Positions 1-64,000 of a stretch of 64,000 nucleotides of DNA are shown here, in pieces; position 1 is the stretch's first letter; each line of letters begins with the position of its first letter. The stretch is from positions 21,637 through 85,636 of the forward strand of contig JBKPCC010000040.1 in assembly GCA_046727215.1 (NCBI GenBank), given 5' to 3'. The notes beneath the pieces are model-generated. The model was not told where the DNA came from. It made no database searches and saw only the letters and a list, made by a program, of their open reading frames with translations. The translations under genes and the position numbers were made by a program. The DNA is from Acidobacteriota bacterium. GTDB taxonomy: Bacteria > Acidobacteriota > Blastocatellia > Pyrinomonadales > Pyrinomonadaceae.

Positions 1-1018
1 GCAAATTATCTCCGAAGACGATGAAGGTCGTCCGGAAAAAGCCGCGACAGTTGCGACGAAACTGATCGATCAGGATCGCATAGTGGCGCTGCTAGGCGAA
101 GTCGCTTCGGGTAACAGTCTTGCAGCTGCTCCAAAGGCACAAGCTGCTCACATCCCGATGATTTCCCCATCCTCGACGAATCCCGCTGTAACGCAGGTTG
201 GAGACTACATTTTCCGCGTCTGCTTCATCGATCCGTTTCAGGGCGAAGTGATGGCAAAGTTCGCATTCAATACGCTGAAGGCTAAAAAAGCAGCAATCAT
301 GCTCGACTTCAATTCGCCTTACAGCCGCGGACTGACAGACTTCTTCGAGGCAGCATTCAAGAAATTCGGCGGTCAGATAGTCAGCAAACAGTCTTACACT
401 CAAGGCGATCGAGACTACAAAGGACAGTTAACCGCGATCCGGTCAGACAGTCCTGACGTTATTTATGTGCCGGGTTACTACGGCGAAGTTGGCGTGATTG
501 CTAAACAAGCCAAACAGTTAGGAATCAATGTGCCGCTGCTCGGCGGTGACGGCTGGGATGCGACACAGCTCTGGGACCTTGGTGGTGATTCACTTAACGG
601 CGACTTTATCTCAAACCATTACTCGGTAGACGATCCGTCTCCTTCGATTCAAAAATTTGTGGCTGACTACAAAGGGCGATATGGCCGCGTGCCCGATGCG
701 CTTGCTGCTTTGGGTTACGACGCGATGAGAGTTCTGGCTGACTCGATAAAACGCGCAGGGACAACGGAGGGGCCGAAGCTGCGGGATGCTATTGCCCAAA
801 CGAAGAATTTTGGTGGCGTCACGGGGACGATCAGCATCGATGCCCAGCGAAACGCAATCAAACCCGCAGTGGTATTGAAACTACAAGATCGTAAGTACAT
901 TTATCAGGAAACTATTTATCCTGAAGGCATGGGACCAAACACATCCAGTGCCCCGTCTAACGGCTCAGACACTTCCAGCGCAGCCACACAGCCAGCGAGC
1001 AAGAGCGCTAATCCGTAA
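1..1018 (+). CDS. Branched-chain amino-acid ABC transporter substrate-binding protein (LivK/LivJ-like); 5' end lies outside the window
   Basis: The frame is open from nt 2. The translation is clearly paralogous to the 4941..6182 product (shared motifs GNSLAAAP, ISPSSTNPAVT, GDYIFRVCFID.FQGEVMA). It sits directly upstream of livHMGF. Confidence 0.88.
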   Translation, partial: QIISEDDEGRPEKAATVATKLIDQDRIVALLGEVASGNSLAAAPKAQAAHIPMISPSSTNPAVTQVGDYIFRVCFIDPFQGEVMAKFAFNTLKAKKAAIMLDFNSPYSRGLTDFFEAAFKKFGGQIVSKQSYTQGDRDYKGQLTAIRSDSPDVIYVPGYYGEVGVIAKQAKQLGINVPLLGGDGWDATQLWDLGGDSLNGDFISNHYSVDDPSPSIQKFVADYKGRYGRVPDALAALGYDAMRVLADSIKRAGTTEGPKLRDAIAQTKNFGGVTGTISIDAQRNAIKPAVVLKLQDRKYIYQETIYPEGMGPNTSSAPSNGSDTSSAATQPASKSANP

Positions 1019-1026
1019 CAGTCGTT

Positions 1027-1944
1027 ATGGATACTTTTGTTCAGCAGCTTATTAACGGTCTGACCATTGGTGCGATCTACGCACTGATAGCCCTCGGCTA
1101 TACGATGGTCTACGGCATTCTGCGCCTCATCAATTTTGCCCACGGCGATATCTACATGGTGGGTGCTTTCGTCGGTTACTTTCTCGCGTTCCAGCTTGGT
1201 TTTGCATCAGGGCCAACATTGTTCGGTCTGGTGATTGTCCTGATTGGATCGATGATTGTTTCTGCCATCGTAGGAATGGCAATCGAACGTTTCGCTTACC
1301 GTCCGGTGCGAAGGTACGCTCGTATGACGACACTGATCACGGCGATCGGTGTATCGTTGCTAATCGAAAACCTCTTTGTCGCCCGTCTCGGCGCCGCCCC
1401 GCGCGCGTTCCCTCAATTACTACAAGAACGAAGTTATACCTTATTTGGGAATGCAGCCATCTCGAAGTCACAATTGCTGATTTTTGGCGTGTCGGTGTTG
1501 CTGATGCTATTGCTGCAATGGATCATCTTCAAGACGAAGATCGGAACTGCCATGCGGGCCGTCTCCTTCAACCTGAACTCAGCGAAGCTGATGGGCATCA
1601 ACACCGACGCGATTATCTCTTTTACTTTTGCGCTGGGGTCAGCGCTTGCCGCTGCTGGTGGCGTTTTGACAGCTCAATACAACCCGCAGATTGACCCGTT
1701 GATGGGAATCATAACTGGCCTTAAGGCTTTTGTTGCAGCCGTGCTTGGCGGTATTGGCAACATTCCAGGGGCTGTGTTGGGTGGTCTTCTAATCGGCATT
1801 GCAGAAACGTTCGTAGTCGGATATGGACAGAATGTAGGTGTGCCCACAACGTTTCGCGACGCCGTGGCGTTCGCCATTCTTATTCTAGTGCTGTTGTTTC
1901 GACCAACTGGTTTGCTGGGCGCGACGGTACAAGAAAAGGTCTAG
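1027..1944 (+). CDS. livH: Branched-chain amino-acid ABC transporter permease
   Basis: 305 aa polytopic membrane protein with a typical LivH N-terminus (QQLINGL..G.IYALIALGYTMVYG). Position in the liv operon fits. Confidence 0.9.
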   Translation: MDTFVQQLINGLTIGAIYALIALGYTMVYGILRLINFAHGDIYMVGAFVGYFLAFQLGFASGPTLFGLVIVLIGSMIVSAIVGMAIERFAYRPVRRYARMTTLITAIGVSLLIENLFVARLGAAPRAFPQLLQERSYTLFGNAAISKSQLLIFGVSVLLMLLLQWIIFKTKIGTAMRAVSFNLNSAKLMGINTDAIISFTFALGSALAAAGGVLTAQYNPQIDPLMGIITGLKAFVAAVLGGIGNIPGAVLGGLLIGIAETFVVGYGQNVGVPTTFRDAVAFAILILVLLFRPTGLLGATVQEKV

Positions 1945-2068
1945 AACATTTTCGATTGCCGATGCCGAATGTCCATTGGTCTGGTGACGAGGCTAAATGG
2001 TTCCTGAAATGTCGGCGATTCATCTGAAAATGTTTTCAAGCGGCAATCGACAATCGGAAATCGGCAAT
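1944..2068. repeat. Imperfect inverted repeats built from GATTGCCGAT / CGGCAATCG words, between livH and livM
   Basis: Left GAACATTTTCGATTGCCGATGCCGAATG. Right GAAAATGTTTTCAAGCGGCAATCGACAATCGGAAATCGGCAAT. Similar GGCAATTGGCAATCGGAAATG words recur at about 53843-53864. Confidence 0.45.
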
Positions 2069-2072
2069 ATTA

Positions 2073-3173
2073 ATGCTCCCAAAGCTACTTAAACGGCTCG
2101 CAGCCGCGGTCGTCATCATCCTATTACTGGTCGCTGTCAATCAGTACATGAGCGATCAGGGACTGTTTGGTTTCGGCGTTCCTCCGTATTATGGGCGCGT
2201 CATCATGCTCGCCGGAATCAACGTTACCCTTGCCGTCTCACTAAATCTGATCACAGGCTTTACTGGTCAATTCTCAATCGGACATGCAGGCTTCATGGCG
2301 GTCGGGGCATACACCTCTGCTTACCTCACCGTGTATCACGCACAAAATTGGGAACATGCTCTTGCTGGAGTAGTCGGAGCCGGACTCGCGCACGCACTCA
2401 TCTTTCTGCTAGCAATCATCGTTGGCGGTTTCGCTTCGGCGGTAGCTGGACTGATGGTTGGCATTCCGTCTTTGAGACTGCGCGGTGATTACCTCGCGAT
2501 TGTTACGCTTGGATTTGCAGAAATCATCAGGATCGTAATCCTGAACATCGATAAGGTCGGAGGCGCCACTGGGTTCACTGTTCCCGGTTATACAAACTTC
2601 ATTTGGGTTGGGGCATTCGCGATCATCTCAATCATCACTGTGTATAACATCGTGCACTCGGATGTCGGGCGCGCGCTGGTTTCTATCCGCGAAGACGAAC
2701 TTGCCGCAGAGGCAATGGGAATCAATACCACCCGTTACAAAGTGCTCGCTTTTGTAATTAGTTCTGCCATGGCAGGGATGGCGGGCGTTTTGTTTGGTCA
2801 CTACACATCATTTCTCAGTACAAACGATTTTCAGTTTATTCGTTCATTCGAAATCATCATCATGATCGTGCTTGGCGGGATGGGATCGCTGACGGGCTCA
2901 GTCCTGGGCGCTTTGGTAATCACTGTGCTACCGGAATTTCTGCGGCAGCTGCCGGGAGACCTCTCGCAATATCGGCTGGTAGTTTATTCAGCCCTCCTAA
3001 TCATCATAATGCTTACGAGACCCCAGGGGATCCTTGGCACTAGTGAGTTCGGTCTTTCGTGGTTGAAGCGACCGCAAAAGCGTCCGGAAGGTGACAAACC
3101 CGTCGGCGATACAAAAGGTGTCCCAATTGCCACGCAGTCGTCCGCATCCGGTAAGGAGGTTGAGAACCGATGA
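2073..3173 (+). CDS. livM: Branched-chain amino-acid ABC transporter permease
   Basis: 366 aa polytopic protein with LivM-type motifs (LNLITGFTGQFSIGHAGFMAVGAY, LRGDYLAIVTLGFAEI). Its stop overlaps the next start (ATGA). Confidence 0.9.
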   Translation: MLPKLLKRLAAAVVIILLLVAVNQYMSDQGLFGFGVPPYYGRVIMLAGINVTLAVSLNLITGFTGQFSIGHAGFMAVGAYTSAYLTVYHAQNWEHALAGVVGAGLAHALIFLLAIIVGGFASAVAGLMVGIPSLRLRGDYLAIVTLGFAEIIRIVILNIDKVGGATGFTVPGYTNFIWVGAFAIISIITVYNIVHSDVGRALVSIREDELAAEAMGINTTRYKVLAFVISSAMAGMAGVLFGHYTSFLSTNDFQFIRSFEIIIMIVLGGMGSLTGSVLGALVITVLPEFLRQLPGDLSQYRLVVYSALLIIIMLTRPQGILGTSEFGLSWLKRPQKRPEGDKPVGDTKGVPIATQSSASGKEVENR

Positions 3174-4048
3174 GCGCTGTGCCGGACAAGAAGGGCGATC
3201 GCGACGCCGTTAACGCGACGAAGGAAGAATCGATTATCGCGGAACAAGCGCGTTTGCATGAACGAGGGAAACAGACGATCACAGACGGCGAATATCCCCT
3301 TCGCACGGTCAAGTGTACGATTCGCTTTGGCGGATTGATTGCCGTCAATGAGCTCGACATGAGCGTGCGACGCGAGGAAATCTACGGACTGATTGGCCCA
3401 AACGGCGCAGGTAAAACAACTATCTTCAATCTGCTGACGGGCGTGTATAAGCCGACGTCAGGCGAAATCTATTTTCAACGGCAACGAATTGACGGTCTCA
3501 GATCTTATGAGATCTCACGCCGCGGTGTGTCGCGAACTTTTCAGAATATACGGCTCTTCCCTTCCATGTCTGTGCTGGAGAATGTGATGACTGCATGCCA
3601 CCGGCATGCGTGCCAAAACCTGCTCGATGCCGTGCTGCGGTTACCGCGTTTCGAGCGAGACGAGCGCGACCATCGTGAGTTTTCAATGGAACTGCTCGAA
3701 ATATTTGATCTGGCGCGTTTCAAAGATGAAGGCGGTACGAGTTTGCCGTACGGTAACCAGCGGCGGCTGGAGATCGTGCGCGCTCTCGCAACGCGGCCTT
3801 CCCTGCTCCTGCTCGATGAACCGGCAGCGGGAATGAATCCTTCGGAGCAGGAAGACCTCATGCGCTTGATTCAACAGATACGCGACAAGTTCAAACTGAC
3901 GATCCTGTTGGTCGAACACAACATGAAAGTTGTAATGGGAGTATGCGAGCGAATTCAGGTGGTCGACTACGGAAAATCAATTGCGCTCGGCGTCCCGGAA
4001 CAAATTAAGAACGATCCGAAAGTCATTGAAGCGTATCTGGGCGACTAG
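3170..4048 (+). CDS. livG: Branched-chain amino-acid ABC transporter ATP-binding protein
   Basis: Walker A GPNGAGKTT, signature LPYGNQRRLEI, Walker B LLLLDEPAAGMN, and C-terminal ...VIEAYLG typical of LivG. The N-terminal extension of about 45 aa makes the start uncertain. Confidence 0.88.
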   Translation: MSAVPDKKGDRDAVNATKEESIIAEQARLHERGKQTITDGEYPLRTVKCTIRFGGLIAVNELDMSVRREEIYGLIGPNGAGKTTIFNLLTGVYKPTSGEIYFQRQRIDGLRSYEISRRGVSRTFQNIRLFPSMSVLENVMTACHRHACQNLLDAVLRLPRFERDERDHREFSMELLEIFDLARFKDEGGTSLPYGNQRRLEIVRALATRPSLLLLDEPAAGMNPSEQEDLMRLIQQIRDKFKLTILLVEHNMKVVMGVCERIQVVDYGKSIALGVPEQIKNDPKVIEAYLGD

Positions 4049-4218
4049 CGTTTTTGATTTCTGATTTCTGATTTCGTTTTTTAGTGTCATTTCGTGATGT
4101 GATTTCGTGGATCGTTGATATACGCCAGAAACAGAATCCCCGAAATCAAACGAATAAAGGCGAACAAAGTCTTCGCAAATGACAAATCTCAAATGTCCAA
4201 TGTCCAATGTCAAATAAG
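4049..4218. repeat. Composite intergenic repeat between livG and livF (GATTTC words, family-2 word GTGATTTCGTGGAT, family-3 block)
   Basis: CGTTTTTGATTTCTGATTTCTGATTTCG (4049-4076) is partly complementary to CCAGAAACAGAATCCCCGAAATCAAACG (4125-4152). GTGATTTCGTGGAT lies at 4099-4112. CAAATGACAAATCTCAAATGTCCAATGTCCAATGTCAAAT lies at about 4178-4216. Confidence 0.6.
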
Positions 4219-4243
4219 GTAAATTGTAGTCGCCGCTAATATC

Positions 4244-4948
4244 ATGCTCACGCTAGAAAATGTTTCTGTTAATTACGGAGCAATAGAGGCTCTGACTGGA
4301 CTCTCAATGCACGTTGAAAAAGGCGAAGTCGTCACGCTCATTGGTGCGAATGGCGCGGGCAAGACAACGACACTGCGCACCATCACCGGTTTGCTTGAAC
4401 CACGTGATGGACGAATTAGTTTCGAGGGCAAGGACATCAGTGGCTGCGCAACCCATAAGCTCGTCTCTCGCGGCATCTCTATGTCGCCGGAAGGGCGCGG
4501 TGTTTTCTCGAACTTGTCAGTGCGCGAGAACCTGCAAATGGGAGCATATCTGATTAAAGACAGGCGCGCCGTCGCAGAGGATATGGACCGCGCTTTTCAG
4601 ATGTTTCCCCGTCTAAAGGAACGAGAGTCACAAAAAGCGGGGACATTATCAGGCGGTGAACAGCAGATGCTGGCGATCGGTCGCGCCCTCATGTCCCGAC
4701 CTCGTTTGCTGCTACTCGACGAACCCTCGCTCGGACTTGCGCCCTTAGTGGTCCATACAATCTTTGAAGCGATTGATGAAATTCGCAGCAAGGGAACAAC
4801 CATTCTTCTGGTCGAGCAGAACGCCCGTGCCGCTCTCGGTCACTCCGATCGTGCCTATGTACTCGAGACTGGACGCATTGTGATGGAGGGTCCTTCGAAA
4901 GAGCTCGCGGCCGATCCCAAGATCAAAGAAGCCTACCTCGGTGAGTAA
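4244..4948 (+). CDS. livF: Branched-chain amino-acid ABC transporter ATP-binding protein
   Basis: Walker A GANGAGKTT, signature LSGGEQQMLAIGRAL, Walker B LLLLDEPS, C-terminal KEAYLG. Confidence 0.9.
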   Translation: MLTLENVSVNYGAIEALTGLSMHVEKGEVVTLIGANGAGKTTTLRTITGLLEPRDGRISFEGKDISGCATHKLVSRGISMSPEGRGVFSNLSVRENLQMGAYLIKDRRAVAEDMDRAFQMFPRLKERESQKAGTLSGGEQQMLAIGRALMSRPRLLLLDEPSLGLAPLVVHTIFEAIDEIRSKGTTILLVEQNARAALGHSDRAYVLETGRIVMEGPSKELAADPKIKEAYLGE

Positions 4949-6182
4949 ACTCAACCAATTCTTCAATAAAACCGCAAAGGATCGTCGGCAAAGTGACAGC
5001 CGGTATTTCGAGAAGCACATAATTGCGATCGTCATTCTTGTTTTATGCTCTAGTGTGCTTTTCATTGCTGCTTGCAAACGACAGCAACAAACTACAGCCA
5101 GCCCTGATCGAAGTACAATTAGAATAGGTTATTACGGCGATCTTTCCGGTCAAACATTCAACTTCGGTGAGTCAGCAAAGAACGGCGTCCTCATGGCCGC
5201 GGCGGAAATCAACAGTCTCGGCGGCATAAGCGACCGGCAGATTGACGTGTCGATCGAAGACGACAAAGGCAGCCCTGAACGAGCAGCGACTCTCGCTAGT
5301 AAATTGATAAATCAGGACAAAGTGGTCGCGATTATCGCGGGAGGTGCATCAGGCAACAGTCTTGCAGCCGCACCGAGGGCACAAACGCTCAAAATCCCTT
5401 TCATTTCTCCTTCATCCACTGATCCGGCGGTCACGCGCACTGGTGACTACATCTTTCGTGTTTGTTTCATCGATGCTTTTCAGGGAGAGGTAATGGCGAG
5501 GTTTGCTGCCGAAACCTTGAAGGCTAAGAAGACCGCAATCATGGTTGATTTTAACAATCCGTACAGTCGCGGGTTGAGTGAGTTTTTTGAATTGAGCTTC
5601 ACAAAGCTCGGCGGGGAAATTGTCAGTAAGCAATCGTACGCGCAAGGCGACCCGGATTATAAAGGTCAACTGAGCACGATTCGGGCTACAAATCCCGACG
5701 TAATCTACATTCCCGGGTATTACGCTGATGTTGCCATTATGGCGAAACAGGCGCGTCAACTTGGATTGAACCAACCCTTACTGGGTGGCGACGGTTGGGA
5801 TGCACCTGAGTTGTGGCCGTTGGGTGGAGATGCATTAAACAACTCTTACATTACCAGTCATTATTCGCCCGGCGATCCCTCACCCGCGATTCAAAAATTT
5901 GTCCACGACTATAAACAGCGCTATGGCAATCTCGAGCCTGATGCTCACGCTGCTTTGGCCTATGACGCTATGAATGTAGTTGCGGATGCTATTCGCCGCG
6001 CCGGCACTACTGATTCGGCTAAATTGCGTGAGGCGCTTGCGCAGACAAAAGACTTCAGCGGTGTCACGGGCATGATTAGCATGAACAGGGATCGCGATGC
6101 AGTGAAACCGGCTGTGGTGCTAAAGCTCGAGGACGGACGGCGAATTTACCAGCAGACTATCCAACCTGAAGCGGCCAAATAA
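4941..6182 (+). CDS. Branched-chain amino-acid ABC transporter substrate-binding lipoprotein (second paralogue)
   Basis: Paralogue of the first CDS. The N-terminal hydrophobic segment ends in the lipobox-like FIAAC. The GTG start overlapping the livF stop is the only in-frame start before the signal peptide. Confidence 0.82.
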   Translation: MSKLNQFFNKTAKDRRQSDSRYFEKHIIAIVILVLCSSVLFIAACKRQQQTTASPDRSTIRIGYYGDLSGQTFNFGESAKNGVLMAAAEINSLGGISDRQIDVSIEDDKGSPERAATLASKLINQDKVVAIIAGGASGNSLAAAPRAQTLKIPFISPSSTDPAVTRTGDYIFRVCFIDAFQGEVMARFAAETLKAKKTAIMVDFNNPYSRGLSEFFELSFTKLGGEIVSKQSYAQGDPDYKGQLSTIRATNPDVIYIPGYYADVAIMAKQARQLGLNQPLLGGDGWDAPELWPLGGDALNNSYITSHYSPGDPSPAIQKFVHDYKQRYGNLEPDAHAALAYDAMNVVADAIRRAGTTDSAKLREALAQTKDFSGVTGMISMNRDRDAVKPAVVLKLEDGRRIYQQTIQPEAAK

Positions 6183-6184
6183 AT

Positions 6185-6272
6185 GAGAAATTAGAATTTA
6201 GAATTTCGTGTATTGTGGACTGAGTAATTTTCGAACCACAGAACTTCGTGTACACGAAATTCTAATTTCTGA
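6185..6272. repeat. Long imperfect hairpin between convergent genes (family-2-like words)
   Basis: GAGAAATTAGAATTTAGAATTTCGTGTATTGTGG pairs with CCACAGAACTTCGTGTACACGAAATTCTAATTTCTGA. Confidence 0.6.
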
Positions 6273-6320
6273 TTTTCCCACATTCAGTACGAGCAGACCG
6301 CGTGGCAGGTGAGTTTGCAA

Positions 6321-7127
6321 TCAGTTCGGTCGATCTTGAAAGTCGAAATCCAAGCTGCGCGATTCGTAAGGCGCAACAGTGACATCAGCAGTTCGCTCCC
6401 CAAACCGTTCATGCCATGCGACGACGGTATACGCACCAGGCGGTAGTCCGCTAATGCTATAGAATCCATTCTTGTCGGTTACCGCGAAGAAAGGGTGCGA
6501 TAGAACACCGACATAGGCTTTCATCCAGGGATGTTGGTTGCACTTAAAAGGAACCATAATCTCGGGCCGTGAAAACTGTTTGACAATGGCTTCGGCGCCG
6601 CTCGGTTGCGTCATGTTGAATTCTGCATTGTTCTTCGGGGTCGGATGAATATTGTGTTGAGTTGGATCGCTGTTGGTAATCATCAAAGTTTGGCCCGTTT
6701 GTATGCCCATAACATGCGGAACAAAACGACAGCGACGCTGATCAAGCACGGCAGGCGAAGAGGGTGCCTCAAAAACTAATTTCTCCAAGGCAACTCCTTT
6801 AACGTATACAAAAACATTGGCGACCATTCCGTTTATGATCGCTGCATGTTCCGTTGGGAGACGGCCCTTACCACTGCAGCTCGGATCTGCGGAAGTATCA
6901 ATCTGGAGTACACGCGGAGGATCACCGACAAACGTGATCCTTCCGCTCAATGTAGCCTCATTACCGACCGGCTTATAGGGAATCTTCGTTTGTTCTTGAG
7001 GCAATGAATTGGAATTCTGCAGTGCTGGCCGTGCACCACGAGATACGTTGCCTACCACGAGCCCAATAAGGATCAAAGCCACGGCTGAACAGGTTCGCGC
7101 TAACCGTCGATGCAGGACCTTTATCAT
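6321..7127 (-). CDS. Secreted cupredoxin (amicyanin-like type-1 copper site) fused to a carboxypeptidase-regulatory-like beta-sandwich domain
   Basis: Has an N-terminal signal/TM segment. Candidate T1Cu ligands are H in DPTQHNIHP plus C-x2-H-x2-M in FKCNQHPWM (compare amicyanin CTPHPFM). The C-terminal FYSISGLPPGAYTVVAWHERFG is typical of CarboxypepD_reg-like domains. Confidence 0.6.
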   Translation of the reverse strand: MIKVLHRRLARTCSAVALILIGLVVGNVSRGARPALQNSNSLPQEQTKIPYKPVGNEATLSGRITFVGDPPRVLQIDTSADPSCSGKGRLPTEHAAIINGMVANVFVYVKGVALEKLVFEAPSSPAVLDQRRCRFVPHVMGIQTGQTLMITNSDPTQHNIHPTPKNNAEFNMTQPSGAEAIVKQFSRPEIMVPFKCNQHPWMKAYVGVLSHPFFAVTDKNGFYSISGLPPGAYTVVAWHERFGERTADVTVAPYESRSLDFDFQDRPN

Positions 7128-7203
7128 TTGATTTGCCTCCTTAGCTTAAGAATGCGATTCCTCGATACAGTAAACCATGGGTCTCGATCTCGCTATGTTG
7201 GAA

Positions 7204-8610
7204 TCACGGCTTCGTCTCAGCTTGAGCCACAGTTGCTAATCGCTCTCGCGCGGCGACCAAAGCTCCTGCAACCTCTGTTGGAGACGTACCACCGACTTGT
7301 GATTTGCTTGCGAGAGTCTGTTCCAGCGAAAGCGACTGAAATACGTCGGCACTAATTAAACTTGAATGTCGCTGTAGGTCTGTGAGCGGTACTCGATCCA
7401 GCTCAATGCCTTTATCCAACGCATAGAGCACGATCCGTCCCACCGTCTCGTGAGCTTCACGAAACGGCAAACCCTTTCGCACCAGGTAATCCGCAAGCTC
7501 CGTAGCGTTCAAGAACCCTTTTGCAGCAGCTCGCCTCGCCCGCTCGGCATCGACGCGAATGTTCCGAAGAACAGTAGCAGTCACACTCAAACAAACAATC
7601 ACGGTATCGATAGAACTAAAGAGACCTTCCTTGTCCTCTTGCATATCTTTGTTATACGAAAGCGGAAGGCCTTTTAGCGTGGTCAGAATAGCCAGGAGAT
7701 GGCCGAACACTCTCCCGGCCTTTCCTCGTACCAACTCCATTGAGTCAGGATTCTTCTTTTGTGGCATCAAACTCGAGCCAGTGGCCACAGCGTCGCTGAG
7801 CTCGAAAAAACCGAATTCGGTGGTTGCGTAAACGATGATGTCTTCGGCCAGTCTTGAGAGATGCACCATCATCAAGGAACAAGCCGATAGCACTTCAACG
7901 CAAAAATCACGATCACTGACTGCGTCCACACTATTAGTGGACACCGCATAGAATCCGAGCTCACTGGCAATCGATTCACGATCTATCGGGAAACTCGTGC
8001 CTGCTAATGCGGCAGCTCCAAGAGGCAAAACATTTACACGTTTGCGCGCCTCAGTAAGTCGTTCGAGGTCGCGACTAAACATTTCGAAGTAAGCAAGACC
8101 CCAGTGAGACAGCAAAATCGGTTGGGCACGCTGCAAGTGAGTATATCCAGCGATCACAACATCTGGATTTGCCTCGGCGAAATCGAGAAGTGCTTTCATC
8201 GATTCACGTAATTGACTGGCTATCTCGTCGATGGCCTCTCGCACCCAGATTCGCAGATCTGTCGCGACTTGATCATTTCGACTGCGACCGGTGTGAAGTT
8301 TCCTTCCGGTCTCCCCAATCAATTCGACCAACCGCGCTTCCACAAACGAGTGAATGTCTTCGGCCGCCGGATCAGTGAGGTAATTCGAATCAATTTGGCC
8401 GCGTTCAAGAATTGCATGGAGGCCGTTTATGATTCGTTCACCTTCATCCGGCGTCAATACGCCGGCGCCAATCAATCCTCTCGCATGCGCCAGGCTGGCC
8501 CGCACATCGGCGGCAAACAGACGACGATCGAAATCAAAAGATCGATTGAATTGGGCGAACGTCGCGTCTACTTCGCCTCGGAAACGGCCACCCCATAGGT
8601 TTTTCGCCAT
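7204..8610 (-). CDS. argH: Argininosuccinate lyase
   Basis: Matches ArgH/fumarate-lyase along its length (MAKNLWGGRF start motif; GSSLMPQKKNPD signature). The start was moved to the Met preceding AKNLWGGRF; the ORF-track start at 8709 adds 33 non-conserved residues. Confidence 0.92.
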   Translation of the reverse strand: MAKNLWGGRFRGEVDATFAQFNRSFDFDRRLFAADVRASLAHARGLIGAGVLTPDEGERIINGLHAILERGQIDSNYLTDPAAEDIHSFVEARLVELIGETGRKLHTGRSRNDQVATDLRIWVREAIDEIASQLRESMKALLDFAEANPDVVIAGYTHLQRAQPILLSHWGLAYFEMFSRDLERLTEARKRVNVLPLGAAALAGTSFPIDRESIASELGFYAVSTNSVDAVSDRDFCVEVLSACSLMMVHLSRLAEDIIVYATTEFGFFELSDAVATGSSLMPQKKNPDSMELVRGKAGRVFGHLLAILTTLKGLPLSYNKDMQEDKEGLFSSIDTVIVCLSVTATVLRNIRVDAERARRAAAKGFLNATELADYLVRKGLPFREAHETVGRIVLYALDKGIELDRVPLTDLQRHSSLISADVFQSLSLEQTLASKSQVGGTSPTEVAGALVAARERLATVAQAETKP

Positions 8611-8694
8611 CTGCCAATCCTCCGTCCTCGCCATTCTACCGCCTTGAATCGCTATCGTTCGAAACTTGACGAGTAAACATCCTGGCTGGTATTT

Positions 8695-8732
8695 TATGCA
8701 TCTATGCACTAGTTATGCAAGATTCATGCATA
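8695..8732. promoter_or_regulatory. Candidate ArgR operator in the divergent argH/argR promoter region
   Basis: Three direct TATGCA hexamers (8695-8700, 8703-8708, 8714-8719) plus the inverted partner TGCATA (8727-8732). The last pair gives the 19 nt imperfect palindrome TATGCAAGATTCATGCATA. It contains ATTCAT and TnTGnA elements reminiscent of ARG boxes. Confidence 0.4.
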
Positions 8733-8748
8733 GCTTTGAAAGAGTTTA

Positions 8749-9162
8749 ATGCAGAAGAATCTGCGACAGAAAAAGATCTTGAGCTTGATTCAGGGGCGGT
8801 CGATTGGCACGCAGGCTGAGTTACGCGGCTTGCTTGAACGATCCGGTGTTCCGGTCACGCAGTCGAGCGTGTCGAGGGACCTGGAAGAACTCGGAGTGGT
8901 GAAGCATCACGGCCGCTACACGGTTCCAAGATCGAACGGCAGTAACGCGCGCGGCTTGTTGAGTCTGGACATAGCGGGCGACAACCTGGTCGTCGCGCGG
9001 ACAGAAGCAGGATTGGCATCAGCGGTCGCGGTTGACATCGATGCGGCAGGGATTACAGAAATCGTAGGCACGCTCGCAGGCGAGGACACGATTTTTATCG
9101 CGGTCGGCGACCCAAAGGCACAAAGGGCGGTAATCAAAAAGGTCTTGGACGTATTTGGATAA
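8749..9162 (+). CDS. argR: Arginine repressor
   Basis: 137 aa with an N-terminal winged-helix (Q.EL...L...G..VTQSSVSRDL.ELG) and an ArgR C-terminal oligomerisation domain (GTLAGEDTIF). It lies divergent to argH and heads the arg operon. Confidence 0.88.
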   Translation: MQKNLRQKKILSLIQGRSIGTQAELRGLLERSGVPVTQSSVSRDLEELGVVKHHGRYTVPRSNGSNARGLLSLDIAGDNLVVARTEAGLASAVAVDIDAAGITEIVGTLAGEDTIFIAVGDPKAQRAVIKKVLDVFG

Positions 9163-9230
9163 TTCGGTATTTGGTTTTTGGTCTTTGGACTTAGGACGTA
9201 GGTCTTGTAACTGGCAACATTGACAATACG

Positions 9231-18021: not shown

Positions 18022-19149
18022 ATGTCTAAGAAAATCAAACGCCGTGATTTTATGCGCTCCAGCGCTGTTGCTGGACTCGCACTTGCCGCACCAAAAATCA
18101 AGACGCAAAAAACTCCAACGGGCCCCACAATCATCATTCAAAGCGGGATTCGACCGGTAGTCGTGTCTTCAGCCAACGGCAATCGCTTCAAGAATGGCGG
18201 CGATGTGACGTGCGTACAAAAGGCTTTCACCTTGATGACGCAAGGCTCCGACGTTCTGGACGCGCTTATAGCCGGTGTAAACATTGTCGAGCTTGATCCC
18301 CTCGACGACAGTGTGGGATACGGAGGTTTGCCCAACGCCGAAGGCATCGTGCAACTCGACTCATCATGTATGCATGGACCAAAAAAGCGGGCTGGCGCGG
18401 TGGGCGCGTTGGAGGGTGTGCGCACTCCGTCGTTAGTCGCAAAAGCAGTTATGGAAAATACAGACCACCATTTGATTGTTGGCGAAGGCGCGCAGCAGTT
18501 CGCGCGTAGCATGGGTTTCAAGATTGAAGACGACTTAAATACTCCACATAGCAGAGAGATCTGGCTCGAGTGGAAGCGGCGCACTGATCCAGCGCACTAC
18601 TTGAATCCAAAGGAGCGTGCTCAAGTCTGGTTTCGTGAAGGTCTCAAAATGGTTGATGAGGGTCTAATCGATCGAGAACATTTTTACGGAACTATCAATT
18701 GTGATGGCGTGAATTCAAAAGGCGAGATTTGCGGAGTCACAACGACAAGTGGTTTAGCCTGGAAGATACCGGGGAGGTTGGGCGATTCACCGATTCTCGG
18801 CGCAGGCTTATACGTTGACGGCAACGTCGGCGCCGCCGGATCAACTGGACGTGGCGAGGCGAACCTGTTCAATCTGTGCTCGTTCTTGATTGTGGAAGAG
18901 ATGCGACGCGGCGCACATCCGAAAGACGCCGGCATGGAAGCATTGCGGCGAATAAAAGCCAATACAGTTGAAAAGAGGCTTTTGAACAGCAAGGGCGATC
19001 CGAACTTCGGTGTCAACTTCTACATTTTAAATGCGAAGGGTGAAACAGCTGGCGTTTCGATGTACGAAGCTAGTTATGCGATGTGTGACGAAAAAGGACC
19101 ACAAACCCTGAAGACTGAGGCTCTGTTTCCGGGGAAGCCCAATGATTGA
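18022..19149 (+). CDS. Secreted Ntn-hydrolase of the asparaginase-2 family (glycosylasparaginase / isoaspartyl peptidase-like), Tat signal
   Basis: Twin-arginine signal KRRDFMRSSAVAGLALAAP. Autoprocessing-site context HFYGTINCDG and C-terminal TTTSG...PGRLGDSPILGAGLYVD are typical of the family. AAGGAG RBS at 18012-18017, upstream of the ATG at 18022. Confidence 0.8.
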   Translation: MSKKIKRRDFMRSSAVAGLALAAPKIKTQKTPTGPTIIIQSGIRPVVVSSANGNRFKNGGDVTCVQKAFTLMTQGSDVLDALIAGVNIVELDPLDDSVGYGGLPNAEGIVQLDSSCMHGPKKRAGAVGALEGVRTPSLVAKAVMENTDHHLIVGEGAQQFARSMGFKIEDDLNTPHSREIWLEWKRRTDPAHYLNPKERAQVWFREGLKMVDEGLIDREHFYGTINCDGVNSKGEICGVTTTSGLAWKIPGRLGDSPILGAGLYVDGNVGAAGSTGRGEANLFNLCSFLIVEEMRRGAHPKDAGMEALRRIKANTVEKRLLNSKGDPNFGVNFYILNAKGETAGVSMYEASYAMCDEKGPQTLKTEALFPGKPND

Positions 19150-19201
19150 GAGTTAAGATAAGAAGGACATTAACGGGTGGACGTTTGAGAGTGGAGCTGG
19201 G

Positions 19202-19413
19202 GGATTGGAGATTGGAGATTGGATTTTGACATTGGACATTTGAGATTTTTCAATTTCCATTTCTCATTTTTCATTTATGTGTCTAATTTCAGAGGTGCCA
19301 AAGAACCAATAACAGGTGTCAAACAAGTAATGAAAATGGAAAATAGAATTTGAAAAATCTCAAATGTCCAATGTCAAATATCCAATATCTCCAATCTCCA
19401 ATATCCAATCTCC
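19202..19413. repeat. Very long family-3 hairpin (arms of about 75-85 nt) between convergent genes
   Basis: The left arm is GGATTGGAGATTGGAGATTGGATTTTGACATTGGACATTTGAGATTTTTCAATTTCC.... The right arm is its imperfect reverse complement, ending ...CCAATCTCCAATATCCAATCTCC. A 29 nt core (TTTGACATTGGACATTTGAGATTTTTCAA) is exactly complementary between arms. Confidence 0.8.
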
Positions 19414-19440
19414 ACGATCCGAATGCCAATCTTTATTTAG

Positions 19441-20232
19441 TTAGATATGGATCGTCCCCTCTAAGTATTTAGCCGCTCTCCCGGAAATCAAGACGCGGTT
19501 TCCTTTGTCCTCACAAAAAAGCTCACCGCCTCGCGCTGATATCTGCCGAGCGTGAATTTTGTTTTTCTTCAAGCGGTTGGCCCAGTAGGGGGTCAATGCG
19601 CTGTGAATGGATCCGGTCACTGGATCTTCCGGAATGCCATAACTCGGTGCGAAGTAACGTGAAGCGCAATCTGAGTGATCACCCGGCGCCGTGACGATCA
19701 CACCATACGGATGAAGCTCTTCCAGTTTCGTAAAATCGGGTCGCAGTGAAAGCACCTCCGCTTCCGATTCGTAAACGCAGAAGTAATTCGTCCCCGGTGT
19801 AACGAGGAAAACCTCGCGTGGCTGAGTTCGCAGTCCGTCCAGCAAGGCATCAGGCGCACGGTCGACACTTCTCAGACTCCATGCAGGAAAGTCCATCGTC
19901 AACATCTCGCCGTTTCGCCTAACGAACAACGGACCACTGCGGGATGAGAATTCCACCGATTCTCGTTCACGTTGTAACTCAGAAAAAATGACGTATGCAG
20001 ATGCCAATGTTGCGTGCCCACATAAATCGACTTCCAATCGCGGGGTAAACCAGCGCAGTTCAAATCCGCTGCTCGCAGGAACGAAGAAAGCTGTCTCTGC
20101 AAGATTGTTTTCCTCAGCGATCGCCTGAAGTACTCGGTCTGCAAGCCAGCTATTTAAAGGACAAACAGCAGCCGGGTTGCCGCGGAACACCTCGCTCGCA
20201 AACGCATCTATCTGAAACAGACGTAGCTCCAT
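19441..20232 (-). CDS. PhzF-family isomerase/epimerase-like protein
   Basis: 263 aa. N-terminal FQIDAF....F.GNPAAV, ETAF, DLCGHATLA and C-terminal GR are typical of the PhzF family. Confidence 0.8.
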   Translation of the reverse strand: MELRLFQIDAFASEVFRGNPAAVCPLNSWLADRVLQAIAEENNLAETAFFVPASSGFELRWFTPRLEVDLCGHATLASAYVIFSELQRERESVEFSSRSGPLFVRRNGEMLTMDFPAWSLRSVDRAPDALLDGLRTQPREVFLVTPGTNYFCVYESEAEVLSLRPDFTKLEELHPYGVIVTAPGDHSDCASRYFAPSYGIPEDPVTGSIHSALTPYWANRLKKNKIHARQISARGGELFCEDKGNRVLISGRAAKYLEGTIHI

Positions 20233-20373
20233 CTCTCCTCCTTAATAATCCAATAGATCGTCCGGAAACCATTAAAATGGTTGCGGTTCAACATAAGCCC
20301 TCACTGATCCCCCAACCTAAAGAATAAAAGGTTGAGGTTTCACACACAGAATGGATAATCTACGAGCCCATTT

Positions 20374-20958
20374 ATGAATAAACAAACGAAGTCTGAATCC
20401 ATTAGGTTTCAACCCGCTACGCCGGCGCGATGGAAAGACATTGAGAGACTTTTTGGCGACAACGGAGCGTGTGGCGGGTGCTGGTGCATGTTCTGGCGGG
20501 TGCCTCGCAAACGGTATGAATCGCAAAAAGGCGCAGGGAACAAGCGTGCCTTGAAGACCATCGTCAGCGCAGGAGAAAAGCCGGGCATTATTGCCTACGT
20601 TGGGAATGAGCCCATCGGCTGGTGCGCCGTGGGTCCACGCGAAACGTATGTAGGGCTAGAAACGTCGAGGCTTCTCAAGCCGGTAGATGACCGTCCCGTT
20701 TGGTCTGTCTCGTGTTTGTTTGTTCGAAGAGACTATAGACGCAGAGGCATCTCAGCAAAGCTTATTGCTGCTGCTGTCAATTTTGCCGTTCGCCATGGTG
20801 CGACGATTGTTGAAGGGTATCCGTCTGAGCCGTCGGGCGACAAAATGGCCGACGCATTTCTTTGGCACGGTATACCGTCGGCTTTTAAAGCAGCAGGTTT
20901 CCGAGAGGTGACACGACGATCGCCTACGCGGCCGATCATGAGATTCGAAGTTGAGTAA
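20374..20958 (+). CDS. GNAT-family N-acetyltransferase
   Basis: Acetyl-CoA-binding motif context VRRDYRRRGISAKLIAAAVNFA. Size is typical for a GNAT. Confidence 0.7.
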   Translation: MNKQTKSESIRFQPATPARWKDIERLFGDNGACGGCWCMFWRVPRKRYESQKGAGNKRALKTIVSAGEKPGIIAYVGNEPIGWCAVGPRETYVGLETSRLLKPVDDRPVWSVSCLFVRRDYRRRGISAKLIAAAVNFAVRHGATIVEGYPSEPSGDKMADAFLWHGIPSAFKAAGFREVTRRSPTRPIMRFEVE

Positions 20959-20977
20959 TTTGCACTGTAGAAGAGAA

Positions 20978-21167
20978 CGATTTGACATTGGACATTTGAG
21001 ATTTGTCATTTGCCATTTGCAATTCTAATCGATCGGGTTTTTTCGTGTGTGTTTGACTGGTGATTTCGTGGATGGGTTATCGGCGCATTGACGATCGATC
21101 CACTAAGCCACACGAAGCGGCAAACAAATGGCCAAATGACAAATGTCAAACATCCAATCTCAAATCG
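20978..21167. repeat. Nested inverted repeat: outer family-3 arms, inner family-2 arms
   Basis: Outer: CGATTTGACATTGGACATTTGAGATTTGTCATTTGCCATTTGC pairs with GCAAACAAATGGCCAAATGACAAATGTCAAACATCCAATCTCAAATCG. Inner: ...GTGATTTCGTGGATGG pairs with GATCCACTAAGCCACACGAAGCGG. The 24 nt at 20981-21004 is identical to 19225-19248. Confidence 0.8.
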
Positions 21168-21189
21168 TTGTTTTCTAGTGGGATGCCAC

Positions 21190-22908
21190 TCAAGCCACGG
21201 TAACTGGCTTGGTGTCAGCCTGGCGCTTCACAATTACCAGCGTAATGTCATCAGCTGCGCGCGTTCCCTGAGCGAATTTCGTTAGCGCGGACTCGATTCG
21301 ATCACGGATACCAGCTGCCGAAGCATCCACGTTACGCGACACGACTTCGTAGAGCCGGGTTGGACCAAACTCCTCGCCGGTTGGACTAAGAGCTTCCGTT
21401 ACCCCGTCGGAATAGATCACAAGTACGTCGCCGTTTTGTAGTTGTGTTCTTCCCTCTCGGTAATCCGCATCTGGCTTGATGCCCAACGGTAATCCACCTG
21501 ACGCCAGTTGCTCTACGGTTCCCGCAGCATGAACAATCAACGGCGGATTGTGACCTGCATTCAAAAACGAGAGTGCACCAGATTGGGGCTCCAGCTCCGC
21601 ATAAAAGAGAGTAACGAAACGATTCGGCGGAATATTTTCGGCTAGATACCGGTTGACCGCTGAAATAGTTGCGACAAGCGAATCATGTGAACCCGACTGC
21701 GCATGGATCGCGGCATGTAAAGACGACATTAACAGTGCGGCGGCAGTTCCCTTACCCGAAACGTCACCGAGAGCAATCACCAGCCGGCCGTCATCGCGTT
21801 TTATGAAATCGTAGTAGTCGCCGCCGATTTCGTAGCAGGGAAAACTAATACCTTGCAACTCATAACCTGGTAGTTGAGGTGGCGCCGTCGGCTGAAATCG
21901 CTGCTGAATCTCACTTGCCAGCGCGAGTTCGCGTTCCAATCTCTCTTGTTCGAGCCGCGATTCGACGAGCCTCGCATTCTCGACGCGAATCGCTGCCACC
22001 GACGCCAACGTTGTAAGTACTTTCAAATGGTCTTCAGTAAATCGGCCTTCCGCAATCGGCGAGTCAGCATAGATGATGCCGAACACGTTATCGGCAACAC
22101 CGAGTGGCACAGCCAGAACTGAACGAACGCCTTGCAACACAACGGTACCACTCGCAAAACGAGGATCATGCTGGGCGTCCGAAGTAAGAACAGACTTTCC
22201 GCGAAACACTACTTCTTCGAGTACATTACGACTGACGCGGATCTCGCCAACCTCGCCCGCACGGTCGCGCAACCGAGCGACAGCGACGCGCAATTCTTCG
22301 CTGCCTTCAGAACGCATCATTAACAAGCAACGATCCGCCGGTACAGCTTCAAATACCAACTGCACGATTTGCTCGAGCGTTTCGTTCAAGGTGGCCGACG
22401 CCAGCAACGTAATGCCCACCTTGCTGATGAGCGCAAGTAAGTCACCCGCTTTTGCCGTTGCTGCCTTTGCCGTGACATGTTCAGGTTTCGTGCGAGCACC
22501 CTCAATTGCTTCCAGCAGCCCGGAAGTCGTTCTATCACCCGAGGCGAGAGCAATCGTCGCTTCCGGCAATGAAGTCGTATTGTCAGTAATCATCGTGGCA
22601 CCCATGCTGGAATTGTAGGTGCCGTCGTCAAAGATGATTTCAGTCTCGCCAATCTGAATACGACCTCCTGGTCCAAGCGGTATTACGCCTTCAACAGTGG
22701 AACCGTTATAGAGGGTACCGTTAGCCGATCCCAGATCCTGCAGAAAGTACTCATCGCCCTCGCGACGAACTTCAGCGTGGACTCGAGAAGCAAATGGATC
22801 AGGAATACAGAGATCGTTTCTGGCAGATCGGCCGATGGTGATGCGCAGCCGACCCAGCGGAAAATGATCGGGGGCTCTGTCGGGGTATTTGACGATTAGC
22901 TCAGACAT
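21190..22908 (-). CDS. FHA domain - GAF domain - PP2C/SpoIIE-type protein phosphatase
   Basis: N-terminal FHA (ITIGRS..NDL.I.D...SR.HAEV...GDEYFLQDLGS.NGT). Central GAF-like region. C-terminal SpoIIE motifs (GGDYYDF, ALGDVSGKG..AAL.M, YSDGV.E). Confidence 0.85.
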   Translation of the reverse strand: MSELIVKYPDRAPDHFPLGRLRITIGRSARNDLCIPDPFASRVHAEVRREGDEYFLQDLGSANGTLYNGSTVEGVIPLGPGGRIQIGETEIIFDDGTYNSSMGATMITDNTTSLPEATIALASGDRTTSGLLEAIEGARTKPEHVTAKAATAKAGDLLALISKVGITLLASATLNETLEQIVQLVFEAVPADRCLLMMRSEGSEELRVAVARLRDRAGEVGEIRVSRNVLEEVVFRGKSVLTSDAQHDPRFASGTVVLQGVRSVLAVPLGVADNVFGIIYADSPIAEGRFTEDHLKVLTTLASVAAIRVENARLVESRLEQERLERELALASEIQQRFQPTAPPQLPGYELQGISFPCYEIGGDYYDFIKRDDGRLVIALGDVSGKGTAAALLMSSLHAAIHAQSGSHDSLVATISAVNRYLAENIPPNRFVTLFYAELEPQSGALSFLNAGHNPPLIVHAAGTVEQLASGGLPLGIKPDADYREGRTQLQNGDVLVIYSDGVTEALSPTGEEFGPTRLYEVVSRNVDASAAGIRDRIESALTKFAQGTRAADDITLVIVKRQADTKPVTVA

Positions 22909-22926
22909 GAAGAAATCTATTGCTGA

Positions 22927-23457
22927 TTACGTATTCCGGCGCCTGGTAGTGGCATCGACAGAAACAGGGGTACCTTCACGGACAATAACTGTGCCGGCAA
23001 TCAGGTCGTGCAGGGCCCGCCCACGTGTCGTGAAAGTGGCAATTAGAAACCCAAACCCCAGGGGTAGAGATGATAACGGATAACCGACAAAGTGGCGAAG
23101 CATTGCCCGGCCGATTCCGATTTCCTCGCCTGTAACCTGTTGGATGCGAAGACCAGTCGCCCACTTCCCTACCGTGCGACCCGTAACCCCAGGAAGAACA
23201 CCAAGATCCAACACCGCCGCGAGTACAGCGATTAACAGCCCGACTGTTTCCGCCGACCCGCCTGCCATGCGCGCGCCGCCGCCCAACAACCGAGCGATGA
23301 GCGTGCTGATCGCAACTATGGAGATCAACAAAACATAGTCGATCAGCAACGCTCCGCAACGGAGCGAAAATGGTGCGTAAACGCGGCGATCCGGTTGGCC
23401 GACCGCGCGACTTTTCTCATTAGACCGCCTGGTGGCGGTACCCTCTACCGCGATCAT
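22927..23457 (-). CDS. RDD-family membrane protein
   Basis: FSLRCGALLIDYVL, multiple TM helices and a C-terminal HDLIAGT.V are typical of RDD-domain proteins. Confidence 0.7.
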   Translation of the reverse strand: MIAVEGTATRRSNEKSRAVGQPDRRVYAPFSLRCGALLIDYVLLISIVAISTLIARLLGGGARMAGGSAETVGLLIAVLAAVLDLGVLPGVTGRTVGKWATGLRIQQVTGEEIGIGRAMLRHFVGYPLSSLPLGFGFLIATFTTRGRALHDLIAGTVIVREGTPVSVDATTRRRNT

Positions 23458-23564
23458 TATTGCTGATGGTCAATTATCAGTAGTGATTTGTCCGTCGTGA
23501 ATATGGGCGCCCTCACGCTTGATCTGAAGATGAACTGCGGGATGACATTATCGACGAGCAATAA

Positions 23565-25268
23565 CTAACCTACAAGAAAGTGAAGAGTTGTTTCACCGAG
23601 GCGCAGCTTGTCACCGCTATCGAGAACACGCGGTTGACGCGGCGCGAGGCGCACGGAATCATTAATCACAGTGCCGTTCACCGATCCTAGATCCTCAACA
23701 AGGAAGGTGTCGCCCTCACGCCAGATTCTTGCGTGTCGGCGCGAAACCTTGGTCTCAGAATCAAAGCGGGACAGATCGATTTCCGGAAAAATATTCGAAT
23801 GCGGATCGGTTCGCCCCACCAGATTGCTGTCCTTCTGCAGAATGAAAGACGCATCCAGCTCTGTGGTGCCCGCTACGACTAGCTTGGCTGTCGGGTGAGA
23901 TGTCCGCAACGTCGCGCTCGCGGCAACTCCTGAGAGTGGTTGGCGCGCACCACAATGAGCGCAGAAGATGTCATCTGCTGCAATCCGACCACCGCAGAAA
24001 CCACAATAGACCGTCTGCACTTGGACGGTCTCGCTGCCGAGCTGCGGCGCTGGTATGCCGTAGCTGACGCGGCCAGCCATTAAGTTTCCAAGATGAGTCG
24101 ACAGTGCCTCGCGCATCTCTTCGGCTGATCGAAAACGATCTTCCGGTTTGTATTCGACCGCACGCATCAGAATCATTTCCATCTCTGTCGAGATAGATGG
24201 AGTGATCTGTCGTGGCCGCGGGTTCTTCGTGAAATCAAAAATCAACAGCGGGTTGTCTTGCGGATCGGCTCCGGTCAGCAGGTGAAACATGGTTGCGCCA
24301 AGACTATAAATATCGGAGCGCGGCTCAACGCGACCACCAAACAGTTCGGGCGGCGCGTACCCCATGGTTCCTACAGCTGTAACTCCCTTTTCTTCCTGCT
24401 TCACCCAGCGCGCAATTCCAAAATCAATAAGCATTACTTTCCCCGAGTTCCCGTCGATCATCAGGTTTGCGGGTTTCAAATCGCGGTAGATGATCGACTT
24501 CGGGCGCGTATGGAGATACTCGAGAACATCGGCTATTTGCGCCCCCCAATCGGTCACGGTTCGTTCGTCCAGCCGGCCGGTTGCCGCAGTCCTGAGGCGC
24601 GAAGCCAGATCGCCGCCCGAGATATATTTCATGACCAGATAAAAGCGACCGGCTGGTTCATCGTAAAAGTAATCGTAGATAGTCGGTATTGAGGGATGTT
24701 CGAGCGACGTTAAAAGTAACGACTCGCGCTTGAAATCGCCGATCGCTTTTTCATGTTGAGCAGGATCAAGATGGGCCTCGACCATCTCTTTGACAGCACG
24801 AGGTGCATCGCCGAGATTGCGGTCCTTGGCGAGATAGACTGCTCCCATACCCCCGCCACCAATCCGCCTGACGATCTCGTAACGACCGTTCAAAAGGATA
24901 CCGGACTCAAGCTGTTTGATGGTTGGCTGGCGACCGCCGGTCGTGCCCGTATGTCTTGCAGGGCTCGTGTGTGGAACGCTGATTCCGCCTGTTGCGGACC
25001 CTCCGAGGGAAGACGAGGATACTCTTTTCGCTGATTCCAGGTCCGCGGAATCAGCTGCGGAGGAACCCTTTTCTGCAGCCGGTCGATCGCTGACATCCTC
25101 GGGTGTCTCTGTGTCAGCGAGTTCCGCAGCAGTGGGCAATGACACTTCACCCGCAGCGCTGGCTACCGTTTTTAATTCAGCGTCTGCCGGGTTTTGTTGG
25201 GCTCCGCAATTGCCACAGAAACTTTCCGCGTGCTCAAGGGCGGCGCCGCATTCAGTACAATCAGCCAT
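23565..25268 (-). CDS. Ser/Thr protein kinase with N-terminal zinc-ribbon, second internal zinc-ribbon and C-terminal FHA domain
   Basis: CTECG...CGNCG ribbon. Hanks kinase motifs GGGGMGAVY, AVKE, YRDLKPAN, DFGIAR, GTMGYAPPE. Second ribbon CGFCG...CAHCG. FHA LVGR......VSRRHARIWREGDTFLVEDLGS.NGT. Confidence 0.9.
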   Translation of the reverse strand: MADCTECGAALEHAESFCGNCGAQQNPADAELKTVASAAGEVSLPTAAELADTETPEDVSDRPAAEKGSSAADSADLESAKRVSSSSLGGSATGGISVPHTSPARHTGTTGGRQPTIKQLESGILLNGRYEIVRRIGGGGMGAVYLAKDRNLGDAPRAVKEMVEAHLDPAQHEKAIGDFKRESLLLTSLEHPSIPTIYDYFYDEPAGRFYLVMKYISGGDLASRLRTAATGRLDERTVTDWGAQIADVLEYLHTRPKSIIYRDLKPANLMIDGNSGKVMLIDFGIARWVKQEEKGVTAVGTMGYAPPELFGGRVEPRSDIYSLGATMFHLLTGADPQDNPLLIFDFTKNPRPRQITPSISTEMEMILMRAVEYKPEDRFRSAEEMREALSTHLGNLMAGRVSYGIPAPQLGSETVQVQTVYCGFCGGRIAADDIFCAHCGARQPLSGVAASATLRTSHPTAKLVVAGTTELDASFILQKDSNLVGRTDPHSNIFPEIDLSRFDSETKVSRRHARIWREGDTFLVEDLGSVNGTVINDSVRLAPRQPRVLDSGDKLRLGETTLHFLVG

Positions 25269-25349
25269 TATGCGAATCGACCTTTGAGGCTGTCGAGAGT
25301 CGACACCGTCAACGTTTTCAAACTAAATGGAAAACGGTCACGATGCTAA

Positions 25350-25922
25350 TCATTTAACTACAAAAAACCGCAGGAACGTTTTACCTACGATGATTTCGTC
25401 ACCGTCGCGCAACGGCTGGCGGTATCCGGGTGGCAACCTTTTTCCACGATTAACGAAGGTGCCATTTGTTGATCCCAGATCCTCAAGAAAATACTGACCG
25501 TCACGTAGCGTAATACGCGCGTGCCGTCTGGAAACCTTTGCTTCGGGATCGTCAGAATCCAGATCAACATCAGGAAAGATTCCCCCGTCCGCATCCCAGC
25601 GTCCAATTTGCGAATCGCTCTCGCTGAGCAGGAACTGCTTGCCTACCGATCGGCCACGTTCAATGACCAATCGCGCATGGGCCTTGGCCGAAGGATTCAG
25701 AGACGAAGAGAAACTAATTGCCGCGGCCGCCTGGCCGGGAGCAAACTCGGGCTTTTTGCTCTGGACCGGAGCGCGAGAACCATTCTGGCCCTCAGAGCCT
25801 TTTGAGATTCCAGACCCGTCGGAGATGCCCGAATGGATGTTCGGCCTCAAAGGCGCTCCACATTCATCGCAATATTGCGATCCCTCGAGGTTCTCGGTTT
25901 TACAGCGGTCACAAGTAATCAT
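25350..25922 (-). CDS. Zinc-ribbon plus FHA-domain protein
   Basis: The start was placed at MITCDRCKTEN...CDECG (zinc ribbon). C-terminal FHA (IGRWD....VSRRHARITLRDGQYFLEDLGSTNGTF). The ORF-track start at 26000 adds 26 unconserved residues. Confidence 0.8.
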   Translation of the reverse strand: MITCDRCKTENLEGSQYCDECGAPLRPNIHSGISDGSGISKGSEGQNGSRAPVQSKKPEFAPGQAAAAISFSSSLNPSAKAHARLVIERGRSVGKQFLLSESDSQIGRWDADGGIFPDVDLDSDDPEAKVSRRHARITLRDGQYFLEDLGSTNGTFVNRGKRLPPGYRQPLRDGDEIIVGKTFLRFFVVK

Positions 25923-26315
25923 CTGGGTCTTTAGGTTTCTCGGCAGCTCACGAGCAACTAGGACATCGGCTGGTCTCTGAAGAAACGAGAGACTAATCAT
26001 TCTAACGCGAAATAATCGGCTGCGCCAACGGGCAATTCTGGCGAGTAGTGACGCAAATTCTGTGTGGGCATCCTCGGCGGGTGCTCTTTTTTATTTGGAA
26101 GGAGGGCTCGGTAAATTGGGCGCCCACGGAGGGACGCGCCGACAATCACCTCTTTTTGACGCCACTAGCGGTTGCTCTTAGTTGAAACTGTTTGCTAAGT
26201 TTACACGTAAGAGCTAACCGAGCAGACGGGTTCTGGGCACGGACTTCCTGTGCAAACTTACAGCTCGTCTCCCAATTAATAAAATAAGTATTAGATTACT
26301 TGTAAGGAACGAAAA

Positions 26316-27836
26316 ATGGCGTTGAGTCGGAAGAAGAAGATTGTTATCGCGGGTGCGGCCGTTGTGGTTTTGGCACTCGTGATTATTATCAGCGTATTTG
26401 CTACGCGTAAAGATGAACCCGAAGTAACTACTATTAAAGTTGAGATGAGACCGGAGCTTAGACAAACTGTCACAGCGTCAGGCGAAGTGCGGCCGGTCCG
26501 CTACATTAAGCTCACTAGTGAGGTTCCCGGACGTATCGAAGAAATCTATGTAAACCCCGGCGATCAAGTCACCAAAGGTAAACCCTTGGTGCGCATTGAT
26601 CCCACACAATTGCAGTCAAACCAGGAAGCTCAATGGGCGGCAACCCAGGCATCAATTAATGATGTTCAAAATGCACGCAATGCAGTTGCTTCATCGCAGC
26701 AGGCACTGGTTGTCGCGGAAGCCTCAGTAGCTGCCGCTCGCCAGCAACTAGTTGCCTCGCAAACCAACGTCGATCGGGCGCAAGTAGATGTCAACACCGC
26801 GCAACGTGAACTGAAGCGCAGTACTGAGTTGATTGAATCAGGCGTTGCTTCGCGCGCGGAGTACGACGCCGCACGGGACCATTACGATCAGGCAAAGATT
26901 GCGCTGGACACCGCTAAGGCCAATCTCGAGGCACAGAAGATCGCAGTAAAAGAGGCTCAGGAACGCGCCAACCAACAGCGGCTCGCAGTGCAGGAAGCCA
27001 AAACAAGCATCACGTCGTCTGAAATGCGAGCCAATCAACAACAGGCGCTTCTGCGTGGCCAATCCAGTCAGCGATCTAAAGCAACACAGTTGTCACCACT
27101 CACCGGCGTAGTGGCGGATATTCCGACTCGCGTGGGTGAATTCGCGGTCGCCGGCTTATCCACCACACCATTAATGACAATTGCGGATATGTCGACAATC
27201 AACGTCGAGGTGAACGTTGATGAGACTGAAATTTCCAACGTTGAGGTAGGCCAGCAGGCAAAAGTAAAAGTCGACGCGCTGGGTGAGAAAGAGATCAAAG
27301 CGGTCGTGGTACAAAAAAACCCGTTGGCGATTGCCAAATCAGACACGCAGGGCGGCCTTTCCAACCGCGTAAATGTACAGGAAGCGAAAGAGTTTAAGGT
27401 CACGGTTGAGCTGATTGACAAAGAGATGACCGACGACGTTCGCAACGCACTCCGGCCGGGCATGAGCGCAACTGCAACCATCACGACCAAAGTCAAAAAC
27501 AACGTGCTGGCAGCACCGCTGGAGGCAATTGTAGAGAAGTCACCCTCACCGTCGCCGACAGGTTCGGTCGCGGGCAATGCTCCAACGCCTCCGCCGGCAG
27601 TAGACAAGGCAAAGACTCTCAAAGGCGTGTACATTATCGAAGGAAACAAGGTACGCTTCATAGAAGTAACAACCGGCATTACTGGCGAAGCTGATATCGA
27701 GATCACAAGCGGCGTGAAGCCGGGTATGGAGATTGTGCGAGGACCAAGCCGAGTATTGAAGACCCTTAAGGACGGAATGACTGTGAAGCGCCAGCAGCGA
27801 CCGTCCGGAGCAAACGCTAACACAAACGGGGCCTAG
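26316..27836 (+). CDS. macA: Periplasmic adaptor (HlyD/MacA-type membrane fusion protein)
   Basis: N-terminal TM anchor, barrel-sandwich motif (G.V.P......L.S.V.G.I.EI.V..GD.V.KG..L..ID), a long alanine/glutamine-rich coiled-coil hairpin and C-terminal beta-barrel domains. Directly upstream of a MacB-type ATPase. Confidence 0.85.
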
Positions 27837-27840
27837 CTTA

Positions 27841-28605
27841 ATGAGTGACATTACATTCGCTCCCTCGGTAACGGAGAAGATCTTCGCGCAGGAAGATACC
27901 AACAGCCGGCGGCATGATTCACTGGCATTGATATCAATGCGCAACATTTGGAAGACCTACCAAATGGGCGCTGAAGAGGTGCATGCGCTGCATGGCGTGT
28001 CTTTCGATGTTCACAAGGGCGAGTACATCGCAATCATTGGTCCTTCTGGATCCGGTAAGTCGACGTTGATGAACCTGATTGGTTGTCTCGACACACCTTC
28101 GCAGGGCGAATACTGGCTCAATGGCAAGAACGTATCCGAGATGGACGACGACGAGCTGGCACGCATTCGCAATCAAGAGGTGGGGTTTGTATTCCAAACT
28201 TTTAACCTGCTCGCGCGCGCAACAGCTCTTCACAACGTGGAATTACCACTGATCTACGGAGGCGTGGGGTCAACTCAACGCCACGAGATGGCTAAGCAAG
28301 CATTGCGGTCAGTGGATCTTGAAGATCGAGTGACGCATCGCCCCAACGAGCTTTCCGGTGGCCAACGTCAGCGCGTTGCTATTGCGCGTGCTCTTGTGAA
28401 TCATCCTTCCATATTGCTTGCGGACGAACCGACAGGTGCACTCGATACGCATACAAGCTGCGAGATCATGGACTTGTTCGAACGTCTGCACGCTGAAGGG
28501 AACACAATCATCGTTGTAACTCACGAGCCAGATATCGCACGGCGCGCTCACCGCATACTTTCAATTCGCGACGGACTTATCGAAAAAGACGAGAAAACCA
28601 AGTAG
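27841..28605 (+). CDS. macB: MacB/LolD-type ABC transporter ATP-binding protein (stand-alone NBD)
   Basis: Walker [11 protein letters not shown]-loop FVFQ.FNLL, signature [15 protein letters not shown], Walker [13 protein letters not shown]-loop VTHE. Confidence 0.9.
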
Positions 28606-28614
28606 GAGGTTCAG

Positions 28615-29955
28615 ATGGAGCGAGGTGGCGGTAATTTGTTGGAGCCACGTAGCTATTCATTTGGCCGCCGGATAAGTGTGCCTGCAAAGATTCGCTCTCT
28701 GCCACTTGCTCGACTTGCGGCCCTGGGCGAAGCGTTTCTCGTCGCTAGCGGCAGCTTACGGGCCAACAAGCTTCGGACCGCCCTCACGCTAATGGGAATT
28801 GTTGTCGGCGTATCGGCGGTGATTGCCGTTGTAACAATTATCAAAGGCCTCGACAAGACAGTCGCGCAAACATTTTCCTCGCAGGGTTCCACTGTATTCA
28901 CAGTGTCTAAGAACCCACAAATCATTAAATCCCGCGAGGAGTTTATTACCTTTAGCAAACGCAAGGATGTAACACACGAGGATGCTGAGGCCATTTCGCG
29001 CTTGTGTTCCTCGTGTTGGCGCGTCGGTGTGGCGGCAAACGCTGTCGAGACTGTCAAGCATGCCGATCAAAAATCGGAAGGCGTACGCATTAGAGGAGTC
29101 GATCCGACGACGATGTTTGCGATCGACGGTGTCAGTATTGATATCGGCAGAATCTGGACTGAAGCGGAAGGAAGTTCAGGCCATGAGATTTGCGTCATCG
29201 GGCCGGACTTACTGAAGAATCTCTTCGGAGGGGCACCCGCCGATCGCGCAGTCGGTCAGGAAATAAGGATTGCGGGGCGTCCATACACAATCATCGGTGT
29301 GTTAGAACCGCTTGGTTCGATCTTTGGTTTTTCTCGTGACAACGTTGTCTATATCCCGTATTCCACGTATCAGAAATCGTACGGCGCACGACGTTCACTC
29401 GTCGTCTTCGTGCAAGTTCCCACTGCCGAGCAGCTCGAGGCCGCTGAGGATCAGGTGCGGACGATTATGCGTAACCGGCGCGGACGCACTTTCGGGCAGG
29501 AAGGAGACGAAGGATTCGCACTGGAAACGCAGGATGTGTTTCTGAATCTTTATTCGAGTGCAACTTCAAACATTTACATCGTAACCATCGGTGTCGCTGC
29601 GATCTCCCTTGTGGTGGGCGGCATCGTTGTTATGAACATCATGCTCGTATCGGTAACTGAAAGGACCAAGGAGATTGGGATCCGCAAGGCAATAGGCGCT
29701 CGCAGGAAAGACATTCTGACGCAGTTCCTAATTGAGGCAGTGACGGTGACCGCGATTGGAGGGGCCATCGGCGTTATTACTGGTTTCGGTCTCGCTTACA
29801 TCATTTCCGCTTTGATCGGATTCCCGCTCCTGGTCAGCGTCGCGTCAGCAGTTTTGGGAGTCGGTGTTTCATCTGTGGTTGGGATTATCAGTGGTCTTTG
29901 GCCCGCGTGGAGAGCTGCGCGCTTGGATCCGATTGAAGCGTTGAGAGCGGAATGA
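28615..29955 (+). CDS. MacB-type ABC transporter permease (FtsX family), paralogue 1
   Basis: LRANKLRTALT.MGI..GV N-terminal TM, a large periplasmic domain, MNIMLVSVTERTKEIGIRKAIGAR and C-terminal WPAWRAARLDPIEALRAE. AGGAGG RBS precedes the ATG. Confidence 0.88.
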   Translation: MERGGGNLLEPRSYSFGRRISVPAKIRSLPLARLAALGEAFLVASGSLRANKLRTALTLMGIVVGVSAVIAVVTIIKGLDKTVAQTFSSQGSTVFTVSKNPQIIKSREEFITFSKRKDVTHEDAEAISRLCSSCWRVGVAANAVETVKHADQKSEGVRIRGVDPTTMFAIDGVSIDIGRIWTEAEGSSGHEICVIGPDLLKNLFGGAPADRAVGQEIRIAGRPYTIIGVLEPLGSIFGFSRDNVVYIPYSTYQKSYGARRSLVVFVQVPTAEQLEAAEDQVRTIMRNRRGRTFGQEGDEGFALETQDVFLNLYSSATSNIYIVTIGVAAISLVVGGIVVMNIMLVSVTERTKEIGIRKAIGARRKDILTQFLIEAVTVTAIGGAIGVITGFGLAYIISALIGFPLLVSVASAVLGVGVSSVVGIISGLWPAWRAARLDPIEALRAE

Positions 29956-30004
29956 GCGGATTGTCGATTGCCTGTGGGATTTAGAGAATTTAGAGATCAA
30001 CCCC

Positions 30005-31246
30005 ATGCGTCTTGAAGACATAAAAGAATCGGCCTTAATGGCCGTGGATACGTTGCGGGCAAACAAGCTGCGCTCGTCATTGACGATCCTCGGTGTGTCT
30101 GTCGGAGTTGTGACCGTCATCTTCATGGTGTCTATCATCCAGGGTCTAAATAAAGCGTTCGCAGATCAGATCGAGTCGCTCGGTTCCAATACAATTTTTG
30201 TCGCAAAGTTTGAACCAAGTTTCGGTAGACCGCCCGGTCCGGAAGAGCTACACCGAAAAGATTTGACGATGGATGACGCAGACGCGCTGAGGCGTGAAGC
30301 CCCATCGATCGTAGGTGTGTCGCCGATCCACCGCATGATTGCGGCGACAATGCGCTACCAGGAAAAGCAGACGGACACCCCGATCCTTTTTGGCGTCACC
30401 CCGTATTATGAATTTGTTCATTCTCAATACGTGGCCAATGGACGCTTCATCACCGACATCGACATGCAGGACCGTTCAAACGTTTGCATTCTCGGCGTCG
30501 ATGTAAAGCGAGCGCTGTTTCCTTACGAAGATCCGCTGGATAAGGAAGTGCGTATCAATGGGAATCCGTTTCGAGTCATAGGTGTGATGGAGCCGCTGGG
30601 GAACTTTTTCGGTCAATCGCGCGACAATTCCATCTTTGTGCCTATCTCAACGTTCGATAAGTATTATCCGGATCGCCCGTTTCCAGAAGTTGTCTTCTTT
30701 ATTATCGTTCGTCCCAAATCTCGTGCTTTCGTGAAATCAGCGATTGATGAGATCACAGACATTCTCCGGCGGCGAAGACGAGTGCCGCCTAACGAGAAGA
30801 ACAACTTTGGAATCTCTTCCCAGGATTCTCTGCTTGACGTTTACAACCAGTTGACCGGCGCTACCGCGCTCGTATTGACTGCGATATCGTTCGTGGCGCT
30901 TATGATCGGCGGCATTGGTGTAATGAATATAATGTTGGTGTCGGTAACAGAGCGAACAAAAGAGATTGGTGTGCGTAAAGCGGTCGGCGCAACGCGGCTG
31001 AATATTCTGTCGCAGTTTTTGATAGAAGCAGTTGTCCTAACAGCGATTGGTGGCCTTGCAGGTCTTGCAGTAGGTGAGCTGGCCAGCTTGCTCATGAACA
31101 AATACTCACCGTTGCCGGCATATGTTCCGCTTTGGGCCATTGGAGTAGGCGTTGGTATCTCAGCAGCCGTCGGCATCGTGTTCGGGTTATGGCCGGCATG
31201 GAAAGCGGCCCGGCTCGATCCTATCGAAGCTCTTCGATGGGAGTAG
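30005..31246 (+). CDS. MacB-type ABC transporter permease (FtsX family), paralogue 2
   Basis: Same architecture and motifs as paralogue 1 (LRANKLRSSLT, MNIMLVSVTERTKEIGVRKAVGAT, WPAWKAARLDPIEALRWE). Confidence 0.88.
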   Translation: MRLEDIKESALMAVDTLRANKLRSSLTILGVSVGVVTVIFMVSIIQGLNKAFADQIESLGSNTIFVAKFEPSFGRPPGPEELHRKDLTMDDADALRREAPSIVGVSPIHRMIAATMRYQEKQTDTPILFGVTPYYEFVHSQYVANGRFITDIDMQDRSNVCILGVDVKRALFPYEDPLDKEVRINGNPFRVIGVMEPLGNFFGQSRDNSIFVPISTFDKYYPDRPFPEVVFFIIVRPKSRAFVKSAIDEITDILRRRRRVPPNEKNNFGISSQDSLLDVYNQLTGATALVLTAISFVALMIGGIGVMNIMLVSVTERTKEIGVRKAVGATRLNILSQFLIEAVVLTAIGGLAGLAVGELASLLMNKYSPLPAYVPLWAIGVGVGISAAVGIVFGLWPAWKAARLDPIEALRWE

Positions 31247-31266
31247 CACTCCAGCACAAAGAAAAA

Positions 31267-31348
31267 ACGTATTGGAGATTGGACATTTGACAATCGCAAT
31301 ACGACTAGAAGCGTATTCGCAAATCTCAAATGGCAAATATCCATCTCC
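31267..31348. repeat. Family-3 hairpin between MacB permease paralogues 2 and 3
   Basis: ACGTATTGGAGATTGGACATTTGACAATCGCAATACG pairs with CGTATTCGCAAATCTCAAATGGCAAATATCCATCTCC. Confidence 0.6.
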
Positions 31349-31450
31349 TGTGTCCAACGATAGTGACCTTTGTTGGCTCCCTTGAACGCAAACTTGAACT
31401 CCTGGCCTAACTGCAACAATATAGAGAATTACCCCGGTACTAGATTCGCC

Positions 31451-32692
31451 GTGAAGTTTATAGAAACACTCAAACTTGCCCTGGCCGCCATATGGGCGCA
31501 TAAGTTGCGCTCGGCGCTCACTCTCCTTGGCATGATTATCGGTGTGACTGCCTTCGTAGTGGTTGTGTCGTTAATCCAGGGATTTAATAAATACATTGAT
31601 GAAAAGATTGCGGGGATTGGCTCGAAGTCTTTCACCGTCCAGCGTTTCAACTTTGAAGATTTTAAAGATCTCGACACCATTGCGGCCGCCCAGCGACGTA
31701 ATAAGGAACTAACGCTCGACGATTATGAGTATCTGCGCGATCGTGCTGTTCTGATCGACAAGATTGGCGCCAAAGCACGCGCATCACGATCTCAAATTCG
31801 TCGTGAGGCTAAGATCATTGAAGACGTGCCGGTCGATGGTTCAATGCCTGTAATCGCAGAAATCGATAACATCGACGTAGAGGAAGGACGTTACTTCACA
31901 CCCACAGAAAATGACGCTGCCATGCGTGTTGCTTTCATTGGCATGGATGTAGCTAACGCTCTTTTTCCGGCAGGCGCGCATACTGCCATCGGCGAGGAAA
32001 TTAATGTTGCTGGTTTACCATATCGTGTAATCGGAGTTGCCACTGCAAAGGGCACCGTGTTCGGAGTGCCGCAGGATAATTTCGTCACGCTGCCATTAAA
32101 GACCTACGGCAACAACTTTGGCGGGTTTACCCGTAATCGACTTCTCTATTTCGAGGCGACATCCAAAACGGATGAATCATTTTCCGATGCTGTCGAGGAG
32201 GCGCGCTTTTTACTACGGTCGCGTCGTCACCTGCGCGCCGGAGACAAAGACAACTTCGGAATCGTAACGCCGGACGCCATCACAGGCTTCCGTGATCGAC
32301 TATTGGGACCAACGTTTATTGTAGCTATTGCAGTGCCCGGGATCGCCCTACTCGTGGGTGGCATAGTTATAATGAACATAATGCTCGTATCAGTTACGGA
32401 GCGCACAAAAGAGATCGGAATAAGAAAATCTTTGGGCGCGCGTCAGTTGGACATTCTTAAACAGTTTCTCGTGGAAGCCGTTACGCTTGCCGCGATCGGA
32501 GGCTCGATTGGTGTCGGTCTCGCCTGGATTATTGGTCGAATAATGACCGCGGTATTTTTTCCTACCTATCTTTCGATAGTCGCAATCGTGATTACTATCT
32601 TTGTGTCAGGCGGCATCGGGATTGCGGCGGGTGTCTTTCCGGCGTGGAAAGCTGCGCGTTTGGATCCCATTGAAGCTTTGCGTGCGGATTAA
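31451..32692 (+). CDS. MacB-type ABC transporter permease (FtsX family), paralogue 3
   Basis: Same architecture (HKLRSALT, MNIMLVSVTERTKEIGIRKSLGAR, FPAWKAARLDPIEALRAD). The start is uncertain. GTG 31451 was chosen by alignment with the paralogues; the ORF-track start at 31370 lies immediately downstream of a repeat hairpin. Confidence 0.8.
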   Translation: MKFIETLKLALAAIWAHKLRSALTLLGMIIGVTAFVVVVSLIQGFNKYIDEKIAGIGSKSFTVQRFNFEDFKDLDTIAAAQRRNKELTLDDYEYLRDRAVLIDKIGAKARASRSQIRREAKIIEDVPVDGSMPVIAEIDNIDVEEGRYFTPTENDAAMRVAFIGMDVANALFPAGAHTAIGEEINVAGLPYRVIGVATAKGTVFGVPQDNFVTLPLKTYGNNFGGFTRNRLLYFEATSKTDESFSDAVEEARFLLRSRRHLRAGDKDNFGIVTPDAITGFRDRLLGPTFIVAIAVPGIALLVGGIVIMNIMLVSVTERTKEIGIRKSLGARQLDILKQFLVEAVTLAAIGGSIGVGLAWIIGRIMTAVFFPTYLSIVAIVITIFVSGGIGIAAGVFPAWKAARLDPIEALRAD

Positions 32693-32708
32693 GCTGGAGA
32701 GGATCGGC

Positions 32709-33965
32709 ATGAGAATTATTCGCAGCGACATTTACGAGAATCTCAAAATGGCCCTTGCGACACTCAGGAGCAATAAACTCCGTTCGTTTTTGACCGTCGT
32801 GGGTGTGATGATCGGCGTGATCACAGTAATGTTGATTTCTTCCATCATTAGTGGGGTAGATACGGCTGTCAAACGCGAGCTTGAGTCATATGGCACGAAC
32901 TCCATCTACGTAATTAAGTTTAATTCCGGCATCCATATCGGTCGTCTATCGCGCGAAGAAAGGATGCGCAAGGACCTCACCTACGATGACGCAATAGCGC
33001 TGGCCCAATTGCCCGCGATCGAGCTCTCGGTTCCCTTCCTGGACATTTCAAACAACTTTTTCGGCCAAAAGATCCTCGTTACAGGAGGTGGGAAGACTTC
33101 CGCGGCCGTCGCACTTCAGGGAACTCTTCCGGACTTTGAAAAAGCTGGGACACAAATAATTAAGGAAGGACGCTTTTTCTCTCAATACGAAAACGATAGC
33201 AACGAAAACGTGTGCGTAGTCGGTTCAGCAGTGGGGCAGGACTTCTTCCCATACGGTTCACCGGTTGGTCAATCCATCAATATCGCGGGCAATCAGTTTC
33301 GAGTGGTTGGCGTGCTGGAAAAGCGTGAACAGTTCTTATTGGGCGGTGGCGATGACGACCAAAACAATGTGATCTACGTTCCATTTAATGTGGCTCGCAA
33401 GCTGAAACCCAACTCAAGTGACATATACATTCTTGCCGTTGCCAGGAAGGGTCTGATGGACGAAGCGAAGGATCAAGTAACAGATCTCTTGCGGGTCCGG
33501 CGGCAGGTGCCATTTGGGAAACCCGACAATTTTGGCCTTCAAACTGCTGAGCTCTTTTTGAGCAACTTTCGGTCAATTCTGAGCGGCGTTGCTATTGCGA
33601 TGGTCGTTATTTCGTCCGTCGGGTTAATGGTGGGTGGTATAGGCGTCATGAACATCATGCTCGTGTCAGTCACTGAACGTACCCGCGAGATCGGCGTGCG
33701 AAAAGCGATTGGCGCGCGTCGCCGAGACATCATGTGGCAGTTCTTGATCGAAGCTGCCACCTTAACTGGATTCGGAGGTTTAGTTGGCTTGTCGATTGGA
33801 TGGCTGCTGACCTTCTTACTTCGCTTGTTACTGCCTTCCTACGTTCCGCTATGGGCGCCCGTTGGAGGTTTCATCGCCAGTGTTGGCATTGGCCTGGTGT
33901 TTGGTCTATGGCCCGCGTGGAAAGCCGCTCGCCTCGATCCCATCGAATCCCTGCGCTACGAATGA
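32709..33965 (+). CDS. MacB-type ABC transporter permease (FtsX family), paralogue 4
   Basis: Same architecture (LRSNKLRSFLT, MNIMLVSVTERTREIGVRKAIGAR, WPAWKAARLDPIESLRYE). ATG 32709 is preceded by GGAGAGG. The ORF-track start at 32601 would overlap paralogue 3 by 92 nt. Confidence 0.85.
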   Translation: MRIIRSDIYENLKMALATLRSNKLRSFLTVVGVMIGVITVMLISSIISGVDTAVKRELESYGTNSIYVIKFNSGIHIGRLSREERMRKDLTYDDAIALAQLPAIELSVPFLDISNNFFGQKILVTGGGKTSAAVALQGTLPDFEKAGTQIIKEGRFFSQYENDSNENVCVVGSAVGQDFFPYGSPVGQSINIAGNQFRVVGVLEKREQFLLGGGDDDQNNVIYVPFNVARKLKPNSSDIYILAVARKGLMDEAKDQVTDLLRVRRQVPFGKPDNFGLQTAELFLSNFRSILSGVAIAMVVISSVGLMVGGIGVMNIMLVSVTERTREIGVRKAIGARRRDIMWQFLIEAATLTGFGGLVGLSIGWLLTFLLRLLLPSYVPLWAPVGGFIASVGIGLVFGLWPAWKAARLDPIESLRYE

Positions 33966-33970
33966 AATAG

Positions 33971-34110
33971 TCCACAGGTTACACTGACTAAAAATAAAGC
34001 AGACACGCAGAAGGCGGCACTCCTGTGGCCTTTTTGCTTCTGGTTCCTACCCGTGCCGCCTGCTTTCTGCCTTTAGTTTTAATCAGTGTAATCTGTGTGT
34101 AATCTGTGGA
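33971..34110. repeat. Family-1 long hairpin between convergent genes
   Basis: TCCACAGGTTACACTGACTAAAAATAAAGCAGACACGCAGAAGGCGGCAC pairs with GTGCCGCCTGCTTTCTGCCTTTAGTTTTAATCAGTGTAATCTGTGTGTAATCTGTGGA. Confidence 0.75.
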
Positions 34111-34126
34111 TCGCGGTTAAGTGTTC

Positions 34127-35125
34127 CTAGGAAATAAACGCTGGAAACAGCGCTGCAAGTACAAGTGACAACAGCAGACCGAGTACCCAGAACAGAATAG
34201 CTGAGCTCCACGCAGCCGCATTGCTGACTCGCTCACCTGCATAACGCACACCGGTTGCCTTCAACCACAATCCGTAAAGCGATAAAACTCCAATCCACGA
34301 CGCTGCTACAAAGAGAACCGGATGATCGGCGGGTGAAAAAAGAAAACCCAAATTATCCTGAACAAGAGTCTCCTGTCCTCTGAGTGGATGAATGTCATCC
34401 GGACTCTTGATGTAAAGAATCACCAAGCTTAACGCCTTTTGGACGACGGTAACAGGAAGGGCCGCATAGATCATTACCACGAACGACTGCCAGTAATTTA
34501 TCTTCCCACCGAACACCAACACTGCAAGAAGATAGAGTGCGGCCAGGACAACATTAAGAATGAATAACCCACAAATACTCTTGACGGCTGTTTGCACGCG
34601 CTGAACTGAATTCGTCAGCTGCTCGAGTTGCTCCGTCTTGGCGCGCTCCACGGCTTCCCGTGGAATGAACGGCGTCTGGGCCATCTTCTCCGTCAAATAA
34701 TCTACGATTCGCTGAGGTGTTACGCGCTGAGCAAACGCGACACCATAACCGATATTGAAAACTGCAATGATCACAAGCGCAAGTAACCATCGGGGATGCC
34801 TTCGGAGGTTTCGAAAAACCTCGCTTGGCTCGTAGAAGATTCCGGTGATTCGCTCAACCGGAGACATTGGCGGCGGTGCGTCGGTTGTAAGAGGTGGCAA
34901 CGGAACGAAGCTCAAACCAAAGAGACACAATCCCGTAATTGCCACAACTATTCCTGTGACGATCCCTCCCGGAACTATCTTCGGAATGCCGGCGACCAGA
35001 ATCAGCACACCAAGCACAAACAAAACGATTGCTGGTATCCTCAGGTTGGTAGGTCGACGCGCGGCGGCTTCCGGAGCCGGCGGCGGCGGGGGTGCATGAA
35101 ATTCTCGTGCGTTCGGATCACTCAT
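34127..35125 (-). CDS. Yip1-domain-like polytopic membrane protein with proline-rich N-terminus
   Basis: 332 aa. After an initial TM pair, the segment GIFYEPSEVFRNL...P.W is followed by five further TM helices, as in Yip1/DUF1282-type proteins. The assignment is tentative. Confidence 0.5.
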   Translation of the reverse strand: MSDPNAREFHAPPPPPAPEAAARRPTNLRIPAIVLFVLGVLILVAGIPKIVPGGIVTGIVVAITGLCLFGLSFVPLPPLTTDAPPPMSPVERITGIFYEPSEVFRNLRRHPRWLLALVIIAVFNIGYGVAFAQRVTPQRIVDYLTEKMAQTPFIPREAVERAKTEQLEQLTNSVQRVQTAVKSICGLFILNVVLAALYLLAVLVFGGKINYWQSFVVMIYAALPVTVVQKALSLVILYIKSPDDIHPLRGQETLVQDNLGFLFSPADHPVLFVAASWIGVLSLYGLWLKATGVRYAGERVSNAAAWSSAILFWVLGLLLSLVLAALFPAFIS

Positions 35126-35237
35126 TGCTTAATCCTCCTGAGCAAGAGGACGGGGAGAAAAGCATGCCGTCCGTGTTGGGATAAAGAACGAAGTAATAGC
35201 GTACATACGCAGGCGCGTGGCTTACTGTTTCGTTGAC

Positions 35238-35389
35238 GATTACCCAGATTCGATCCACAGATTACACAGATTAATGCATAATAGCGACGTAATCCTCACA
35301 CCGGTCTTTTGATCAACTTCGGTTCACGAGCTTGGAACAACGTCGCTTTGTGCTTTGATAATCTGTGTAATCTGTGGAGTAGTGGATTT
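35238..35389. repeat. Family-1 inverted repeat; the right arm lies inside the 3' end of oppF
   Basis: The 19 nt CCACAGATTACACAGATTA (35255-35273) is exactly complementary to TAATCTGTGTAATCTGTGG (35359-35377). The inner 8 bp stem is AGCGACGT / ACGTCGCT. The oppF stop is at 35324-35326. Confidence 0.8.
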
Positions 35390-36394
35390 TTCCCAACCAG
35401 GTACGCGGATGCATGCCACAGAATGCCCAGGCAACACCTCCCGTAACTCCGGATCGATCCTCGCACAGTCGTCAATCGCAATCGGGCATCGAGTTCGAAA
35501 GCGACAACCGGAAGGCGGATTGATCGGCGTCGGTACATCACCCTGCAAGACCACTCGTTTCCGCTTGCGCTGTGGATCGGGAACGGGAATCGCCGATAAC
35601 AACGCCTGCGTATAAGGATGGAGCGGCTGCGCGTACAGGTCAGCAGCACTCGCAATCTCCACAATTCGACCGAGGTACATCACGGCCACTCGATTCGATA
35701 TGTGTTCCACGACCGCCAGACCGTGCGAGATAAACAGATACGTCAGCCCAAATTCCTGCTGTAAATCCTGTAGAAGATTTACTACTTGCGCCTGCACAGA
35801 AACATCAAGCGCCGAAACCGGTTCATCAGCGACAATCAACTTCGGGTTTAGCGCAAGTGTACGCGCCACGCCGATTCGTTGTCGTTGACCTCCTGAAAAC
35901 TCGTGAGGATATCGGTTGGAGTACGCGGGATCCAACCCAACTCTTTTGAGTAGATCCGCCACACGCTCGCGCCTCTCAGTTTTACTGCCAATACCGTGAA
36001 TAATGAGCGGTTCGCCTACGATGTTCCCTACCTTCATTCTTGGGTTCAAAGACGCATACGGATCCTGAAAGACAATCTGCATCTCGCGACGCAGTTCGCG
36101 CAACTCGTTCTTTCCCATTGACAGTACGTTGCGCCCATCGAATGAGACCTCACCAGCCGTAGGTTCAATCAATCGCAGCAAACACCTGCCGACAGTCGAT
36201 TTGCCGCACCCCGATTCACCAACAAGTCCCAGCGTCTCTCCGCGAAGAATTGAGAACGAAACGCCGTCAACTGCACGCACCACATCATCACTCCCCTCAA
36301 TTGGGAAGTGCTTAACAAGTCCTCGCACTTCAACCAGGTGTCCGTTTGTCGCGTTCACGTGAGCGCTATCGTATGGTCCATCTTTTAACTGCAC
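35324..36394 (-). CDS. oppF: Oligopeptide/dipeptide ABC transporter ATP-binding protein (OppF/DppF-type)
   Basis: Walker [10 protein letters not shown], signature [15 protein letters not shown], Walker [10 protein letters not shown], and an oligopeptide-type C-terminal domain (HPYT.ALL.A.P, PSGC.F..RCP). The last 20 or so codons run into a dispersed repeat. Confidence 0.85.
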
Positions 36395-36403
36395 CGGCTG
36401 AAG

Positions 36404-37444
36404 TTAATTCTCACGGTCCGGTGGTTGAGAGTGGATCACCGCGCAGTGATCAGCCGTAACGGCGGCCGCGAGATCAAACAGCACACATCGCACCTTCACG
36501 TTGTTCTCAAGTTCATACAAAGGAATCTCCTCAGCCGTACACCGCGGCATTCGATAGGGACAGCGGGGTGCAAAGTGGCAGCCAGGCGGTAAATCAGTCG
36601 GACTCGGCACCACGCCTTCGATGGTCTGCAACCGTTCGATTTTTGCTACATGTTCCGCAGTTAATTTCGGAACTGAGCGCAGCAGCCCTTCCGTGTACGG
36701 ATGCTTGGGTCTGAGAAACAGTTCATTAACATCCGACTCCTCGACAATGCGTCCGGTGTACATCACTGCCACACGGTCTGCTACCTCAGCTACAACTCCG
36801 AGGTCGTGGGTTATTAGCAGTACAGCGAGATCTCGATTTCTGCGCAACTCATTTAGCAGCTCAAGAATTTGTGCCTGGATAGTTACATCAAGCGCTGTCG
36901 TAGGTTCGTCTGCAATCAACAGCCGCGGATTACAGGCCAGCGCCATCGCAATCATCACACGCTGCCGCATTCCTCCTGAGAGCTGGTGAGGATAGTCATC
37001 GATCCGACGCGCCGGATCGGAAATAGCTACTTCGCGCATGGCCTCAATCGCCGCTTCCCTTGCCTGCTTTCTCGTAAGTTTCCGGTGGAGTCTGAGGGCC
37101 TCGGCAATCTGTTCACCGATGGTGAAAACGGGATTCAGTGAGGTCATCGGATCTTGAAAGATCATAGCGATATCATCCCCACGAATGTCCCGCATCTCTT
37201 TGTCCGAGAGCTTTAACAGATCTTTCCCATCAAAGAGTATTTTTCCGCCTACGATTTTTCCCGGCGGAGCGATCAAACGCATGATTGAAAGCGCGGTGAT
37301 CGACTTTCCGCAGCCTGATTCGCCAACCAGGCCGAGCAACTCGCCATTGTCGAGGCTAAAGCTCACACCGTTGACCGCTTTAACCAAACCAGCGCGGGTC
37401 AAAAAGTGCGTGCGTAGATCTTTTATTTCTAATAAGTGCTCCAT
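36404..37444 (-). CDS. oppD: Oligopeptide/dipeptide ABC transporter ATP-binding protein (OppD/DppD-type)
   Basis: Walker A GESGCGKS, signature [15 protein letters not shown], Walker [11 protein letters not shown]-terminal [10 protein letters not shown] and PPGC.FAPRCP. Confidence 0.88.
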
Positions 37445-37498
37445 CCGACTTCGTATCAGTGACCACTATTAGTGTTACGAACAAAAAGCTTTTCTGGA

Positions 37499-38443
37499 TT
37501 AAAGGCCGAGCTTGTCCATCTTTGCGGTTTCGTATTCGCCATCTTCGCCGGGGTATCGCAATACCTTGTCGAAGCGCCCAGTTTCTTTTGCCAAAGCCCA
37601 AATGATGCTTTCTCCTGCGGGCACAGTTTTGGGCTGCGCGAGAAATACTGGATCGCGAAACGCTTCAACAGCATCAATTACTTGCCACCCTTTGCTACTG
37701 AACATATCGATCAGATCGCCGAGAAACAGGGCATTCAACAAATTAAAATGCGTGAGGATTGTATGCTTAACACTCCGCTTCACGACCTTCTGTGAGAGCT
37801 CATCGTAATAAAGAGTGCGTTCCCACATATGATCAAGATAAAACTGCCTGTACCCGCTAAGATCCGGAGACTCGTCTTTGGCGAGGCGCTTGCGAAGCCG
37901 ATCGTCGACGATCCAGTCAGAAGTATCTATCGTGACATGACCGACGCGATAGCCTTGCTGTGAAAGAAACTGGCGAATTGCGTCCCGTTTTGCGGCCGTC
38001 TCACCCTCTTTCAAATAAGGAAAACGAAAGATTTTTTGAAAATGCGGGAATGCCTTTAGTAAATCTTCGGCCCGAAGGATATCTTCCGAGAAAGTTTCGG
38101 CAGTGACCTTTGAGTTGTTGTAGTAGACGTGCGAGAAAGTGTGATTCCCAATCAAATGGCCCTCAGTATCCCACGCTCTTAATAGGTTTTTGCCTTCGTC
38201 GTCGACAATGTTCGACGCACGGACGAAAAGCGCTGCTTTAAGGGACCTCGATCGTAGCGCCTTCAGGATTGCCTGATTTCGCTCGGCCCCGTCTAACTTT
38301 ATCGGATTGGCGCGCCAGCTGAAGTCATCCATTGTGATCGCCACTTGCGGCGATCTGGAGGAACCTAACAAGTTATTTGCGAGATATAGACTAGCGCCAG
38401 TGAGTCCTGCAAGTTTTGTAAATTGTCGTCTATTCATGATCAA
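37499..38443 (-). CDS. Polysaccharide deacetylase (NodB-homology, CE4-like) with Tat-type signal
   Basis: N-terminal NRRQFTKLAGLTGASLYLA. Also TMDDF, GH.IGNHT.SH and RFPYL.EG, typical of the CE4 metal-binding and catalytic motifs. Confidence 0.75.
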   Translation of the reverse strand: MIMNRRQFTKLAGLTGASLYLANNLLGSSRSPQVAITMDDFSWRANPIKLDGAERNQAILKALRSRSLKAALFVRASNIVDDEGKNLLRAWDTEGHLIGNHTFSHVYYNNSKVTAETFSEDILRAEDLLKAFPHFQKIFRFPYLKEGETAAKRDAIRQFLSQQGYRVGHVTIDTSDWIVDDRLRKRLAKDESPDLSGYRQFYLDHMWERTLYYDELSQKVVKRSVKHTILTHFNLLNALFLGDLIDMFSSKGWQVIDAVEAFRDPVFLAQPKTVPAGESIIWALAKETGRFDKVLRYPGEDGEYETAKMDKLGL

Positions 38444-38451
38444 CGGTCACG

Positions 38452-38579
38452 CCGCAAAAAGGCACAACAGTCAAAAAGATTAACTACGGAATGAAGCGAA
38501 ATCTGCCCCAATCACGACGTTCTAATATTCGCTGAGCGGCCTATTTACACTCTCGTGCCTATTGTGCCTTTTTGCGGCC
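38452..38579. repeat. MITE-like element: 19 nt terminal inverted repeats flanking about 90 nt
   Basis: GCCGCAAAAAGGCACAACA (38452-38470) pairs with TATTGTGCCTTTTTGCGGC (38561-38579), 18 of 19 complementary. Confidence 0.65.
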
Positions 38580-38585
38580 TCTAAG

Positions 38586-40193
38586 TCAGATCGTGGAGGT
38601 CTCTCGGTATTCGCCCCAAACACTTCGCAAACGATTGCTAATCTCACCAACTGTCACATACGACTCGACGCACTGCAAAATTCGCGGCAGCATGTTTGCC
38701 GTACTCCTTGCGGCATCTTCTAAACTCTTCAACGCAGCTTCAGCGGCTGACGCATCGCGCCGGGCGCGGACTGCCTGGACACGCTTGATCTGCTGCTGTT
38801 CGATTTCCGAATCGATGCGCAACGTCTGAATTGTTGATTGCTCTTCATCCCGGAAGCGATTTACTCCAACGACAACAGCAATTCCCGATTCAATTGCCTG
38901 CTGATATTTGTACGCAGACTCCTGAATTTCGCGCTGGATATAGCCTGATTCAATGGCCCGCAGCATCCCGCCCAGTGCGTCAATCTTATCAAGATAAGCC
39001 GTCGCCCGTTTCTCGATCTCATTCGTAAGTTCCTCGATCGCATAGGACCCCGCGAGCGGATCCGCCGTATCGGCAACTCCGGACTCGTGCGCGATGACTT
39101 GTTGGGTTCGCAATGCAATTCGCGCTGCCTGTTCAGTCGGCAACGCCAGTGCCTCGTCCATCGCATTGGTGTGCAACGACTGCGTGCCTCCGAGTACGGC
39201 AGCAAGCGCCTGAATGGTCGTGCGCACCACGTTAACTTCAGGCTGCTGAGCCGTCAGTGACGACCCAGCGGTCTGCGTGTGGAAACGAAGCATCATCGAT
39301 CGGGGATCACGAGCGCCGAACCGGTCGCGCATTATCCTGGCCCAGAGCCTGCGAGCCGCACGGAACTTCGCTATCTCTTCCAACAGATTGTTATGCGAAT
39401 TGAAGAAAAAGGAGATGCGGGGAGCAAACTCATCGACTTTCAAGCCGGCGGCAAGAGCAGCCTCAACATAGGCAATCGCATCTCCGAGCGTAAACGCAAC
39501 TTCCTGAACGGCACTCGAGCCGGCCTCGCGGATGTGGTAACCACTAATTGAGATGGAATTCCAGTTCGGAACTTCGCGCGCACAGAAGGCGAATGTATCG
39601 GTAACGAGCCTCAAAGAAGGACCTGGTGGAAAAATGTATGTTCCTCGCGCAATATATTCCTTCAGAATGTCGTTCTGCAGAGTGCCTCGAACCTGATCAA
39701 ATTTCACCCCTTGTTTTCGAGCTACAGCTAGATACAGGCAAAGCAGTATCGATGCAGTTGCATTGATCGTCATCGACGTCGACACGCTGTCGAGTGGAAT
39801 GCCTTCAAACAGCCGCAACATGTCGTCCAGCGAATCGATTGCGACGCCGACTTTTCCTACTTCACCACGTGCCAGCGGATCGTCCGAATCCAGACCAATC
39901 TGCGTCGGCAGGTCAAATGCCACCGACAGTCCGGTTGTGCCTTGAGCCAGTAAGTATTTGTATCGGGCGTTTGATTCTTCCGCGGTCGCGTAACCGGCAT
40001 ATTGCCGCATGGTCCATAAGCGACCGCGATACATGTCTTTGTAAATGCCGCGCGTAAACGGATACTCACCCGGATCGCCTAAGTCGCGGTCGTAGTCAAC
40101 GGCTCGAGTGTTTGTCGGATTAAAGTCCGGTGGCAACTCTATTCCGGATGTCGTCTCGATGTGGTCCTTGTCAGATTTGGTCTTTGTTGCCAT
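38586..40193 (-). CDS. Methylmalonyl-CoA mutase-family large (catalytic TIM-barrel) subunit, without a B12-binding domain
   Basis: [50 protein letters not shown] is the hallmark N-terminus of acyl-CoA mutases. 535 aa covers only the substrate-binding barrel. No B12-binding subunit gene is adjacent. Confidence 0.88.
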
Positions 40194-40261
40194 GACGTGC
40201 GTGTTGCAACGCCCCGAGTGCGGCGATATTCGAAGCCTAACATAGCGTTTGTGAGCGTCGC

Positions 40262-40382
40262 AATTGAGGAAAACTTAGCCGCAGATTAATGCCGATTACG
40301 CAGATCAAGAGCGGAGGTTTTGAAACCGCGTCGCCTGCTAAGGTTTCCTCAATTTTGATCTGCGTCATCCGCGTTAATCTGC
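40262..40382. repeat. Two long interleaved (non-nested) inverted repeats in the divergent mutase/rlmI intergenic region
   Basis: A 40262-40279 AATTGAGGAAAACTTAGC pairs with A' 40337-40354 (17 of 18). B 40281-40308 GCAGATTAATGCCGATTACGCAGATCAA pairs with B' 40355-40382 (25 of 28). The order along the strand is A-B-A'-B'. Confidence 0.75.
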
Positions 40383-40448
40383 AATCATAATAGCTTGCCT
40401 TGGTGGAGATTTCCGATTATTAGGGCAAGCGTGTCAGAGTATAAGTGG

Positions 40449-41612
40449 ATGCCTGAAGCAATAGTAACAAAGCGTGGCGCAGACCGTGTTCGCAACGGAC
40501 ATCTTTGGATTTATCGAAGCGATGTGGTCGACGCATCGGACGTTGCGGGAGGCTCAGTCACAGCCGTGTTGGATCAACACAGGAACTTTGTGGGCCAGGC
40601 GTTTTATAGTGACCGCTCCGAAATCGCGCTGCGGCTGCTGACCAGATCCGACGAAGACATTAACCGCGATTGGTGGTCCGGACGCATCCATCAGGCAGCG
40701 CAACGCCGGCGAGTAATTGCAAAGAACACAAACGCCTATCGCCTCTTCTACTCCGAAGGAGATCTGATTTCCTCTCTGATCATCGATCGATATGACGATG
40801 TGCTTGTTCTACAGACTCTTTCTCAAGGAACTGAGGCGGTAAAGTCGACTTTTGTCGACTTACTCGTCGAACAGTTTAGTCCACGAGCAATTTTTGAAAG
40901 GAATGATGTGCGAGTGCGAGCACTTGAAGGCCTGCCCCTCGTGACGGGCGCGCTCTACGGCGACCCGGTTGACCAGGTTGAGGCGACACAACACGGTTTG
41001 AAACTTATCGTGGCGCCTATGGGAGGGCAGAAGACCGGTTCTTTTCTCGATCAGCGGGAAAACCGGCTTGCAGCGCAGTCGTACGCTCACGGCCGCGCGC
41101 TTGATTGCTTCACTTTCGCAGGTGGTTTTGCTCTTCACTTGTCTCGTGTGTGTGAGCGCGTGCTTGCGATCGATATATCTCCGGAAGCAGTTGCGTGGGC
41201 TCGTCGCAATGCCGAGTTGAATAACATCGCGAATGTCGAATTTCGTGAAGCAAATGTCTTCGACGCGTTGCGCGAATTTGAAGAGGCCGGCGAGAGATTC
41301 GACACCATCGTGCTCGATCCGCCGGCGTTTGCAAAAAATCGCGGCAGCATCAAGCCTGCATTGCGCGGGTACAAGGAGATAAACCTACGCGCACTTAAGC
41401 TCCTCAATCCCGGAGGCATTTTGGTGACGTGCACGTGTTCATATCACGTGTCGGAACAAATGTTTCTCGAAATTATTACCGAAGCGGCGAAAGATGCGCA
41501 TCGAAGGCTGCAGCTTGTGGAGAAGAGAACACAGGCAAGCGATCATCCAATACTCATCGGAGTCCCAGAGACGTATTACTTGAAGTGTGTCATTGCGAGA
41601 GTGATTGAATAA
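40449..41612 (+). CDS. rlmI: Class I SAM-dependent rRNA (cytosine-C5) methyltransferase, RlmI-like (PUA + MTase)
   Basis: N-terminal G.LWIYRSDV (PUA-like). QKTG.FLDQREN, LD.F...GGFALH, VLDPPAFAK and the CSYH motif are typical of the RlmI/RlmK family. The start was set at ATG 40449. Confidence 0.8.
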   Translation: MPEAIVTKRGADRVRNGHLWIYRSDVVDASDVAGGSVTAVLDQHRNFVGQAFYSDRSEIALRLLTRSDEDINRDWWSGRIHQAAQRRRVIAKNTNAYRLFYSEGDLISSLIIDRYDDVLVLQTLSQGTEAVKSTFVDLLVEQFSPRAIFERNDVRVRALEGLPLVTGALYGDPVDQVEATQHGLKLIVAPMGGQKTGSFLDQRENRLAAQSYAHGRALDCFTFAGGFALHLSRVCERVLAIDISPEAVAWARRNAELNNIANVEFREANVFDALREFEEAGERFDTIVLDPPAFAKNRGSIKPALRGYKEINLRALKLLNPGGILVTCTCSYHVSEQMFLEIITEAAKDAHRRLQLVEKRTQASDHPILIGVPETYYLKCVIARVIE

Positions 41613-42111
41613 GGGAGAAAGGGACATAGGGAGAGGGAGAGAGGGAGAGAGAGAGGGAGATGGGAGAGGAAGAGACGGACAATTTGACATTGGAGATTGG
41701 ACATTTCTCATTTGTCATTTAAGAGATTTGTTCGTGTTCGCTTCGTGTGAATTTGTGCACCATTTGTCCTGCTCGCGACAAAGAACCATCACGAAATCAC
41801 GATCCACCAAATCACGTTCCACGAAATCACGTTCCACGAAATCACGTTCCACGAAATCACGATCTGCAAATCACGATCCGGAAATCACGTTTCACGAAAT
41901 CACGATCTGCAAATCACGATCCGGAAAATCACGTTCCACGAATCACTTTTCCATCAAATCTCGTTTCCATGAAATCACGATCTGCAAATCATGATCTGCA
42001 AATCATGCGAACGAACACGAAGAATTGTTCTTAAATGACAAACGACGAATGTCCAATCTCCAATGTCAAATTGGTTTTTTATTTACCGTTTCCCTCTTCT
42101 CTCCTTCCCTC
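41613..42111. repeat. About 500 nt composite nested palindrome filling the convergent rlmI/BNR intergenic region
   Basis: Outer G/A-rich arm 41613-41676 pairs with C/T-rich arm 42088-42111. Family-3 arms 41681-41723 pair with 42030-42072 (25 nt exact). Family-2 arms 41725-41749 pair with 42004-42027. A central tandem array lies between them. Confidence 0.85.
41788..42008 (+). repeat. Tandem array of about 15-16 units of a 14-16 nt motif (ATCACG[A/T]TC[C/T]NC[G/A]AA)
   Basis: Unit starts read off at 41788, 41796, 41811, 41826, 41841, 41856, 41870, 41884, 41899, 41913, 41928, 41942, 41958, 41974, 41988 and 42002. Units are contiguous, with no spacers. Confidence 0.85.
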
Positions 42112-42118
42112 GCAGCTA

Positions 42119-45100
42119 TTAGTTCATCCCCGGATCCGGTTCCAGTACGACCTTCGTCGTATATTCTTTTCCGCCAACTGATACCTTAACGACGTAAGTG
42201 CCGGGATCGAGAGCGGGCCCCTGGTTGAAAAAGCCACCGAAGCCTCCGCCACCGCCACCGCCTCCTTGGCCTCCCCCGCCAAAGCCCTGGAAATTCGGCG
42301 GTCCGGGCGGCACGTCACCACGAAGATTCCACTGCACGCGGTTGATGCCGAGTTCTCTCGTTCCCACAAGGTTCCGAACAATCTTTCCCGCGTAATCCGA
42401 GACTGTGATCTTCACATCGCCTTGCGGAGCCGATTTTAAGTAGTAGCTGATCGCGGTGCCCGGCGCCGGGTTGGCTCCGCGGAACCACTTCGATCCGCCG
42501 GTGTAGCGACTAAGGCGCATATCGTTCATCCAGTTAGTTCCAGGTCGCACATCAAACAGATGAACATCAGCATCTGTGACCTTCGCACTCAGTTGTTGAA
42601 GTGGAGTTATGTCGTCGAGGATGTAGATCCCACGACCATGCGTGCCAACAATCAGATCGTTGTCGCGAGGGTGAACGAGGATGTCATCGATTCGCACTCT
42701 CGGGAGACCTGACATGAACGGCTTCCATTGCGAACCAGCATTTAACGAAACAAACAAACCAATCTCAGTTCCTACATAAAGTAGATCCTTGTTCTTTAGA
42801 TCTTCACGGACCACATTGACGGTACCGACCGTCGGAAGATTGTTGACAATCGATGTCCAGGTTTGGCCGTAATCGCGGGTCACAAACAAATACGGTTTCA
42901 GATCATCTGTGCGATGGCCATCGACCGCGAGGTAACATGCGGCCGCGTCATAGTGAGACGGCTCTACACGGGAAATGTGGTACGTCTCTCCTATACCCGG
43001 CACGTTGTTCGCGACATTGGTCCAAGTCGCTCCTCCGTCGCGACTGAGTTGCACGTTCCCATCGTCCGTGCCAACCCATAACACTCCGGGAAGCTTTGGC
43101 GACTCGGCGATCGTCACGATGTATCCATAGCCTGTGTAACCATCGTTCTTTGAGGCCATCGGATCTTTGCCTGAAACACCCATGATGGAGAGCGTGTTTC
43201 GGTCCAGGTGCTTCGTCAAATCCTGACTGGCAATCCACGTATCACCTCGATCCAACGACCTAAAGAATCGATCGCCTCCAACATACAGAATGCGGGGATT
43301 GTGCGGCGACATTATTAACGGGGTATTCCAATAAAACCGGAACTGCTCGTTCGCAGGAGGTGTCGGTACCACATTCGACGCTAACAACGCAGCAGCTGGT
43401 CCAAAGCCTTGTGCCGCGGCGAATGCAGCTAACGAGTTCGTCTGGTCCTGCGGCGATGCGTCAGGCGAGGCGTTTGGAGACGCAGCGGGTTGAGCCTGCC
43501 TGCCTTGGCCACCACCCTGGTTTCCGCCTCGACGAGGCACACCGCGCGGCCGGATACTGACTCCCCTTCCGGTCCTCAAGTCAATTCGGGTCATCGCGCC
43601 GTTTTGCGATTCCGAGTAGACCGTGTAGGGATCAGTCGGATCGGCCTGAGCGTAGAAGCCATCACCACCACCGACGCGATACCAGTCAGCGTTTGTTATG
43701 CCGTTGGCGTTGCGTGTCTGGCTCGGTCCGCCCCACGATCCGTTATCCTGAAGTCCCCCGTAAACGTAATACGGCTTACGCATGTCCGCAGCGATCGCGT
43801 AAAACTGGGCAGCGGGAATGGTATTGACGAATTCCCAAGTCGCGCCTTCGTCATAACTCACATCCAACCCACCGTCATTTCCGATCATGATGTGGTTGCC
43901 ATTGTTCGGATCGATCCAGATCGCGTGATGATCGCTGTGTGCAATCCCGGGTTGTAAAGACTTGAATGTCTTTCCACCATCAGTTGATTTACTAAAATTG
44001 AGCCCACCCACATAGACATAATCCGGATTCTTCGCGTCAACCCGGATCTGGCTGTAATACATCGGGCGGTTGTTCTCGTTGCTCACAACTCGCCATGTTC
44101 GTCCCTTGTCGTCCGAACGCCACACGCCCGCTTTCTTCGGGTCAGGAGGGGAAGGTCTCGGAGACGCGGCTGGACTTGCAGCTGGCGAGGCACCCGGCGA
44201 CGGTGATGCAGACGGACTTGGACTAGGGCTCGGGTTTGCTGCGCCACCACCAACAACAGGTTCCTCGCCGCCGGTGCCGGTGCTCGCGCCAACTTCTATT
44301 TGGGCGTACACAACGTTGGGATTTGATCTTGAAACGTCCAAGCCGATGCGGCCTAAGAATCCCCCCGGCAAGCCGGCACCTTCGAGTTTTGTCCAGCTCT
44401 TGCCCGCATCCGTGGTCTTCCAGATGCCGCTGCCTGGCCCACCGCCATTGAATCCGAATGAAGTTCTACGGCGCTGGTAAGAGGCGCCGTACAGCGTTTT
44501 GTTATCGCGCGCGTCCATTACGAGATCCGTGAAACCTGTGTCTTCGTCAATGAACTTCACGTTGTTCCAAGTCGTGCCACCATCTGTTGTCTTGTAAACT
44601 CCGCGCTCTTTGTTTGGACCAAAAAGGTGGCCTAGAACTGCGACATAAACAATGTTGGGATCCTTGGGATCGATCAGGATCCGCGAAATCGACTGTGAGT
44701 CGCGCAGTCCCATATTGACGAAGGTCTTTCCGGCATCAGTTGATTTGTATATTCCGTCGCCGAAGCTCGAGCTTTGCCGGTTGTTAGCTTCTCCTGTTCC
44801 AACCCAAACAACGTCCGGATTTGATTGGGACACCGCAATGTCTCCGATTGAACCCGTTGAATAAGTATCGAAGATGGGTTGCCAGGTCGTGCCGTTGTTA
44901 GTCGACTTCCAGACGCCTCCAGTCGCAAAGCCGACATAAATAATGTAGGTATTGCTTTCAACGACAGCGATGTCATCTATGCGCCCGCCCATGCTTGCTG
45001 GGCCAATCCCACGGAACACGAATCTCCTCAACATCGGATCTTCGGACCAATTGATCGGCGTGGGGGTCGGGCTTGGAGAAGGAGTCGGCGACGGGCTTGC

Positions 45101-45232
45101 GGTCGGTGTCGGACTCTGGGTTTGCTCAGCGGTGGGATTCTGCGCATGGCTGGCAATGGTCGCCAGTGCCATGACAGAGATGGCCAGCATTAGCGCGATC
45201 AAGACATAGATAGCACGAGCCTTCTCTTTCAT
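42119..45232 (-). CDS. Secreted sortilin/VPS10-type BNR (Asp-box) repeat beta-propeller protein
   Basis: 1037 aa with a signal peptide. Has many S-x-D-x-G-x-T-W Asp-box repeats (STNNGTTW, STDAGKTF, TTDGGTTW, TTDAGKSW, SDDKGRTW, STDGGKTF, SYDEGATW, SLDRGDTW, SRDGGATW, TRDYGQTW). Also has Pro/Ser/Ala linkers and a Gly-rich C-terminal segment. Confidence 0.8.
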   Translation of the reverse strand: MKEKARAIYVLIALMLAISVMALATIASHAQNPTAEQTQSPTPTASPSPTPSPSPTPTPINWSEDPMLRRFVFRGIGPASMGGRIDDIAVVESNTYIIYVGFATGGVWKSTNNGTTWQPIFDTYSTGSIGDIAVSQSNPDVVWVGTGEANNRQSSSFGDGIYKSTDAGKTFVNMGLRDSQSISRILIDPKDPNIVYVAVLGHLFGPNKERGVYKTTDGGTTWNNVKFIDEDTGFTDLVMDARDNKTLYGASYQRRRTSFGFNGGGPGSGIWKTTDAGKSWTKLEGAGLPGGFLGRIGLDVSRSNPNVVYAQIEVGASTGTGGEEPVVGGGAANPSPSPSPSASPSPGASPAASPAASPRPSPPDPKKAGVWRSDDKGRTWRVVSNENNRPMYYSQIRVDAKNPDYVYVGGLNFSKSTDGGKTFKSLQPGIAHSDHHAIWIDPNNGNHIMIGNDGGLDVSYDEGATWEFVNTIPAAQFYAIAADMRKPYYVYGGLQDNGSWGGPSQTRNANGITNADWYRVGGGDGFYAQADPTDPYTVYSESQNGAMTRIDLRTGRGVSIRPRGVPRRGGNQGGGQGRQAQPAASPNASPDASPQDQTNSLAAFAAAQGFGPAAALLASNVVPTPPANEQFRFYWNTPLIMSPHNPRILYVGGDRFFRSLDRGDTWIASQDLTKHLDRNTLSIMGVSGKDPMASKNDGYTGYGYIVTIAESPKLPGVLWVGTDDGNVQLSRDGGATWTNVANNVPGIGETYHISRVEPSHYDAAACYLAVDGHRTDDLKPYLFVTRDYGQTWTSIVNNLPTVGTVNVVREDLKNKDLLYVGTEIGLFVSLNAGSQWKPFMSGLPRVRIDDILVHPRDNDLIVGTHGRGIYILDDITPLQQLSAKVTDADVHLFDVRPGTNWMNDMRLSRYTGGSKWFRGANPAPGTAISYYLKSAPQGDVKITVSDYAGKIVRNLVGTRELGINRVQWNLRGDVPPGPPNFQGFGGGGQGGGGGGGGFGGFFNQGPALDPGTYVVKVSVGGKEYTTKVVLEPDPGMN

Positions 45233-45392
45233 CAGAAAAAGATCCTTTCAATTGAGTTATTTCACTGCGCGGGATTACACGACGGCCATGGAACGGCCTG
45301 GCAGACGAACGTTCTTACGCACCAACCAGCCAATTGTTTCGCGGCTAATCGGAGTCTTACTAACAATTCCACTTGAGAGGCGACTTCGCAAC

Positions 45393-46601
45393 TTAGAGGC
45401 GGTGTAGCCACGTCTCGTACTTCAGCTTCTCACTGAGCAGCCATGCCTGGAAGTCCTCGAGTCGGCGCTCCGGATGCTGCGTGTCAAATGCACTAAGATT
45501 GTCGAGCAAGGTCTTTCGGATATCATGCGTGACTACCTCAACTCCCGCTCTCAGGTCTTCCTGTTGCGCCATGGTGAAGTTAGGAAATTCGCTTAACACC
45601 TGAGCAAACGCAGCTTCGTTGACTCCGGCGTTTCTGAGAGAGAAGTGCGTCCTGAGCTCCTCAATGGCTGACGTCACGGTTAAATCTGTATTTGAAGAAA
45701 CGCGGTCGAAATTCTTTAGGACATCGGAGATTTGATATTTACGACCCGCAACGAATGCACGAAAAGTTGCCGCCCGAGTGTCTTTACCCTCCCACGTGCC
45801 ATCGTCAAATACCACGGCTCCGAGCACAACATCCTGCGACTCGAGCGGCCGCGGAACATAGCCTCCGCCAACTTCGAGTGCTCGCGTGACTCCGAAAGGG
45901 CGAGTCTCATATGTGTCACCTGCACCAATCAAAGGCTTGCCATCGGGATTGTGTAGAAGAGAGGAAATTCTAAGTTTCCCATCTGCTTGCAAGCCAAGCC
46001 ACAGCGCGCTGATTGCCTTTTTGGAGAGATTACGCAGAGTCAGCTGATACTGAGGCAGGGTCGAATTCGCAGCCTTGATTGTGATCACTTCAAGTGATTG
46101 GGTGTCGTTGATGACATTATTCGGGACAACAACAGTTGGGGAACTCCTGATGACTTTGATTTCAAACGGTTCAATGCCGAATGATTTCAACTCATTGACA
46201 ACCCTTGTTTCATTTTCACCGAGATGGTAGGTGGCTACCGACTCCTCGCGTTCGTGCAAGCGGCCTTTAAAAACGGAGACGTAAATGTCGACTGTTTCAC
46301 CGTTGAATTGTGACACAATCTTTACCGCCGCGACAGGCAGGGAGCCTTTGGGTAACTGCCAACCTGGTGTGCTGGAGAATCTGGCATACCAAGCACCAGC
46401 CCGTCTCGATTCGCTGCCAGGCACAGTCAGGTAATCCGGTGGTGTACCAGGAATATAAACCACCTCCAAGGCCAGCCGACTAGGATTGGCAACGGCTATT
46501 GGCGGCGCCTGGCTCTTGGAAGCAGTAGAGGGTTGCTGACCTGTTGTAACGACGGGATAAGCAATTAGGACCACCGTTGCCAAGGAGAGCAGCATTCTCA
46601 T
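45393..46601 (-). CDS. Hypothetical secreted protein
   Basis: 402 aa with an N-terminal signal peptide (MRMLLSLATVVLIAYPVVTTG). No recognised motif. It lies 12 nt downstream of the S41 protease gene on the same strand. Confidence 0.55.
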   Translation of the reverse strand: MRMLLSLATVVLIAYPVVTTGQQPSTASKSQAPPIAVANPSRLALEVVYIPGTPPDYLTVPGSESRRAGAWYARFSSTPGWQLPKGSLPVAAVKIVSQFNGETVDIYVSVFKGRLHEREESVATYHLGENETRVVNELKSFGIEPFEIKVIRSSPTVVVPNNVINDTQSLEVITIKAANSTLPQYQLTLRNLSKKAISALWLGLQADGKLRISSLLHNPDGKPLIGAGDTYETRPFGVTRALEVGGGYVPRPLESQDVVLGAVVFDDGTWEGKDTRAATFRAFVAGRKYQISDVLKNFDRVSSNTDLTVTSAIEELRTHFSLRNAGVNEAAFAQVLSEFPNFTMAQQEDLRAGVEVVTHDIRKTLLDNLSAFDTQHPERRLEDFQAWLLSEKLKYETWLHRL

Positions 46602-46613
46602 CGGGTGAGTCTC

Positions 46614-48443
46614 TTAGCTCCGTGAAGTGACACTCCGCGCGCTTTCAGCCAGGCGTTTGGCATCTGGCAACGCCTCAACAGCGCGTAGAACCTGAGGATC
46701 GCTGTCCAACAGAATGCGGGCTCCGGCGTCATTCGAAAATGCTGCGGTGATTATCTCCTCCCGCAGTCGTAGCTTCGCAAATTCGAGCTCTTCGTCCAGC
46801 TGTGCTGAAGTAAATCCCGCGAGGCTATCTGAGCGCACGAATTCTTTAAATGCTTCAATCACTCGATCAGTGATTGGGTAGTCACCTGCTTTCACAGAGC
46901 GTCCGTAAAGCACTTTTTCGACTTTATAGCTTTCCAGCCCGCTCACCACACCGGCAGCAAGTTGGCGCGTGAAATAGAAAGCACTCTCGGCGATCCTCTG
47001 CCGCAATGGCGTCGCGTTTAACGGCTTAATTTCAACATCGGGAGTGATACCACCGCCGCCATAAAAAACTCGGCCGACGGCAGTTGTTACAGCCGGACCT
47101 GTTCGCGGGTGCGGCGTAGGCGACGCAAGGGCCAGCGGCGCCTCGAGGTTTCTTACGCCAGGTGTGGGTGACGCCTGAGGTTTAGCATCATCGGTTTCAT
47201 GCCTGGTGTAATAATCATAAAGTGAACCGCTCGAGTAATCGCGCTGCAAAGATCGACCATATGGCGTGTAATAACGTGCGGTTGTTAAAGTAAGGCCAGT
47301 ATTAAATGGAAGTTGAAAGACTCGCTGTACAAGTCCCTTGCCGAAACTCGTTTCGCCGACAATTAAGCCGCGCCCATGATCCTGTATAGCGCCTGCGACA
47401 ATCTCAGATGCTGATGCAGTGTTACGATTGATGAGAACTACTAGCGGCAGATCTTCCGGATCGTTACCGCTGGATTTGTAGACCATGGGTTCGCTGTACT
47501 CGCTGCGACCTTTAACGGAGACTACGACCTGTCCACGCGAAAGAAACTCGCTCGAGACATCTATCGCTTGATCCAACAGTCCTCCCGGGTTGCCGCGCAA
47601 ATCAAGGACCAGTTGACGCATTCCCTGCTCTTTAAGTCGCTTCAGTGCTTCTCGCAGTTCGTCATCCGTCGTATGTTGGAACCCACCAGTCAAACCAATA
47701 TAGCCTGTCCCCGGTTTTATAATGTATTCATTGCGAATCGACGGAAGCGGCACCGCATCACGTACGATAGTGAAATTCATTGGCCCTTCGGCGCCGGCCC
47801 GCTCGACCTTGATTGTGACCGGTTCGTTTTTGCCGCCACGAACATTTTTCGACACTTGCTCACTGGTCCAGTCACGAGCATCCTTGCCATCAACCTCGAG
47901 AATGCGATCGCCATACCTCAGTCCGAGGCGCGCCGCCGGGGTTCCTTCAACAGCTGATTGAACGTACACCCCATCCCGATGCTGAACGATCGTCACGCCG
48001 ATTCCAAAGAACCGGGAATCCTGATCCTCTTTAAGCTTCTTGAACTCGAGGTAAGGGAAATAAACCGAGTGAGGATCCAAGGTTGACAGCATGCCCTGAA
48101 TGGCCGCCTGCGTCGCCTTTTCGTAATCGATTTCGCCTGCGTAGTTGGAAGATAAGGCTGAAATTGCCTCGTTGTAGTCCTTCTCAATGTCTTCTGCGGC
48201 GCGATAGGCCCCGCCTGGGCCGGCTGACGATGGGCGGCGAAACATCCGGGATTGCCCAATCGTTCCGCCGAACAAGGCAGCCATCAGAATCACAGCGACA
48301 GCAATGAGCAGAAACTTCTTATTGCGCAGTATTCCGGTGTAGTTTGGAGAGTCACTGCCGAAATGATTGGCTACTTCCATCGCCCAAAATATAGCACAAC
48401 GATCCCTCTGTTTCCGAAAGTAACGCATGGCCTCGCGACCCAT
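46614..48443 (-). CDS. ctpA: Carboxy-terminal processing peptidase (S41 family) with PDZ domain
   Basis: PDZ region (G.GV........V.S...G.PA...GL..GD.I..VDG) and S41 catalytic motifs (LDLR.NPGG, N..TASASEI.AGA.QD..R). The exact start is uncertain because several in-frame Met precede the TM anchor. Confidence 0.85.
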   Translation of the reverse strand: MGREAMRYFRKQRDRCAIFWAMEVANHFGSDSPNYTGILRNKKFLLIAVAVILMAALFGGTIGQSRMFRRPSSAGPGGAYRAAEDIEKDYNEAISALSSNYAGEIDYEKATQAAIQGMLSTLDPHSVYFPYLEFKKLKEDQDSRFFGIGVTIVQHRDGVYVQSAVEGTPAARLGLRYGDRILEVDGKDARDWTSEQVSKNVRGGKNEPVTIKVERAGAEGPMNFTIVRDAVPLPSIRNEYIIKPGTGYIGLTGGFQHTTDDELREALKRLKEQGMRQLVLDLRGNPGGLLDQAIDVSSEFLSRGQVVVSVKGRSEYSEPMVYKSSGNDPEDLPLVVLINRNTASASEIVAGAIQDHGRGLIVGETSFGKGLVQRVFQLPFNTGLTLTTARYYTPYGRSLQRDYSSGSLYDYYTRHETDDAKPQASPTPGVRNLEAPLALASPTPHPRTGPAVTTAVGRVFYGGGGITPDVEIKPLNATPLRQRIAESAFYFTRQLAAGVVSGLESYKVEKVLYGRSVKAGDYPITDRVIEAFKEFVRSDSLAGFTSAQLDEELEFAKLRLREEIITAAFSNDAGARILLDSDPQVLRAVEALPDAKRLAESARSVTSRS

Positions 48444-48488
48444 GCCGAATCAGAGGTGCGGCACTATGGTATATTCGCGACGTAACCG

Positions 48489-49262
48489 ATGCCTGCACTT
48501 CTTTCAGTTATCATTCCCGCATACAACGAATCCGCCCGTCTTCGCAAGACATTGCCGCGCGTCATCGAATATCTAAACGACAACTTTCCAAACTCAGAGC
48601 TAATCGTTGTTGATGACGGTTCCACTGACAGTACATCCACCGTCGCTCATGAGGGCATGGCGCAATCCGGCAGCGTTCACGGGTCAGTAATCAGTTACCA
48701 GTCAAATTTAGGAAAGGGTCGAGCAGTTAGACTTGGCCTTCTTGCAGCCCGGGGGAAAATCGCATTGTTTTCTGATGCTGATCTCTCAACGCCTATCACA
48801 GAAACACAAAAGCTGGTTACACCTATTGCAAATGGTGAGTGTGATGTGACATTTGGCTCTCGAGCCTTGGATAGGAGCCTTATTGGGGTTCACCAAACAT
48901 GGCGGCGCGAACAGGGTGGCCGTGTGTTCAACCTGGCGGTGCGGCTGGCGACCGGCCTTCCCTTCTGGGACACGCAGTGCGGGTTCAAGGCATTCCGCAT
49001 GAGTGTTTGCCGGCCGATTATAGAGGCCGCGACTATTGATCGTTTTGGCTTCGATGTCGAGTTACTGTATGTCTGTTACAGCGCCGGTTTGCGGTTGAGG
49101 GAAATTCCTGTGCGATGGGATCACTCTGAAGGCAGCAAGGTAAGTCTTGCTGGGGACAGTTTGAAAATGCTGGGGGAGGTGGCGCTTATTCGACGCCAGG
49201 CACGGCGAGGTGTTTACGATCGAGCGATTAAAGCCATTGAGGCAGACCGCCGCGCAGGATAG
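48489..49262 (+). CDS. Family 2 glycosyltransferase (polyprenyl-phosphate glycosyltransferase-like)
   Basis: N-terminal LSVIIPAYNE, VVDDGSTD and SDADLSTP motifs typical of GT2 dolichyl/undecaprenyl-phosphate glycosyltransferases. Confidence 0.8.
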   Translation: MPALLSVIIPAYNESARLRKTLPRVIEYLNDNFPNSELIVVDDGSTDSTSTVAHEGMAQSGSVHGSVISYQSNLGKGRAVRLGLLAARGKIALFSDADLSTPITETQKLVTPIANGECDVTFGSRALDRSLIGVHQTWRREQGGRVFNLAVRLATGLPFWDTQCGFKAFRMSVCRPIIEAATIDRFGFDVELLYVCYSAGLRLREIPVRWDHSEGSKVSLAGDSLKMLGEVALIRRQARRGVYDRAIKAIEADRRAG

Positions 49263-49326
49263 TTTTCCCCTGTCAGAACCTCGCTGAGAACGGCCACTTC
49301 TCGTATACTTCTTCGTTACCTTGTCA

Positions 49327-50094
49327 ATGACTGCGCGACTTAACGTCAACATCGATCATGTAGCAACCGTGAGGCAGGCTCGGCGCGCTCCTGAGCCAAG
49401 CGTGGTTGCAGCGGCGATAGCCTGCGAACAGGCCGGCGCGGATGGAATCACCATTCATCTCCGCGGTGATCGCCGGCATATTCAGGACGAGGACGTTCGG
49501 CTGCTGCGCCAATCGATCAGTACGTACCTGAATCTGGAAATGGCTGCGACTGAAGAGATGTTGAAGGTGGCCATCGACACTCGCCCCAACGCCGTCAGTC
49601 TGGTGGCTGAGAATCCGAGTGAGATAACCACCGAAGGGGGACTTAACGTAAAAGCAAACATCGCAATTGTTCGTGCGACTGTCAATAAGCTACGGCAACA
49701 AAACATCCTCGTCAGCTTGTTTATCGATCCCGATCCGCAACAAATCGAAAGCGCTCATGCTATCGGTGCACAGCAAGTTGAATTGTGCACAGCAGCCTAT
49801 GCTGACGCGACGCTCGGGGCGGCAGGCATTCATGGAGAGGGGGCGGCGAAAGCCGCTCACGAGTTAAGGCGCTTACGGGAAGGTGCAGCGCTTGCAGCGC
49901 AATACGGTCTGCTCGTAGCCGCTGGTCACGGACTGACTTTCAGGAATGTTGGGGCGGTAGCTACGATATCAGAGATTACTGAATTCAATATCGGCCACAA
50001 CATTGTGGCACGTGCGCTATTCTGCGGTTTGGGACAGGCGGTTAGAGAAATGCGTGAGGCAATCAGATTAGGCAGCGCGCAGAAATCATTTTAG
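49327..50094 (+). CDS. pdxJ: Pyridoxine 5'-phosphate synthase
   Basis: L.VNIDH.ATVRQAR....P......A......GADGIT.HLR.DRRHI.D.DV is the PdxJ N-terminal signature. Also has EFNIGH near the C-terminus. ATG 49327 was chosen. Confidence 0.9.
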   Translation: MTARLNVNIDHVATVRQARRAPEPSVVAAAIACEQAGADGITIHLRGDRRHIQDEDVRLLRQSISTYLNLEMAATEEMLKVAIDTRPNAVSLVAENPSEITTEGGLNVKANIAIVRATVNKLRQQNILVSLFIDPDPQQIESAHAIGAQQVELCTAAYADATLGAAGIHGEGAAKAAHELRRLREGAALAAQYGLLVAAGHGLTFRNVGAVATISEITEFNIGHNIVARALFCGLGQAVREMREAIRLGSAQKSF

Positions 50095-50113
50095 CCGCGT
50101 TAGTCTGCGGCTA
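50092..50113. terminator. Short hairpin spanning the convergent pdxJ and atpC stop codons
   Basis: TAGCCGC-N8-GCGGCTA (7 bp perfect stem). Both stop codons lie within the stem arms. Confidence 0.35.
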
Positions 50114-50518
50114 GCTACTTCCCGACGCGAGTTTCAAGCGAACCATGGAGCGCTCGAGCCGAGCGCGCGCCGTTTCAAAATCCTCCTCAGTTCCAGTCCA
50201 CGAGCTAAGTTGCTTCTCTACGTGTTCGCGGGCCAGACGTGCGCGCGCGGCATCGATCTCTTCGGGTCGTTCAGCAATTTCTGCCAACACCGAAACATGA
50301 TCATCTTTGATCTCGAGAAATCCTCCTGAAACGTGCAGTTGAAAAGTCTTGCCATCCTGCACATACGAGAGCACGCCGGTTTGCAGTTGTGAAATGAGCG
50401 GAGTGTGACCGGGCAGGATGCCGAGCTCTCCACCCAGACCAGGGAGAGTTACCATAGAGACCGCCTCTGCCAGCACCCGGCGTTCAGGCGTGATCACTTC
50501 TAATTGTAATTCAGCCAT
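50111..50518 (-). CDS. atpC: F0F1 ATP synthase subunit epsilon
   Basis: 135 aa. L.VITPE......V..V..PG..GE.GILP.H.PL...L..G and the C-terminal helical hairpin. Downstream of atpD. Confidence 0.9.
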   Translation of the reverse strand: MAELQLEVITPERRVLAEAVSMVTLPGLGGELGILPGHTPLISQLQTGVLSYVQDGKTFQLHVSGGFLEIKDDHVSVLAEIAERPEEIDAARARLAREHVEKQLSSWTGTEEDFETARARLERSMVRLKLASGSS

Positions 50519-50530
50519 TTCAGTTCAATA

Positions 50531-50675
50531 GGGAAAAAGGGAAAACGGGGAAAAGGGTAACAAGGGTAAAAGGATAATGGTGTCTCAATGTCCCCGCGTC
50601 TCCCCTTTTCCGCGTCCCCGCGTCCCCGCGTCCCCGCGTCTCCCATTCTCCGTGTCCCCCGCGTCTCCGCGTCCC
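50531..50675. repeat. G/A-rich block plus (CGCGTCCC[C])n tandem repeat in the atpD-atpC spacer
   Basis: The plus strand has GGGAAAAAGGGAAAACGGGGAAAAGGGTAACAAGGGTAAAAGG (50531-50574) and TCCCCGCGTCTCCCCTTTTCCGCGTCCCCGCGTCCCCGCGTCCCCGCGTCTCCC... (50591-50675). On the atp mRNA-sense strand the latter reads GGGGACGC repeats. Confidence 0.8.
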
Positions 50676-52394
<1,719 letters not shown>

Positions 52395-52398
52395 TTAG

Positions 52399-52428
52399 TT
52401 GTACTAGTTTCGTAGTACAAGGTAGAAT
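52399..52428 (+). promoter_or_regulatory. Candidate autoregulated promoter/operator of the GntR gene
   Basis: Perfect inverted repeat TTGTACTA-N6-TAGTACAA (52399-52420). It overlaps a -35-like TTGTAC, followed 18 nt later by a -10-like TAGAAT (52423-52428) that overlaps the first ATG. Confidence 0.45.
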
Positions 52429-52822
52429 GAGTCAGATGTTCCCAATAAACCCGGCTGATCCAATGCCACTTTACGCCCAGTTAACAAGGGCGATTCGTTT
52501 TGCCGTGACGACCGGCCGCCTCAGAGTCGGAGAACAGCTCCCGACGGTGAGGCAGTTAGCTGTGGATCTCCGTATCAACGCGAATACCGTCGCGAAGGTC
52601 TACGCAGAATTGGAGCGCAGCGGAATTGTAGAAACACATCGAGGAGTCGGGACCTTTGTGTGCGAACAGAATTTCGATGCGCGACAGACTCAGCAACACG
52701 AGCAGCAGTTTCACGAGTTAACCAACCGCTTCATTACCGAAGTAGGAGCGCTTGGGTTTACTCTTGACGATGTGCTTGATTACCTGCAAAGCAGGCGCAA
52801 GAAGGAGAAGAAAAATGGCTGA
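52427..52822 (+). CDS. GntR-family transcriptional regulator (short YtrA-like subfamily)
   Basis: PLY.QL...I......G.L..G..LP.VR.LA..L.IN.NTV.K.Y..LE..G......G.G.FV. At 131 aa it lacks a large effector domain. An alternative in-frame ATG lies at 52436. Confidence 0.85.
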   Translation: MSQMFPINPADPMPLYAQLTRAIRFAVTTGRLRVGEQLPTVRQLAVDLRINANTVAKVYAELERSGIVETHRGVGTFVCEQNFDARQTQQHEQQFHELTNRFITEVGALGFTLDDVLDYLQSRRKKEKKNG

Positions 52823-53747
52823 GATGACTAGTTTGATCCAGACGAAGAGCAATGTGCCGTCGCAGAACACTCCTCGAATCAATGTGATTTCGGCGGTCGC
52901 CTTTCTGGCCCCACTCGCGCTGGGTGTGTTGACGTTCCTGACAACCGGCAACCCCGCTGGGCTGATTGTTGGAATACTGCTCGGCATTCTGCTGGCTCAG
53001 GCTCCGAAAATCGCTCGACAGTGGGAGCGCGCCGTGGTGTTGCGACTCGGAAAGTACGTTGGTCTACGCGGTCCCGGCTTGTTTTGGATTGTGCCGTTTG
53101 TGGATTCGATTCCAGCATGGATAGATCAGCGAGTGATTACCACCAGTTTTGCGGCGGAAGAAACGCTGACATCTGATACTGTGCCGGTCAACGTTGACGC
53201 GGTGCTATTTTGGATGGTCTACGATCCAGAGAAAGCTGCGCTTGAGGTGCAAAACTATCCGCAGGCAGTGAGTTGGGCAGCACAGACTGCGCTTCGCGAC
53301 ATCATCGGCCGCACCTCGCTCACCGATCTTTTACGAGGACGAGAGCGCATTGAGGAAGAATTACAACAACTAATTGATCAACGCTCGAATCCCTGGGGCG
53401 TTACAGTTCAGTCGGTAGAGATGCGCGACGTTGTTATTCCCACTGCGCTACAGGATGCGATGTCCCGCGAAGCGCAGGCCGCCCGTGAGAAACAGGCGCG
53501 CATAATCCTGGGCCAGGCGGAAGTTGAAATCGCCCACTCCTTCGAGAAGGCAGCGGAATCCTACCAAGATAATCCGACGGCTCTACATTTAAGAGCTATG
53601 AACATGCTGTATGAAGGCTTGAAGGAAAAAGGAGCCCTGATGCTGGTGCCAAGTACGGCTGTGGAATCGATGGGTATGGGTGGGCTGTTGGGTGCTGCTG
53701 CGCTACGTCAAAAGAAGTTGACCGAAGGTGAAGAAGATACCGAATAG
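52815..53747 (+). CDS. SPFH/Band 7 (stomatin-like) membrane protein
   Basis: TM region followed by E.AVV.RLGKY....GPGLF...PF.D, LRD.IG, and the alanine/glutamate-rich stretch REAQAAREKQARI typical of SPFH proteins. The ATG at 52815 overlaps the GntR stop by 8 nt. Confidence 0.85.
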   Translation: MAEMTSLIQTKSNVPSQNTPRINVISAVAFLAPLALGVLTFLTTGNPAGLIVGILLGILLAQAPKIARQWERAVVLRLGKYVGLRGPGLFWIVPFVDSIPAWIDQRVITTSFAAEETLTSDTVPVNVDAVLFWMVYDPEKAALEVQNYPQAVSWAAQTALRDIIGRTSLTDLLRGRERIEEELQQLIDQRSNPWGVTVQSVEMRDVVIPTALQDAMSREAQAAREKQARIILGQAEVEIAHSFEKAAESYQDNPTALHLRAMNMLYEGLKEKGALMLVPSTAVESMGMGGLLGAAALRQKKLTEGEEDTE

Positions 53748-53864
53748 GTGGAACGGTACCCTGAAGTTTGAAGATACTAAGGATACTGATTACGCAGTAG
53801 TTGCGGGGACCTCTTCAGGGTCGCGATTGATCAATCTGAAGTCGGCAATTGGCAATCGGAAATG

Positions 53865-54128
53865 TCACTGCTCTGGATCGATTCGGATCTTCATGCGTTG
53901 CAGGACCTGGACGTCCTCGTCCGTTAGATCCAGAGTGGCGTCACCATCTTCGTCATCACCCGCATGCGGCCGCAAACCGATTTCGAGTCTGAGTGTCAGT
54001 TCCATTTCATAACCGGCATCACGCAGACGCTCGATAGCCTCGGCCACTTTTGCGGAGTTTTCTACCGATTCGTTGATCGCCGTGCCTATCTCACGAACGA
54101 TCTCTTTTGCCTCGTCATCGATGTCCAA
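53865..54128 (-). CDS. Hypothetical small acidic protein
   Basis: 87 aa ORF with no recognised motif. Divergent from the peroxiredoxin gene. Confidence 0.4.
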   Translation of the reverse strand: MDIDDEAKEIVREIGTAINESVENSAKVAEAIERLRDAGYEMELTLRLEIGLRPHAGDDEDGDATLDLTDEDVQVLQRMKIRIDPEQ

Positions 54129-54246
54129 GTGTGTTTACCTTGTAAGGGGTCCTAATCTGCGGATGTTATGGCGCGCGCTGCTATGCTACTTGAGTGCTAC
54201 TGGACGGTCAACCCGGTCGTCCCTGCAAAATCACAACTTTCGTTTC

Positions 54247-54290
54247 GTGTGATTTCGTGGACAGTTTTGTGTGATTTCGTGGATAGTTTT
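54247..54290 (+). repeat. Two tandem 22 nt direct repeats containing the family-2 word, upstream of the peroxiredoxin gene
   Basis: GTGTGATTTCGTGGACAGTTTT (54247-54268) and GTGTGATTTCGTGGATAGTTTT (54269-54290) differ at one position. Confidence 0.75.
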
Positions 54291-54379
54291 GGAGAACTAG
54301 TGTTGCGTTAACTTGAAATCGCTTTTTGTGTAAATTATCTTTACCTAGCATCAAACAAAAACAAAAGGAGGAATTTTTC

Positions 54380-54844
54380 ATGCCTGAAGTGGGGGATCTG
54401 GCCCCGGATTTTGAGCTGCCAAGTAACATGGAGAAAGGAAAAAAAGTGAAGCTTTCCGATTTCCGTGGCAAGAAAAACGTTGTACTCGCTTTTTATCCTT
54501 TAGCGTTCACGCCGGTTTGAACGGCGCAAATGCCTGCGTACGAGGCCGACCTCGAACGCTTCAAAGGCTATGATGCCCAGGTCTTGGGCATATCCGTCGA
54601 TAGCGTCCCCTGCAACACCGCCTGGGCAAAAAGCCTCGGTGGACTTTCATACGATCTGCTTAGCGATTTTCACCCCAAGGGAGAAGTGGCCAAGAAGTAC
54701 GGTGCCTATCGTTCAAATGATGGGATAAGCGAGCGCGCTCTCTTCATCGTGGACAAGGAGGGGAAACTCGCGTACAAGGATATTCACGACATTTCGGATC
54801 AGCCGGATAACGAAGATTTATTTGAAGTTCTACGGAAACTGTAG
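54380..54844 (+). CDS. AhpE-like 1-Cys peroxiredoxin with predicted selenocysteine (UGA at 54518-54520) at the peroxidatic position
   Basis: ORF-track pieces 54326..54520 and 54530..54844 are in the same frame. The joined product (154 aa) reads ...[27 protein letters not shown].... This aligns to the FFPLAFTGIC(Cp)QGE motif of AhpE/AhpC-TSA proteins. AAGGAGG RBS at 54365-54371. A SECIS-like hairpin lies at 54536-54559. Confidence 0.8.
54536..54559 (+). promoter_or_regulatory. SECIS-like hairpin downstream of the peroxiredoxin UGA
   Basis: GCGU-A-CGAGG [CCGA] CCUCG-A-ACGC: 4 bp + 5 bp stem with an A/A internal loop, starting 16 nt after the UGA at 54518-54520. Confidence 0.55.
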
Positions 54845-54861
54845 CTTGCTCCGAAATTGAG

Positions 54862-54896
54862 AGGTCAGAGCTGGTCCGCCTGATTAGCTCTGACCT
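54862..54896 (+). terminator. Hairpin between the two selenoprotein genes (possible intrinsic terminator or attenuator)
   Basis: Perfect 11 bp stem AGGTCAGAGCT / AGCTCTGACCT with a 13 nt loop, followed by the T-rich TCACTTCTGTTT. Confidence 0.4.
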
Positions 54897-54908
54897 TCAC
54901 TTCTGTTT

Positions 54909-55637
54909 ATGACTATTTTTCGCAAGTGTGTACCTTTCACGCCGTTTGAAGGTGAGCTGTCAAAGGCGACTATCGCAATCGTCTCTGCAGGCGGAGTCCA
55001 TCTGAAACATCAGGAGGCGTTCAATACGAGCGACGAATTGGGCGATCTCGGCTACCGCGTCATACCAGAGGATGTCGATTCAAAACATATAATGGTAACG
55101 CACCACCATTACGACCATTCCGATGCCGACCGGGATATCAATGTGGTTTTTCCGATCGATGTCTTACGGGATCTGGAGAATGAGGGATTCATCGGCGGCA
55201 TTGCCCGCAAACATGTCGGTTACATGGGCTACACTATGCAGCTGAAGGCGATGTATGAGGGAACTGCCCGTGAGATCGCCAATGAAATCGACAAAGGATC
55301 CCGAGCAGATGCCGTGGTGCTGACTGGTGGTTGACCGAGCGTTTGTCACCGCACGGTCGTGGCGGTCCAACGCGAGATCGAAATGAAAGGAATTCCGACA
55401 GTTCTCATTACTGTCAGCCCGGAAGTCTCCGCGCAAATGCGGCCTCCACGAGCGATTTATCCAAATGGCTTTAAAATTGGGAACAGTTTGGGAAAGCCAA
55501 ATGCCCGTGACTTGCAGCGAAAAGTTCTAAGAGATGCGCTCAGCCTGTTGAGGGAAAACACTCGGCCGGGCGCAATCGTGACAAGGGAATATCCGGAATA
55601 CGGAGACTACTTCGAGCCGCCACGGGTTAGGAAGTAA
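54909..55637 (+). CDS. GrdB/PrdB-family (glycine/sarcosine/betaine/D-proline reductase selenoprotein B-like) protein with predicted selenocysteine (UGA at 55332-55334)
   Basis: ORF-track pieces 54909..55334 and 55359..55637 share one frame with no other stop. The joined product reads ...ADAVVLTGG-U-PSVCHRTVVAVQREIEMKGIPTVLIT.... This is the U(C)-x3-C redox motif context, followed by the E..GIPTV motif of the GRDB family. Upstream HHHYDHSDADRDINVVFPID.LR.LE.EG.IG is also family-typical. A SECIS-like hairpin lies at 55348-55366. Confidence 0.75.
55348..55366 (+). promoter_or_regulatory. SECIS-like hairpin downstream of the GrdB-like UGA
   Basis: ACCGC-(A)-C [GGUCGU] G-GCGGU: stem with one bulged A and an apical loop containing GGU, starting 14 nt after the UGA at 55332-55334. 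Confidence 0.5.
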
Positions 55638-55643
55638 ATTCCG

Positions 55644-56756
55644 ATGAAAACCATAGGAATCGTAACAGGCGGAGGCGATGCTCCTGGTTTAAATGCTGTA
55701 ATCCGCGCGGTTGTCAAAACGGCTGTTTGTGAGTACGGCATGCGGGTGATTGGTATTGAAGACGGGTATGAAGGTCTTCTGGGTGACACGAGAACCAGGC
55801 CCTTAACTCCCGACGATGTGCGGGGTCTTCTTCCGCGCGGCGGTACGATCCTGGGAACAAGGAATCGTGGCAGATTTGCAGAGCATGTGGAGGGCGGCGT
55901 TCTCACCAAGTCGGAGGATGTGTATAAGGAAGCTGTTGGAAACCTGCAACGCCTTGGCATTGACGGACTCGTAGTCCTCGGAGGAGAAGGCACCCTTACC
56001 ATCGCAGCAGAATTTGATGCATTGGGTATCCCCGTATGCGGAGTACCAAAAACAATTGATAATGATCTAGCCTGCACAGAACTGACTTTCGGTTTCATGA
56101 CGGCACTCGATATTGCGACTGAAGCTTTGGACCGGCTTCATACCACTGCTGAATCTCACGATCGCGTTATGATTCTCGAAGTAATGGGACGCAATGCAGG
56201 ATGGATTGCTCTGCATTCCGGGATCGCTGGCGGGGCCGATGTTATCTTGATCCCGGAGATCCCCTTCTCCATCAAGTCTGTTGCGGCGAAGATTCGAGCA
56301 AGAGAAACTGGTGGATCAAATTTCAGCATTATTGTGATAGCTGAAGGCGCAGTTGAAGTTGGTCACGAGCAGATCTATCAGGATAAAGGCGATCCGTTGC
56401 ACGCCCCCAGATTAGGTGGCATTGGAAACTATTGTCGAATAGAGTTGGAACAACTTACTGATAAAGAGGTACGTTGTGTTGTTCTCGGGCACTTGCAAAG
56501 AGGTGGACGACCCAACGCATTCGATCGGATGCTGGCGACGAATTTTGGCTCCTGCGCCGTCCGCACACTGGCGGAAGGAAAAACAGGAGTCATGGTCGCG
56601 CTGCAAGCCGGAGACATTGTTCCCGTGCCGATTTCTGAAGCCATTGCGAATACGAAGACCATTCCGCCTACAGGTCAATTGGTCCGCACCGCGCGAGACA
56701 CTGGCATCTCGTTTGGCGCACCAGATGAGGCAGAACATCATCAGCAAGGGCTCTAA
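55644..56756 (+). CDS. pfkA: 6-phosphofructokinase
   Basis: IGIVTGGGDAPGLNAVIR, GG.GT, PKTIDNDL, MGR.AGWIAL and LGH.QRGG motifs. ATP versus PPi specificity was not assigned. Confidence 0.9.
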   Translation: MKTIGIVTGGGDAPGLNAVIRAVVKTAVCEYGMRVIGIEDGYEGLLGDTRTRPLTPDDVRGLLPRGGTILGTRNRGRFAEHVEGGVLTKSEDVYKEAVGNLQRLGIDGLVVLGGEGTLTIAAEFDALGIPVCGVPKTIDNDLACTELTFGFMTALDIATEALDRLHTTAESHDRVMILEVMGRNAGWIALHSGIAGGADVILIPEIPFSIKSVAAKIRARETGGSNFSIIVIAEGAVEVGHEQIYQDKGDPLHAPRLGGIGNYCRIELEQLTDKEVRCVVLGHLQRGGRPNAFDRMLATNFGSCAVRTLAEGKTGVMVALQAGDIVPVPISEAIANTKTIPPTGQLVRTARDTGISFGAPDEAEHHQQGL

Positions 56757-56778
56757 AGTTGGAGGAAGCGAGACGTAA

Positions 56779-57255
56779 GTGTCACAAGACATCAAACAAA
56801 AACTGCAGGGCGAGCTTGATGAGCTCGAGAACGAGTTACGCGTTCACCTTCCCAAAGAGATAAAGAGAGCGCTTGAGTTTGGGGATCTGCGTGAGAACTC
56901 GGAGTACCGTGCGGCGTTGGACCGCCAGAACGTGGTGAAGGCACGTATTGTGGAACTGCGACAGCGGATCAGTGAGATTGCTTCGATTGACCTCAACCGC
57001 ATTCCGAAGGACCGGGCCGGTTATGGATCTGTGCTGAGTCTTTATGACGCGGAACGGGATGAGGAGGTAACTTATCGGCTTGTCACACCGGAAGAAAGCG
57101 ATCCACAAAAAGGGCTGATCTCTACTACGTCTCCAGTCGGAAAGAGTCTGATGGGTAAGGAGGAAGGCGACCAAGTAGTCGTGCGTACTCCTGCCGGTGC
57201 ACGTACGTTTGATATTAAGAGTTTGACCACGCTTCACGACGAGCAGGCGAAGTAA
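56779..57255 (+). CDS. greA: Transcription elongation factor GreA
   Basis: 158 aa. N-terminal coiled coil with GDL.ENSEY.AA...Q and C-terminal S..SP.G..L.GK..GD.V motifs. GTG start. Confidence 0.88.
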   Translation: MSQDIKQKLQGELDELENELRVHLPKEIKRALEFGDLRENSEYRAALDRQNVVKARIVELRQRISEIASIDLNRIPKDRAGYGSVLSLYDAERDEEVTYRLVTPEESDPQKGLISTTSPVGKSLMGKEEGDQVVVRTPAGARTFDIKSLTTLHDEQAK

Positions 57256-57261
57256 AGACTT

Positions 57262-57418
57262 ATCCACAGATTACACAGATTTAGAAGGTAAAACAGTAGG
57301 CTTGACTTAGCCGACATCAAGAAAGCTGACTTGCTAAAACAGGAACCTCAGCCAAGGGCGATAATTCAAGTTTGCTGCTTTGGACTCTAAATCTGTGTAA
57401 TCTGCGTAATCTGTGGAT
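57262..57418. repeat. Family-1 inverted repeats flanking about 100 nt (MITE-like) between greA and the CDP-alcohol phosphatidyltransferase gene
   Basis: ATCCACAGATTACACAGATTTAG (57262-57284) pairs with CTAAATCTGTGTAATCTGCGTAATCTGTGGAT (57387-57418). The 20 nt ATCCACAGATTACACAGATT is identical to the copies at 15404 and 35253. Confidence 0.8.
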
Positions 57419-57496
57419 TATTTTGGTGTAGCCTGCCGTACTGACAGTTTTTTGCGTTTTCGGCATAATGGCTGATTAGGGAGAAACCGAGGAAAA

Positions 57497-58213
57497 ATGT
57501 TTGGCGCCAGCATCGGACGCGCTTGCCAACGGATCATCGACGCTATGGTCCGCTGGCTGGCCCACGGCCATATTAACCCGAACTTCTTAACCGTCATTGG
57601 CGTAGCTTTAAACGTTGGTTGCGGTCTGCTGTTTGGATTTGGGCTGTTTTTTTGGGCCGGAATCGTTCTGATCGTCGCCAATCTTTTTGACATGCTGGAC
57701 GGCCAGGTGGCCCGCCTGTCTGGTCGGGTGACTCGGTTTGGAGGTTTCCTGGATTCGTCGCTGGACAGACTATCCGACATGGTAGTTTTCGTCGGTTTGA
57801 TGGTCTTTTATGCGAGGAACACGGAATTTCATTCAACTCTTAACGTTTTTCTTGCGGGTGCCGCGTTGATGGGGTCGGTTATGGTAAGCTACGCGAGCGC
57901 CCGCGCCGAAAGCCTTATTCCAAAATGTGACGTCGGATTCTTGCGGCGACCGGAGCGGGTTGTCCTTTTCATAATTGGAGCTTTGAGCACACATCCGGGA
58001 TCAAACAATTTTTTTGCTAACCGGATGCCCGCTGTTTTGTGGGTACTAGCGGTTGGTTCTTATTGGACCTTTGCTCATCGCATGTATCATACGTGGCGCG
58101 AATTGAACCACGCCACGGCTGAGATTGATTCAAGTACGCAATCGTCTTATTCGCAATCTAATTCGGGGCCTGAACGCCGGACCGAACAGACGCTTGTGCA
58201 CAAGGCTGGTTAA
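57497..58213 (+). CDS. CDP-alcohol phosphatidyltransferase family protein
   Basis: Canonical D-x2-DG-x2-AR-x8-G-x3-D-x3-D motif (DMLDGQVARLSGRVTRFGGFLDSSLDRLSD) in a polytopic membrane protein. Confidence 0.88.
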   Translation: MFGASIGRACQRIIDAMVRWLAHGHINPNFLTVIGVALNVGCGLLFGFGLFFWAGIVLIVANLFDMLDGQVARLSGRVTRFGGFLDSSLDRLSDMVVFVGLMVFYARNTEFHSTLNVFLAGAALMGSVMVSYASARAESLIPKCDVGFLRRPERVVLFIIGALSTHPGSNNFFANRMPAVLWVLAVGSYWTFAHRMYHTWRELNHATAEIDSSTQSSYSQSNSGPERRTEQTLVHKAG

Positions 58214-58271
58214 CAGACCCGAATGCCATCAACCAAATCCCCCTTTTTTATCGCGCTCGAGGTATGACCAA

Positions 58272-59213
58272 GTGACGATCTGTCCTTGCTGCGGCGTTAA
58301 ATCTGTCGGCTACTTTAACGACGGTTGTAACGCGTGTGGTGCCCAGTCGGTTGGTGAACCGCTGCCAAGACCTGAACACGAGCTTCCATCCTACGGTCGT
58401 GCTTTGGTGCTGGTTGCGATGGGCACATCGATGGTGGGGATGTTCGTCGGGCAGTTGGTATTGGGATTTCTCAAACACCTTCCCGGCTCGTTTAGCTTTT
58501 CTTCTTTTTTTTGGTCCCTCGCCAACGCGGGTCAGACCGCAGCTTGGCGTATTAAATGGGGCATGATCCCCGCAACCATGCTCGTCCTTGTCGCCGGTCG
58601 TAAGCTTTACACGTCAATTCTGAGCGATGCAGATCGTTTCTGTGGCGAACGATATGCACGGCAGGGTTTAAGAGCAGCTGTTGCGGTATGTATCCTAACA
58701 GGGTTTTTTCTTGTTGTGAGCGTGCCGAGTCGTTTGGAAAACCGGCGCCTGTCAATCGAGGCGGGATATTACGCTCACGTTCATAGACTGGACCGCGCGT
58801 TTCTTGAATACGGGATTCGCTATCATACCTTGCCGTCCGAGCCTCAAGATTTGTTGAAGGGCTTACCAGATCCCGATGGTTCGTTGGCGGCGGCTTTAAG
58901 TGAAAGAGAAATTGGTCCGCTTGGCCCAGGCGCTTACAAGCCAAGCGGCTCAGATCTGGCAGCGCTGCCCCAGCGCAAGCCTCGACCTTTACAAGGTTTG
59001 GTAATTCGAAACGCCTCAGTCGATGCACCGAGCGATGACACGCTTCCGGCCGGCTGGTCATTGACCAACTACGAGTTACGTCTGGCAGGACCTGACAAGA
59101 TAGTGGGCACGGAAGATGATCTCATTGTTCGCGATGGGGTGATCACCAAAGCCTCAGAGGCGGGTCCCGGCGTAATAGGTTCAACCGCCTCCAGCAACGC
59201 GCTCAAGCGATAA
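58272..59213 (+). CDS. Hypothetical membrane protein with N-terminal zinc-ribbon (CPCC...CNAC)
   Basis: Long ORF 58125..59213. The region before 58213 overlaps the previous CDS, so I propose the in-frame GTG at 58272 just before ICPCCG. It has about four TM helices and an unrecognised soluble C-terminal domain. The start is uncertain. Confidence 0.5.
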   Translation: MTICPCCGVKSVGYFNDGCNACGAQSVGEPLPRPEHELPSYGRALVLVAMGTSMVGMFVGQLVLGFLKHLPGSFSFSSFFWSLANAGQTAAWRIKWGMIPATMLVLVAGRKLYTSILSDADRFCGERYARQGLRAAVAVCILTGFFLVVSVPSRLENRRLSIEAGYYAHVHRLDRAFLEYGIRYHTLPSEPQDLLKGLPDPDGSLAAALSEREIGPLGPGAYKPSGSDLAALPQRKPRPLQGLVIRNASVDAPSDDTLPAGWSLTNYELRLAGPDKIVGTEDDLIVRDGVITKASEAGPGVIGSTASSNALKR

Positions 59214-59226
59214 CTCTGCAAGTATC

Positions 59227-59514
59227 ATGTCGTTCTTCGATCGCTTCCGAAAAAAGAAGGAAGACGAAGCCTCACGCATTGCGCGTCTGCTTAGAACCGG
59301 TCGAATCGGGGAAGGGACAATCCTTGATAACACTCTCGACGATGAGGGTCGTGTCACTCACGTCTTCTACACGTACAATATCGCAGGCGTTGAGTACGAA
59401 TCGTCGCAGCCACTGGATCCACAGCAACAACAGTTGGGGAAGAACTATTCTCCGGGCGCTAAGGTGGTCATTCGTTACGATCCTCGTCAACCGGGAAATT
59501 CGGCCGTAGTTTGA
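59227..59514 (+). CDS. Hypothetical small protein
   Basis: 95 aa ORF with no recognised motif. Same strand and tightly spaced with its neighbours. Confidence 0.45.
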   Translation: MSFFDRFRKKKEDEASRIARLLRTGRIGEGTILDNTLDDEGRVTHVFYTYNIAGVEYESSQPLDPQQQQLGKNYSPGAKVVIRYDPRQPGNSAVV

Positions 59515-59535
59515 TTTTTGTGATTCCGACATTGA

Positions 59536-61071
59536 ATGTTCCGCAAAATCCTAATAGCTAATCGCGGCGAGATTGCTGTCCGAATAATCCGAGCTTGCCG
59601 TGATCTCGATATTTCGCCGGTCGCAGTCCATTCAGAAGCTGATGCAAGTGCGGTCCATGTCTCGCTGGCTGACGAGGCCGTATTGCTCGGTCCCCCTCCC
59701 TCCTCAGAAAGTTATCTTTCCATCCCAAAGCTGATCGCTGCTGCAACCAGGGTTGGCGCTGAAGCCATTCACCCAGGATACGGTTTTCTCGCCGAAAATG
59801 CCGATTTTGCTCGTGCCGTGACTGAAGCCGGTTTGACGTTCATTGGTCCATCCGCAGAAGCGATGGAAGTCATGGGATCAAAGACTTCAGCCCGGCGCGC
59901 CGCAATTGACGCAGGGGTGCCGATTGTTCCCGGCACCGTCGATCCATTGACGTCTTTTGCAAAGACAAAGGAAGCAGCTGAGGAGTTTGGTTATCCGGTG
60001 ATGCTAAAGGCCGCAGCTGGAGGCGGCGGCAAAGGAATGAGGCTGGTGCACTCCTCCGAGCATTTGCTTGCCGCATACGAAACTGCCCAATCCGAAGCGG
60101 CAGCGGCTTTTGGTGATTCGGCCGTTTACCTGGAAAAAGCGATCGACCGACCGAGACATATCGAGATTCAAGTGTTCGCAGACACGCACGGCAATGTCGT
60201 GCACCTGGGCGAGCGCGAGTGCTCCGTGCAACGAAGGCATCAAAAGGTCGTCGAGGAATGTCCTTCACCAATAAACGATCCTGAACTGCGGGAGCGAATG
60301 GGCGCCGCCGCAGTCAAACTTGCGCGCGCAGTAAACTACACCGGCGCCGGAACAGTGGAGTTTCTGGTTTCAGGGGCAAGTCATGAATTCCATTTTCTCG
60401 AGATGAACACGCGCTTACAGGTTGAGCATCCAGTGACGGAGCTCGTCACGGGTTTTGATCTGGTGCGAGAACAAATAACAGTTGCATCCGGTGCGATGCT
60501 TTCATTCACGCAGGAAAATGTAGCCTGGCGCGGTCACGCAATCGAATGTCGTATTTATGCGGAAGATCCTGAAAACAACTTTGTCCCATCACCGGGAAGG
60601 ATCAGTTACCTTCGCGTGCCATCTGGACCAGGTGTGCGGGACGACAGTGGAGTGGAACCGGGATCGGAAGTGTCTATCTATTACGATCCATTGATTTCCA
60701 AGCTTACCGTTTGGGGTCGCGACAGAGCCGCGGCAATTGATCGTTTACGAACCGCGCTCGACGAATATGCGATTGATGGCATCAAGACGACGCTGCCCTT
60801 TTTCCGAAACATCGTGCGGGACGAAGAATTCGTCAGCGGCGACCTTGATACGGGCTTCATCTCGCGCTTTAACGAACGACGTGAAAGTGTGCATCTATAC
60901 GATGCAGAAACTGAGGCGGACATAATAAACCGTGATGTGGCGCTTATCGCGGCGGCAGTGCATTACCTTCAGAATCAGCGGAAAACATCACAAGGACTCG
61001 TAGACGTTCCTGGACAGACTCGTTGGAAGATGGCTGGACGTCGCCAACTCGTTCGAGCGAGAAACCGATGA
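59536..61071 (+). CDS. accC: Biotin carboxylase subunit of an acyl-CoA carboxylase
   Basis: KILIANRGEIA.RI.RA, ATP-grasp GGGGKGMR and EMNTR.QVEHPVTE. The C-terminal extension of about 60 aa is absent from canonical AccC. Confidence 0.92.
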   Translation: MFRKILIANRGEIAVRIIRACRDLDISPVAVHSEADASAVHVSLADEAVLLGPPPSSESYLSIPKLIAAATRVGAEAIHPGYGFLAENADFARAVTEAGLTFIGPSAEAMEVMGSKTSARRAAIDAGVPIVPGTVDPLTSFAKTKEAAEEFGYPVMLKAAAGGGGKGMRLVHSSEHLLAAYETAQSEAAAAFGDSAVYLEKAIDRPRHIEIQVFADTHGNVVHLGERECSVQRRHQKVVEECPSPINDPELRERMGAAAVKLARAVNYTGAGTVEFLVSGASHEFHFLEMNTRLQVEHPVTELVTGFDLVREQITVASGAMLSFTQENVAWRGHAIECRIYAEDPENNFVPSPGRISYLRVPSGPGVRDDSGVEPGSEVSIYYDPLISKLTVWGRDRAAAIDRLRTALDEYAIDGIKTTLPFFRNIVRDEEFVSGDLDTGFISRFNERRESVHLYDAETEADIINRDVALIAAAVHYLQNQRKTSQGLVDVPGQTRWKMAGRRQLVRARNR

Positions 61072-61565
61072 AACTAAAAGCCCGACTCGGCGACAATGAA
61101 TATTCGCTCTCGACAACAATTGATGGGCAAAATGTCACCGCTGCCGTTGACGACAGAGTTCATCAACTTGACGTCCGAAAGCGTGGCGGAAACCGGTACT
61201 TTCTGATGGAAGGCTCGAGAGTGTTTGATTGCCGAGTCGAGTCGAACCGTGAGAACTTCATCGTTCATCTGCAGCAAAGTGAATACTCGATTGAGATCAT
61301 CGATCCCAAACGCCTGCGTAATACTCAATCGGGAAGCGGACACGACGACGGTTTAGTTGAGATCATCGCGCCGATGCCAGGTAAAGTCGTACGTGTGCTA
61401 GTTGCTGAGGGAGCTGATGTGACTTCAGGAAATGGCATTCTTGTGGTTGAGGCGATGAAGATGCAAAACGAATTGAAAACTCCAAAGACAGGAAAGGTTA
61501 TCAGCATAAATGCAGAACCTGGTGCGACGGTCAATGCAGGCGAAGTTCTGGCGGTGATTGAATGA
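61068..61565 (+). CDS. Biotin carboxyl carrier protein (biotinyl domain with N-terminal beta-rich extension)
   Basis: The C-terminal ...APMPGKVV.VLV..G..V..G..L.V.EAMKMQNEL contains the biotinyl-lysine motif EAMKM. ATGA overlap with accC. Confidence 0.85.
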   Translation: MKLKARLGDNEYSLSTTIDGQNVTAAVDDRVHQLDVRKRGGNRYFLMEGSRVFDCRVESNRENFIVHLQQSEYSIEIIDPKRLRNTQSGSGHDDGLVEIIAPMPGKVVRVLVAEGADVTSGNGILVVEAMKMQNELKTPKTGKVISINAEPGATVNAGEVLAVIE

Positions 61566-62275
61566 ACGACATTCGTATCCTTTTGTGGGACATTGACGGA
61601 ACGTTAATCAGGTCGGCCCGAACAGACGCCTTCAAGGACTACACCATTCCCGTCCTTGAGCATGTGTTTGGCACCGCCGGAAGACTGGCGGAGATGCGCG
61701 TCTCGGGCATGACCGATCTGCAGATCGTGCTCGAAGCACTGCGTCATGAGGGCTTTACACCCGACCACATTCGCGAGCGAATTGATCTGCTTCGCACACG
61801 CTATGTCGAAGAAATGAAGCGAGTGACCTCAAACGGCCAACAATTCTTCCATCTTCTGCCCGGCGTGGTCGAAGTCCTTGAGGCGGTCCATGCGCATCCT
61901 CGCTATCAATCCGCACTGATGACGGGAAACATCGAACTGGCCGCACATCTGAAGATGGAATTGGTTGGACTATCGAAATACTTCACGCTGCCAGGATCCT
62001 TTGGAGACGAATCACACGATCGGCGGGATCTCCCTGCCCTTGCCGCGGATAGAATTGGCAGGCGACTGAAATTAGATCTGCGACCTTCTCAATTCATCGT
62101 AATCGGTGACACGCCCAATGACATCGATTGCGCTCACCACTTTGGCGCGCGCGCCCTCGCAGTCAACACCGGACGCTTCTACTCGCGAGACGATCTCCTG
62201 AAACATAATCCGGATACTTTCCTTGCTGATTTGTCGGACACCCAGGAAGTGCTTGCGACGTTGGGTAAGCTTTAA
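61562..62275 (+). CDS. HAD-superfamily hydrolase (phosphoglycolate phosphatase-like)
   Basis: Motif I LWDIDGTL, motif II-III context TGN, and motif IV IGDTPNDI. Confidence 0.8.
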   Translation: MNDIRILLWDIDGTLIRSARTDAFKDYTIPVLEHVFGTAGRLAEMRVSGMTDLQIVLEALRHEGFTPDHIRERIDLLRTRYVEEMKRVTSNGQQFFHLLPGVVEVLEAVHAHPRYQSALMTGNIELAAHLKMELVGLSKYFTLPGSFGDESHDRRDLPALAADRIGRRLKLDLRPSQFIVIGDTPNDIDCAHHFGARALAVNTGRFYSRDDLLKHNPDTFLADLSDTQEVLATLGKL

Positions 62276-63723
62276 GAAGGTAGCGAGTCGAGCAACTCCT
62301 GAAGGTTAATCACCGCAATGCTGGTTGCCAGGTCGCTCATCGCATAAGGGAGTATCAAATTCCCAGCGTGGATCATTCCACCACACGAGTAAACCACATT
62401 CGGGACATACCCAAATCTTTCCCTTCCAGTAGGAACGAGTAAAGGCTCGGTGGTCTGACTGATGACTCGCTGTGGATCATTGAGATCCAACAGGGTCGCG
62501 CCAATGCAGTATTGACGCATTGGACCGACACCGTGAGTTAACAGCAGCCAGCCAGCCTCAGTTTGAATAGGCGAGCCGCAATTGCCAATTTGTATCACCT
62601 CCCAAGGGAATCTTGGGACAGATAACAGCTGCGCTTCGTCCCAGAAACACAGATCGTCCGACTCCATGTAGTAGAGGTTCTCATTGTCAAGCCGCGCAAC
62701 CATTGCATACTTGCCCCGAATGGTTCGTGGAAATAGAGCCATGCCCTTGTTCTTTGCACACCGGCCCATGAGCATGTGGATCTCAACATTCTCGCCAACA
62801 GGATACTCAACCAAGTGAGGAAAGATTCGAAAACCATCATAGGCGGTGTAGGTGCCGTAGTAGTGAACCAACCCGTCGTCATCAGTAAACTTGACGAGTC
62901 GCAGATCCTCAATTCCGCGTCGTTCATTATCGGAATTCGGAAAGATCACGACCTCAGAAATGTCTGAGTCCGGCGGCAGTCGAATCTGGTAGTTTGCTTG
63001 AGTCAACGCAAGCAGCGCATCGTTAGATTCCTCCAGCTGACCAGTCAGCGTCGCCTGATTACGCATTTCGTCGATACCGTTGGAAAGCTCGGCGCGCGTA
63101 AATCGGCTCGGAAGCCGATTCAAGATGTCCTGTGCATGTTTGGTCCAGGCATTGATCGCTTGCAGTTGCCGAACAAAGACGCCCTTTTCGAACTGAGTTT
63201 CAGTGGTGGCGCGGAGCGGTCGGCTGTAGGAACCGGGTGTATCAACGGTGACGTTGCCTCGCGAATCGATCAGACCTCGCCGAAAAACAATCGATGAAAT
63301 ATGTCCTTCACCGGTCGCGCGGAGACTCATCAGGAAGCGCACCGACCCGGGCGGCACGTTAGACTGGTCAATGGCAGGAACCATCGACGGGTTGAACAAG
63401 GCGGCCGACTCAATCGCATACTCCATGGTGAAGCAGGCGCCGATAAACCGCTGCCGCACATCGCTCACGACAGCGTCGTTTGGAATATGGTTTTTTACTA
63501 ACGCATAGTGCTCGAGAAAAATGTCATCAATATCCGAATGGTTCGGACGGAAGTCCCGTTCGAGGTCGGCCTGTAGTGACGCAACGGTCGCCTCGGGAAT
63601 CGCGAGTAAACGCCGGATGATGTCGCGGAGGCGGTTTTCATCTCCCGGTCTAAAAAAGCGGGTGATGACGCGGCTCGAATCCCTTTCGAGTTGGATTGGC
63701 AGGCGCTTTACTTGAACTGCCAT
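62272..63723 (-). CDS. GH130-like (DUF377 beta-propeller) glycosidase/phosphorylase-related protein with N-terminal extension
   Basis: The C-terminal half (GIEDLRLVKF.DDDG...YYGTYTAYDG, NKG.ALFPR.I.GKY......D.E..Y, G.P.....GWLLLTHGVG....Y..GA.LLDL.DP, VPNVVY.CG) resembles GH130/DUF377 five-bladed propellers. This assignment is from memory. Confidence 0.55.
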   Translation of the reverse strand: MAVQVKRLPIQLERDSSRVITRFFRPGDENRLRDIIRRLLAIPEATVASLQADLERDFRPNHSDIDDIFLEHYALVKNHIPNDAVVSDVRQRFIGACFTMEYAIESAALFNPSMVPAIDQSNVPPGSVRFLMSLRATGEGHISSIVFRRGLIDSRGNVTVDTPGSYSRPLRATTETQFEKGVFVRQLQAINAWTKHAQDILNRLPSRFTRAELSNGIDEMRNQATLTGQLEESNDALLALTQANYQIRLPPDSDISEVVIFPNSDNERRGIEDLRLVKFTDDDGLVHYYGTYTAYDGFRIFPHLVEYPVGENVEIHMLMGRCAKNKGMALFPRTIRGKYAMVARLDNENLYYMESDDLCFWDEAQLLSVPRFPWEVIQIGNCGSPIQTEAGWLLLTHGVGPMRQYCIGATLLDLNDPQRVISQTTEPLLVPTGRERFGYVPNVVYSCGGMIHAGNLILPYAMSDLATSIAVINLQELLDSLPS

Positions 63724-63732
63724 ACTTATTCA

Positions 63733-64000
63733 CTACTTCCGGCGTTCAGGTCGGTGCGCACCTTGTATTGGCGCTGTGCTGTCACCCACTAGGAGGCCTT
63801 GAGGAACTTGCTGGAACCCATAATGATCGGAGCGAGCGTCTCGCTCAAATACCCAAACCATATCGAAGCGGTCGTCAGGCCACTCCTGCGGCGCTACCTT
63901 CTTGGTGCCTAGTATGTAATTTGCAATGTTCGGAATGTACTCTCGCTGCCAACTAATCAAAACAACCCCGACGAACAAGAACGCCTCCTCCAACATCGTC
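63733..64000 (-). CDS. Hypothetical protein (may extend beyond the window end)
   Basis: The ORF is open to the window edge on the minus strand. No motif recognised. Confidence 0.3.
   Translation of the reverse strand, partial: TMLEEAFLFVGVVLISWQREYIPNIANYILGTKKVAPQEWPDDRFDMVWVFERDARSDHYGFQQVPQGLLVGDSTAPIQGAHRPERRK

Follow-up and report, generated by a model that had tools for sequence, protein, structure and literature searches.

The window, the 64,000-nt stretch of DNA analysed here, comes from a Pyrinomonadaceae bacterium (Acidobacteriota). Of its 26 intergenic gaps that measure 60 nt or more, 17 hold arrays of short words (Table 1), and these arrays are real hairpin-forming elements of the acidobacterial chromosome. 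A sequence-only reading had described three word families, and all three stand where it had placed them, at frequencies far above shuffle expectation. Specifically, family 1 (ATCCACAGATTACACAGATT) has exact copies at 15404, 35253 and 57262, with 10 matches in the window at ≤3 mismatches against 0.01 expected. Exact copies of family 2 (GTGATTTCGTGGAT) stand at 4099, 21060 and 54271, with another on the minus strand at 15494; there are 12 matches at ≤2 mismatches against 0.72 expected. For family 3, the 24-mer recurs exactly at 19225 and 20981, as well as on the minus strand at 19355, with six matches against 0 expected. The proposed variants (17233, 33971, 40281, 6205, 15455 and 41788-42008; 4178, 17190, 31275, 41681 and 42030), the GGGAGAG block at 41612-41679 and the GGCAATCG words at 2037-2068 are also visible in the sequence. 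Families 1 and 2 do end alike in (G)ATCCAC, and the arms are internally repetitive, being short tandem arrays with a period mainly of 7 and also of 8, 9, 10 and 15 (TRF). Rfam families are absent from the window.

Table 1. Word-array elements of the window, with their gene context and the repeat and folding evidence.
Position	Strand	Element	Context	Evidence
1955..2068		Hairpin, right arm a GGCAATCG/CAATCGG heptamer array (2037-2068)	Co-directional gap	TRF period 7; MFE structure pairs 1955-1978 with 2037-2068; gap z −3.2
4051..4215		Composite word arrays: TTTCTGA x3.6 (4051-4075), family 2 (4085-4112), short hairpin (4099-4149), unpaired family-3 array (4176-4215)	Between two ABC-ATPase genes (both ABC_tran); gap 4049-4243, inside a likely operon	No global fold; z 0.05 (4049-4198)
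6181..6275		Hairpin of AAATTAG/AGAATTT heptamers and TTTCGTGTA words	Convergent genes either side	Inverted repeats of 25 and 19 nt, 92-95% complementary; RNA fold z −6.6
9151..9188	+	Unpaired GTATTTG heptamer array	Overlaps arginine-repressor stop codon (ORF 8749-9162, Pfam Arg_repressor)	TRF
15404..15545		Nested: outer family-1 arms ATCCAC(AGATTACAC)n ... GGGTGGAT; inner family-2 hairpin 15440-15468 / 15493-15523	Between pyrB and argB	RNA fold z −6.2
17178..17216	+	Unpaired TTTTCCA/TTTTTCA heptamer array, family-3 type	Divergent gap	TRF periods 7, 14
17233..17379		Family-1 hairpin TTCCACAGATTACAG ... GTCATTTGTGGAT	Divergent gap shared with 17178..17216	17360-17379 is family 1 with 2 mismatches
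19187..19420		Largest clean hairpin; GGAGATT, TTGACAT/TTGGACA and TTTTTCA heptamers	Between convergent asparaginase and PhzF genes	Inverted repeats of 46 nt (91% complementary) and 31 nt; DNA fold −65.7 kcal/mol, z −11.5
20968..21177		Nested hairpin: family-3 arms outer, family-2 pair GTGATTTCGTGGAT...GATCCAC inner	Between convergent GNAT and FHA-GAF-SpoIIE genes	Inverted repeat of 45 nt, 87% complementary; gap z −6.5 and −9.3
31271..31345		Small family-3 hairpin ATTGGAGATTGGACATTTGAC ... CAAATCTCAAATGGCAAAT		TRF 31271-31292 and 31317-31338
33971..34111		Family-1 variant hairpin TCCACAGGTTACACTGAC ... GTGTAATCTGTGGAT	Convergent genes	Inverted repeat; RNA fold z −5.8
35253..35379		Family-1 hairpin, perfect 20-nt arms, 85-nt loop	3' end of neighbouring minus-strand ORF reads through right arm	100% complementary; RNA fold z −8.3
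38451..38578		Hairpin GCCGCAAAAAGGCACAACAG ... CTATTGTGCCTTTTTGCGGC; words and GCCGC...GCGGC termini match GxxExxY arm type of loci L179 and L185		Inverted repeat of 23 nt, 91% complementary; z −4.6
40281..40382		CGCAGAT-word hairpin GCAGATTAATGCCGATTACGCAGATCAA / TTGATCTGCGTCATCCGCGTTAATCTGC; fits double-word grammar	Divergent gap	Inverted repeat of 28 nt, 89% complementary; z −8.0
41612..42112		Triple-nested 500-nt element: outermost GGGAGAG / CCCTCTTCTC; then family-3 arms 41680-41724 / 42029-42073; innermost family-2 array 41790-42008, 15-nt period, about 13 copies		Inverted repeat of 45 nt, 93% complementary; z about −10 (41613-42118)
50530..50676		AGGGAAAA array (50530-50577), then GTCCCCGC array (50590-50676); partly complementary only	Upstream of ATP-synthase epsilon gene	TRF; gap z −0.8 and −1.4
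54242..54291	+	Two direct 22-nt family-2 units GTTTTGTGTGATTTCGTGGACA without complementary partner	About 90 nt upstream of peroxiredoxin ORF	TRF period 22, 2.3 copies; z +0.97 (54225-54330)
57262..57418		Family-1 hairpin ATCCACAGATTACACAGATTTAGA ... TCTAAATCTGTGTAATCTGCGTAATCTGTGGAT		Inverted repeats; gap z −5.0 and −5.4

The copies had been described as usually occurring in complementary pairs. Consistent with this, long inverted repeats are confirmed, and 11 array sites form very stable hairpins, with z-scores of −4.5 to −11.5 against dinucleotide shuffles. Some arrays, however, are unpaired or are direct repeats, and two array sites (4049-4198 and 54225-54330) fold no better than shuffles. 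The nesting of family 3 outside family 2 is seen at 20968..21177 and 41612..42112.

Most elements start near a stop codon, at a distance of 1 nt (15404), 2 nt (4051) or 6 nt (57262), and the element at 6181 overlaps the stop. This placement, noted earlier as typical, does not extend to the elements in the divergent, promoter-side gaps 17040-17381 and 40194-40394. All five convergent gaps of at least 60 nt contain a strong hairpin. Canonical terminator-like sites are not enriched in the window (20 against 21.1 expected, and 13 against 20.6), and none occurs at gene ends bearing these elements. Given their location at gene ends, in a region that lacks canonical terminators, the hairpins probably have a further role in ending transcripts in both directions or in stabilising RNA.

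The same observations, together with the unrelated loops of different copies, favour the main rival explanation, in which the host itself builds and selects the hairpins as two-way terminators or 3'-end RNA stabilisers. Slippage of 7-10-nt units during replication, combined with intrastrand template switching, would generate them in situ. The STRR heptamer hairpins of cyanobacteria are a parallel, and for these a possible increase of transcript stability has been reported (PMC2670836). However, the stems are not followed by U-tracts, and elements also occur in divergent promoter gaps, in the likely operon and as unpaired arrays. Orthologous gaps in relatives show presence/absence differences and rapid turnover, with other word arrays or none. 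Where such gaps retain a hairpin with different words, a host-built origin is favoured, but in one relative the gap that in the window spans 291 nt and holds the 19187-19420 hairpin measures only 3 nt. We regard a host-built origin as possible, though doubtful.

The likeness to REP, BIME or MITE systems that the sequence-only reading proposed holds in part: the elements are dispersed, extragenic, hairpin-forming and nested, but they are neither classical MITEs nor REP/RAYT elements as defined. The reported lack of a transposase in the window agrees with Pfam scans of 20 of its approximately 60 ORFs. Classical MITEs would be internally deleted DDE-type insertion sequences served by a transposase in trans, and the terminal inverted repeats, small size (50-500 nt), location between genes and nesting fit that description. 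It is nevertheless an improbable one, because there are no target-site duplications around the window copies or around 19 short copies from many genomes, and there is no conserved interior, the interiors being unrelated between copies. Sizes also vary widely, each arm consists of words repeated in tandem a variable number of times, and no transposase recurs near the family-1 20-mer in about 0.8 Mb of loci, in which the recurrent neighbours are generic families.

REPINs are hairpin-forming inverted doublets that cluster, nest and flank a vertically inherited gene (PMC3116915), and the elements described here have this type of population structure. Service by RAYT, an IS200-like HUH tyrosine transposase, is nonetheless very improbable. 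The termini are ATCCAC/CCAC rather than GTAG, single arms are not themselves palindromic, the gene found between arms encodes a PD-(D/E)XK protein and not a Y1 transposase, and no RAYT-like family was seen among the neighbours of the 20-mer in a non-exhaustive search.

The exact family-1 20-mer is present in at least 119 genome stretches, 63 from Acidobacteriota and 56 from at least 15 other phylum-level groups; carriers include isolates, e.g. Asticcacaulis, and closed chromosomes. It has a fixed polarity in which ATCCAC forms the base of the stem: of 140 occurrences, 84 have a CTGYGGAT partner downstream and only 6 have one upstream. Identical 20-28-mers with fixed polarity extend across at least 16 phylum-level groups, which an in-place, host-built origin leaves unexplained. 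Arrays of sites bound by proteins on duplex DNA, such as clusters of the DnaA-box-like TTATCCACA or sites of another nucleoid protein or regulator, would account for the word period of 9-10 nt, near one helical turn. ATCCACA contains 7 of the 9 DnaA-box bases, and TTATCCACA itself is present in several copies from other phyla. Yet the TT that completes the box is found in only 36 of the 140 occurrences, the remaining part of the word, GATTACACAGATT, is equally conserved, and the complementarity of the arms, with compensatory changes, points to pairing rather than duplex recognition alone. We give this explanation hardly any credence.

The gene found between such arms is GxxExxY (Pfam PDDEXK_3), a small PD-(D/E)XK nuclease family of unknown function, with proteins of roughly 115-135 aa and conserved D...ExK residues; structure prediction yielded a poor model that matched no fold. 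GxxExxY genes lie within inverted word arrays of the window's grammar at 27 of 47 metagenome loci (inverted flanks scoring ≥16; shuffles 8.6 ± 1), whereas such flanks enclose 3.7% of 709 control ORFs and a single gene among 58 in the window. The words of these arms belong to the window type, e.g. GCCGCAGATGAACGCAGAT, GCCACAGAT... and ACCACGGAAGAACACGGAG. A double-word grammar was derived from GxxExxY arms only: two C[AG]CN[AG]A[AT] words separated by 1-4 nt. It matches the window at 22 places (2.0 ± 1.4 in shuffles), and 18-19 of these hits are intergenic, although intergenic sequence makes up just 9.3% of the window. Multiple transfers of PDDEXK_3 between bacterial divisions have been reported (PMC3424549) and would explain identical words in distant phyla.

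Seven Pyrinomonadaceae loci with GxxExxY between cca and acd (acyl-CoA dehydrogenase) have window family-1 arms, ATCCACAGATTAC[AG]CAGATT, and the exact window 20-mer is in the arms of locus L201. The TAA stop codon of GxxExxY at cca-acd lies inside the right arm. There the gene is inherited vertically as a stable resident, and nothing was seen to have transposed recently. Arm words and protein clades do match, but orthology at shared loci accounts for most of this agreement. In an independent isolate, Gemmatirosa kalamazoonensis, the GxxExxY-flanking hairpin has at least 65 copies, no fewer than 40 of them on one replicon and 25 on a second, and it is genome-specific, with no other occurrence in PLSDB. 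Arms surround GxxExxY in isolates of Sphingomonas and Bernardetia too. About 40% of GxxExxY genes are without clear arms; the Persicobacter gene has none, that of Treponema only a weak arm match, and that of Prevotella nigrescens direct repeats instead.

If the hairpins were host-built, GxxExxY genes would merely occupy them, as unrelated selfish passengers favouring hairpin loops, where they are harmless. Isolated stem mismatches around GxxExxY favour G.U on the sense strand (21, against 10 A.C), in line with host-built hairpins, but a permissive count of G.U and A.C has no strand bias (70 and 67). Moreover, the cca-acd arms are conserved in sequence while the proteins, with mutual identities of only 61-87%, drift to as little as 61%, which argues against host-built hairpins.

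On balance, we favour the interpretation that the window repeats are gene-less, REPIN-like hairpins whose cognate GxxExxY gene would lie elsewhere in the genome. A profile search of the window in all frames found no GxxExxY gene or remnant, so the link depends on related genomes. By analogy with REPIN/RAYT, the resident, vertically inherited nuclease would recognise or cut cognate arms ending in CCAC...GTGG, and arm pairs would thereby be copied to new sites. New copies may settle just past stop codons and inside the loops of hairpins already present, giving rise to nesting, while slippage would expand and contract the words with the complementarity of both arms maintained. The insertion chemistry is not explicable by a 115-aa nuclease alone. 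Because the loops of window hairpins have nothing in common with the interior of gene-bearing elements, the gene-less hairpins are not simple deletion derivatives. No gene was tied to the family-3 heptamers or the G/A-rich blocks.

The words directly flanking the orphan gene GxxExxY suggest a REP-like repeat system with a nuclease partner, and no description of a REP-like system with this partner enzyme was found in the searchable literature. The element class spans many phyla, its gene-bearing form being a GxxExxY ORF between arms, with the stop codon in the right arm.

The window is an ordinary chromosomal stretch with genes for ABC transporter ATPases, pyrB, argB, an arginine repressor, ATP synthase epsilon and others. 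Its PhzF homologs, of which the best named one is 76% identical, assign the window to Pyrinomonadaceae (Acidobacteriota) or their vicinity, and the syntenic contigs are Pyrinomonadaceae MAGs. No recorded protein equals the pyrB product exactly, and the fetched loci contain no DNA nearly identical to the window. The sequence-only reading had placed at least three families of short word repeats in the intergenic gaps, with an exact family-1 20-mer at 15404, 35253 and 57262. The words lie where it put them, far above chance: family 1 has 10 matches in the window with up to three mismatches (0.01 expected), while families 2 and 3 have 12 and 6 (0.72 and 0 expected). The arms are indeed internally repetitive. 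Specifically, Tandem Repeats Finder resolves them into short tandem arrays, mostly of period 7 (18 rows of the output) and sometimes of 8, 9, 10 or 15, and the family-3 arms are built of heptamers. By our count, 26 intergenic gaps in the window are 60 nt or longer, and 17 of them, divergent gaps included, are occupied by word arrays.

The further claim, that the copies form complementary pairs, holds with some corrections. An inverted-repeat search finds long pairs in the gaps (e.g., 46 nt at 91%, 45 nt at 93% and 20 nt at 100%), and the arms of the window elements, 20-46 nt long and 87-100% complementary, are terminal inverted repeats; however, some arrays have no partner and some do not fold. 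A single arm consists of directly repeated words, such as (CACAGATTA)n, with an ATCCAC/CCAC end. Families 1 and 2, together with the elements at 38451 and 40281, fit C[AG]CN[AG]A[AT] words of period 8-10 with a CCAC...GTGG stem base. Words of the L116 type (GACAGGATT) are absent from the window. At 15404, family 1 lies outside and family 2 inside, and the loops of the window elements are unrelated among themselves. In the fold check, most paired sites are far more stable than dinucleotide shuffles; one of the two sites that fold no better consists of direct, not inverted, copies.

Word-array elements of the window and hairpins of Gemmatirosa plasmid 1, with fold scores against shuffles
Sequence	Coordinates	Feature	Fold z
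Window	4049-4198	word-array site	no better than shuffles
Window	6181-6278	paired element	-6.6
Window	9151-9188	array without partner	
Window	15400-15549	paired element	-6.2
Window	17040-17381	occupied divergent gap	
Window	17178-17216	array without partner	
Window	19187-19420	hairpin	-11.5 (dinucleotide shuffles, folded as DNA)
Window	33968-34114	paired element	-5.8
Window	35250-35382	paired element	-8.3
Window	38448-38581	paired element	-4.6
Window	40194-40394	occupied divergent gap	
Window	40278-40385	paired element	-8.0
Window	41613-42118	word-array element	about -10
Window	54225-54330	word-array site	no better than shuffles
Gemmatirosa plasmid 1 (L202)	13729-13821, 19775-19880, 20392-20484	hairpins of CTTCAGTCC/GGACTGAAG 9-mers; one of these copies 6 kb away	

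The elements do not correspond to intrinsic (Rho-independent) terminators, as their stems are long and A+T-rich (gap GC 0.35-0.47) and mostly lack T-runs. A consensus scan of the window shows no excess of terminator-like sites (20 against 21.1 expected, and 13 against 20.6), none of them at the elements. Rfam 15 gives 0 matches at gathering score in the whole window, which also contains no tRNA genes. A CRISPR array was rejected for 41790-42008, which has a 15-nt period without spacers, whereas CRISPR has 24-48-nt direct repeats and unique spacers. DnaA-box arrays were rejected because the defining feature tested failed, and a cyanobacterial origin because HIP1 (GCGATCGC) is unenriched in the window (4 against 3.6 expected).

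Several single sites merit description. The element at 4049-4243 lies between adjacent ABC-transporter ATPase genes (LivG/LivF-like), which probably form one operon; this position resembles that of operon-internal REP elements and is unlike that of a terminator. A 129-aa 'ORF' at 41605-41994 is the product solely of stop-free family-2 and GGGAGAG arrays, indicating that word arrays will produce false gene calls. The pyrB-argB element is flanked by two copies of the 7-mer CGATGAG, one at 15397-15403 with the pyrB stop and one at 15551-15557 with the argB start. The pair could be an ATGA stop/start overlap duplicated on the element's arrival; the second copy stands apart from the right arm, so there is no clean target-site duplication. 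Elsewhere, a PrxQ/BCP-type peroxiredoxin ORF (54380-54844) has an in-frame TGA (54518-54520) exactly at the expected peroxidatic cysteine and probably encodes a selenocysteine-containing peroxiredoxin, of which an ORF finder therefore reports only the portion from 54530 onward. The next ORF downstream (54909-55334) corresponds to the C-terminal portion of glycine/sarcosine/betaine reductase selenoprotein B (GRDB family; E 4e-14), and thus two selenoprotein-related genes adjoin.

Clustering of ORFs in loci that carry the family-1 20-mer yielded mostly generic families, and its recurrent neighbours are generic too (response regulators, Ser/Thr kinase-TPR proteins and short-chain dehydrogenases). 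The exception was a small family, PDDEXK_3 (NCBIfam TIGR04256, 'GxxExxY protein'). A frameshifted GxxExxY copy lies between ATCCACAGATTACGCAGATT and AATCTGTGTAATCTGTGGAT in a Pyrinomonadaceae locus (L017), and an intact copy lies between GCGCGAAGACACAAAGACGCAAAG arms in a Prevotellaceae locus (L007). Other ORFs seemingly enclosed by arms were rejected as partners, being ordinary genes between two complete hairpins, and a broad scan for long-range inverted repeats around the 20-mer had high noise.

We fetched 61 metagenome loci with GxxExxY relatives, 47 of them testable for flank pairing, and aligned each upstream flank to the reverse complement of the downstream flank. Of these loci, 27 have inverted flanks that score 16 or more (shuffles score 8.6 +/- 1), compared with 7 of 47 in the direct-orientation control. 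Among control ORFs with the same geometry, the figures are 3.7% of 709 from hairpin-rich loci, 2.7% of small ORFs and 1 of 58 window genes. The arms are tandem words of one type, such as AGCCGCAGATGAACGCAGATGAACGCAGAT, GCCACAGATATGCACAGAT, ACCACGGAAGAACACGGAGGAACACGGAG, AACCACAAAGAACACAAAG or TAACCGCGAATAACGCGAAT, with CC[AG]C...G[CT]GG at their outer boundary. In about half of the scored loci, no more than 20 nt separate the end of the left arm from the beginning of the protein match, and the right arm often overlaps the stop codon. A regular expression derived from these arms has 22 matches in the window (2.0 +/- 1.4 in shuffles), 18-19 of them in intergenic sequence, which makes up 9.3% of the window. 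GxxExxY genes are thus enclosed, more often than other ORFs, by inverted word arrays that share the grammar of the window, a conclusion we hold with high confidence. The match between protein clade and arm word is confounded by orthology.

The tie to family 1 comes from a single locus of related Pyrinomonadaceae. All relatives of the L017 protein lie, on several Pyrinomonadaceae contigs, between a PolyA_pol/CCA-adding enzyme gene (cca) and an acyl-CoA dehydrogenase gene (acd). All seven cca|acd loci have the left arm ATCCACAGATTAC[AG]CAGATT(ACACAGA) and its complement as right arm, and in one of them, L201, the arm contains the exact 20-mer of the window. The last codons and TAA stop of the gene lie inside the right arm (...AAATCTGTGTAATCTGTGGAT). 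The arm sequence is kept while the proteins are only 61-87% identical, so the arms appear sequence-constrained or may be homogenised against dispersed copies. The family-1 arm of the window is therefore the arm of a GxxExxY gene in the same bacterial family, and at cca|acd this gene is a long-term vertical resident, like RAYT. This tie covers family-1 arms; no gene is linked to family 3 or to the G/A-rich blocks.

The window itself contains no GxxExxY gene or remnant, loops included (best E 1.3), and its loops do not resemble the interiors of gene-bearing elements. A single GxxExxY query has 5,977 homologs at E <= 1e-5. The family is annotated merely as 'unknown', and the phylogeny of PDDEXK_3 is reported as 'multiple transfers, mixed clades' (PMC3424549). 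In the accessible portions of the literature on the family (GxxExxY, PDDEXK_3, PF13366, TIGR04256), we found no connection to repeats. No PDB relatives were found by sequence. The AlphaFold2 model is mediocre (pLDDT 65.5), and Foldseek returned nothing for it at E <= 1e-3, only weak restriction-endonuclease-like matches. The D...ExK motif is conserved in the proteins. Stem mismatches are G.U or A.C at 21:10 in a strict count and 70:67 in a permissive one, an asymmetry that is suggestive only as a sign of pairing at the RNA level.

Independent genomes show how far the association reaches. In the isolate Gemmatirosa kalamazoonensis KBS708, a GxxExxY gene is bracketed by hairpins of CTTCAGTCC words. 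The gene-flanking hairpin recurs in at least 40 places on the 1.1-Mb replicon and in 25 on the 1.04-Mb replicon, at least 65 on the two megaplasmids, and in no other organism of PLSDB; it is thus an abundant, genome-specific repeat. By tblastn, plasmid 1 has three GxxExxY places. In Sphingomonas parapaucimobilis YK209 (L203, NZ_CP155749.1, 19971-20399), the gene separates fabD from fabG inside an operon for essential fatty-acid synthesis, with intervals of 33 and 2 nt, and its arms are CACGCGAAGGCGCGAGGACGCGA / TCGCGTCTTCGCGGCTTCGCGTGAA. Bernardetia has AACACAGAGATAAGGAGAACCACAGAGA arms, Treponema has a weak arm match and Persicobacter has no arms. In Prevotella nigrescens (L207, 1380-1450 and 1930-2000), direct, not inverted, ACAAATCG/ACAAATAG arrays precede the gene and the next ORF. 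Given these armless, weak and direct cases, the association is frequent (about 60%) and not universal.

The 20-mer itself is spread widely. A scan of 185,579 species-representative genomes found it exactly in at least 119 stretches which, by record title, include at least 41 from Pyrinomonadaceae, at least 22 from other Acidobacteriota and at least 56 from other groups. The carriers outside Acidobacteriota belong to Chloroflexota, Planctomycetota, Pseudomonadota, Verrucomicrobiota, Bacteroidota, 'Deltaproteobacteria', Lentisphaerota, Spirochaetota, Armatimonadota, Nitrospirota, Binatota, Gemmatimonadota, Cyanobacteria and candidate phyla, and identical words occur in at least 16 phylum-level groups. 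Bin contamination does not fully explain this spread, since three Asticcacaulis species without MAG label (one represented by a complete chromosome) are among the carriers, as are multi-megabase contigs and a closed 4.3-Mb chromosome. All carriers share one local grammar. A CTGYGGAT partner follows within 400 nt downstream in 84 of 140 occurrences and lies upstream in 6, a polarity that places ATCCAC at the stem base. Many copies amount to a minimal hairpin of 49 nt, in which the stems are conserved and the 9-nt loops vary. In Saprospiraceae, Asticcacaulis and Verrucomicrobiota, the 20-mer is joined by words like those of families 2 and 3; in Asticcacaulis, a family-2-type word lies outside and family 1 inside. 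The repeats are thus real, hairpin-forming, polar and cross-phylum.

The literature searched contains no report of these word strings. BLAST of the family-1 hairpin against plasmids and phages gave no match at E <= 0.01, a search for which the 20-nt core is too short to be informative, and family 3 was not found in viral contigs. A 29.7-kb contig classed as viral (L131/L132, IMGVR_UViG_3300037264_001851) carries five exact 20-mers, with family-1 hairpins between several genes; it could be a phage using its host's hairpins or a misclassified host fragment. A Gemmatimonadales MAG (L032, 5761-6588) has four successive 20-mers spaced 266-276 nt apart, which suggests tandem units of that length as another higher-order arrangement of the family-1 word. 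A Cyanophyceae MAG (L039, ~1342-1601) has tandem ~42-nt units (GGTCCACAGATTGCACAGATTACACAGATTGTCTGAAGGAGG) with the word in direct, not inverted, repeats.

Comparison of orthologous gaps in syntenic contigs, whose PhzF is 75-83% identical to that of the window, reveals both presence/absence and different content at the same positions. Where the asparaginase and PhzF genes meet, the window carries a hairpin of 234 nt made up of GGAGATT/TTGACAT words. In one relative (L120), TTTTCCA/TTTCTCA arms enclose an inner TTCGTGGAT...ATCCAC hairpin, a second (L123) has the inner hairpin alone, with a right arm recognisably homologous to that of L120, and a third (L126), which elsewhere uses another vocabulary (AATCCGC/GCGGATT), has a gap of 3 nt. 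The position of an element is therefore often kept and its content replaced, and the element is dispensable. The 521-nt pyrB-argB spacer of the second relative (L123, Pyrinomonadaceae GCA_035644135.1, 10515-11050) has family-1 and family-2 hairpins at its centre, surrounded by a direct duplication of ~125 nt, both copies of which end in AATCTGCGTAATCTGCGTAATCTGCGGAT.

The likeness to REP/BIME or MITE systems suggested by the sequence-only reading extends to extragenic inverted doublets that fold as hairpins, but not to a RAYT, a GTAG end, a target-site duplication or a conserved interior. REPIN-RAYT, in which REP doublets form hairpins alongside a REP-associated tyrosine transposase, is the closest functional analogue (Bertels & Rainey 2011, PMC3116915). 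Both systems have dispersed extragenic inverted doublets as hairpins, clusters, nested insertions and several distinct repeat families per genome. Both also have a vertically inherited resident gene flanked by a genome-abundant repeat, as seen in Gemmatirosa and inferred for Pyrinomonadaceae. In contrast to REPIN-RAYT, the flanked gene here encodes a PD-(D/E)XK protein of ~120 aa (GxxExxY) and not an HUH Y1 transposase, the arms are tandem arrays of 7-10-nt words and not a single imperfect palindrome, the terminus is CCAC/GTGG and not a GTAG-type 5' end, and the words, unlike lineage-specific REPs, cross phyla. No RAYT (IS200-like HUH Y1 transposase) was found in the window.

In sequence style, STRR-type heptamers are closest. 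Cyanobacterial STRR hairpins (PMC2670836) are the heptamer comparison, and other heptamer repeats include GGGNATC in Xanthomonas and Nostoc (PMC4692102) and TAACTGA in Beggiatoaceae, Cyanobacteria and Bacteroidetes, the cross-phylum distribution of which its authors left unexplained (PMC4679880). Like the arrays described here, these are intergenic tandem 7-nt units, often in inverted pairs as hairpins, variable between close strains and with a puzzling cross-phylum spread for which there is 'no mechanism evident'; family 3 of the window (TTGGACA/TTTGACA/GGAGATT) and the GGGATTAGGGGGATT-type hairpin that adjoins a GxxExxY gene at locus L171 are of this kind. They differ in that they were described in other phyla, with other units and without a proposed gene, whereas families 1 and 2 have mainly period 8-10 and a defined CCAC terminus. 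Mazel et al. reportedly described in 1990 the STRR units CCCCAGT, TTGGTCA and CAACAGT in heterocystous cyanobacteria. STRR proper was rejected, as the host belongs to Pyrinomonadaceae and the units TTGGACA, TTTGACA, GGAGATT and TTTTCCA differ.

MITE and Correia/NEMIS elements are likewise small, non-coding, inverted-repeat-bounded and intergenic, and can affect neighbouring transcripts; the elements here differ from them in having no target-site duplication, conserved interior or fixed length, and no cognate DDE transposase was found. A classical MITE was rejected because direct repeats abut neither the 19 short copies, drawn from many genomes, nor any of the 11 window elements examined, and because the loops, unrelated to each other and to gene-bearing interiors, indicate no conserved parent-transposon interior. 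The intervening sequences (IVS) of 23S rRNA have a stem formed by flanking inverted sequences and an optional small loop ORF, and occur sporadically across phyla at host-tolerated sites. They share with the present elements the stem, the optional loop ORF, the sporadic occurrence across phyla and the tolerated placement, e.g., inside the fabD-GxxExxY-fabG operon of Sphingomonas; the present elements differ in lying outside rRNA and in their ORF family.

Overall, we lean slightly towards a REPIN-like reading of the hairpins, in which those of the window would be the gene-less majority of the population. A mechanism driven by the nuclease is a more tentative proposal. The GxxExxY nuclease would act on its own arms and drive their spread. 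Gene ends and hairpin loops would be the targets of new copies, and nesting in any order would follow from this; the hairpins may double as transcript-end structures. Gene and arms may move between lineages as a unit, which would explain identical words in unrelated phyla, possibly including STRR-type and other enigmatic heptamers. In favour of such a unit are the multiple transfers reported for PDDEXK_3 and the fact that, of the explanations considered, it alone accounts for 20-mers shared identically by distant phyla. We saw no transposition event. GxxExxY might be the cognate partner of a cross-phylum class of word-array hairpins; the two would then form a second REPIN-type partnership, of separate evolutionary origin and based on a minimal PD-(D/E)XK nuclease and not an HUH transposase, although we consider this somewhat improbable.

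Catalogues of short intergenic repeats, among them REP, STRR and heptamer arrays, go back decades, and to our knowledge REP/RAYT is the sole pair linking such repeats to a candidate enzyme. What is new here, and more than a lineage-specific REP family, is REPIN-like hairpins with a different, hitherto orphan, putative partner enzyme and a cross-phylum vocabulary. In practice, the hairpins mark gene ends in lineages with scarce canonical terminators (Acidobacteriota, Planctomycetota, Chloroflexota and others), yield spurious ORFs such as 41605-41994 and may hamper assembly. If true, the proposed partnership would provide a first functional context for the very large orphan family GxxExxY, a structure-specific mini-nuclease with a defined nucleic-acid partner, and a way to explain mechanistically how simple intergenic repeats come to be scattered across phyla.

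What the first reader, a model, noticed from the sequence alone, without database searches (positions are those of the whole stretch)
41613..42111. Roughly 500 nt onion-like nested palindrome with a central 14-16 nt tandem array
The whole convergent spacer between rlmI and the BNR gene is one composite structure. It has a G/A-rich arm against a C/T-rich arm outermost, then family-3 arms (25 nt exactly complementary), then family-2 arms. These enclose about 15-16 contiguous copies of ATCACG(A/T)TC(C/T)NC(G/A)AA (41788-42008). The G/A-rich arm contains at least seven GGG tracts spaced 7 nt or less apart, so it has G-quadruplex potential on the plus strand. The two ORFs called across it give periodic peptides (KSRSTKSRST..., NHVPRNHVPR...), which are almost certainly artefacts. 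The array could be an expansion hot-spot, a protein-binding iteron array or a large structured RNA.
Basis: seen in the sequence. Interest (0 to 1): 0.65.

Follow-up and report, generated by a model that had tools for sequence, protein, structure and literature searches.

The report
Nested palindromic spacer with expanded repeat
The 506-base gap between two converging genes of a soil Pyrinomonadaceae (Acidobacteriota) bacterium is a real nested hairpin built from short repeated "words" that fill most gaps between genes in this genome. One inner arm has grown by slippage into a 15-copy array, so it is a striking example of a little-described but conceptually familiar kind of intergenic repeat, most likely a transcript-end hairpin.

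Summary
Window 41613-42118 contains a purine-rich tract, a 45-nt inverted repeat (26 nt exact), an inner inverted repeat, and 15 tandem 14-16-nt units at 41788-42008. The whole spacer folds as one hairpin on either strand (z -8 and -10).

It is not a one-off. The arms belong to dispersed word families found in most intergenic gaps of the window, which show a 7-nt periodicity. All six convergent spacers over 100 nt are filled by such palindromes. A 231-nt element at 20959-21189 has the same nesting order without the array.

Orthologous rlmI/BNR spacers in relatives are 28-202 nt. Each holds one hairpin, often a canonical GC-rich bidirectional terminator, and one is made of the same words as the array.

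A 98.5%-identical metagenome strain lacks 33 nt of the purine tract and four array units.

Best reading: a REP/BIME-like mosaic of terminator-type palindromic repeats, with the inner right arm expanded by slippage. The array is a variable by-product, unstructured and C-rich on the rlmI transcript.

Iteron, CRISPR, known RNA family, coding and artefact readings are not supported. No RNA data exist, so function is inferred. The repeat system in Pyrinomonadaceae seems undescribed. Interest is moderate.

The parts
40449..41612 (+). Left flanking gene, rlmI-like rRNA methyltransferase. Its stop codon is at 41610-41612.
   Evidence: Pfam PUA_3 and Methyltrans_SAM. Orthologues at up to 76-78% identity in Pyrinomonadaceae MAGs.
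41613..41679 (+). G/A-rich tract that begins directly after the rlmI stop. It has seven GGG tracts and a G4 motif starting at 41613. Its length varies between strains.
   Evidence: TRF periods 6, 8 and 14. G4 regex hit and GGG tract positions. L070 lacks 33 nt here. Pairing with 42089-42111 is no better than compositional expectation.
41680..41724 (+).
   Evidence: The same family occurs at 4167-4215, 19190-19420, 20968-21177 and 31260-31357. The 39-nt core 41682-41720 appears in many unrelated metagenome contigs with sharp ends.
41727..41778 (+). Left arm of the inner hairpin (CGTGATTT word family, 'family 2'). The core is 41728-41740.
   Evidence: 13 nt, 92%. The extended gapped pairing with the right end of the array scores 17, against a shuffle mean of 7.4.
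41788..42008 (+). Tandem array of 15 units of 14-16 nt plus one half unit. Unit types are ATCACGTTCCACGAA, ATCACGATCTGCAA and ATCACGATCCGGAA, with a 43-nt higher-order period. It is C-rich and G-poor on the + strand.
   Evidence: The array alone folds at z +1.5 on the + strand and z -2.85 on the - strand. L070 has four fewer units.
42012..42024 (+). Core of the inner hairpin's right arm. The last one or two array units belong to this arm.
42029..42073 (+). Right arm of the 45-nt inverted repeat.
   Evidence: In other strains 42043 is T, which restores a base pair.
42075..42084 (+). T-run (TTTTTTATTT) directly after the right arm. It reads as an A-run in front of the hairpin on the - strand.
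   Evidence: Sequence. Other copies of the arm in metagenome contigs are preceded by A-runs (..AAAAAACC) or followed by T-runs.
42089..42111 (+). C/T-rich tract facing the G/A tract. It ends 7 nt before the BNR stop codon.
42119..45232 (-). Right flanking gene, a Sortilin/BNR repeat protein of 1037 aa, convergent with rlmI.
   Evidence: Pfam Sortilin-Vps10 and BNR. The same convergent pair occurs in 13 related genomes.

Best explanation
The spacer is a mosaic of dispersed intergenic palindromic repeats, comparable to the REP/BIME elements of enterobacteria. It sits at the shared 3' end of two convergent genes.

**Shown**
- Its layers are copies of word-periodic repeat families (words of 7-9 nt) that occupy most intergenic gaps of this Pyrinomonadaceae genome.
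- The same two layers recur elsewhere in the same order, with the GACATTT family outside and the CGTGATTT family inside.
- Relatives carry a single hairpin, often a canonical bidirectional terminator, at this position.
- The purine tract and the array are the only parts that differ in length between near-identical strains.

**Inferred**
1. The ancestral state was one terminator-type hairpin.
2. Further palindromic modules were added, either by insertion into the loop or by growth in place.
3. The two-word core (CCACGAAATCACG) of the inner hairpin's right arm was amplified by replication slippage to about 15 copies. The left arm did not follow.
4. The arms act in RNA as a transcript-end structure. 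On the rlmI side a long hairpin is followed by a U-run, giving termination or 3'-end protection. On the BNR side there is a protective hairpin without a U-run.
5. The array is mostly a neutral, unstable loop. On the rlmI transcript it is an unstructured, C-rich, G-poor stretch of 220 nt.
For: **Anatomy.**

**Dispersed families.**
- Family-3 arms occur at five further places in the window, and family-2 words at 4090-4115, 15440-15525, 21037-21120 and 54242-54291.
- Window intergenic DNA, excluding this spacer, has autocorrelation of 0.35 at lag 7 against a baseline of about 0.25. Coding DNA shows only the 3-nt period.
- 20959-21189 is a 231-nt palindrome with the same nesting order and no array.
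- Metagenome contigs also show family-3 arms followed by CGTG words (TTCGTGTTCATTTCGTGTGAGT).

**Position.**
- All six convergent spacers over 100 nt in the window are filled by an inverted repeat (scores 20-81) that starts 5-45 nt from the stop codons.
- Over 326 spacers of the window and relatives, strong inverted repeats occur in 34% of convergent spacers against 16% of others (odds ratio 2.8, p 4e-4).

**Orthologous spacers.**
- 13 relatives keep the rlmI -> <- BNR pair with spacers of 28-202 nt.
- Five are A-run/GC-hairpin/T-run terminators (L014, L031, L040, L041, L062).
- Others are word hairpins.
- L013 is made of ATCCACGAAATACACGAA...TTCGTGTGATTTCGTGGAT, the words of the array.

**Terminator-like flanks.**
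- TTTTTTATTT follows the right arm.
- Other copies of the arm are flanked by A-runs or T-runs.

**Arm pairing.** The two arms of one element are more alike (0.93 here, 0.89 at 19223-19380) than arms of different elements (0.62-0.84).

**Instability.** L070 differs by -33 nt and -59 nt, confined to the two repetitive parts. X1 and X4 contigs show further unit differences.

**One-sided expansion elsewhere.** L042 has about 30 GATGCTG units facing about 8 CTAGCAT units after rlmI.

**REP-like placement inside operons.** Elements lie between liv cistrons and between atpD and atpC.
Against: - There are no RNA data of any kind. No RNA run holds the region. Termination or stabilisation is therefore inferred from position and analogy.
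- The consensus terminator scan finds nothing in the spacer.
- The stem is AT-rich and encloses about 300 nt. The - strand has no U-run after the hairpin.
- Similar palindromes also lie in divergent (promoter) spacers, for example 40281-40382, and inside operons. A strong terminator would be harmful there.
- The length differences come from short-read assemblies, which can collapse tandem repeats.
- How the layers were added is not resolved. Insertion and local growth both remain possible.
Confidence: 0.6

Rival explanations
1. Selfish nested mobile elements. On this reading each layer is a non-autonomous, MITE- or REPIN-like element moved by a transposase encoded elsewhere. New palindromic elements insert into the loops of resident ones, which produces the onion. 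The structure has no host function.
For: - The 39-nt core of the arm occurs in many unrelated contexts with sharp boundaries at 41682 and 41720/41721.
- Word families such as AATCTG[CT]GTAATCTGTGGAT and GATCCACGAA(A)TCACACGAA recur at non-orthologous sites in species whose RlmI is only 65-70% identical.
- Stand-alone copies of each layer exist: 19150-19440 for family 3, and 15440-15525, L013 and L118 for family 2.
- Acidobacteria are reported to carry RAYT-like TIRYT transposases with TIR repeat families (PMC3733652).
Against: - No target-site duplication flanks the arms (sequence).
- No transposase or HUH domain was found among 55 ORFs of the window. The other 99% of the genome was not seen.
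- Copies differ by whole-word insertions, deletions and permutations rather than being discrete near-identical units.
- Internal sequences differ between copies.
- This reading does not exclude a co-opted terminator role.
Confidence: 0.3
2. The array is a Rho-loading (rut) platform for the rlmI transcript. On this reading 220 nt of unstructured, C-rich, G-poor RNA with evenly spaced YC dinucleotides recruit Rho before the right arms are transcribed.
For: - The + strand array is 30% C and 13% G.
- It folds less well than shuffles, z +1.5.
- It lies immediately downstream of a stop codon. Established knowledge of rut sites is that they are regions of C>G skew, unstructured and at least 70-80 nt long.
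Against: - Only one strand has this property.
- The comparable expansion in L042 is G-rich on the rlmI strand, so there is no consistent orientation.
- The strain L070 manages with four fewer units.
- There are no RNA or Rho data.
Confidence: 0.1
3. The array is a platform of direct repeats for a DNA- or RNA-binding protein. This would make it an iteron-like array, a nucleoid protein site or a sponge for an RNA-binding protein.
For: - There are 15 regularly spaced, similar units, each with two CACG half-sites.
- The same words are conserved across species.
- The - strand RNA carries many GGA motifs.
Against: - The 14-15-nt period (7.25 nt for half-sites) is out of phase with the DNA helix.
- No replication, partition or regulator gene is adjacent.
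- Copy number differs between near-identical strains.
- Elsewhere the same words occur as hairpin arms, not as arrays.
- There is no match in plasmids.
Confidence: 0.07
4. The spacer encodes a dedicated structured non-coding RNA.
For: The predicted fold is very stable on both strands.
Against: - No Rfam family matches at gathering score or at E<=1.
- No promoter-like site was found.
- Orthologous spacers are 28-202 nt and unrelated in sequence, so nothing beyond 'a hairpin' is conserved.
- The stability comes from simple inverted repeats.
Confidence: 0.05
5. The array is an assembly artefact, an expanded or chimeric tandem repeat.
For: Tandem arrays with 31-45-nt exact repeats are hard to assemble. 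Contigs of other samples break or shorten inside the array.
Against: - The arms, the left junction and at least 9 units are reproduced in an independent assembly (L070) and in Logan contigs of at least 5 samples.
- The units are imperfect and ordered, with an A-B-C higher-order pattern, as expected of a real array.
Confidence: 0.04

Closest known systems
REP / BIME (repetitive extragenic palindromes and bacterial interspersed mosaic elements) of Enterobacteria and Pseudomonas; REPINs
   Same: - Both are high-copy imperfect palindromes confined to intergenic DNA.
- Both are favoured at 3' ends and between convergent genes, and also occur between cistrons of transporter operons.
- Both combine several motif families in alternating orientation into mosaics.
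- The proposed roles are the same: termination, attenuation and mRNA 3' protection (PMC3733652 and established knowledge).
   Different: - The arms are not 20-40-nt units with a GTAG or CGTC tag. They are strings of 7-9-nt words, up to 85 nt per arm.
- Copies differ by whole words.
- No RAYT was seen in the window.
- One arm is expanded into a 220-nt tandem array, which BIMEs do not show.
Heptanucleotide tandem repeats: cyanobacterial STRR sequences (own knowledge: Mazel et al. 1990), TAACTGA repeats of Beggiatoaceae (PMC4679880), and the heptamer excess among prokaryotic simple repeats (as summarised in PMC4679880)
   Same: - Both are intergenic.
- Both have a 7-nt periodicity.
- Both are attributed to polymerase slippage.
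- Both are abundant in particular lineages only.
   Different: - Those are direct repeats of one heptamer, mostly upstream of start codons in Beggiatoaceae.
- Here the words are degenerate and arranged as inverted arms forming long hairpins.
- The expanded unit here is a two-word 14-15-mer.
Bidirectional intrinsic terminators between convergent genes
   Same: - The location is directly after both stop codons.
- An A-run, hairpin and T-run arrangement is seen on the right side here and in other copies of the arm.
- Orthologous spacers hold canonical examples.
   Different: - The stem is AT-rich, 45 bp or more, and encloses about 300 nt.
- There is no U-run for the BNR transcript.
- It is not detected by a consensus scan.
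MITEs (e.g. Correia/NEMIS, RUP, Nezha)
   Same: Terminal inverted repeats, a size of 100-600 bp, intergenic location, dispersed copies, and possible effects on transcripts.
   Different: No target-site duplication, no conserved internal sequence, and arm variation at the level of whole words.

Membership tests
REP/BIME | Short imperfect palindromes repeated many times in extragenic DNA | tested here: met
   Family-3 and family-2 arms occur at 5 or more and 4 or more intergenic sites in 64 kb. The core is found in many unrelated metagenome contexts. The whole-genome copy number was not seen.
REP/BIME | Conserved unpaired GTAG or CGTC tetranucleotide at one end (PMC3733652) | tested here: not met
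   Arms start with CAATTTGACATT or ATTTGACATT. A GACG lies 4 nt outside the left arm but is absent in L070 and in the other copies.
REP/BIME | Associated RAYT (Y1/HUH transposase) in the genome | not testable with these tools
   None was found among 55 ORFs of the window. The rest of the genome is not available.
REP/BIME | Mosaic clusters of several motif types in alternating orientation | tested here: met
   There are three nested layers here. The same two inner layers occur in the same order at 20959-21189.
MITE | Terminal inverted repeats | tested here: met
   45 nt, 93% complementary.
MITE | Target-site duplication flanking the TIRs | tested here: not met
   The flanks are GAGACGGA and GTTTTTTA at this element, and TTTGCACTG and GTGGGATGC at 20968-21177. 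No direct repeat is present.
MITE | Copies share the internal sequence | tested here: not met
   The interiors of 19150-19440, 20959-21189 and 41613-42118 differ.
Intrinsic (Rho-independent) terminator | GC-rich stem-loop with a short loop, immediately followed by a U-run | tested here: inconclusive
   A T-run (42075-84) follows the right arm, but the stem is AT-rich with a loop of about 300 nt. The scan finds none in the spacer. There is no U-run on the - strand.
Intrinsic (Rho-independent) terminator | Transcript 3' ends map at the U-run | not testable with these tools
   No RNA run holds the region.
Iteron array (replication origin or plasmid control) | Direct repeats of 17-22 bp in helical phase, next to a rep or dnaA gene and an AT-rich unwinding region | tested here: not met
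   The period is 14-15 nt. The neighbours are rlmI, a BNR protein and methylmalonyl-CoA mutase. There is no plasmid similarity.
CRISPR array | 24-48-nt repeats separated by unique spacers of similar length | tested here: not met
   The units are contiguous and 14-16 nt long, with no spacers.
Heptanucleotide simple repeats (STRR-type) | Tandem direct copies of a 7-nt unit in intergenic DNA | tested here: inconclusive
   A 7-nt periodicity is clear in the arms and in other spacers. The words are degenerate and arranged as inverted arms, and the array unit is 14-15 nt, made of two half units each ending in CACG.
G-quadruplex motif | Four or more G3 tracts with loops of 1-7 nt | tested here: met
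   The first five tracts have loops of 5, 5, 3 and 5 nt. The motif is kept in L070. Folding in vivo is not testable. The window has 4 motifs, against 1.5 in shuffles.
Known RNA families (Rfam 15) | Match to a covariance model | tested here: not met
   There are no hits at gathering score in the window and none at E<=1 in 41500-42250.

The most novel reading that the evidence does not exclude
Some Pyrinomonadaceae may carry a previously undescribed genome-wide system of modular, word-periodic palindromes built from 7-9-nt words. Some word families are conserved across species.

On this reading the elements are generated or moved by dedicated machinery and serve as the lineage's main transcript-end and operon-punctuation signals. 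The periodic arms would allow pairing in several registers.

The elements would evolve by whole-word slippage, so that arrays such as this one are hypervariable loci. These could tune termination, Rho loading or protein binding at the ends of genes.
Probability: 0.2. Interest if true: 0.65.

Novelty: new variant of a known kind. Interest (0 to 1): 0.42.

Why it matters
**For annotation.** Spacers of this kind generate false ORFs with periodic peptides and break short-read assemblies. One contig (L070) ends inside the array.

**For biology.**
- Pyrinomonadaceae are abundant and hard to culture, and nothing is known about how their transcripts end.
- The data suggest that many gene ends, and some operon-internal junctions, are marked by palindromes built from periodic words rather than by classical GC-rich terminators.
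- These palindromes change by whole-word gains and losses.
- If confirmed, this would add a new variant to the REP/BIME and STRR kinds of bacterial repeat. It would also give a set of natural length variants for studying how hairpin size and loop content affect termination.
- The array itself would be a convenient strain marker, of the VNTR type, for this soil lineage.

Tried and rejected
1. **Known RNA families.** Rfam gave nothing at gathering score over the whole window or at E<=1 over the spacer.
2. **Plasmid similarity.** A sensitive (distant-mode) blastn search of the spacer against the plasmid collection (PLSDB) found no match.
3. **Phage origin of the words.** Family-3 words had no match in IMG/VR. 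The family-2 18-mer hit 10 contigs, but all hits lie in coding sequence of one phage group plus one other contig, so they are chance matches.
4. **Exact-protein look-ups to fetch other strains.** RlmI (two alternative starts) and the BNR protein are not on record.
5. **RNA evidence.** No RNA run holds the locus.
6. **Literature.** Searches for Acidobacteria, Blastocatellia or Pyrinomonadaceae intergenic repeats or terminators, and for the motif strings themselves, returned nothing relevant. The motif strings matched only primers in unrelated papers.
7. **Outer G/A versus C/T arms as a true inverted repeat.** Rejected, because the pairing is no better than composition-matched shuffles.
8. **Coding reading of the two ORFs.** Rejected.
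9. **Iteron and CRISPR readings.** Rejected on period and context.
10. **Transposase in the window.** None was found among 55 ORFs.
11. **Promoter inside the spacer.** None was predicted.
Full report
**1. What is there**

The region 41613-42118 is the whole spacer between two convergent genes. On the left is an RlmI-type methyltransferase gene (40449-41612, +; PUA_3 and Methyltrans_SAM). On the right is a 1037-aa Sortilin/BNR-repeat gene (42119-45232, -).

Reading inward, the spacer contains:
- a G/A-rich tract (41613-41679);
- a 45-nt inverted repeat, 93% complementary (41680-41724 against 42029-42073). Of this, 26 nt are exact, and none of 100 shuffles gave a match;
- a second inverted repeat (41728-41740 against 42012-42024). 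With gaps it extends into the last array units, scoring 17 against a shuffle mean of 7.4;
- a tandem array at 41788-42008;
- on the right side, a T-run (42075-42084) and a C/T-rich tract (42089-42111).

TRF reports period 15, 13-14 copies, and a 43-nt higher-order period at 88% matches. Parsed by hand, the array has 15 units of 14-16 nt plus a half unit. There are three unit types, arranged partly as A-B-C blocks. It is by far the largest tandem array in the 64-kb window.

The spacer folds as one nested hairpin on either strand, with z -8.1 and -9.8.

- One of the six loops between the seven GGG tracts is 9 nt. The first five tracts still make a canonical G4 motif.
- The outermost purine/pyrimidine pairing is no better than composition predicts, scoring 16 against shuffles of mean 11.3 and maximum 20.

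The two ORFs across the array give the periodic peptides described and match no protein family.

**2. It is one of many**

The organism is a Pyrinomonadaceae bacterium (Acidobacteriota, Blastocatellia). The best RlmI relatives in species-representative genomes are 76% identical, and all close hits are Pyrinomonadaceae MAGs from soil. The window is ordinary chromosome. It carries arginine biosynthesis, liv and opp ABC transporters, ATP synthase, pfk, greA and similar genes, with no mobile-element gene among 55 ORFs.

Nearly every intergenic gap over about 130 nt in the window is built from short periodic words arranged as inverted arms:
- The CGTGATTT/CACGAAATCAC family (family 2, the words of the array) lies at 4090-4115, 15440-15525, 21037-21120 and 54242-54291.
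- A third family, ATCCACAGATTACACAGATT, lies at six places.

Excluding the finding, the window's intergenic DNA has a base autocorrelation of 0.35 at lag 7, with echoes at 14 and 21, against a baseline of about 0.25. Coding DNA shows only the 3-nt period.

The element at 20959-21189 has the same nesting order as the finding, with family 3 outside and family 2 inside. It is 231 nt long and has no array.

In metagenome contigs the 39-nt core 41682-41720 appears at 93% identity or more in many unrelated contexts with sharp ends. It is often preceded by an A-run (..AAAAAACC), or followed by a T-run on the other strand. In some contigs it is followed by family-2 words.

The two arms of one element resemble each other (0.93 here, 0.89 at 19223-19380) more than they resemble arms of other elements (0.62-0.84). 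Pairing is therefore maintained, or each element arose by inverted duplication.

**3. Comparison with relatives**

Thirteen related genomes keep the rlmI -> <- BNR arrangement. Their spacers are only 28-202 nt, and each holds one hairpin:
- Five are canonical A-run/GC-stem/T-run bidirectional terminators (L014, L031, L040, L041, L062).
- Others are word hairpins: L012 uses CAGATTA words and L017 uses GGCACAAAA words.
- L013 is made of ATCCACGAAATACACGAA ... TTCGTGTGATTTCGTGGAT, the very words of the window's array.

Large composite palindromes after rlmI occur independently elsewhere:
- L042, a long contig, has about 30 GATGCTG heptamers, a loop, then about 8 CTAGCAT. This is a one-sided expansion like the one here.
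- L109 and L110 have a 548-nt spacer of about 97-nt units in both orientations.
- Onion-like palindromes with heptamer arms inside ATCCACAGATTACACAG arms are seen in L147 and L043.

The architecture is patchy in the family. It is strong in this genome and in L036, L042, L043, L048 and L147, and weak in most others.

Over 326 spacers, strong inverted repeats are enriched in convergent spacers: 34% against 16%, odds ratio 2.8, p 4e-4. In the window all six convergent spacers over 100 nt are filled by a palindrome that starts 5-45 nt from the stop codons.

The elements also occur between cistrons of the liv operon (1945-2072, 4049-4243), between atpD and atpC (50519-50675), and in some divergent spacers (40281-40382).

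**4. Variation between strains**

L070 is a contig from a different metagenome and is 98.5% identical over 4.4 kb. It ends inside the array, a typical assembly break.

Over the part it covers, L070 differs from the window as follows:
- a 33-nt deletion inside the G/A tract;
- an in-phase 59-nt deletion of four array units;
- several unit substitutions;
- only 2 substitutions across the ~190 nt between the G/A tract and the first array units.

Because the remaining L070 units also differ in sequence, this is a different allele rather than a simple collapse of the window's array.

Logan contigs from other rhizosphere samples show a 14-nt unit insertion (X4), a missing 15-nt unit plus a 120-nt skip (X1), and a C>T change at 42043 that restores a base pair in the long stem. 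These are k=31 assemblies, so the large skip may be a collapse.

**5. Mechanism**

The best-supported account is this. The site originally held a terminator-type hairpin, as it still does in relatives. In this lineage it is occupied by a mosaic of dispersed palindromic modules. The two-word core of the inner module's right arm was amplified by replication slippage, and the left arm did not follow.

In RNA the arms would form a long hairpin directly after both stop codons:
- For the rlmI transcript the hairpin is followed by UUUUUUAUUU.
- For the BNR transcript it is preceded by an A-run and has no U-run.
- The likely roles are termination or attenuation and protection of the 3' end, as proposed for REP/BIME (PMC3733652).

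The array is the loop:
- On the + strand it is 30% C and 13% G and less structured than shuffles (z +1.5). This is what a Rho-loading site looks like.
- On the - strand it folds on itself through G-U pairs (z -2.85).

Shown: the anatomy, the dispersed families, the context, the contrast with orthologous spacers and the length polymorphism.

Inferred: the termination or stability role, the slippage origin and the order of events.

No RNA data exist for the locus.

**6. Rivals**

- **Selfish mobile elements nesting in each other's loops.** This is compatible with much of the evidence: sharp repeat ends in many contexts, and words shared between species at non-orthologous sites. Against it, there is no target duplication, no conserved interior and no transposase in view.
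- **Iteron or protein-binding array.** Unlikely. The period is out of helical phase, no relevant gene is adjacent, copy number is variable, and the same words elsewhere serve as hairpin arms.
- **Dedicated ncRNA.** Not supported.
- **Assembly artefact.** Excluded for the structure, though not for the exact copy number.

**7. Comparison with known systems and novelty**

Functionally and by placement the closest systems are REP/BIME mosaics and bidirectional intrinsic terminators. By sequence style the closest are heptanucleotide tandem repeats: STRR of cyanobacteria (own knowledge) and the TAACTGA repeats of Beggiatoaceae (PMC4679880).

It is not a member of REP sensu stricto. There is no GTAG or CGTC tag, and the arms are strings of words rather than one 20-40-nt unit. 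It also fails the MITE tests for target duplication and shared interior.

I found no description of these repeats in Acidobacteria in the library searched. PMC3733652 reports RAYT-like TIRYT genes with TIR repeat families in other Acidobacteria.

I rate it a new variant of a known kind, of moderate interest. The individual locus is explained. The genome-wide word-palindrome system behind it deserves a proper census and transcript-end mapping.

Noticed in passing
window 54380-54844 (+): A 154-aa AhpC/TSA peroxiredoxin ORF has an in-frame TGA exactly at the peroxidatic cysteine position (AFTPV-TGA-TAQ). A hairpin lies about 18 nt downstream. This is a candidate selenocysteine peroxiredoxin. There was no Rfam SECIS hit at gathering score.
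   Followed up: partly
window 54909-55640 (+): Adjacent GrdB-family (selenoprotein B-like) ORF with an in-frame TGA (VVLTGG-TGA-PSVCH), followed by about 100 further in-frame codons. This is a second candidate selenoprotein.
   Followed up: partly
window 50519-50675: The atpD-atpC junction inside the ATP synthase operon carries a 157-nt spacer made of (AGGGAAAA)n followed by (GTCCCCGC)n. It has G-quadruplex motifs on both strands.
   Followed up: partly
window 19150-19440: The strongest palindrome in the window. Its arms are about 85 nt of heptamer words (GGAGATT, GACATTT, GAGATTT, CCATTTC) around a 62-nt loop. It fills the convergent spacer between an asparaginase gene and a PhzF-like gene.
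   Followed up: partly
window 20959-21189: A 231-nt nested palindrome with the same layer order as the finding (GACATTT family outside, CGTGATTT family inside) but no tandem expansion. It looks like the unexpanded form.
   Followed up: yes
window 1945-2072 and 4049-4243: Word palindromes sit between cistrons of a branched-chain amino-acid ABC transporter operon (livH/livM and livG/livF-like). This recalls REP elements in the E. coli mal and his operons.
   Followed up: partly
window 15403, 34080, 35247, 35359, 57256, 57389; L019:3950-3990, L074:1-30, L118:2955-2990, L126:1-20, L147:1110-1130 and 1290-1320: A 9-nt word family, (AATCTG[CT]GT)n AATCTGTGGAT, is nearly identical across species whose RlmI is only 65-70% identical. 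It occurs at non-orthologous sites. The end word TGTGGAT(T/A)A resembles a DnaA box (TTATCCACA is perfect at 57260-57268).
   Followed up: partly
L021:1894-2007 and L027 (spacer after rlmI): The same GC-rich palindrome of about 100 nt occupies the orthologous rlmI/BNR spacer in two species, but with the arms exchanged. The element is inverted in one relative to the other.
   Followed up: no
L109:4165-4715, L110:1168-1715, L018:6498-6766: Spacers built of tandem units of about 97 nt, each with an ACCACCGGCTGAAGCCTGGTGGT hairpin. The units are present in both orientations, so the whole spacer is a large palindrome. In L109 and L110 this lies directly after rlmI.
   Followed up: no
window 28615-33965: Four tandem paralogous MacB/FtsX-type permease genes with conserved 3' ends (repeat family D3). 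They follow HlyD-like and ABC ATPase genes.
   Followed up: no
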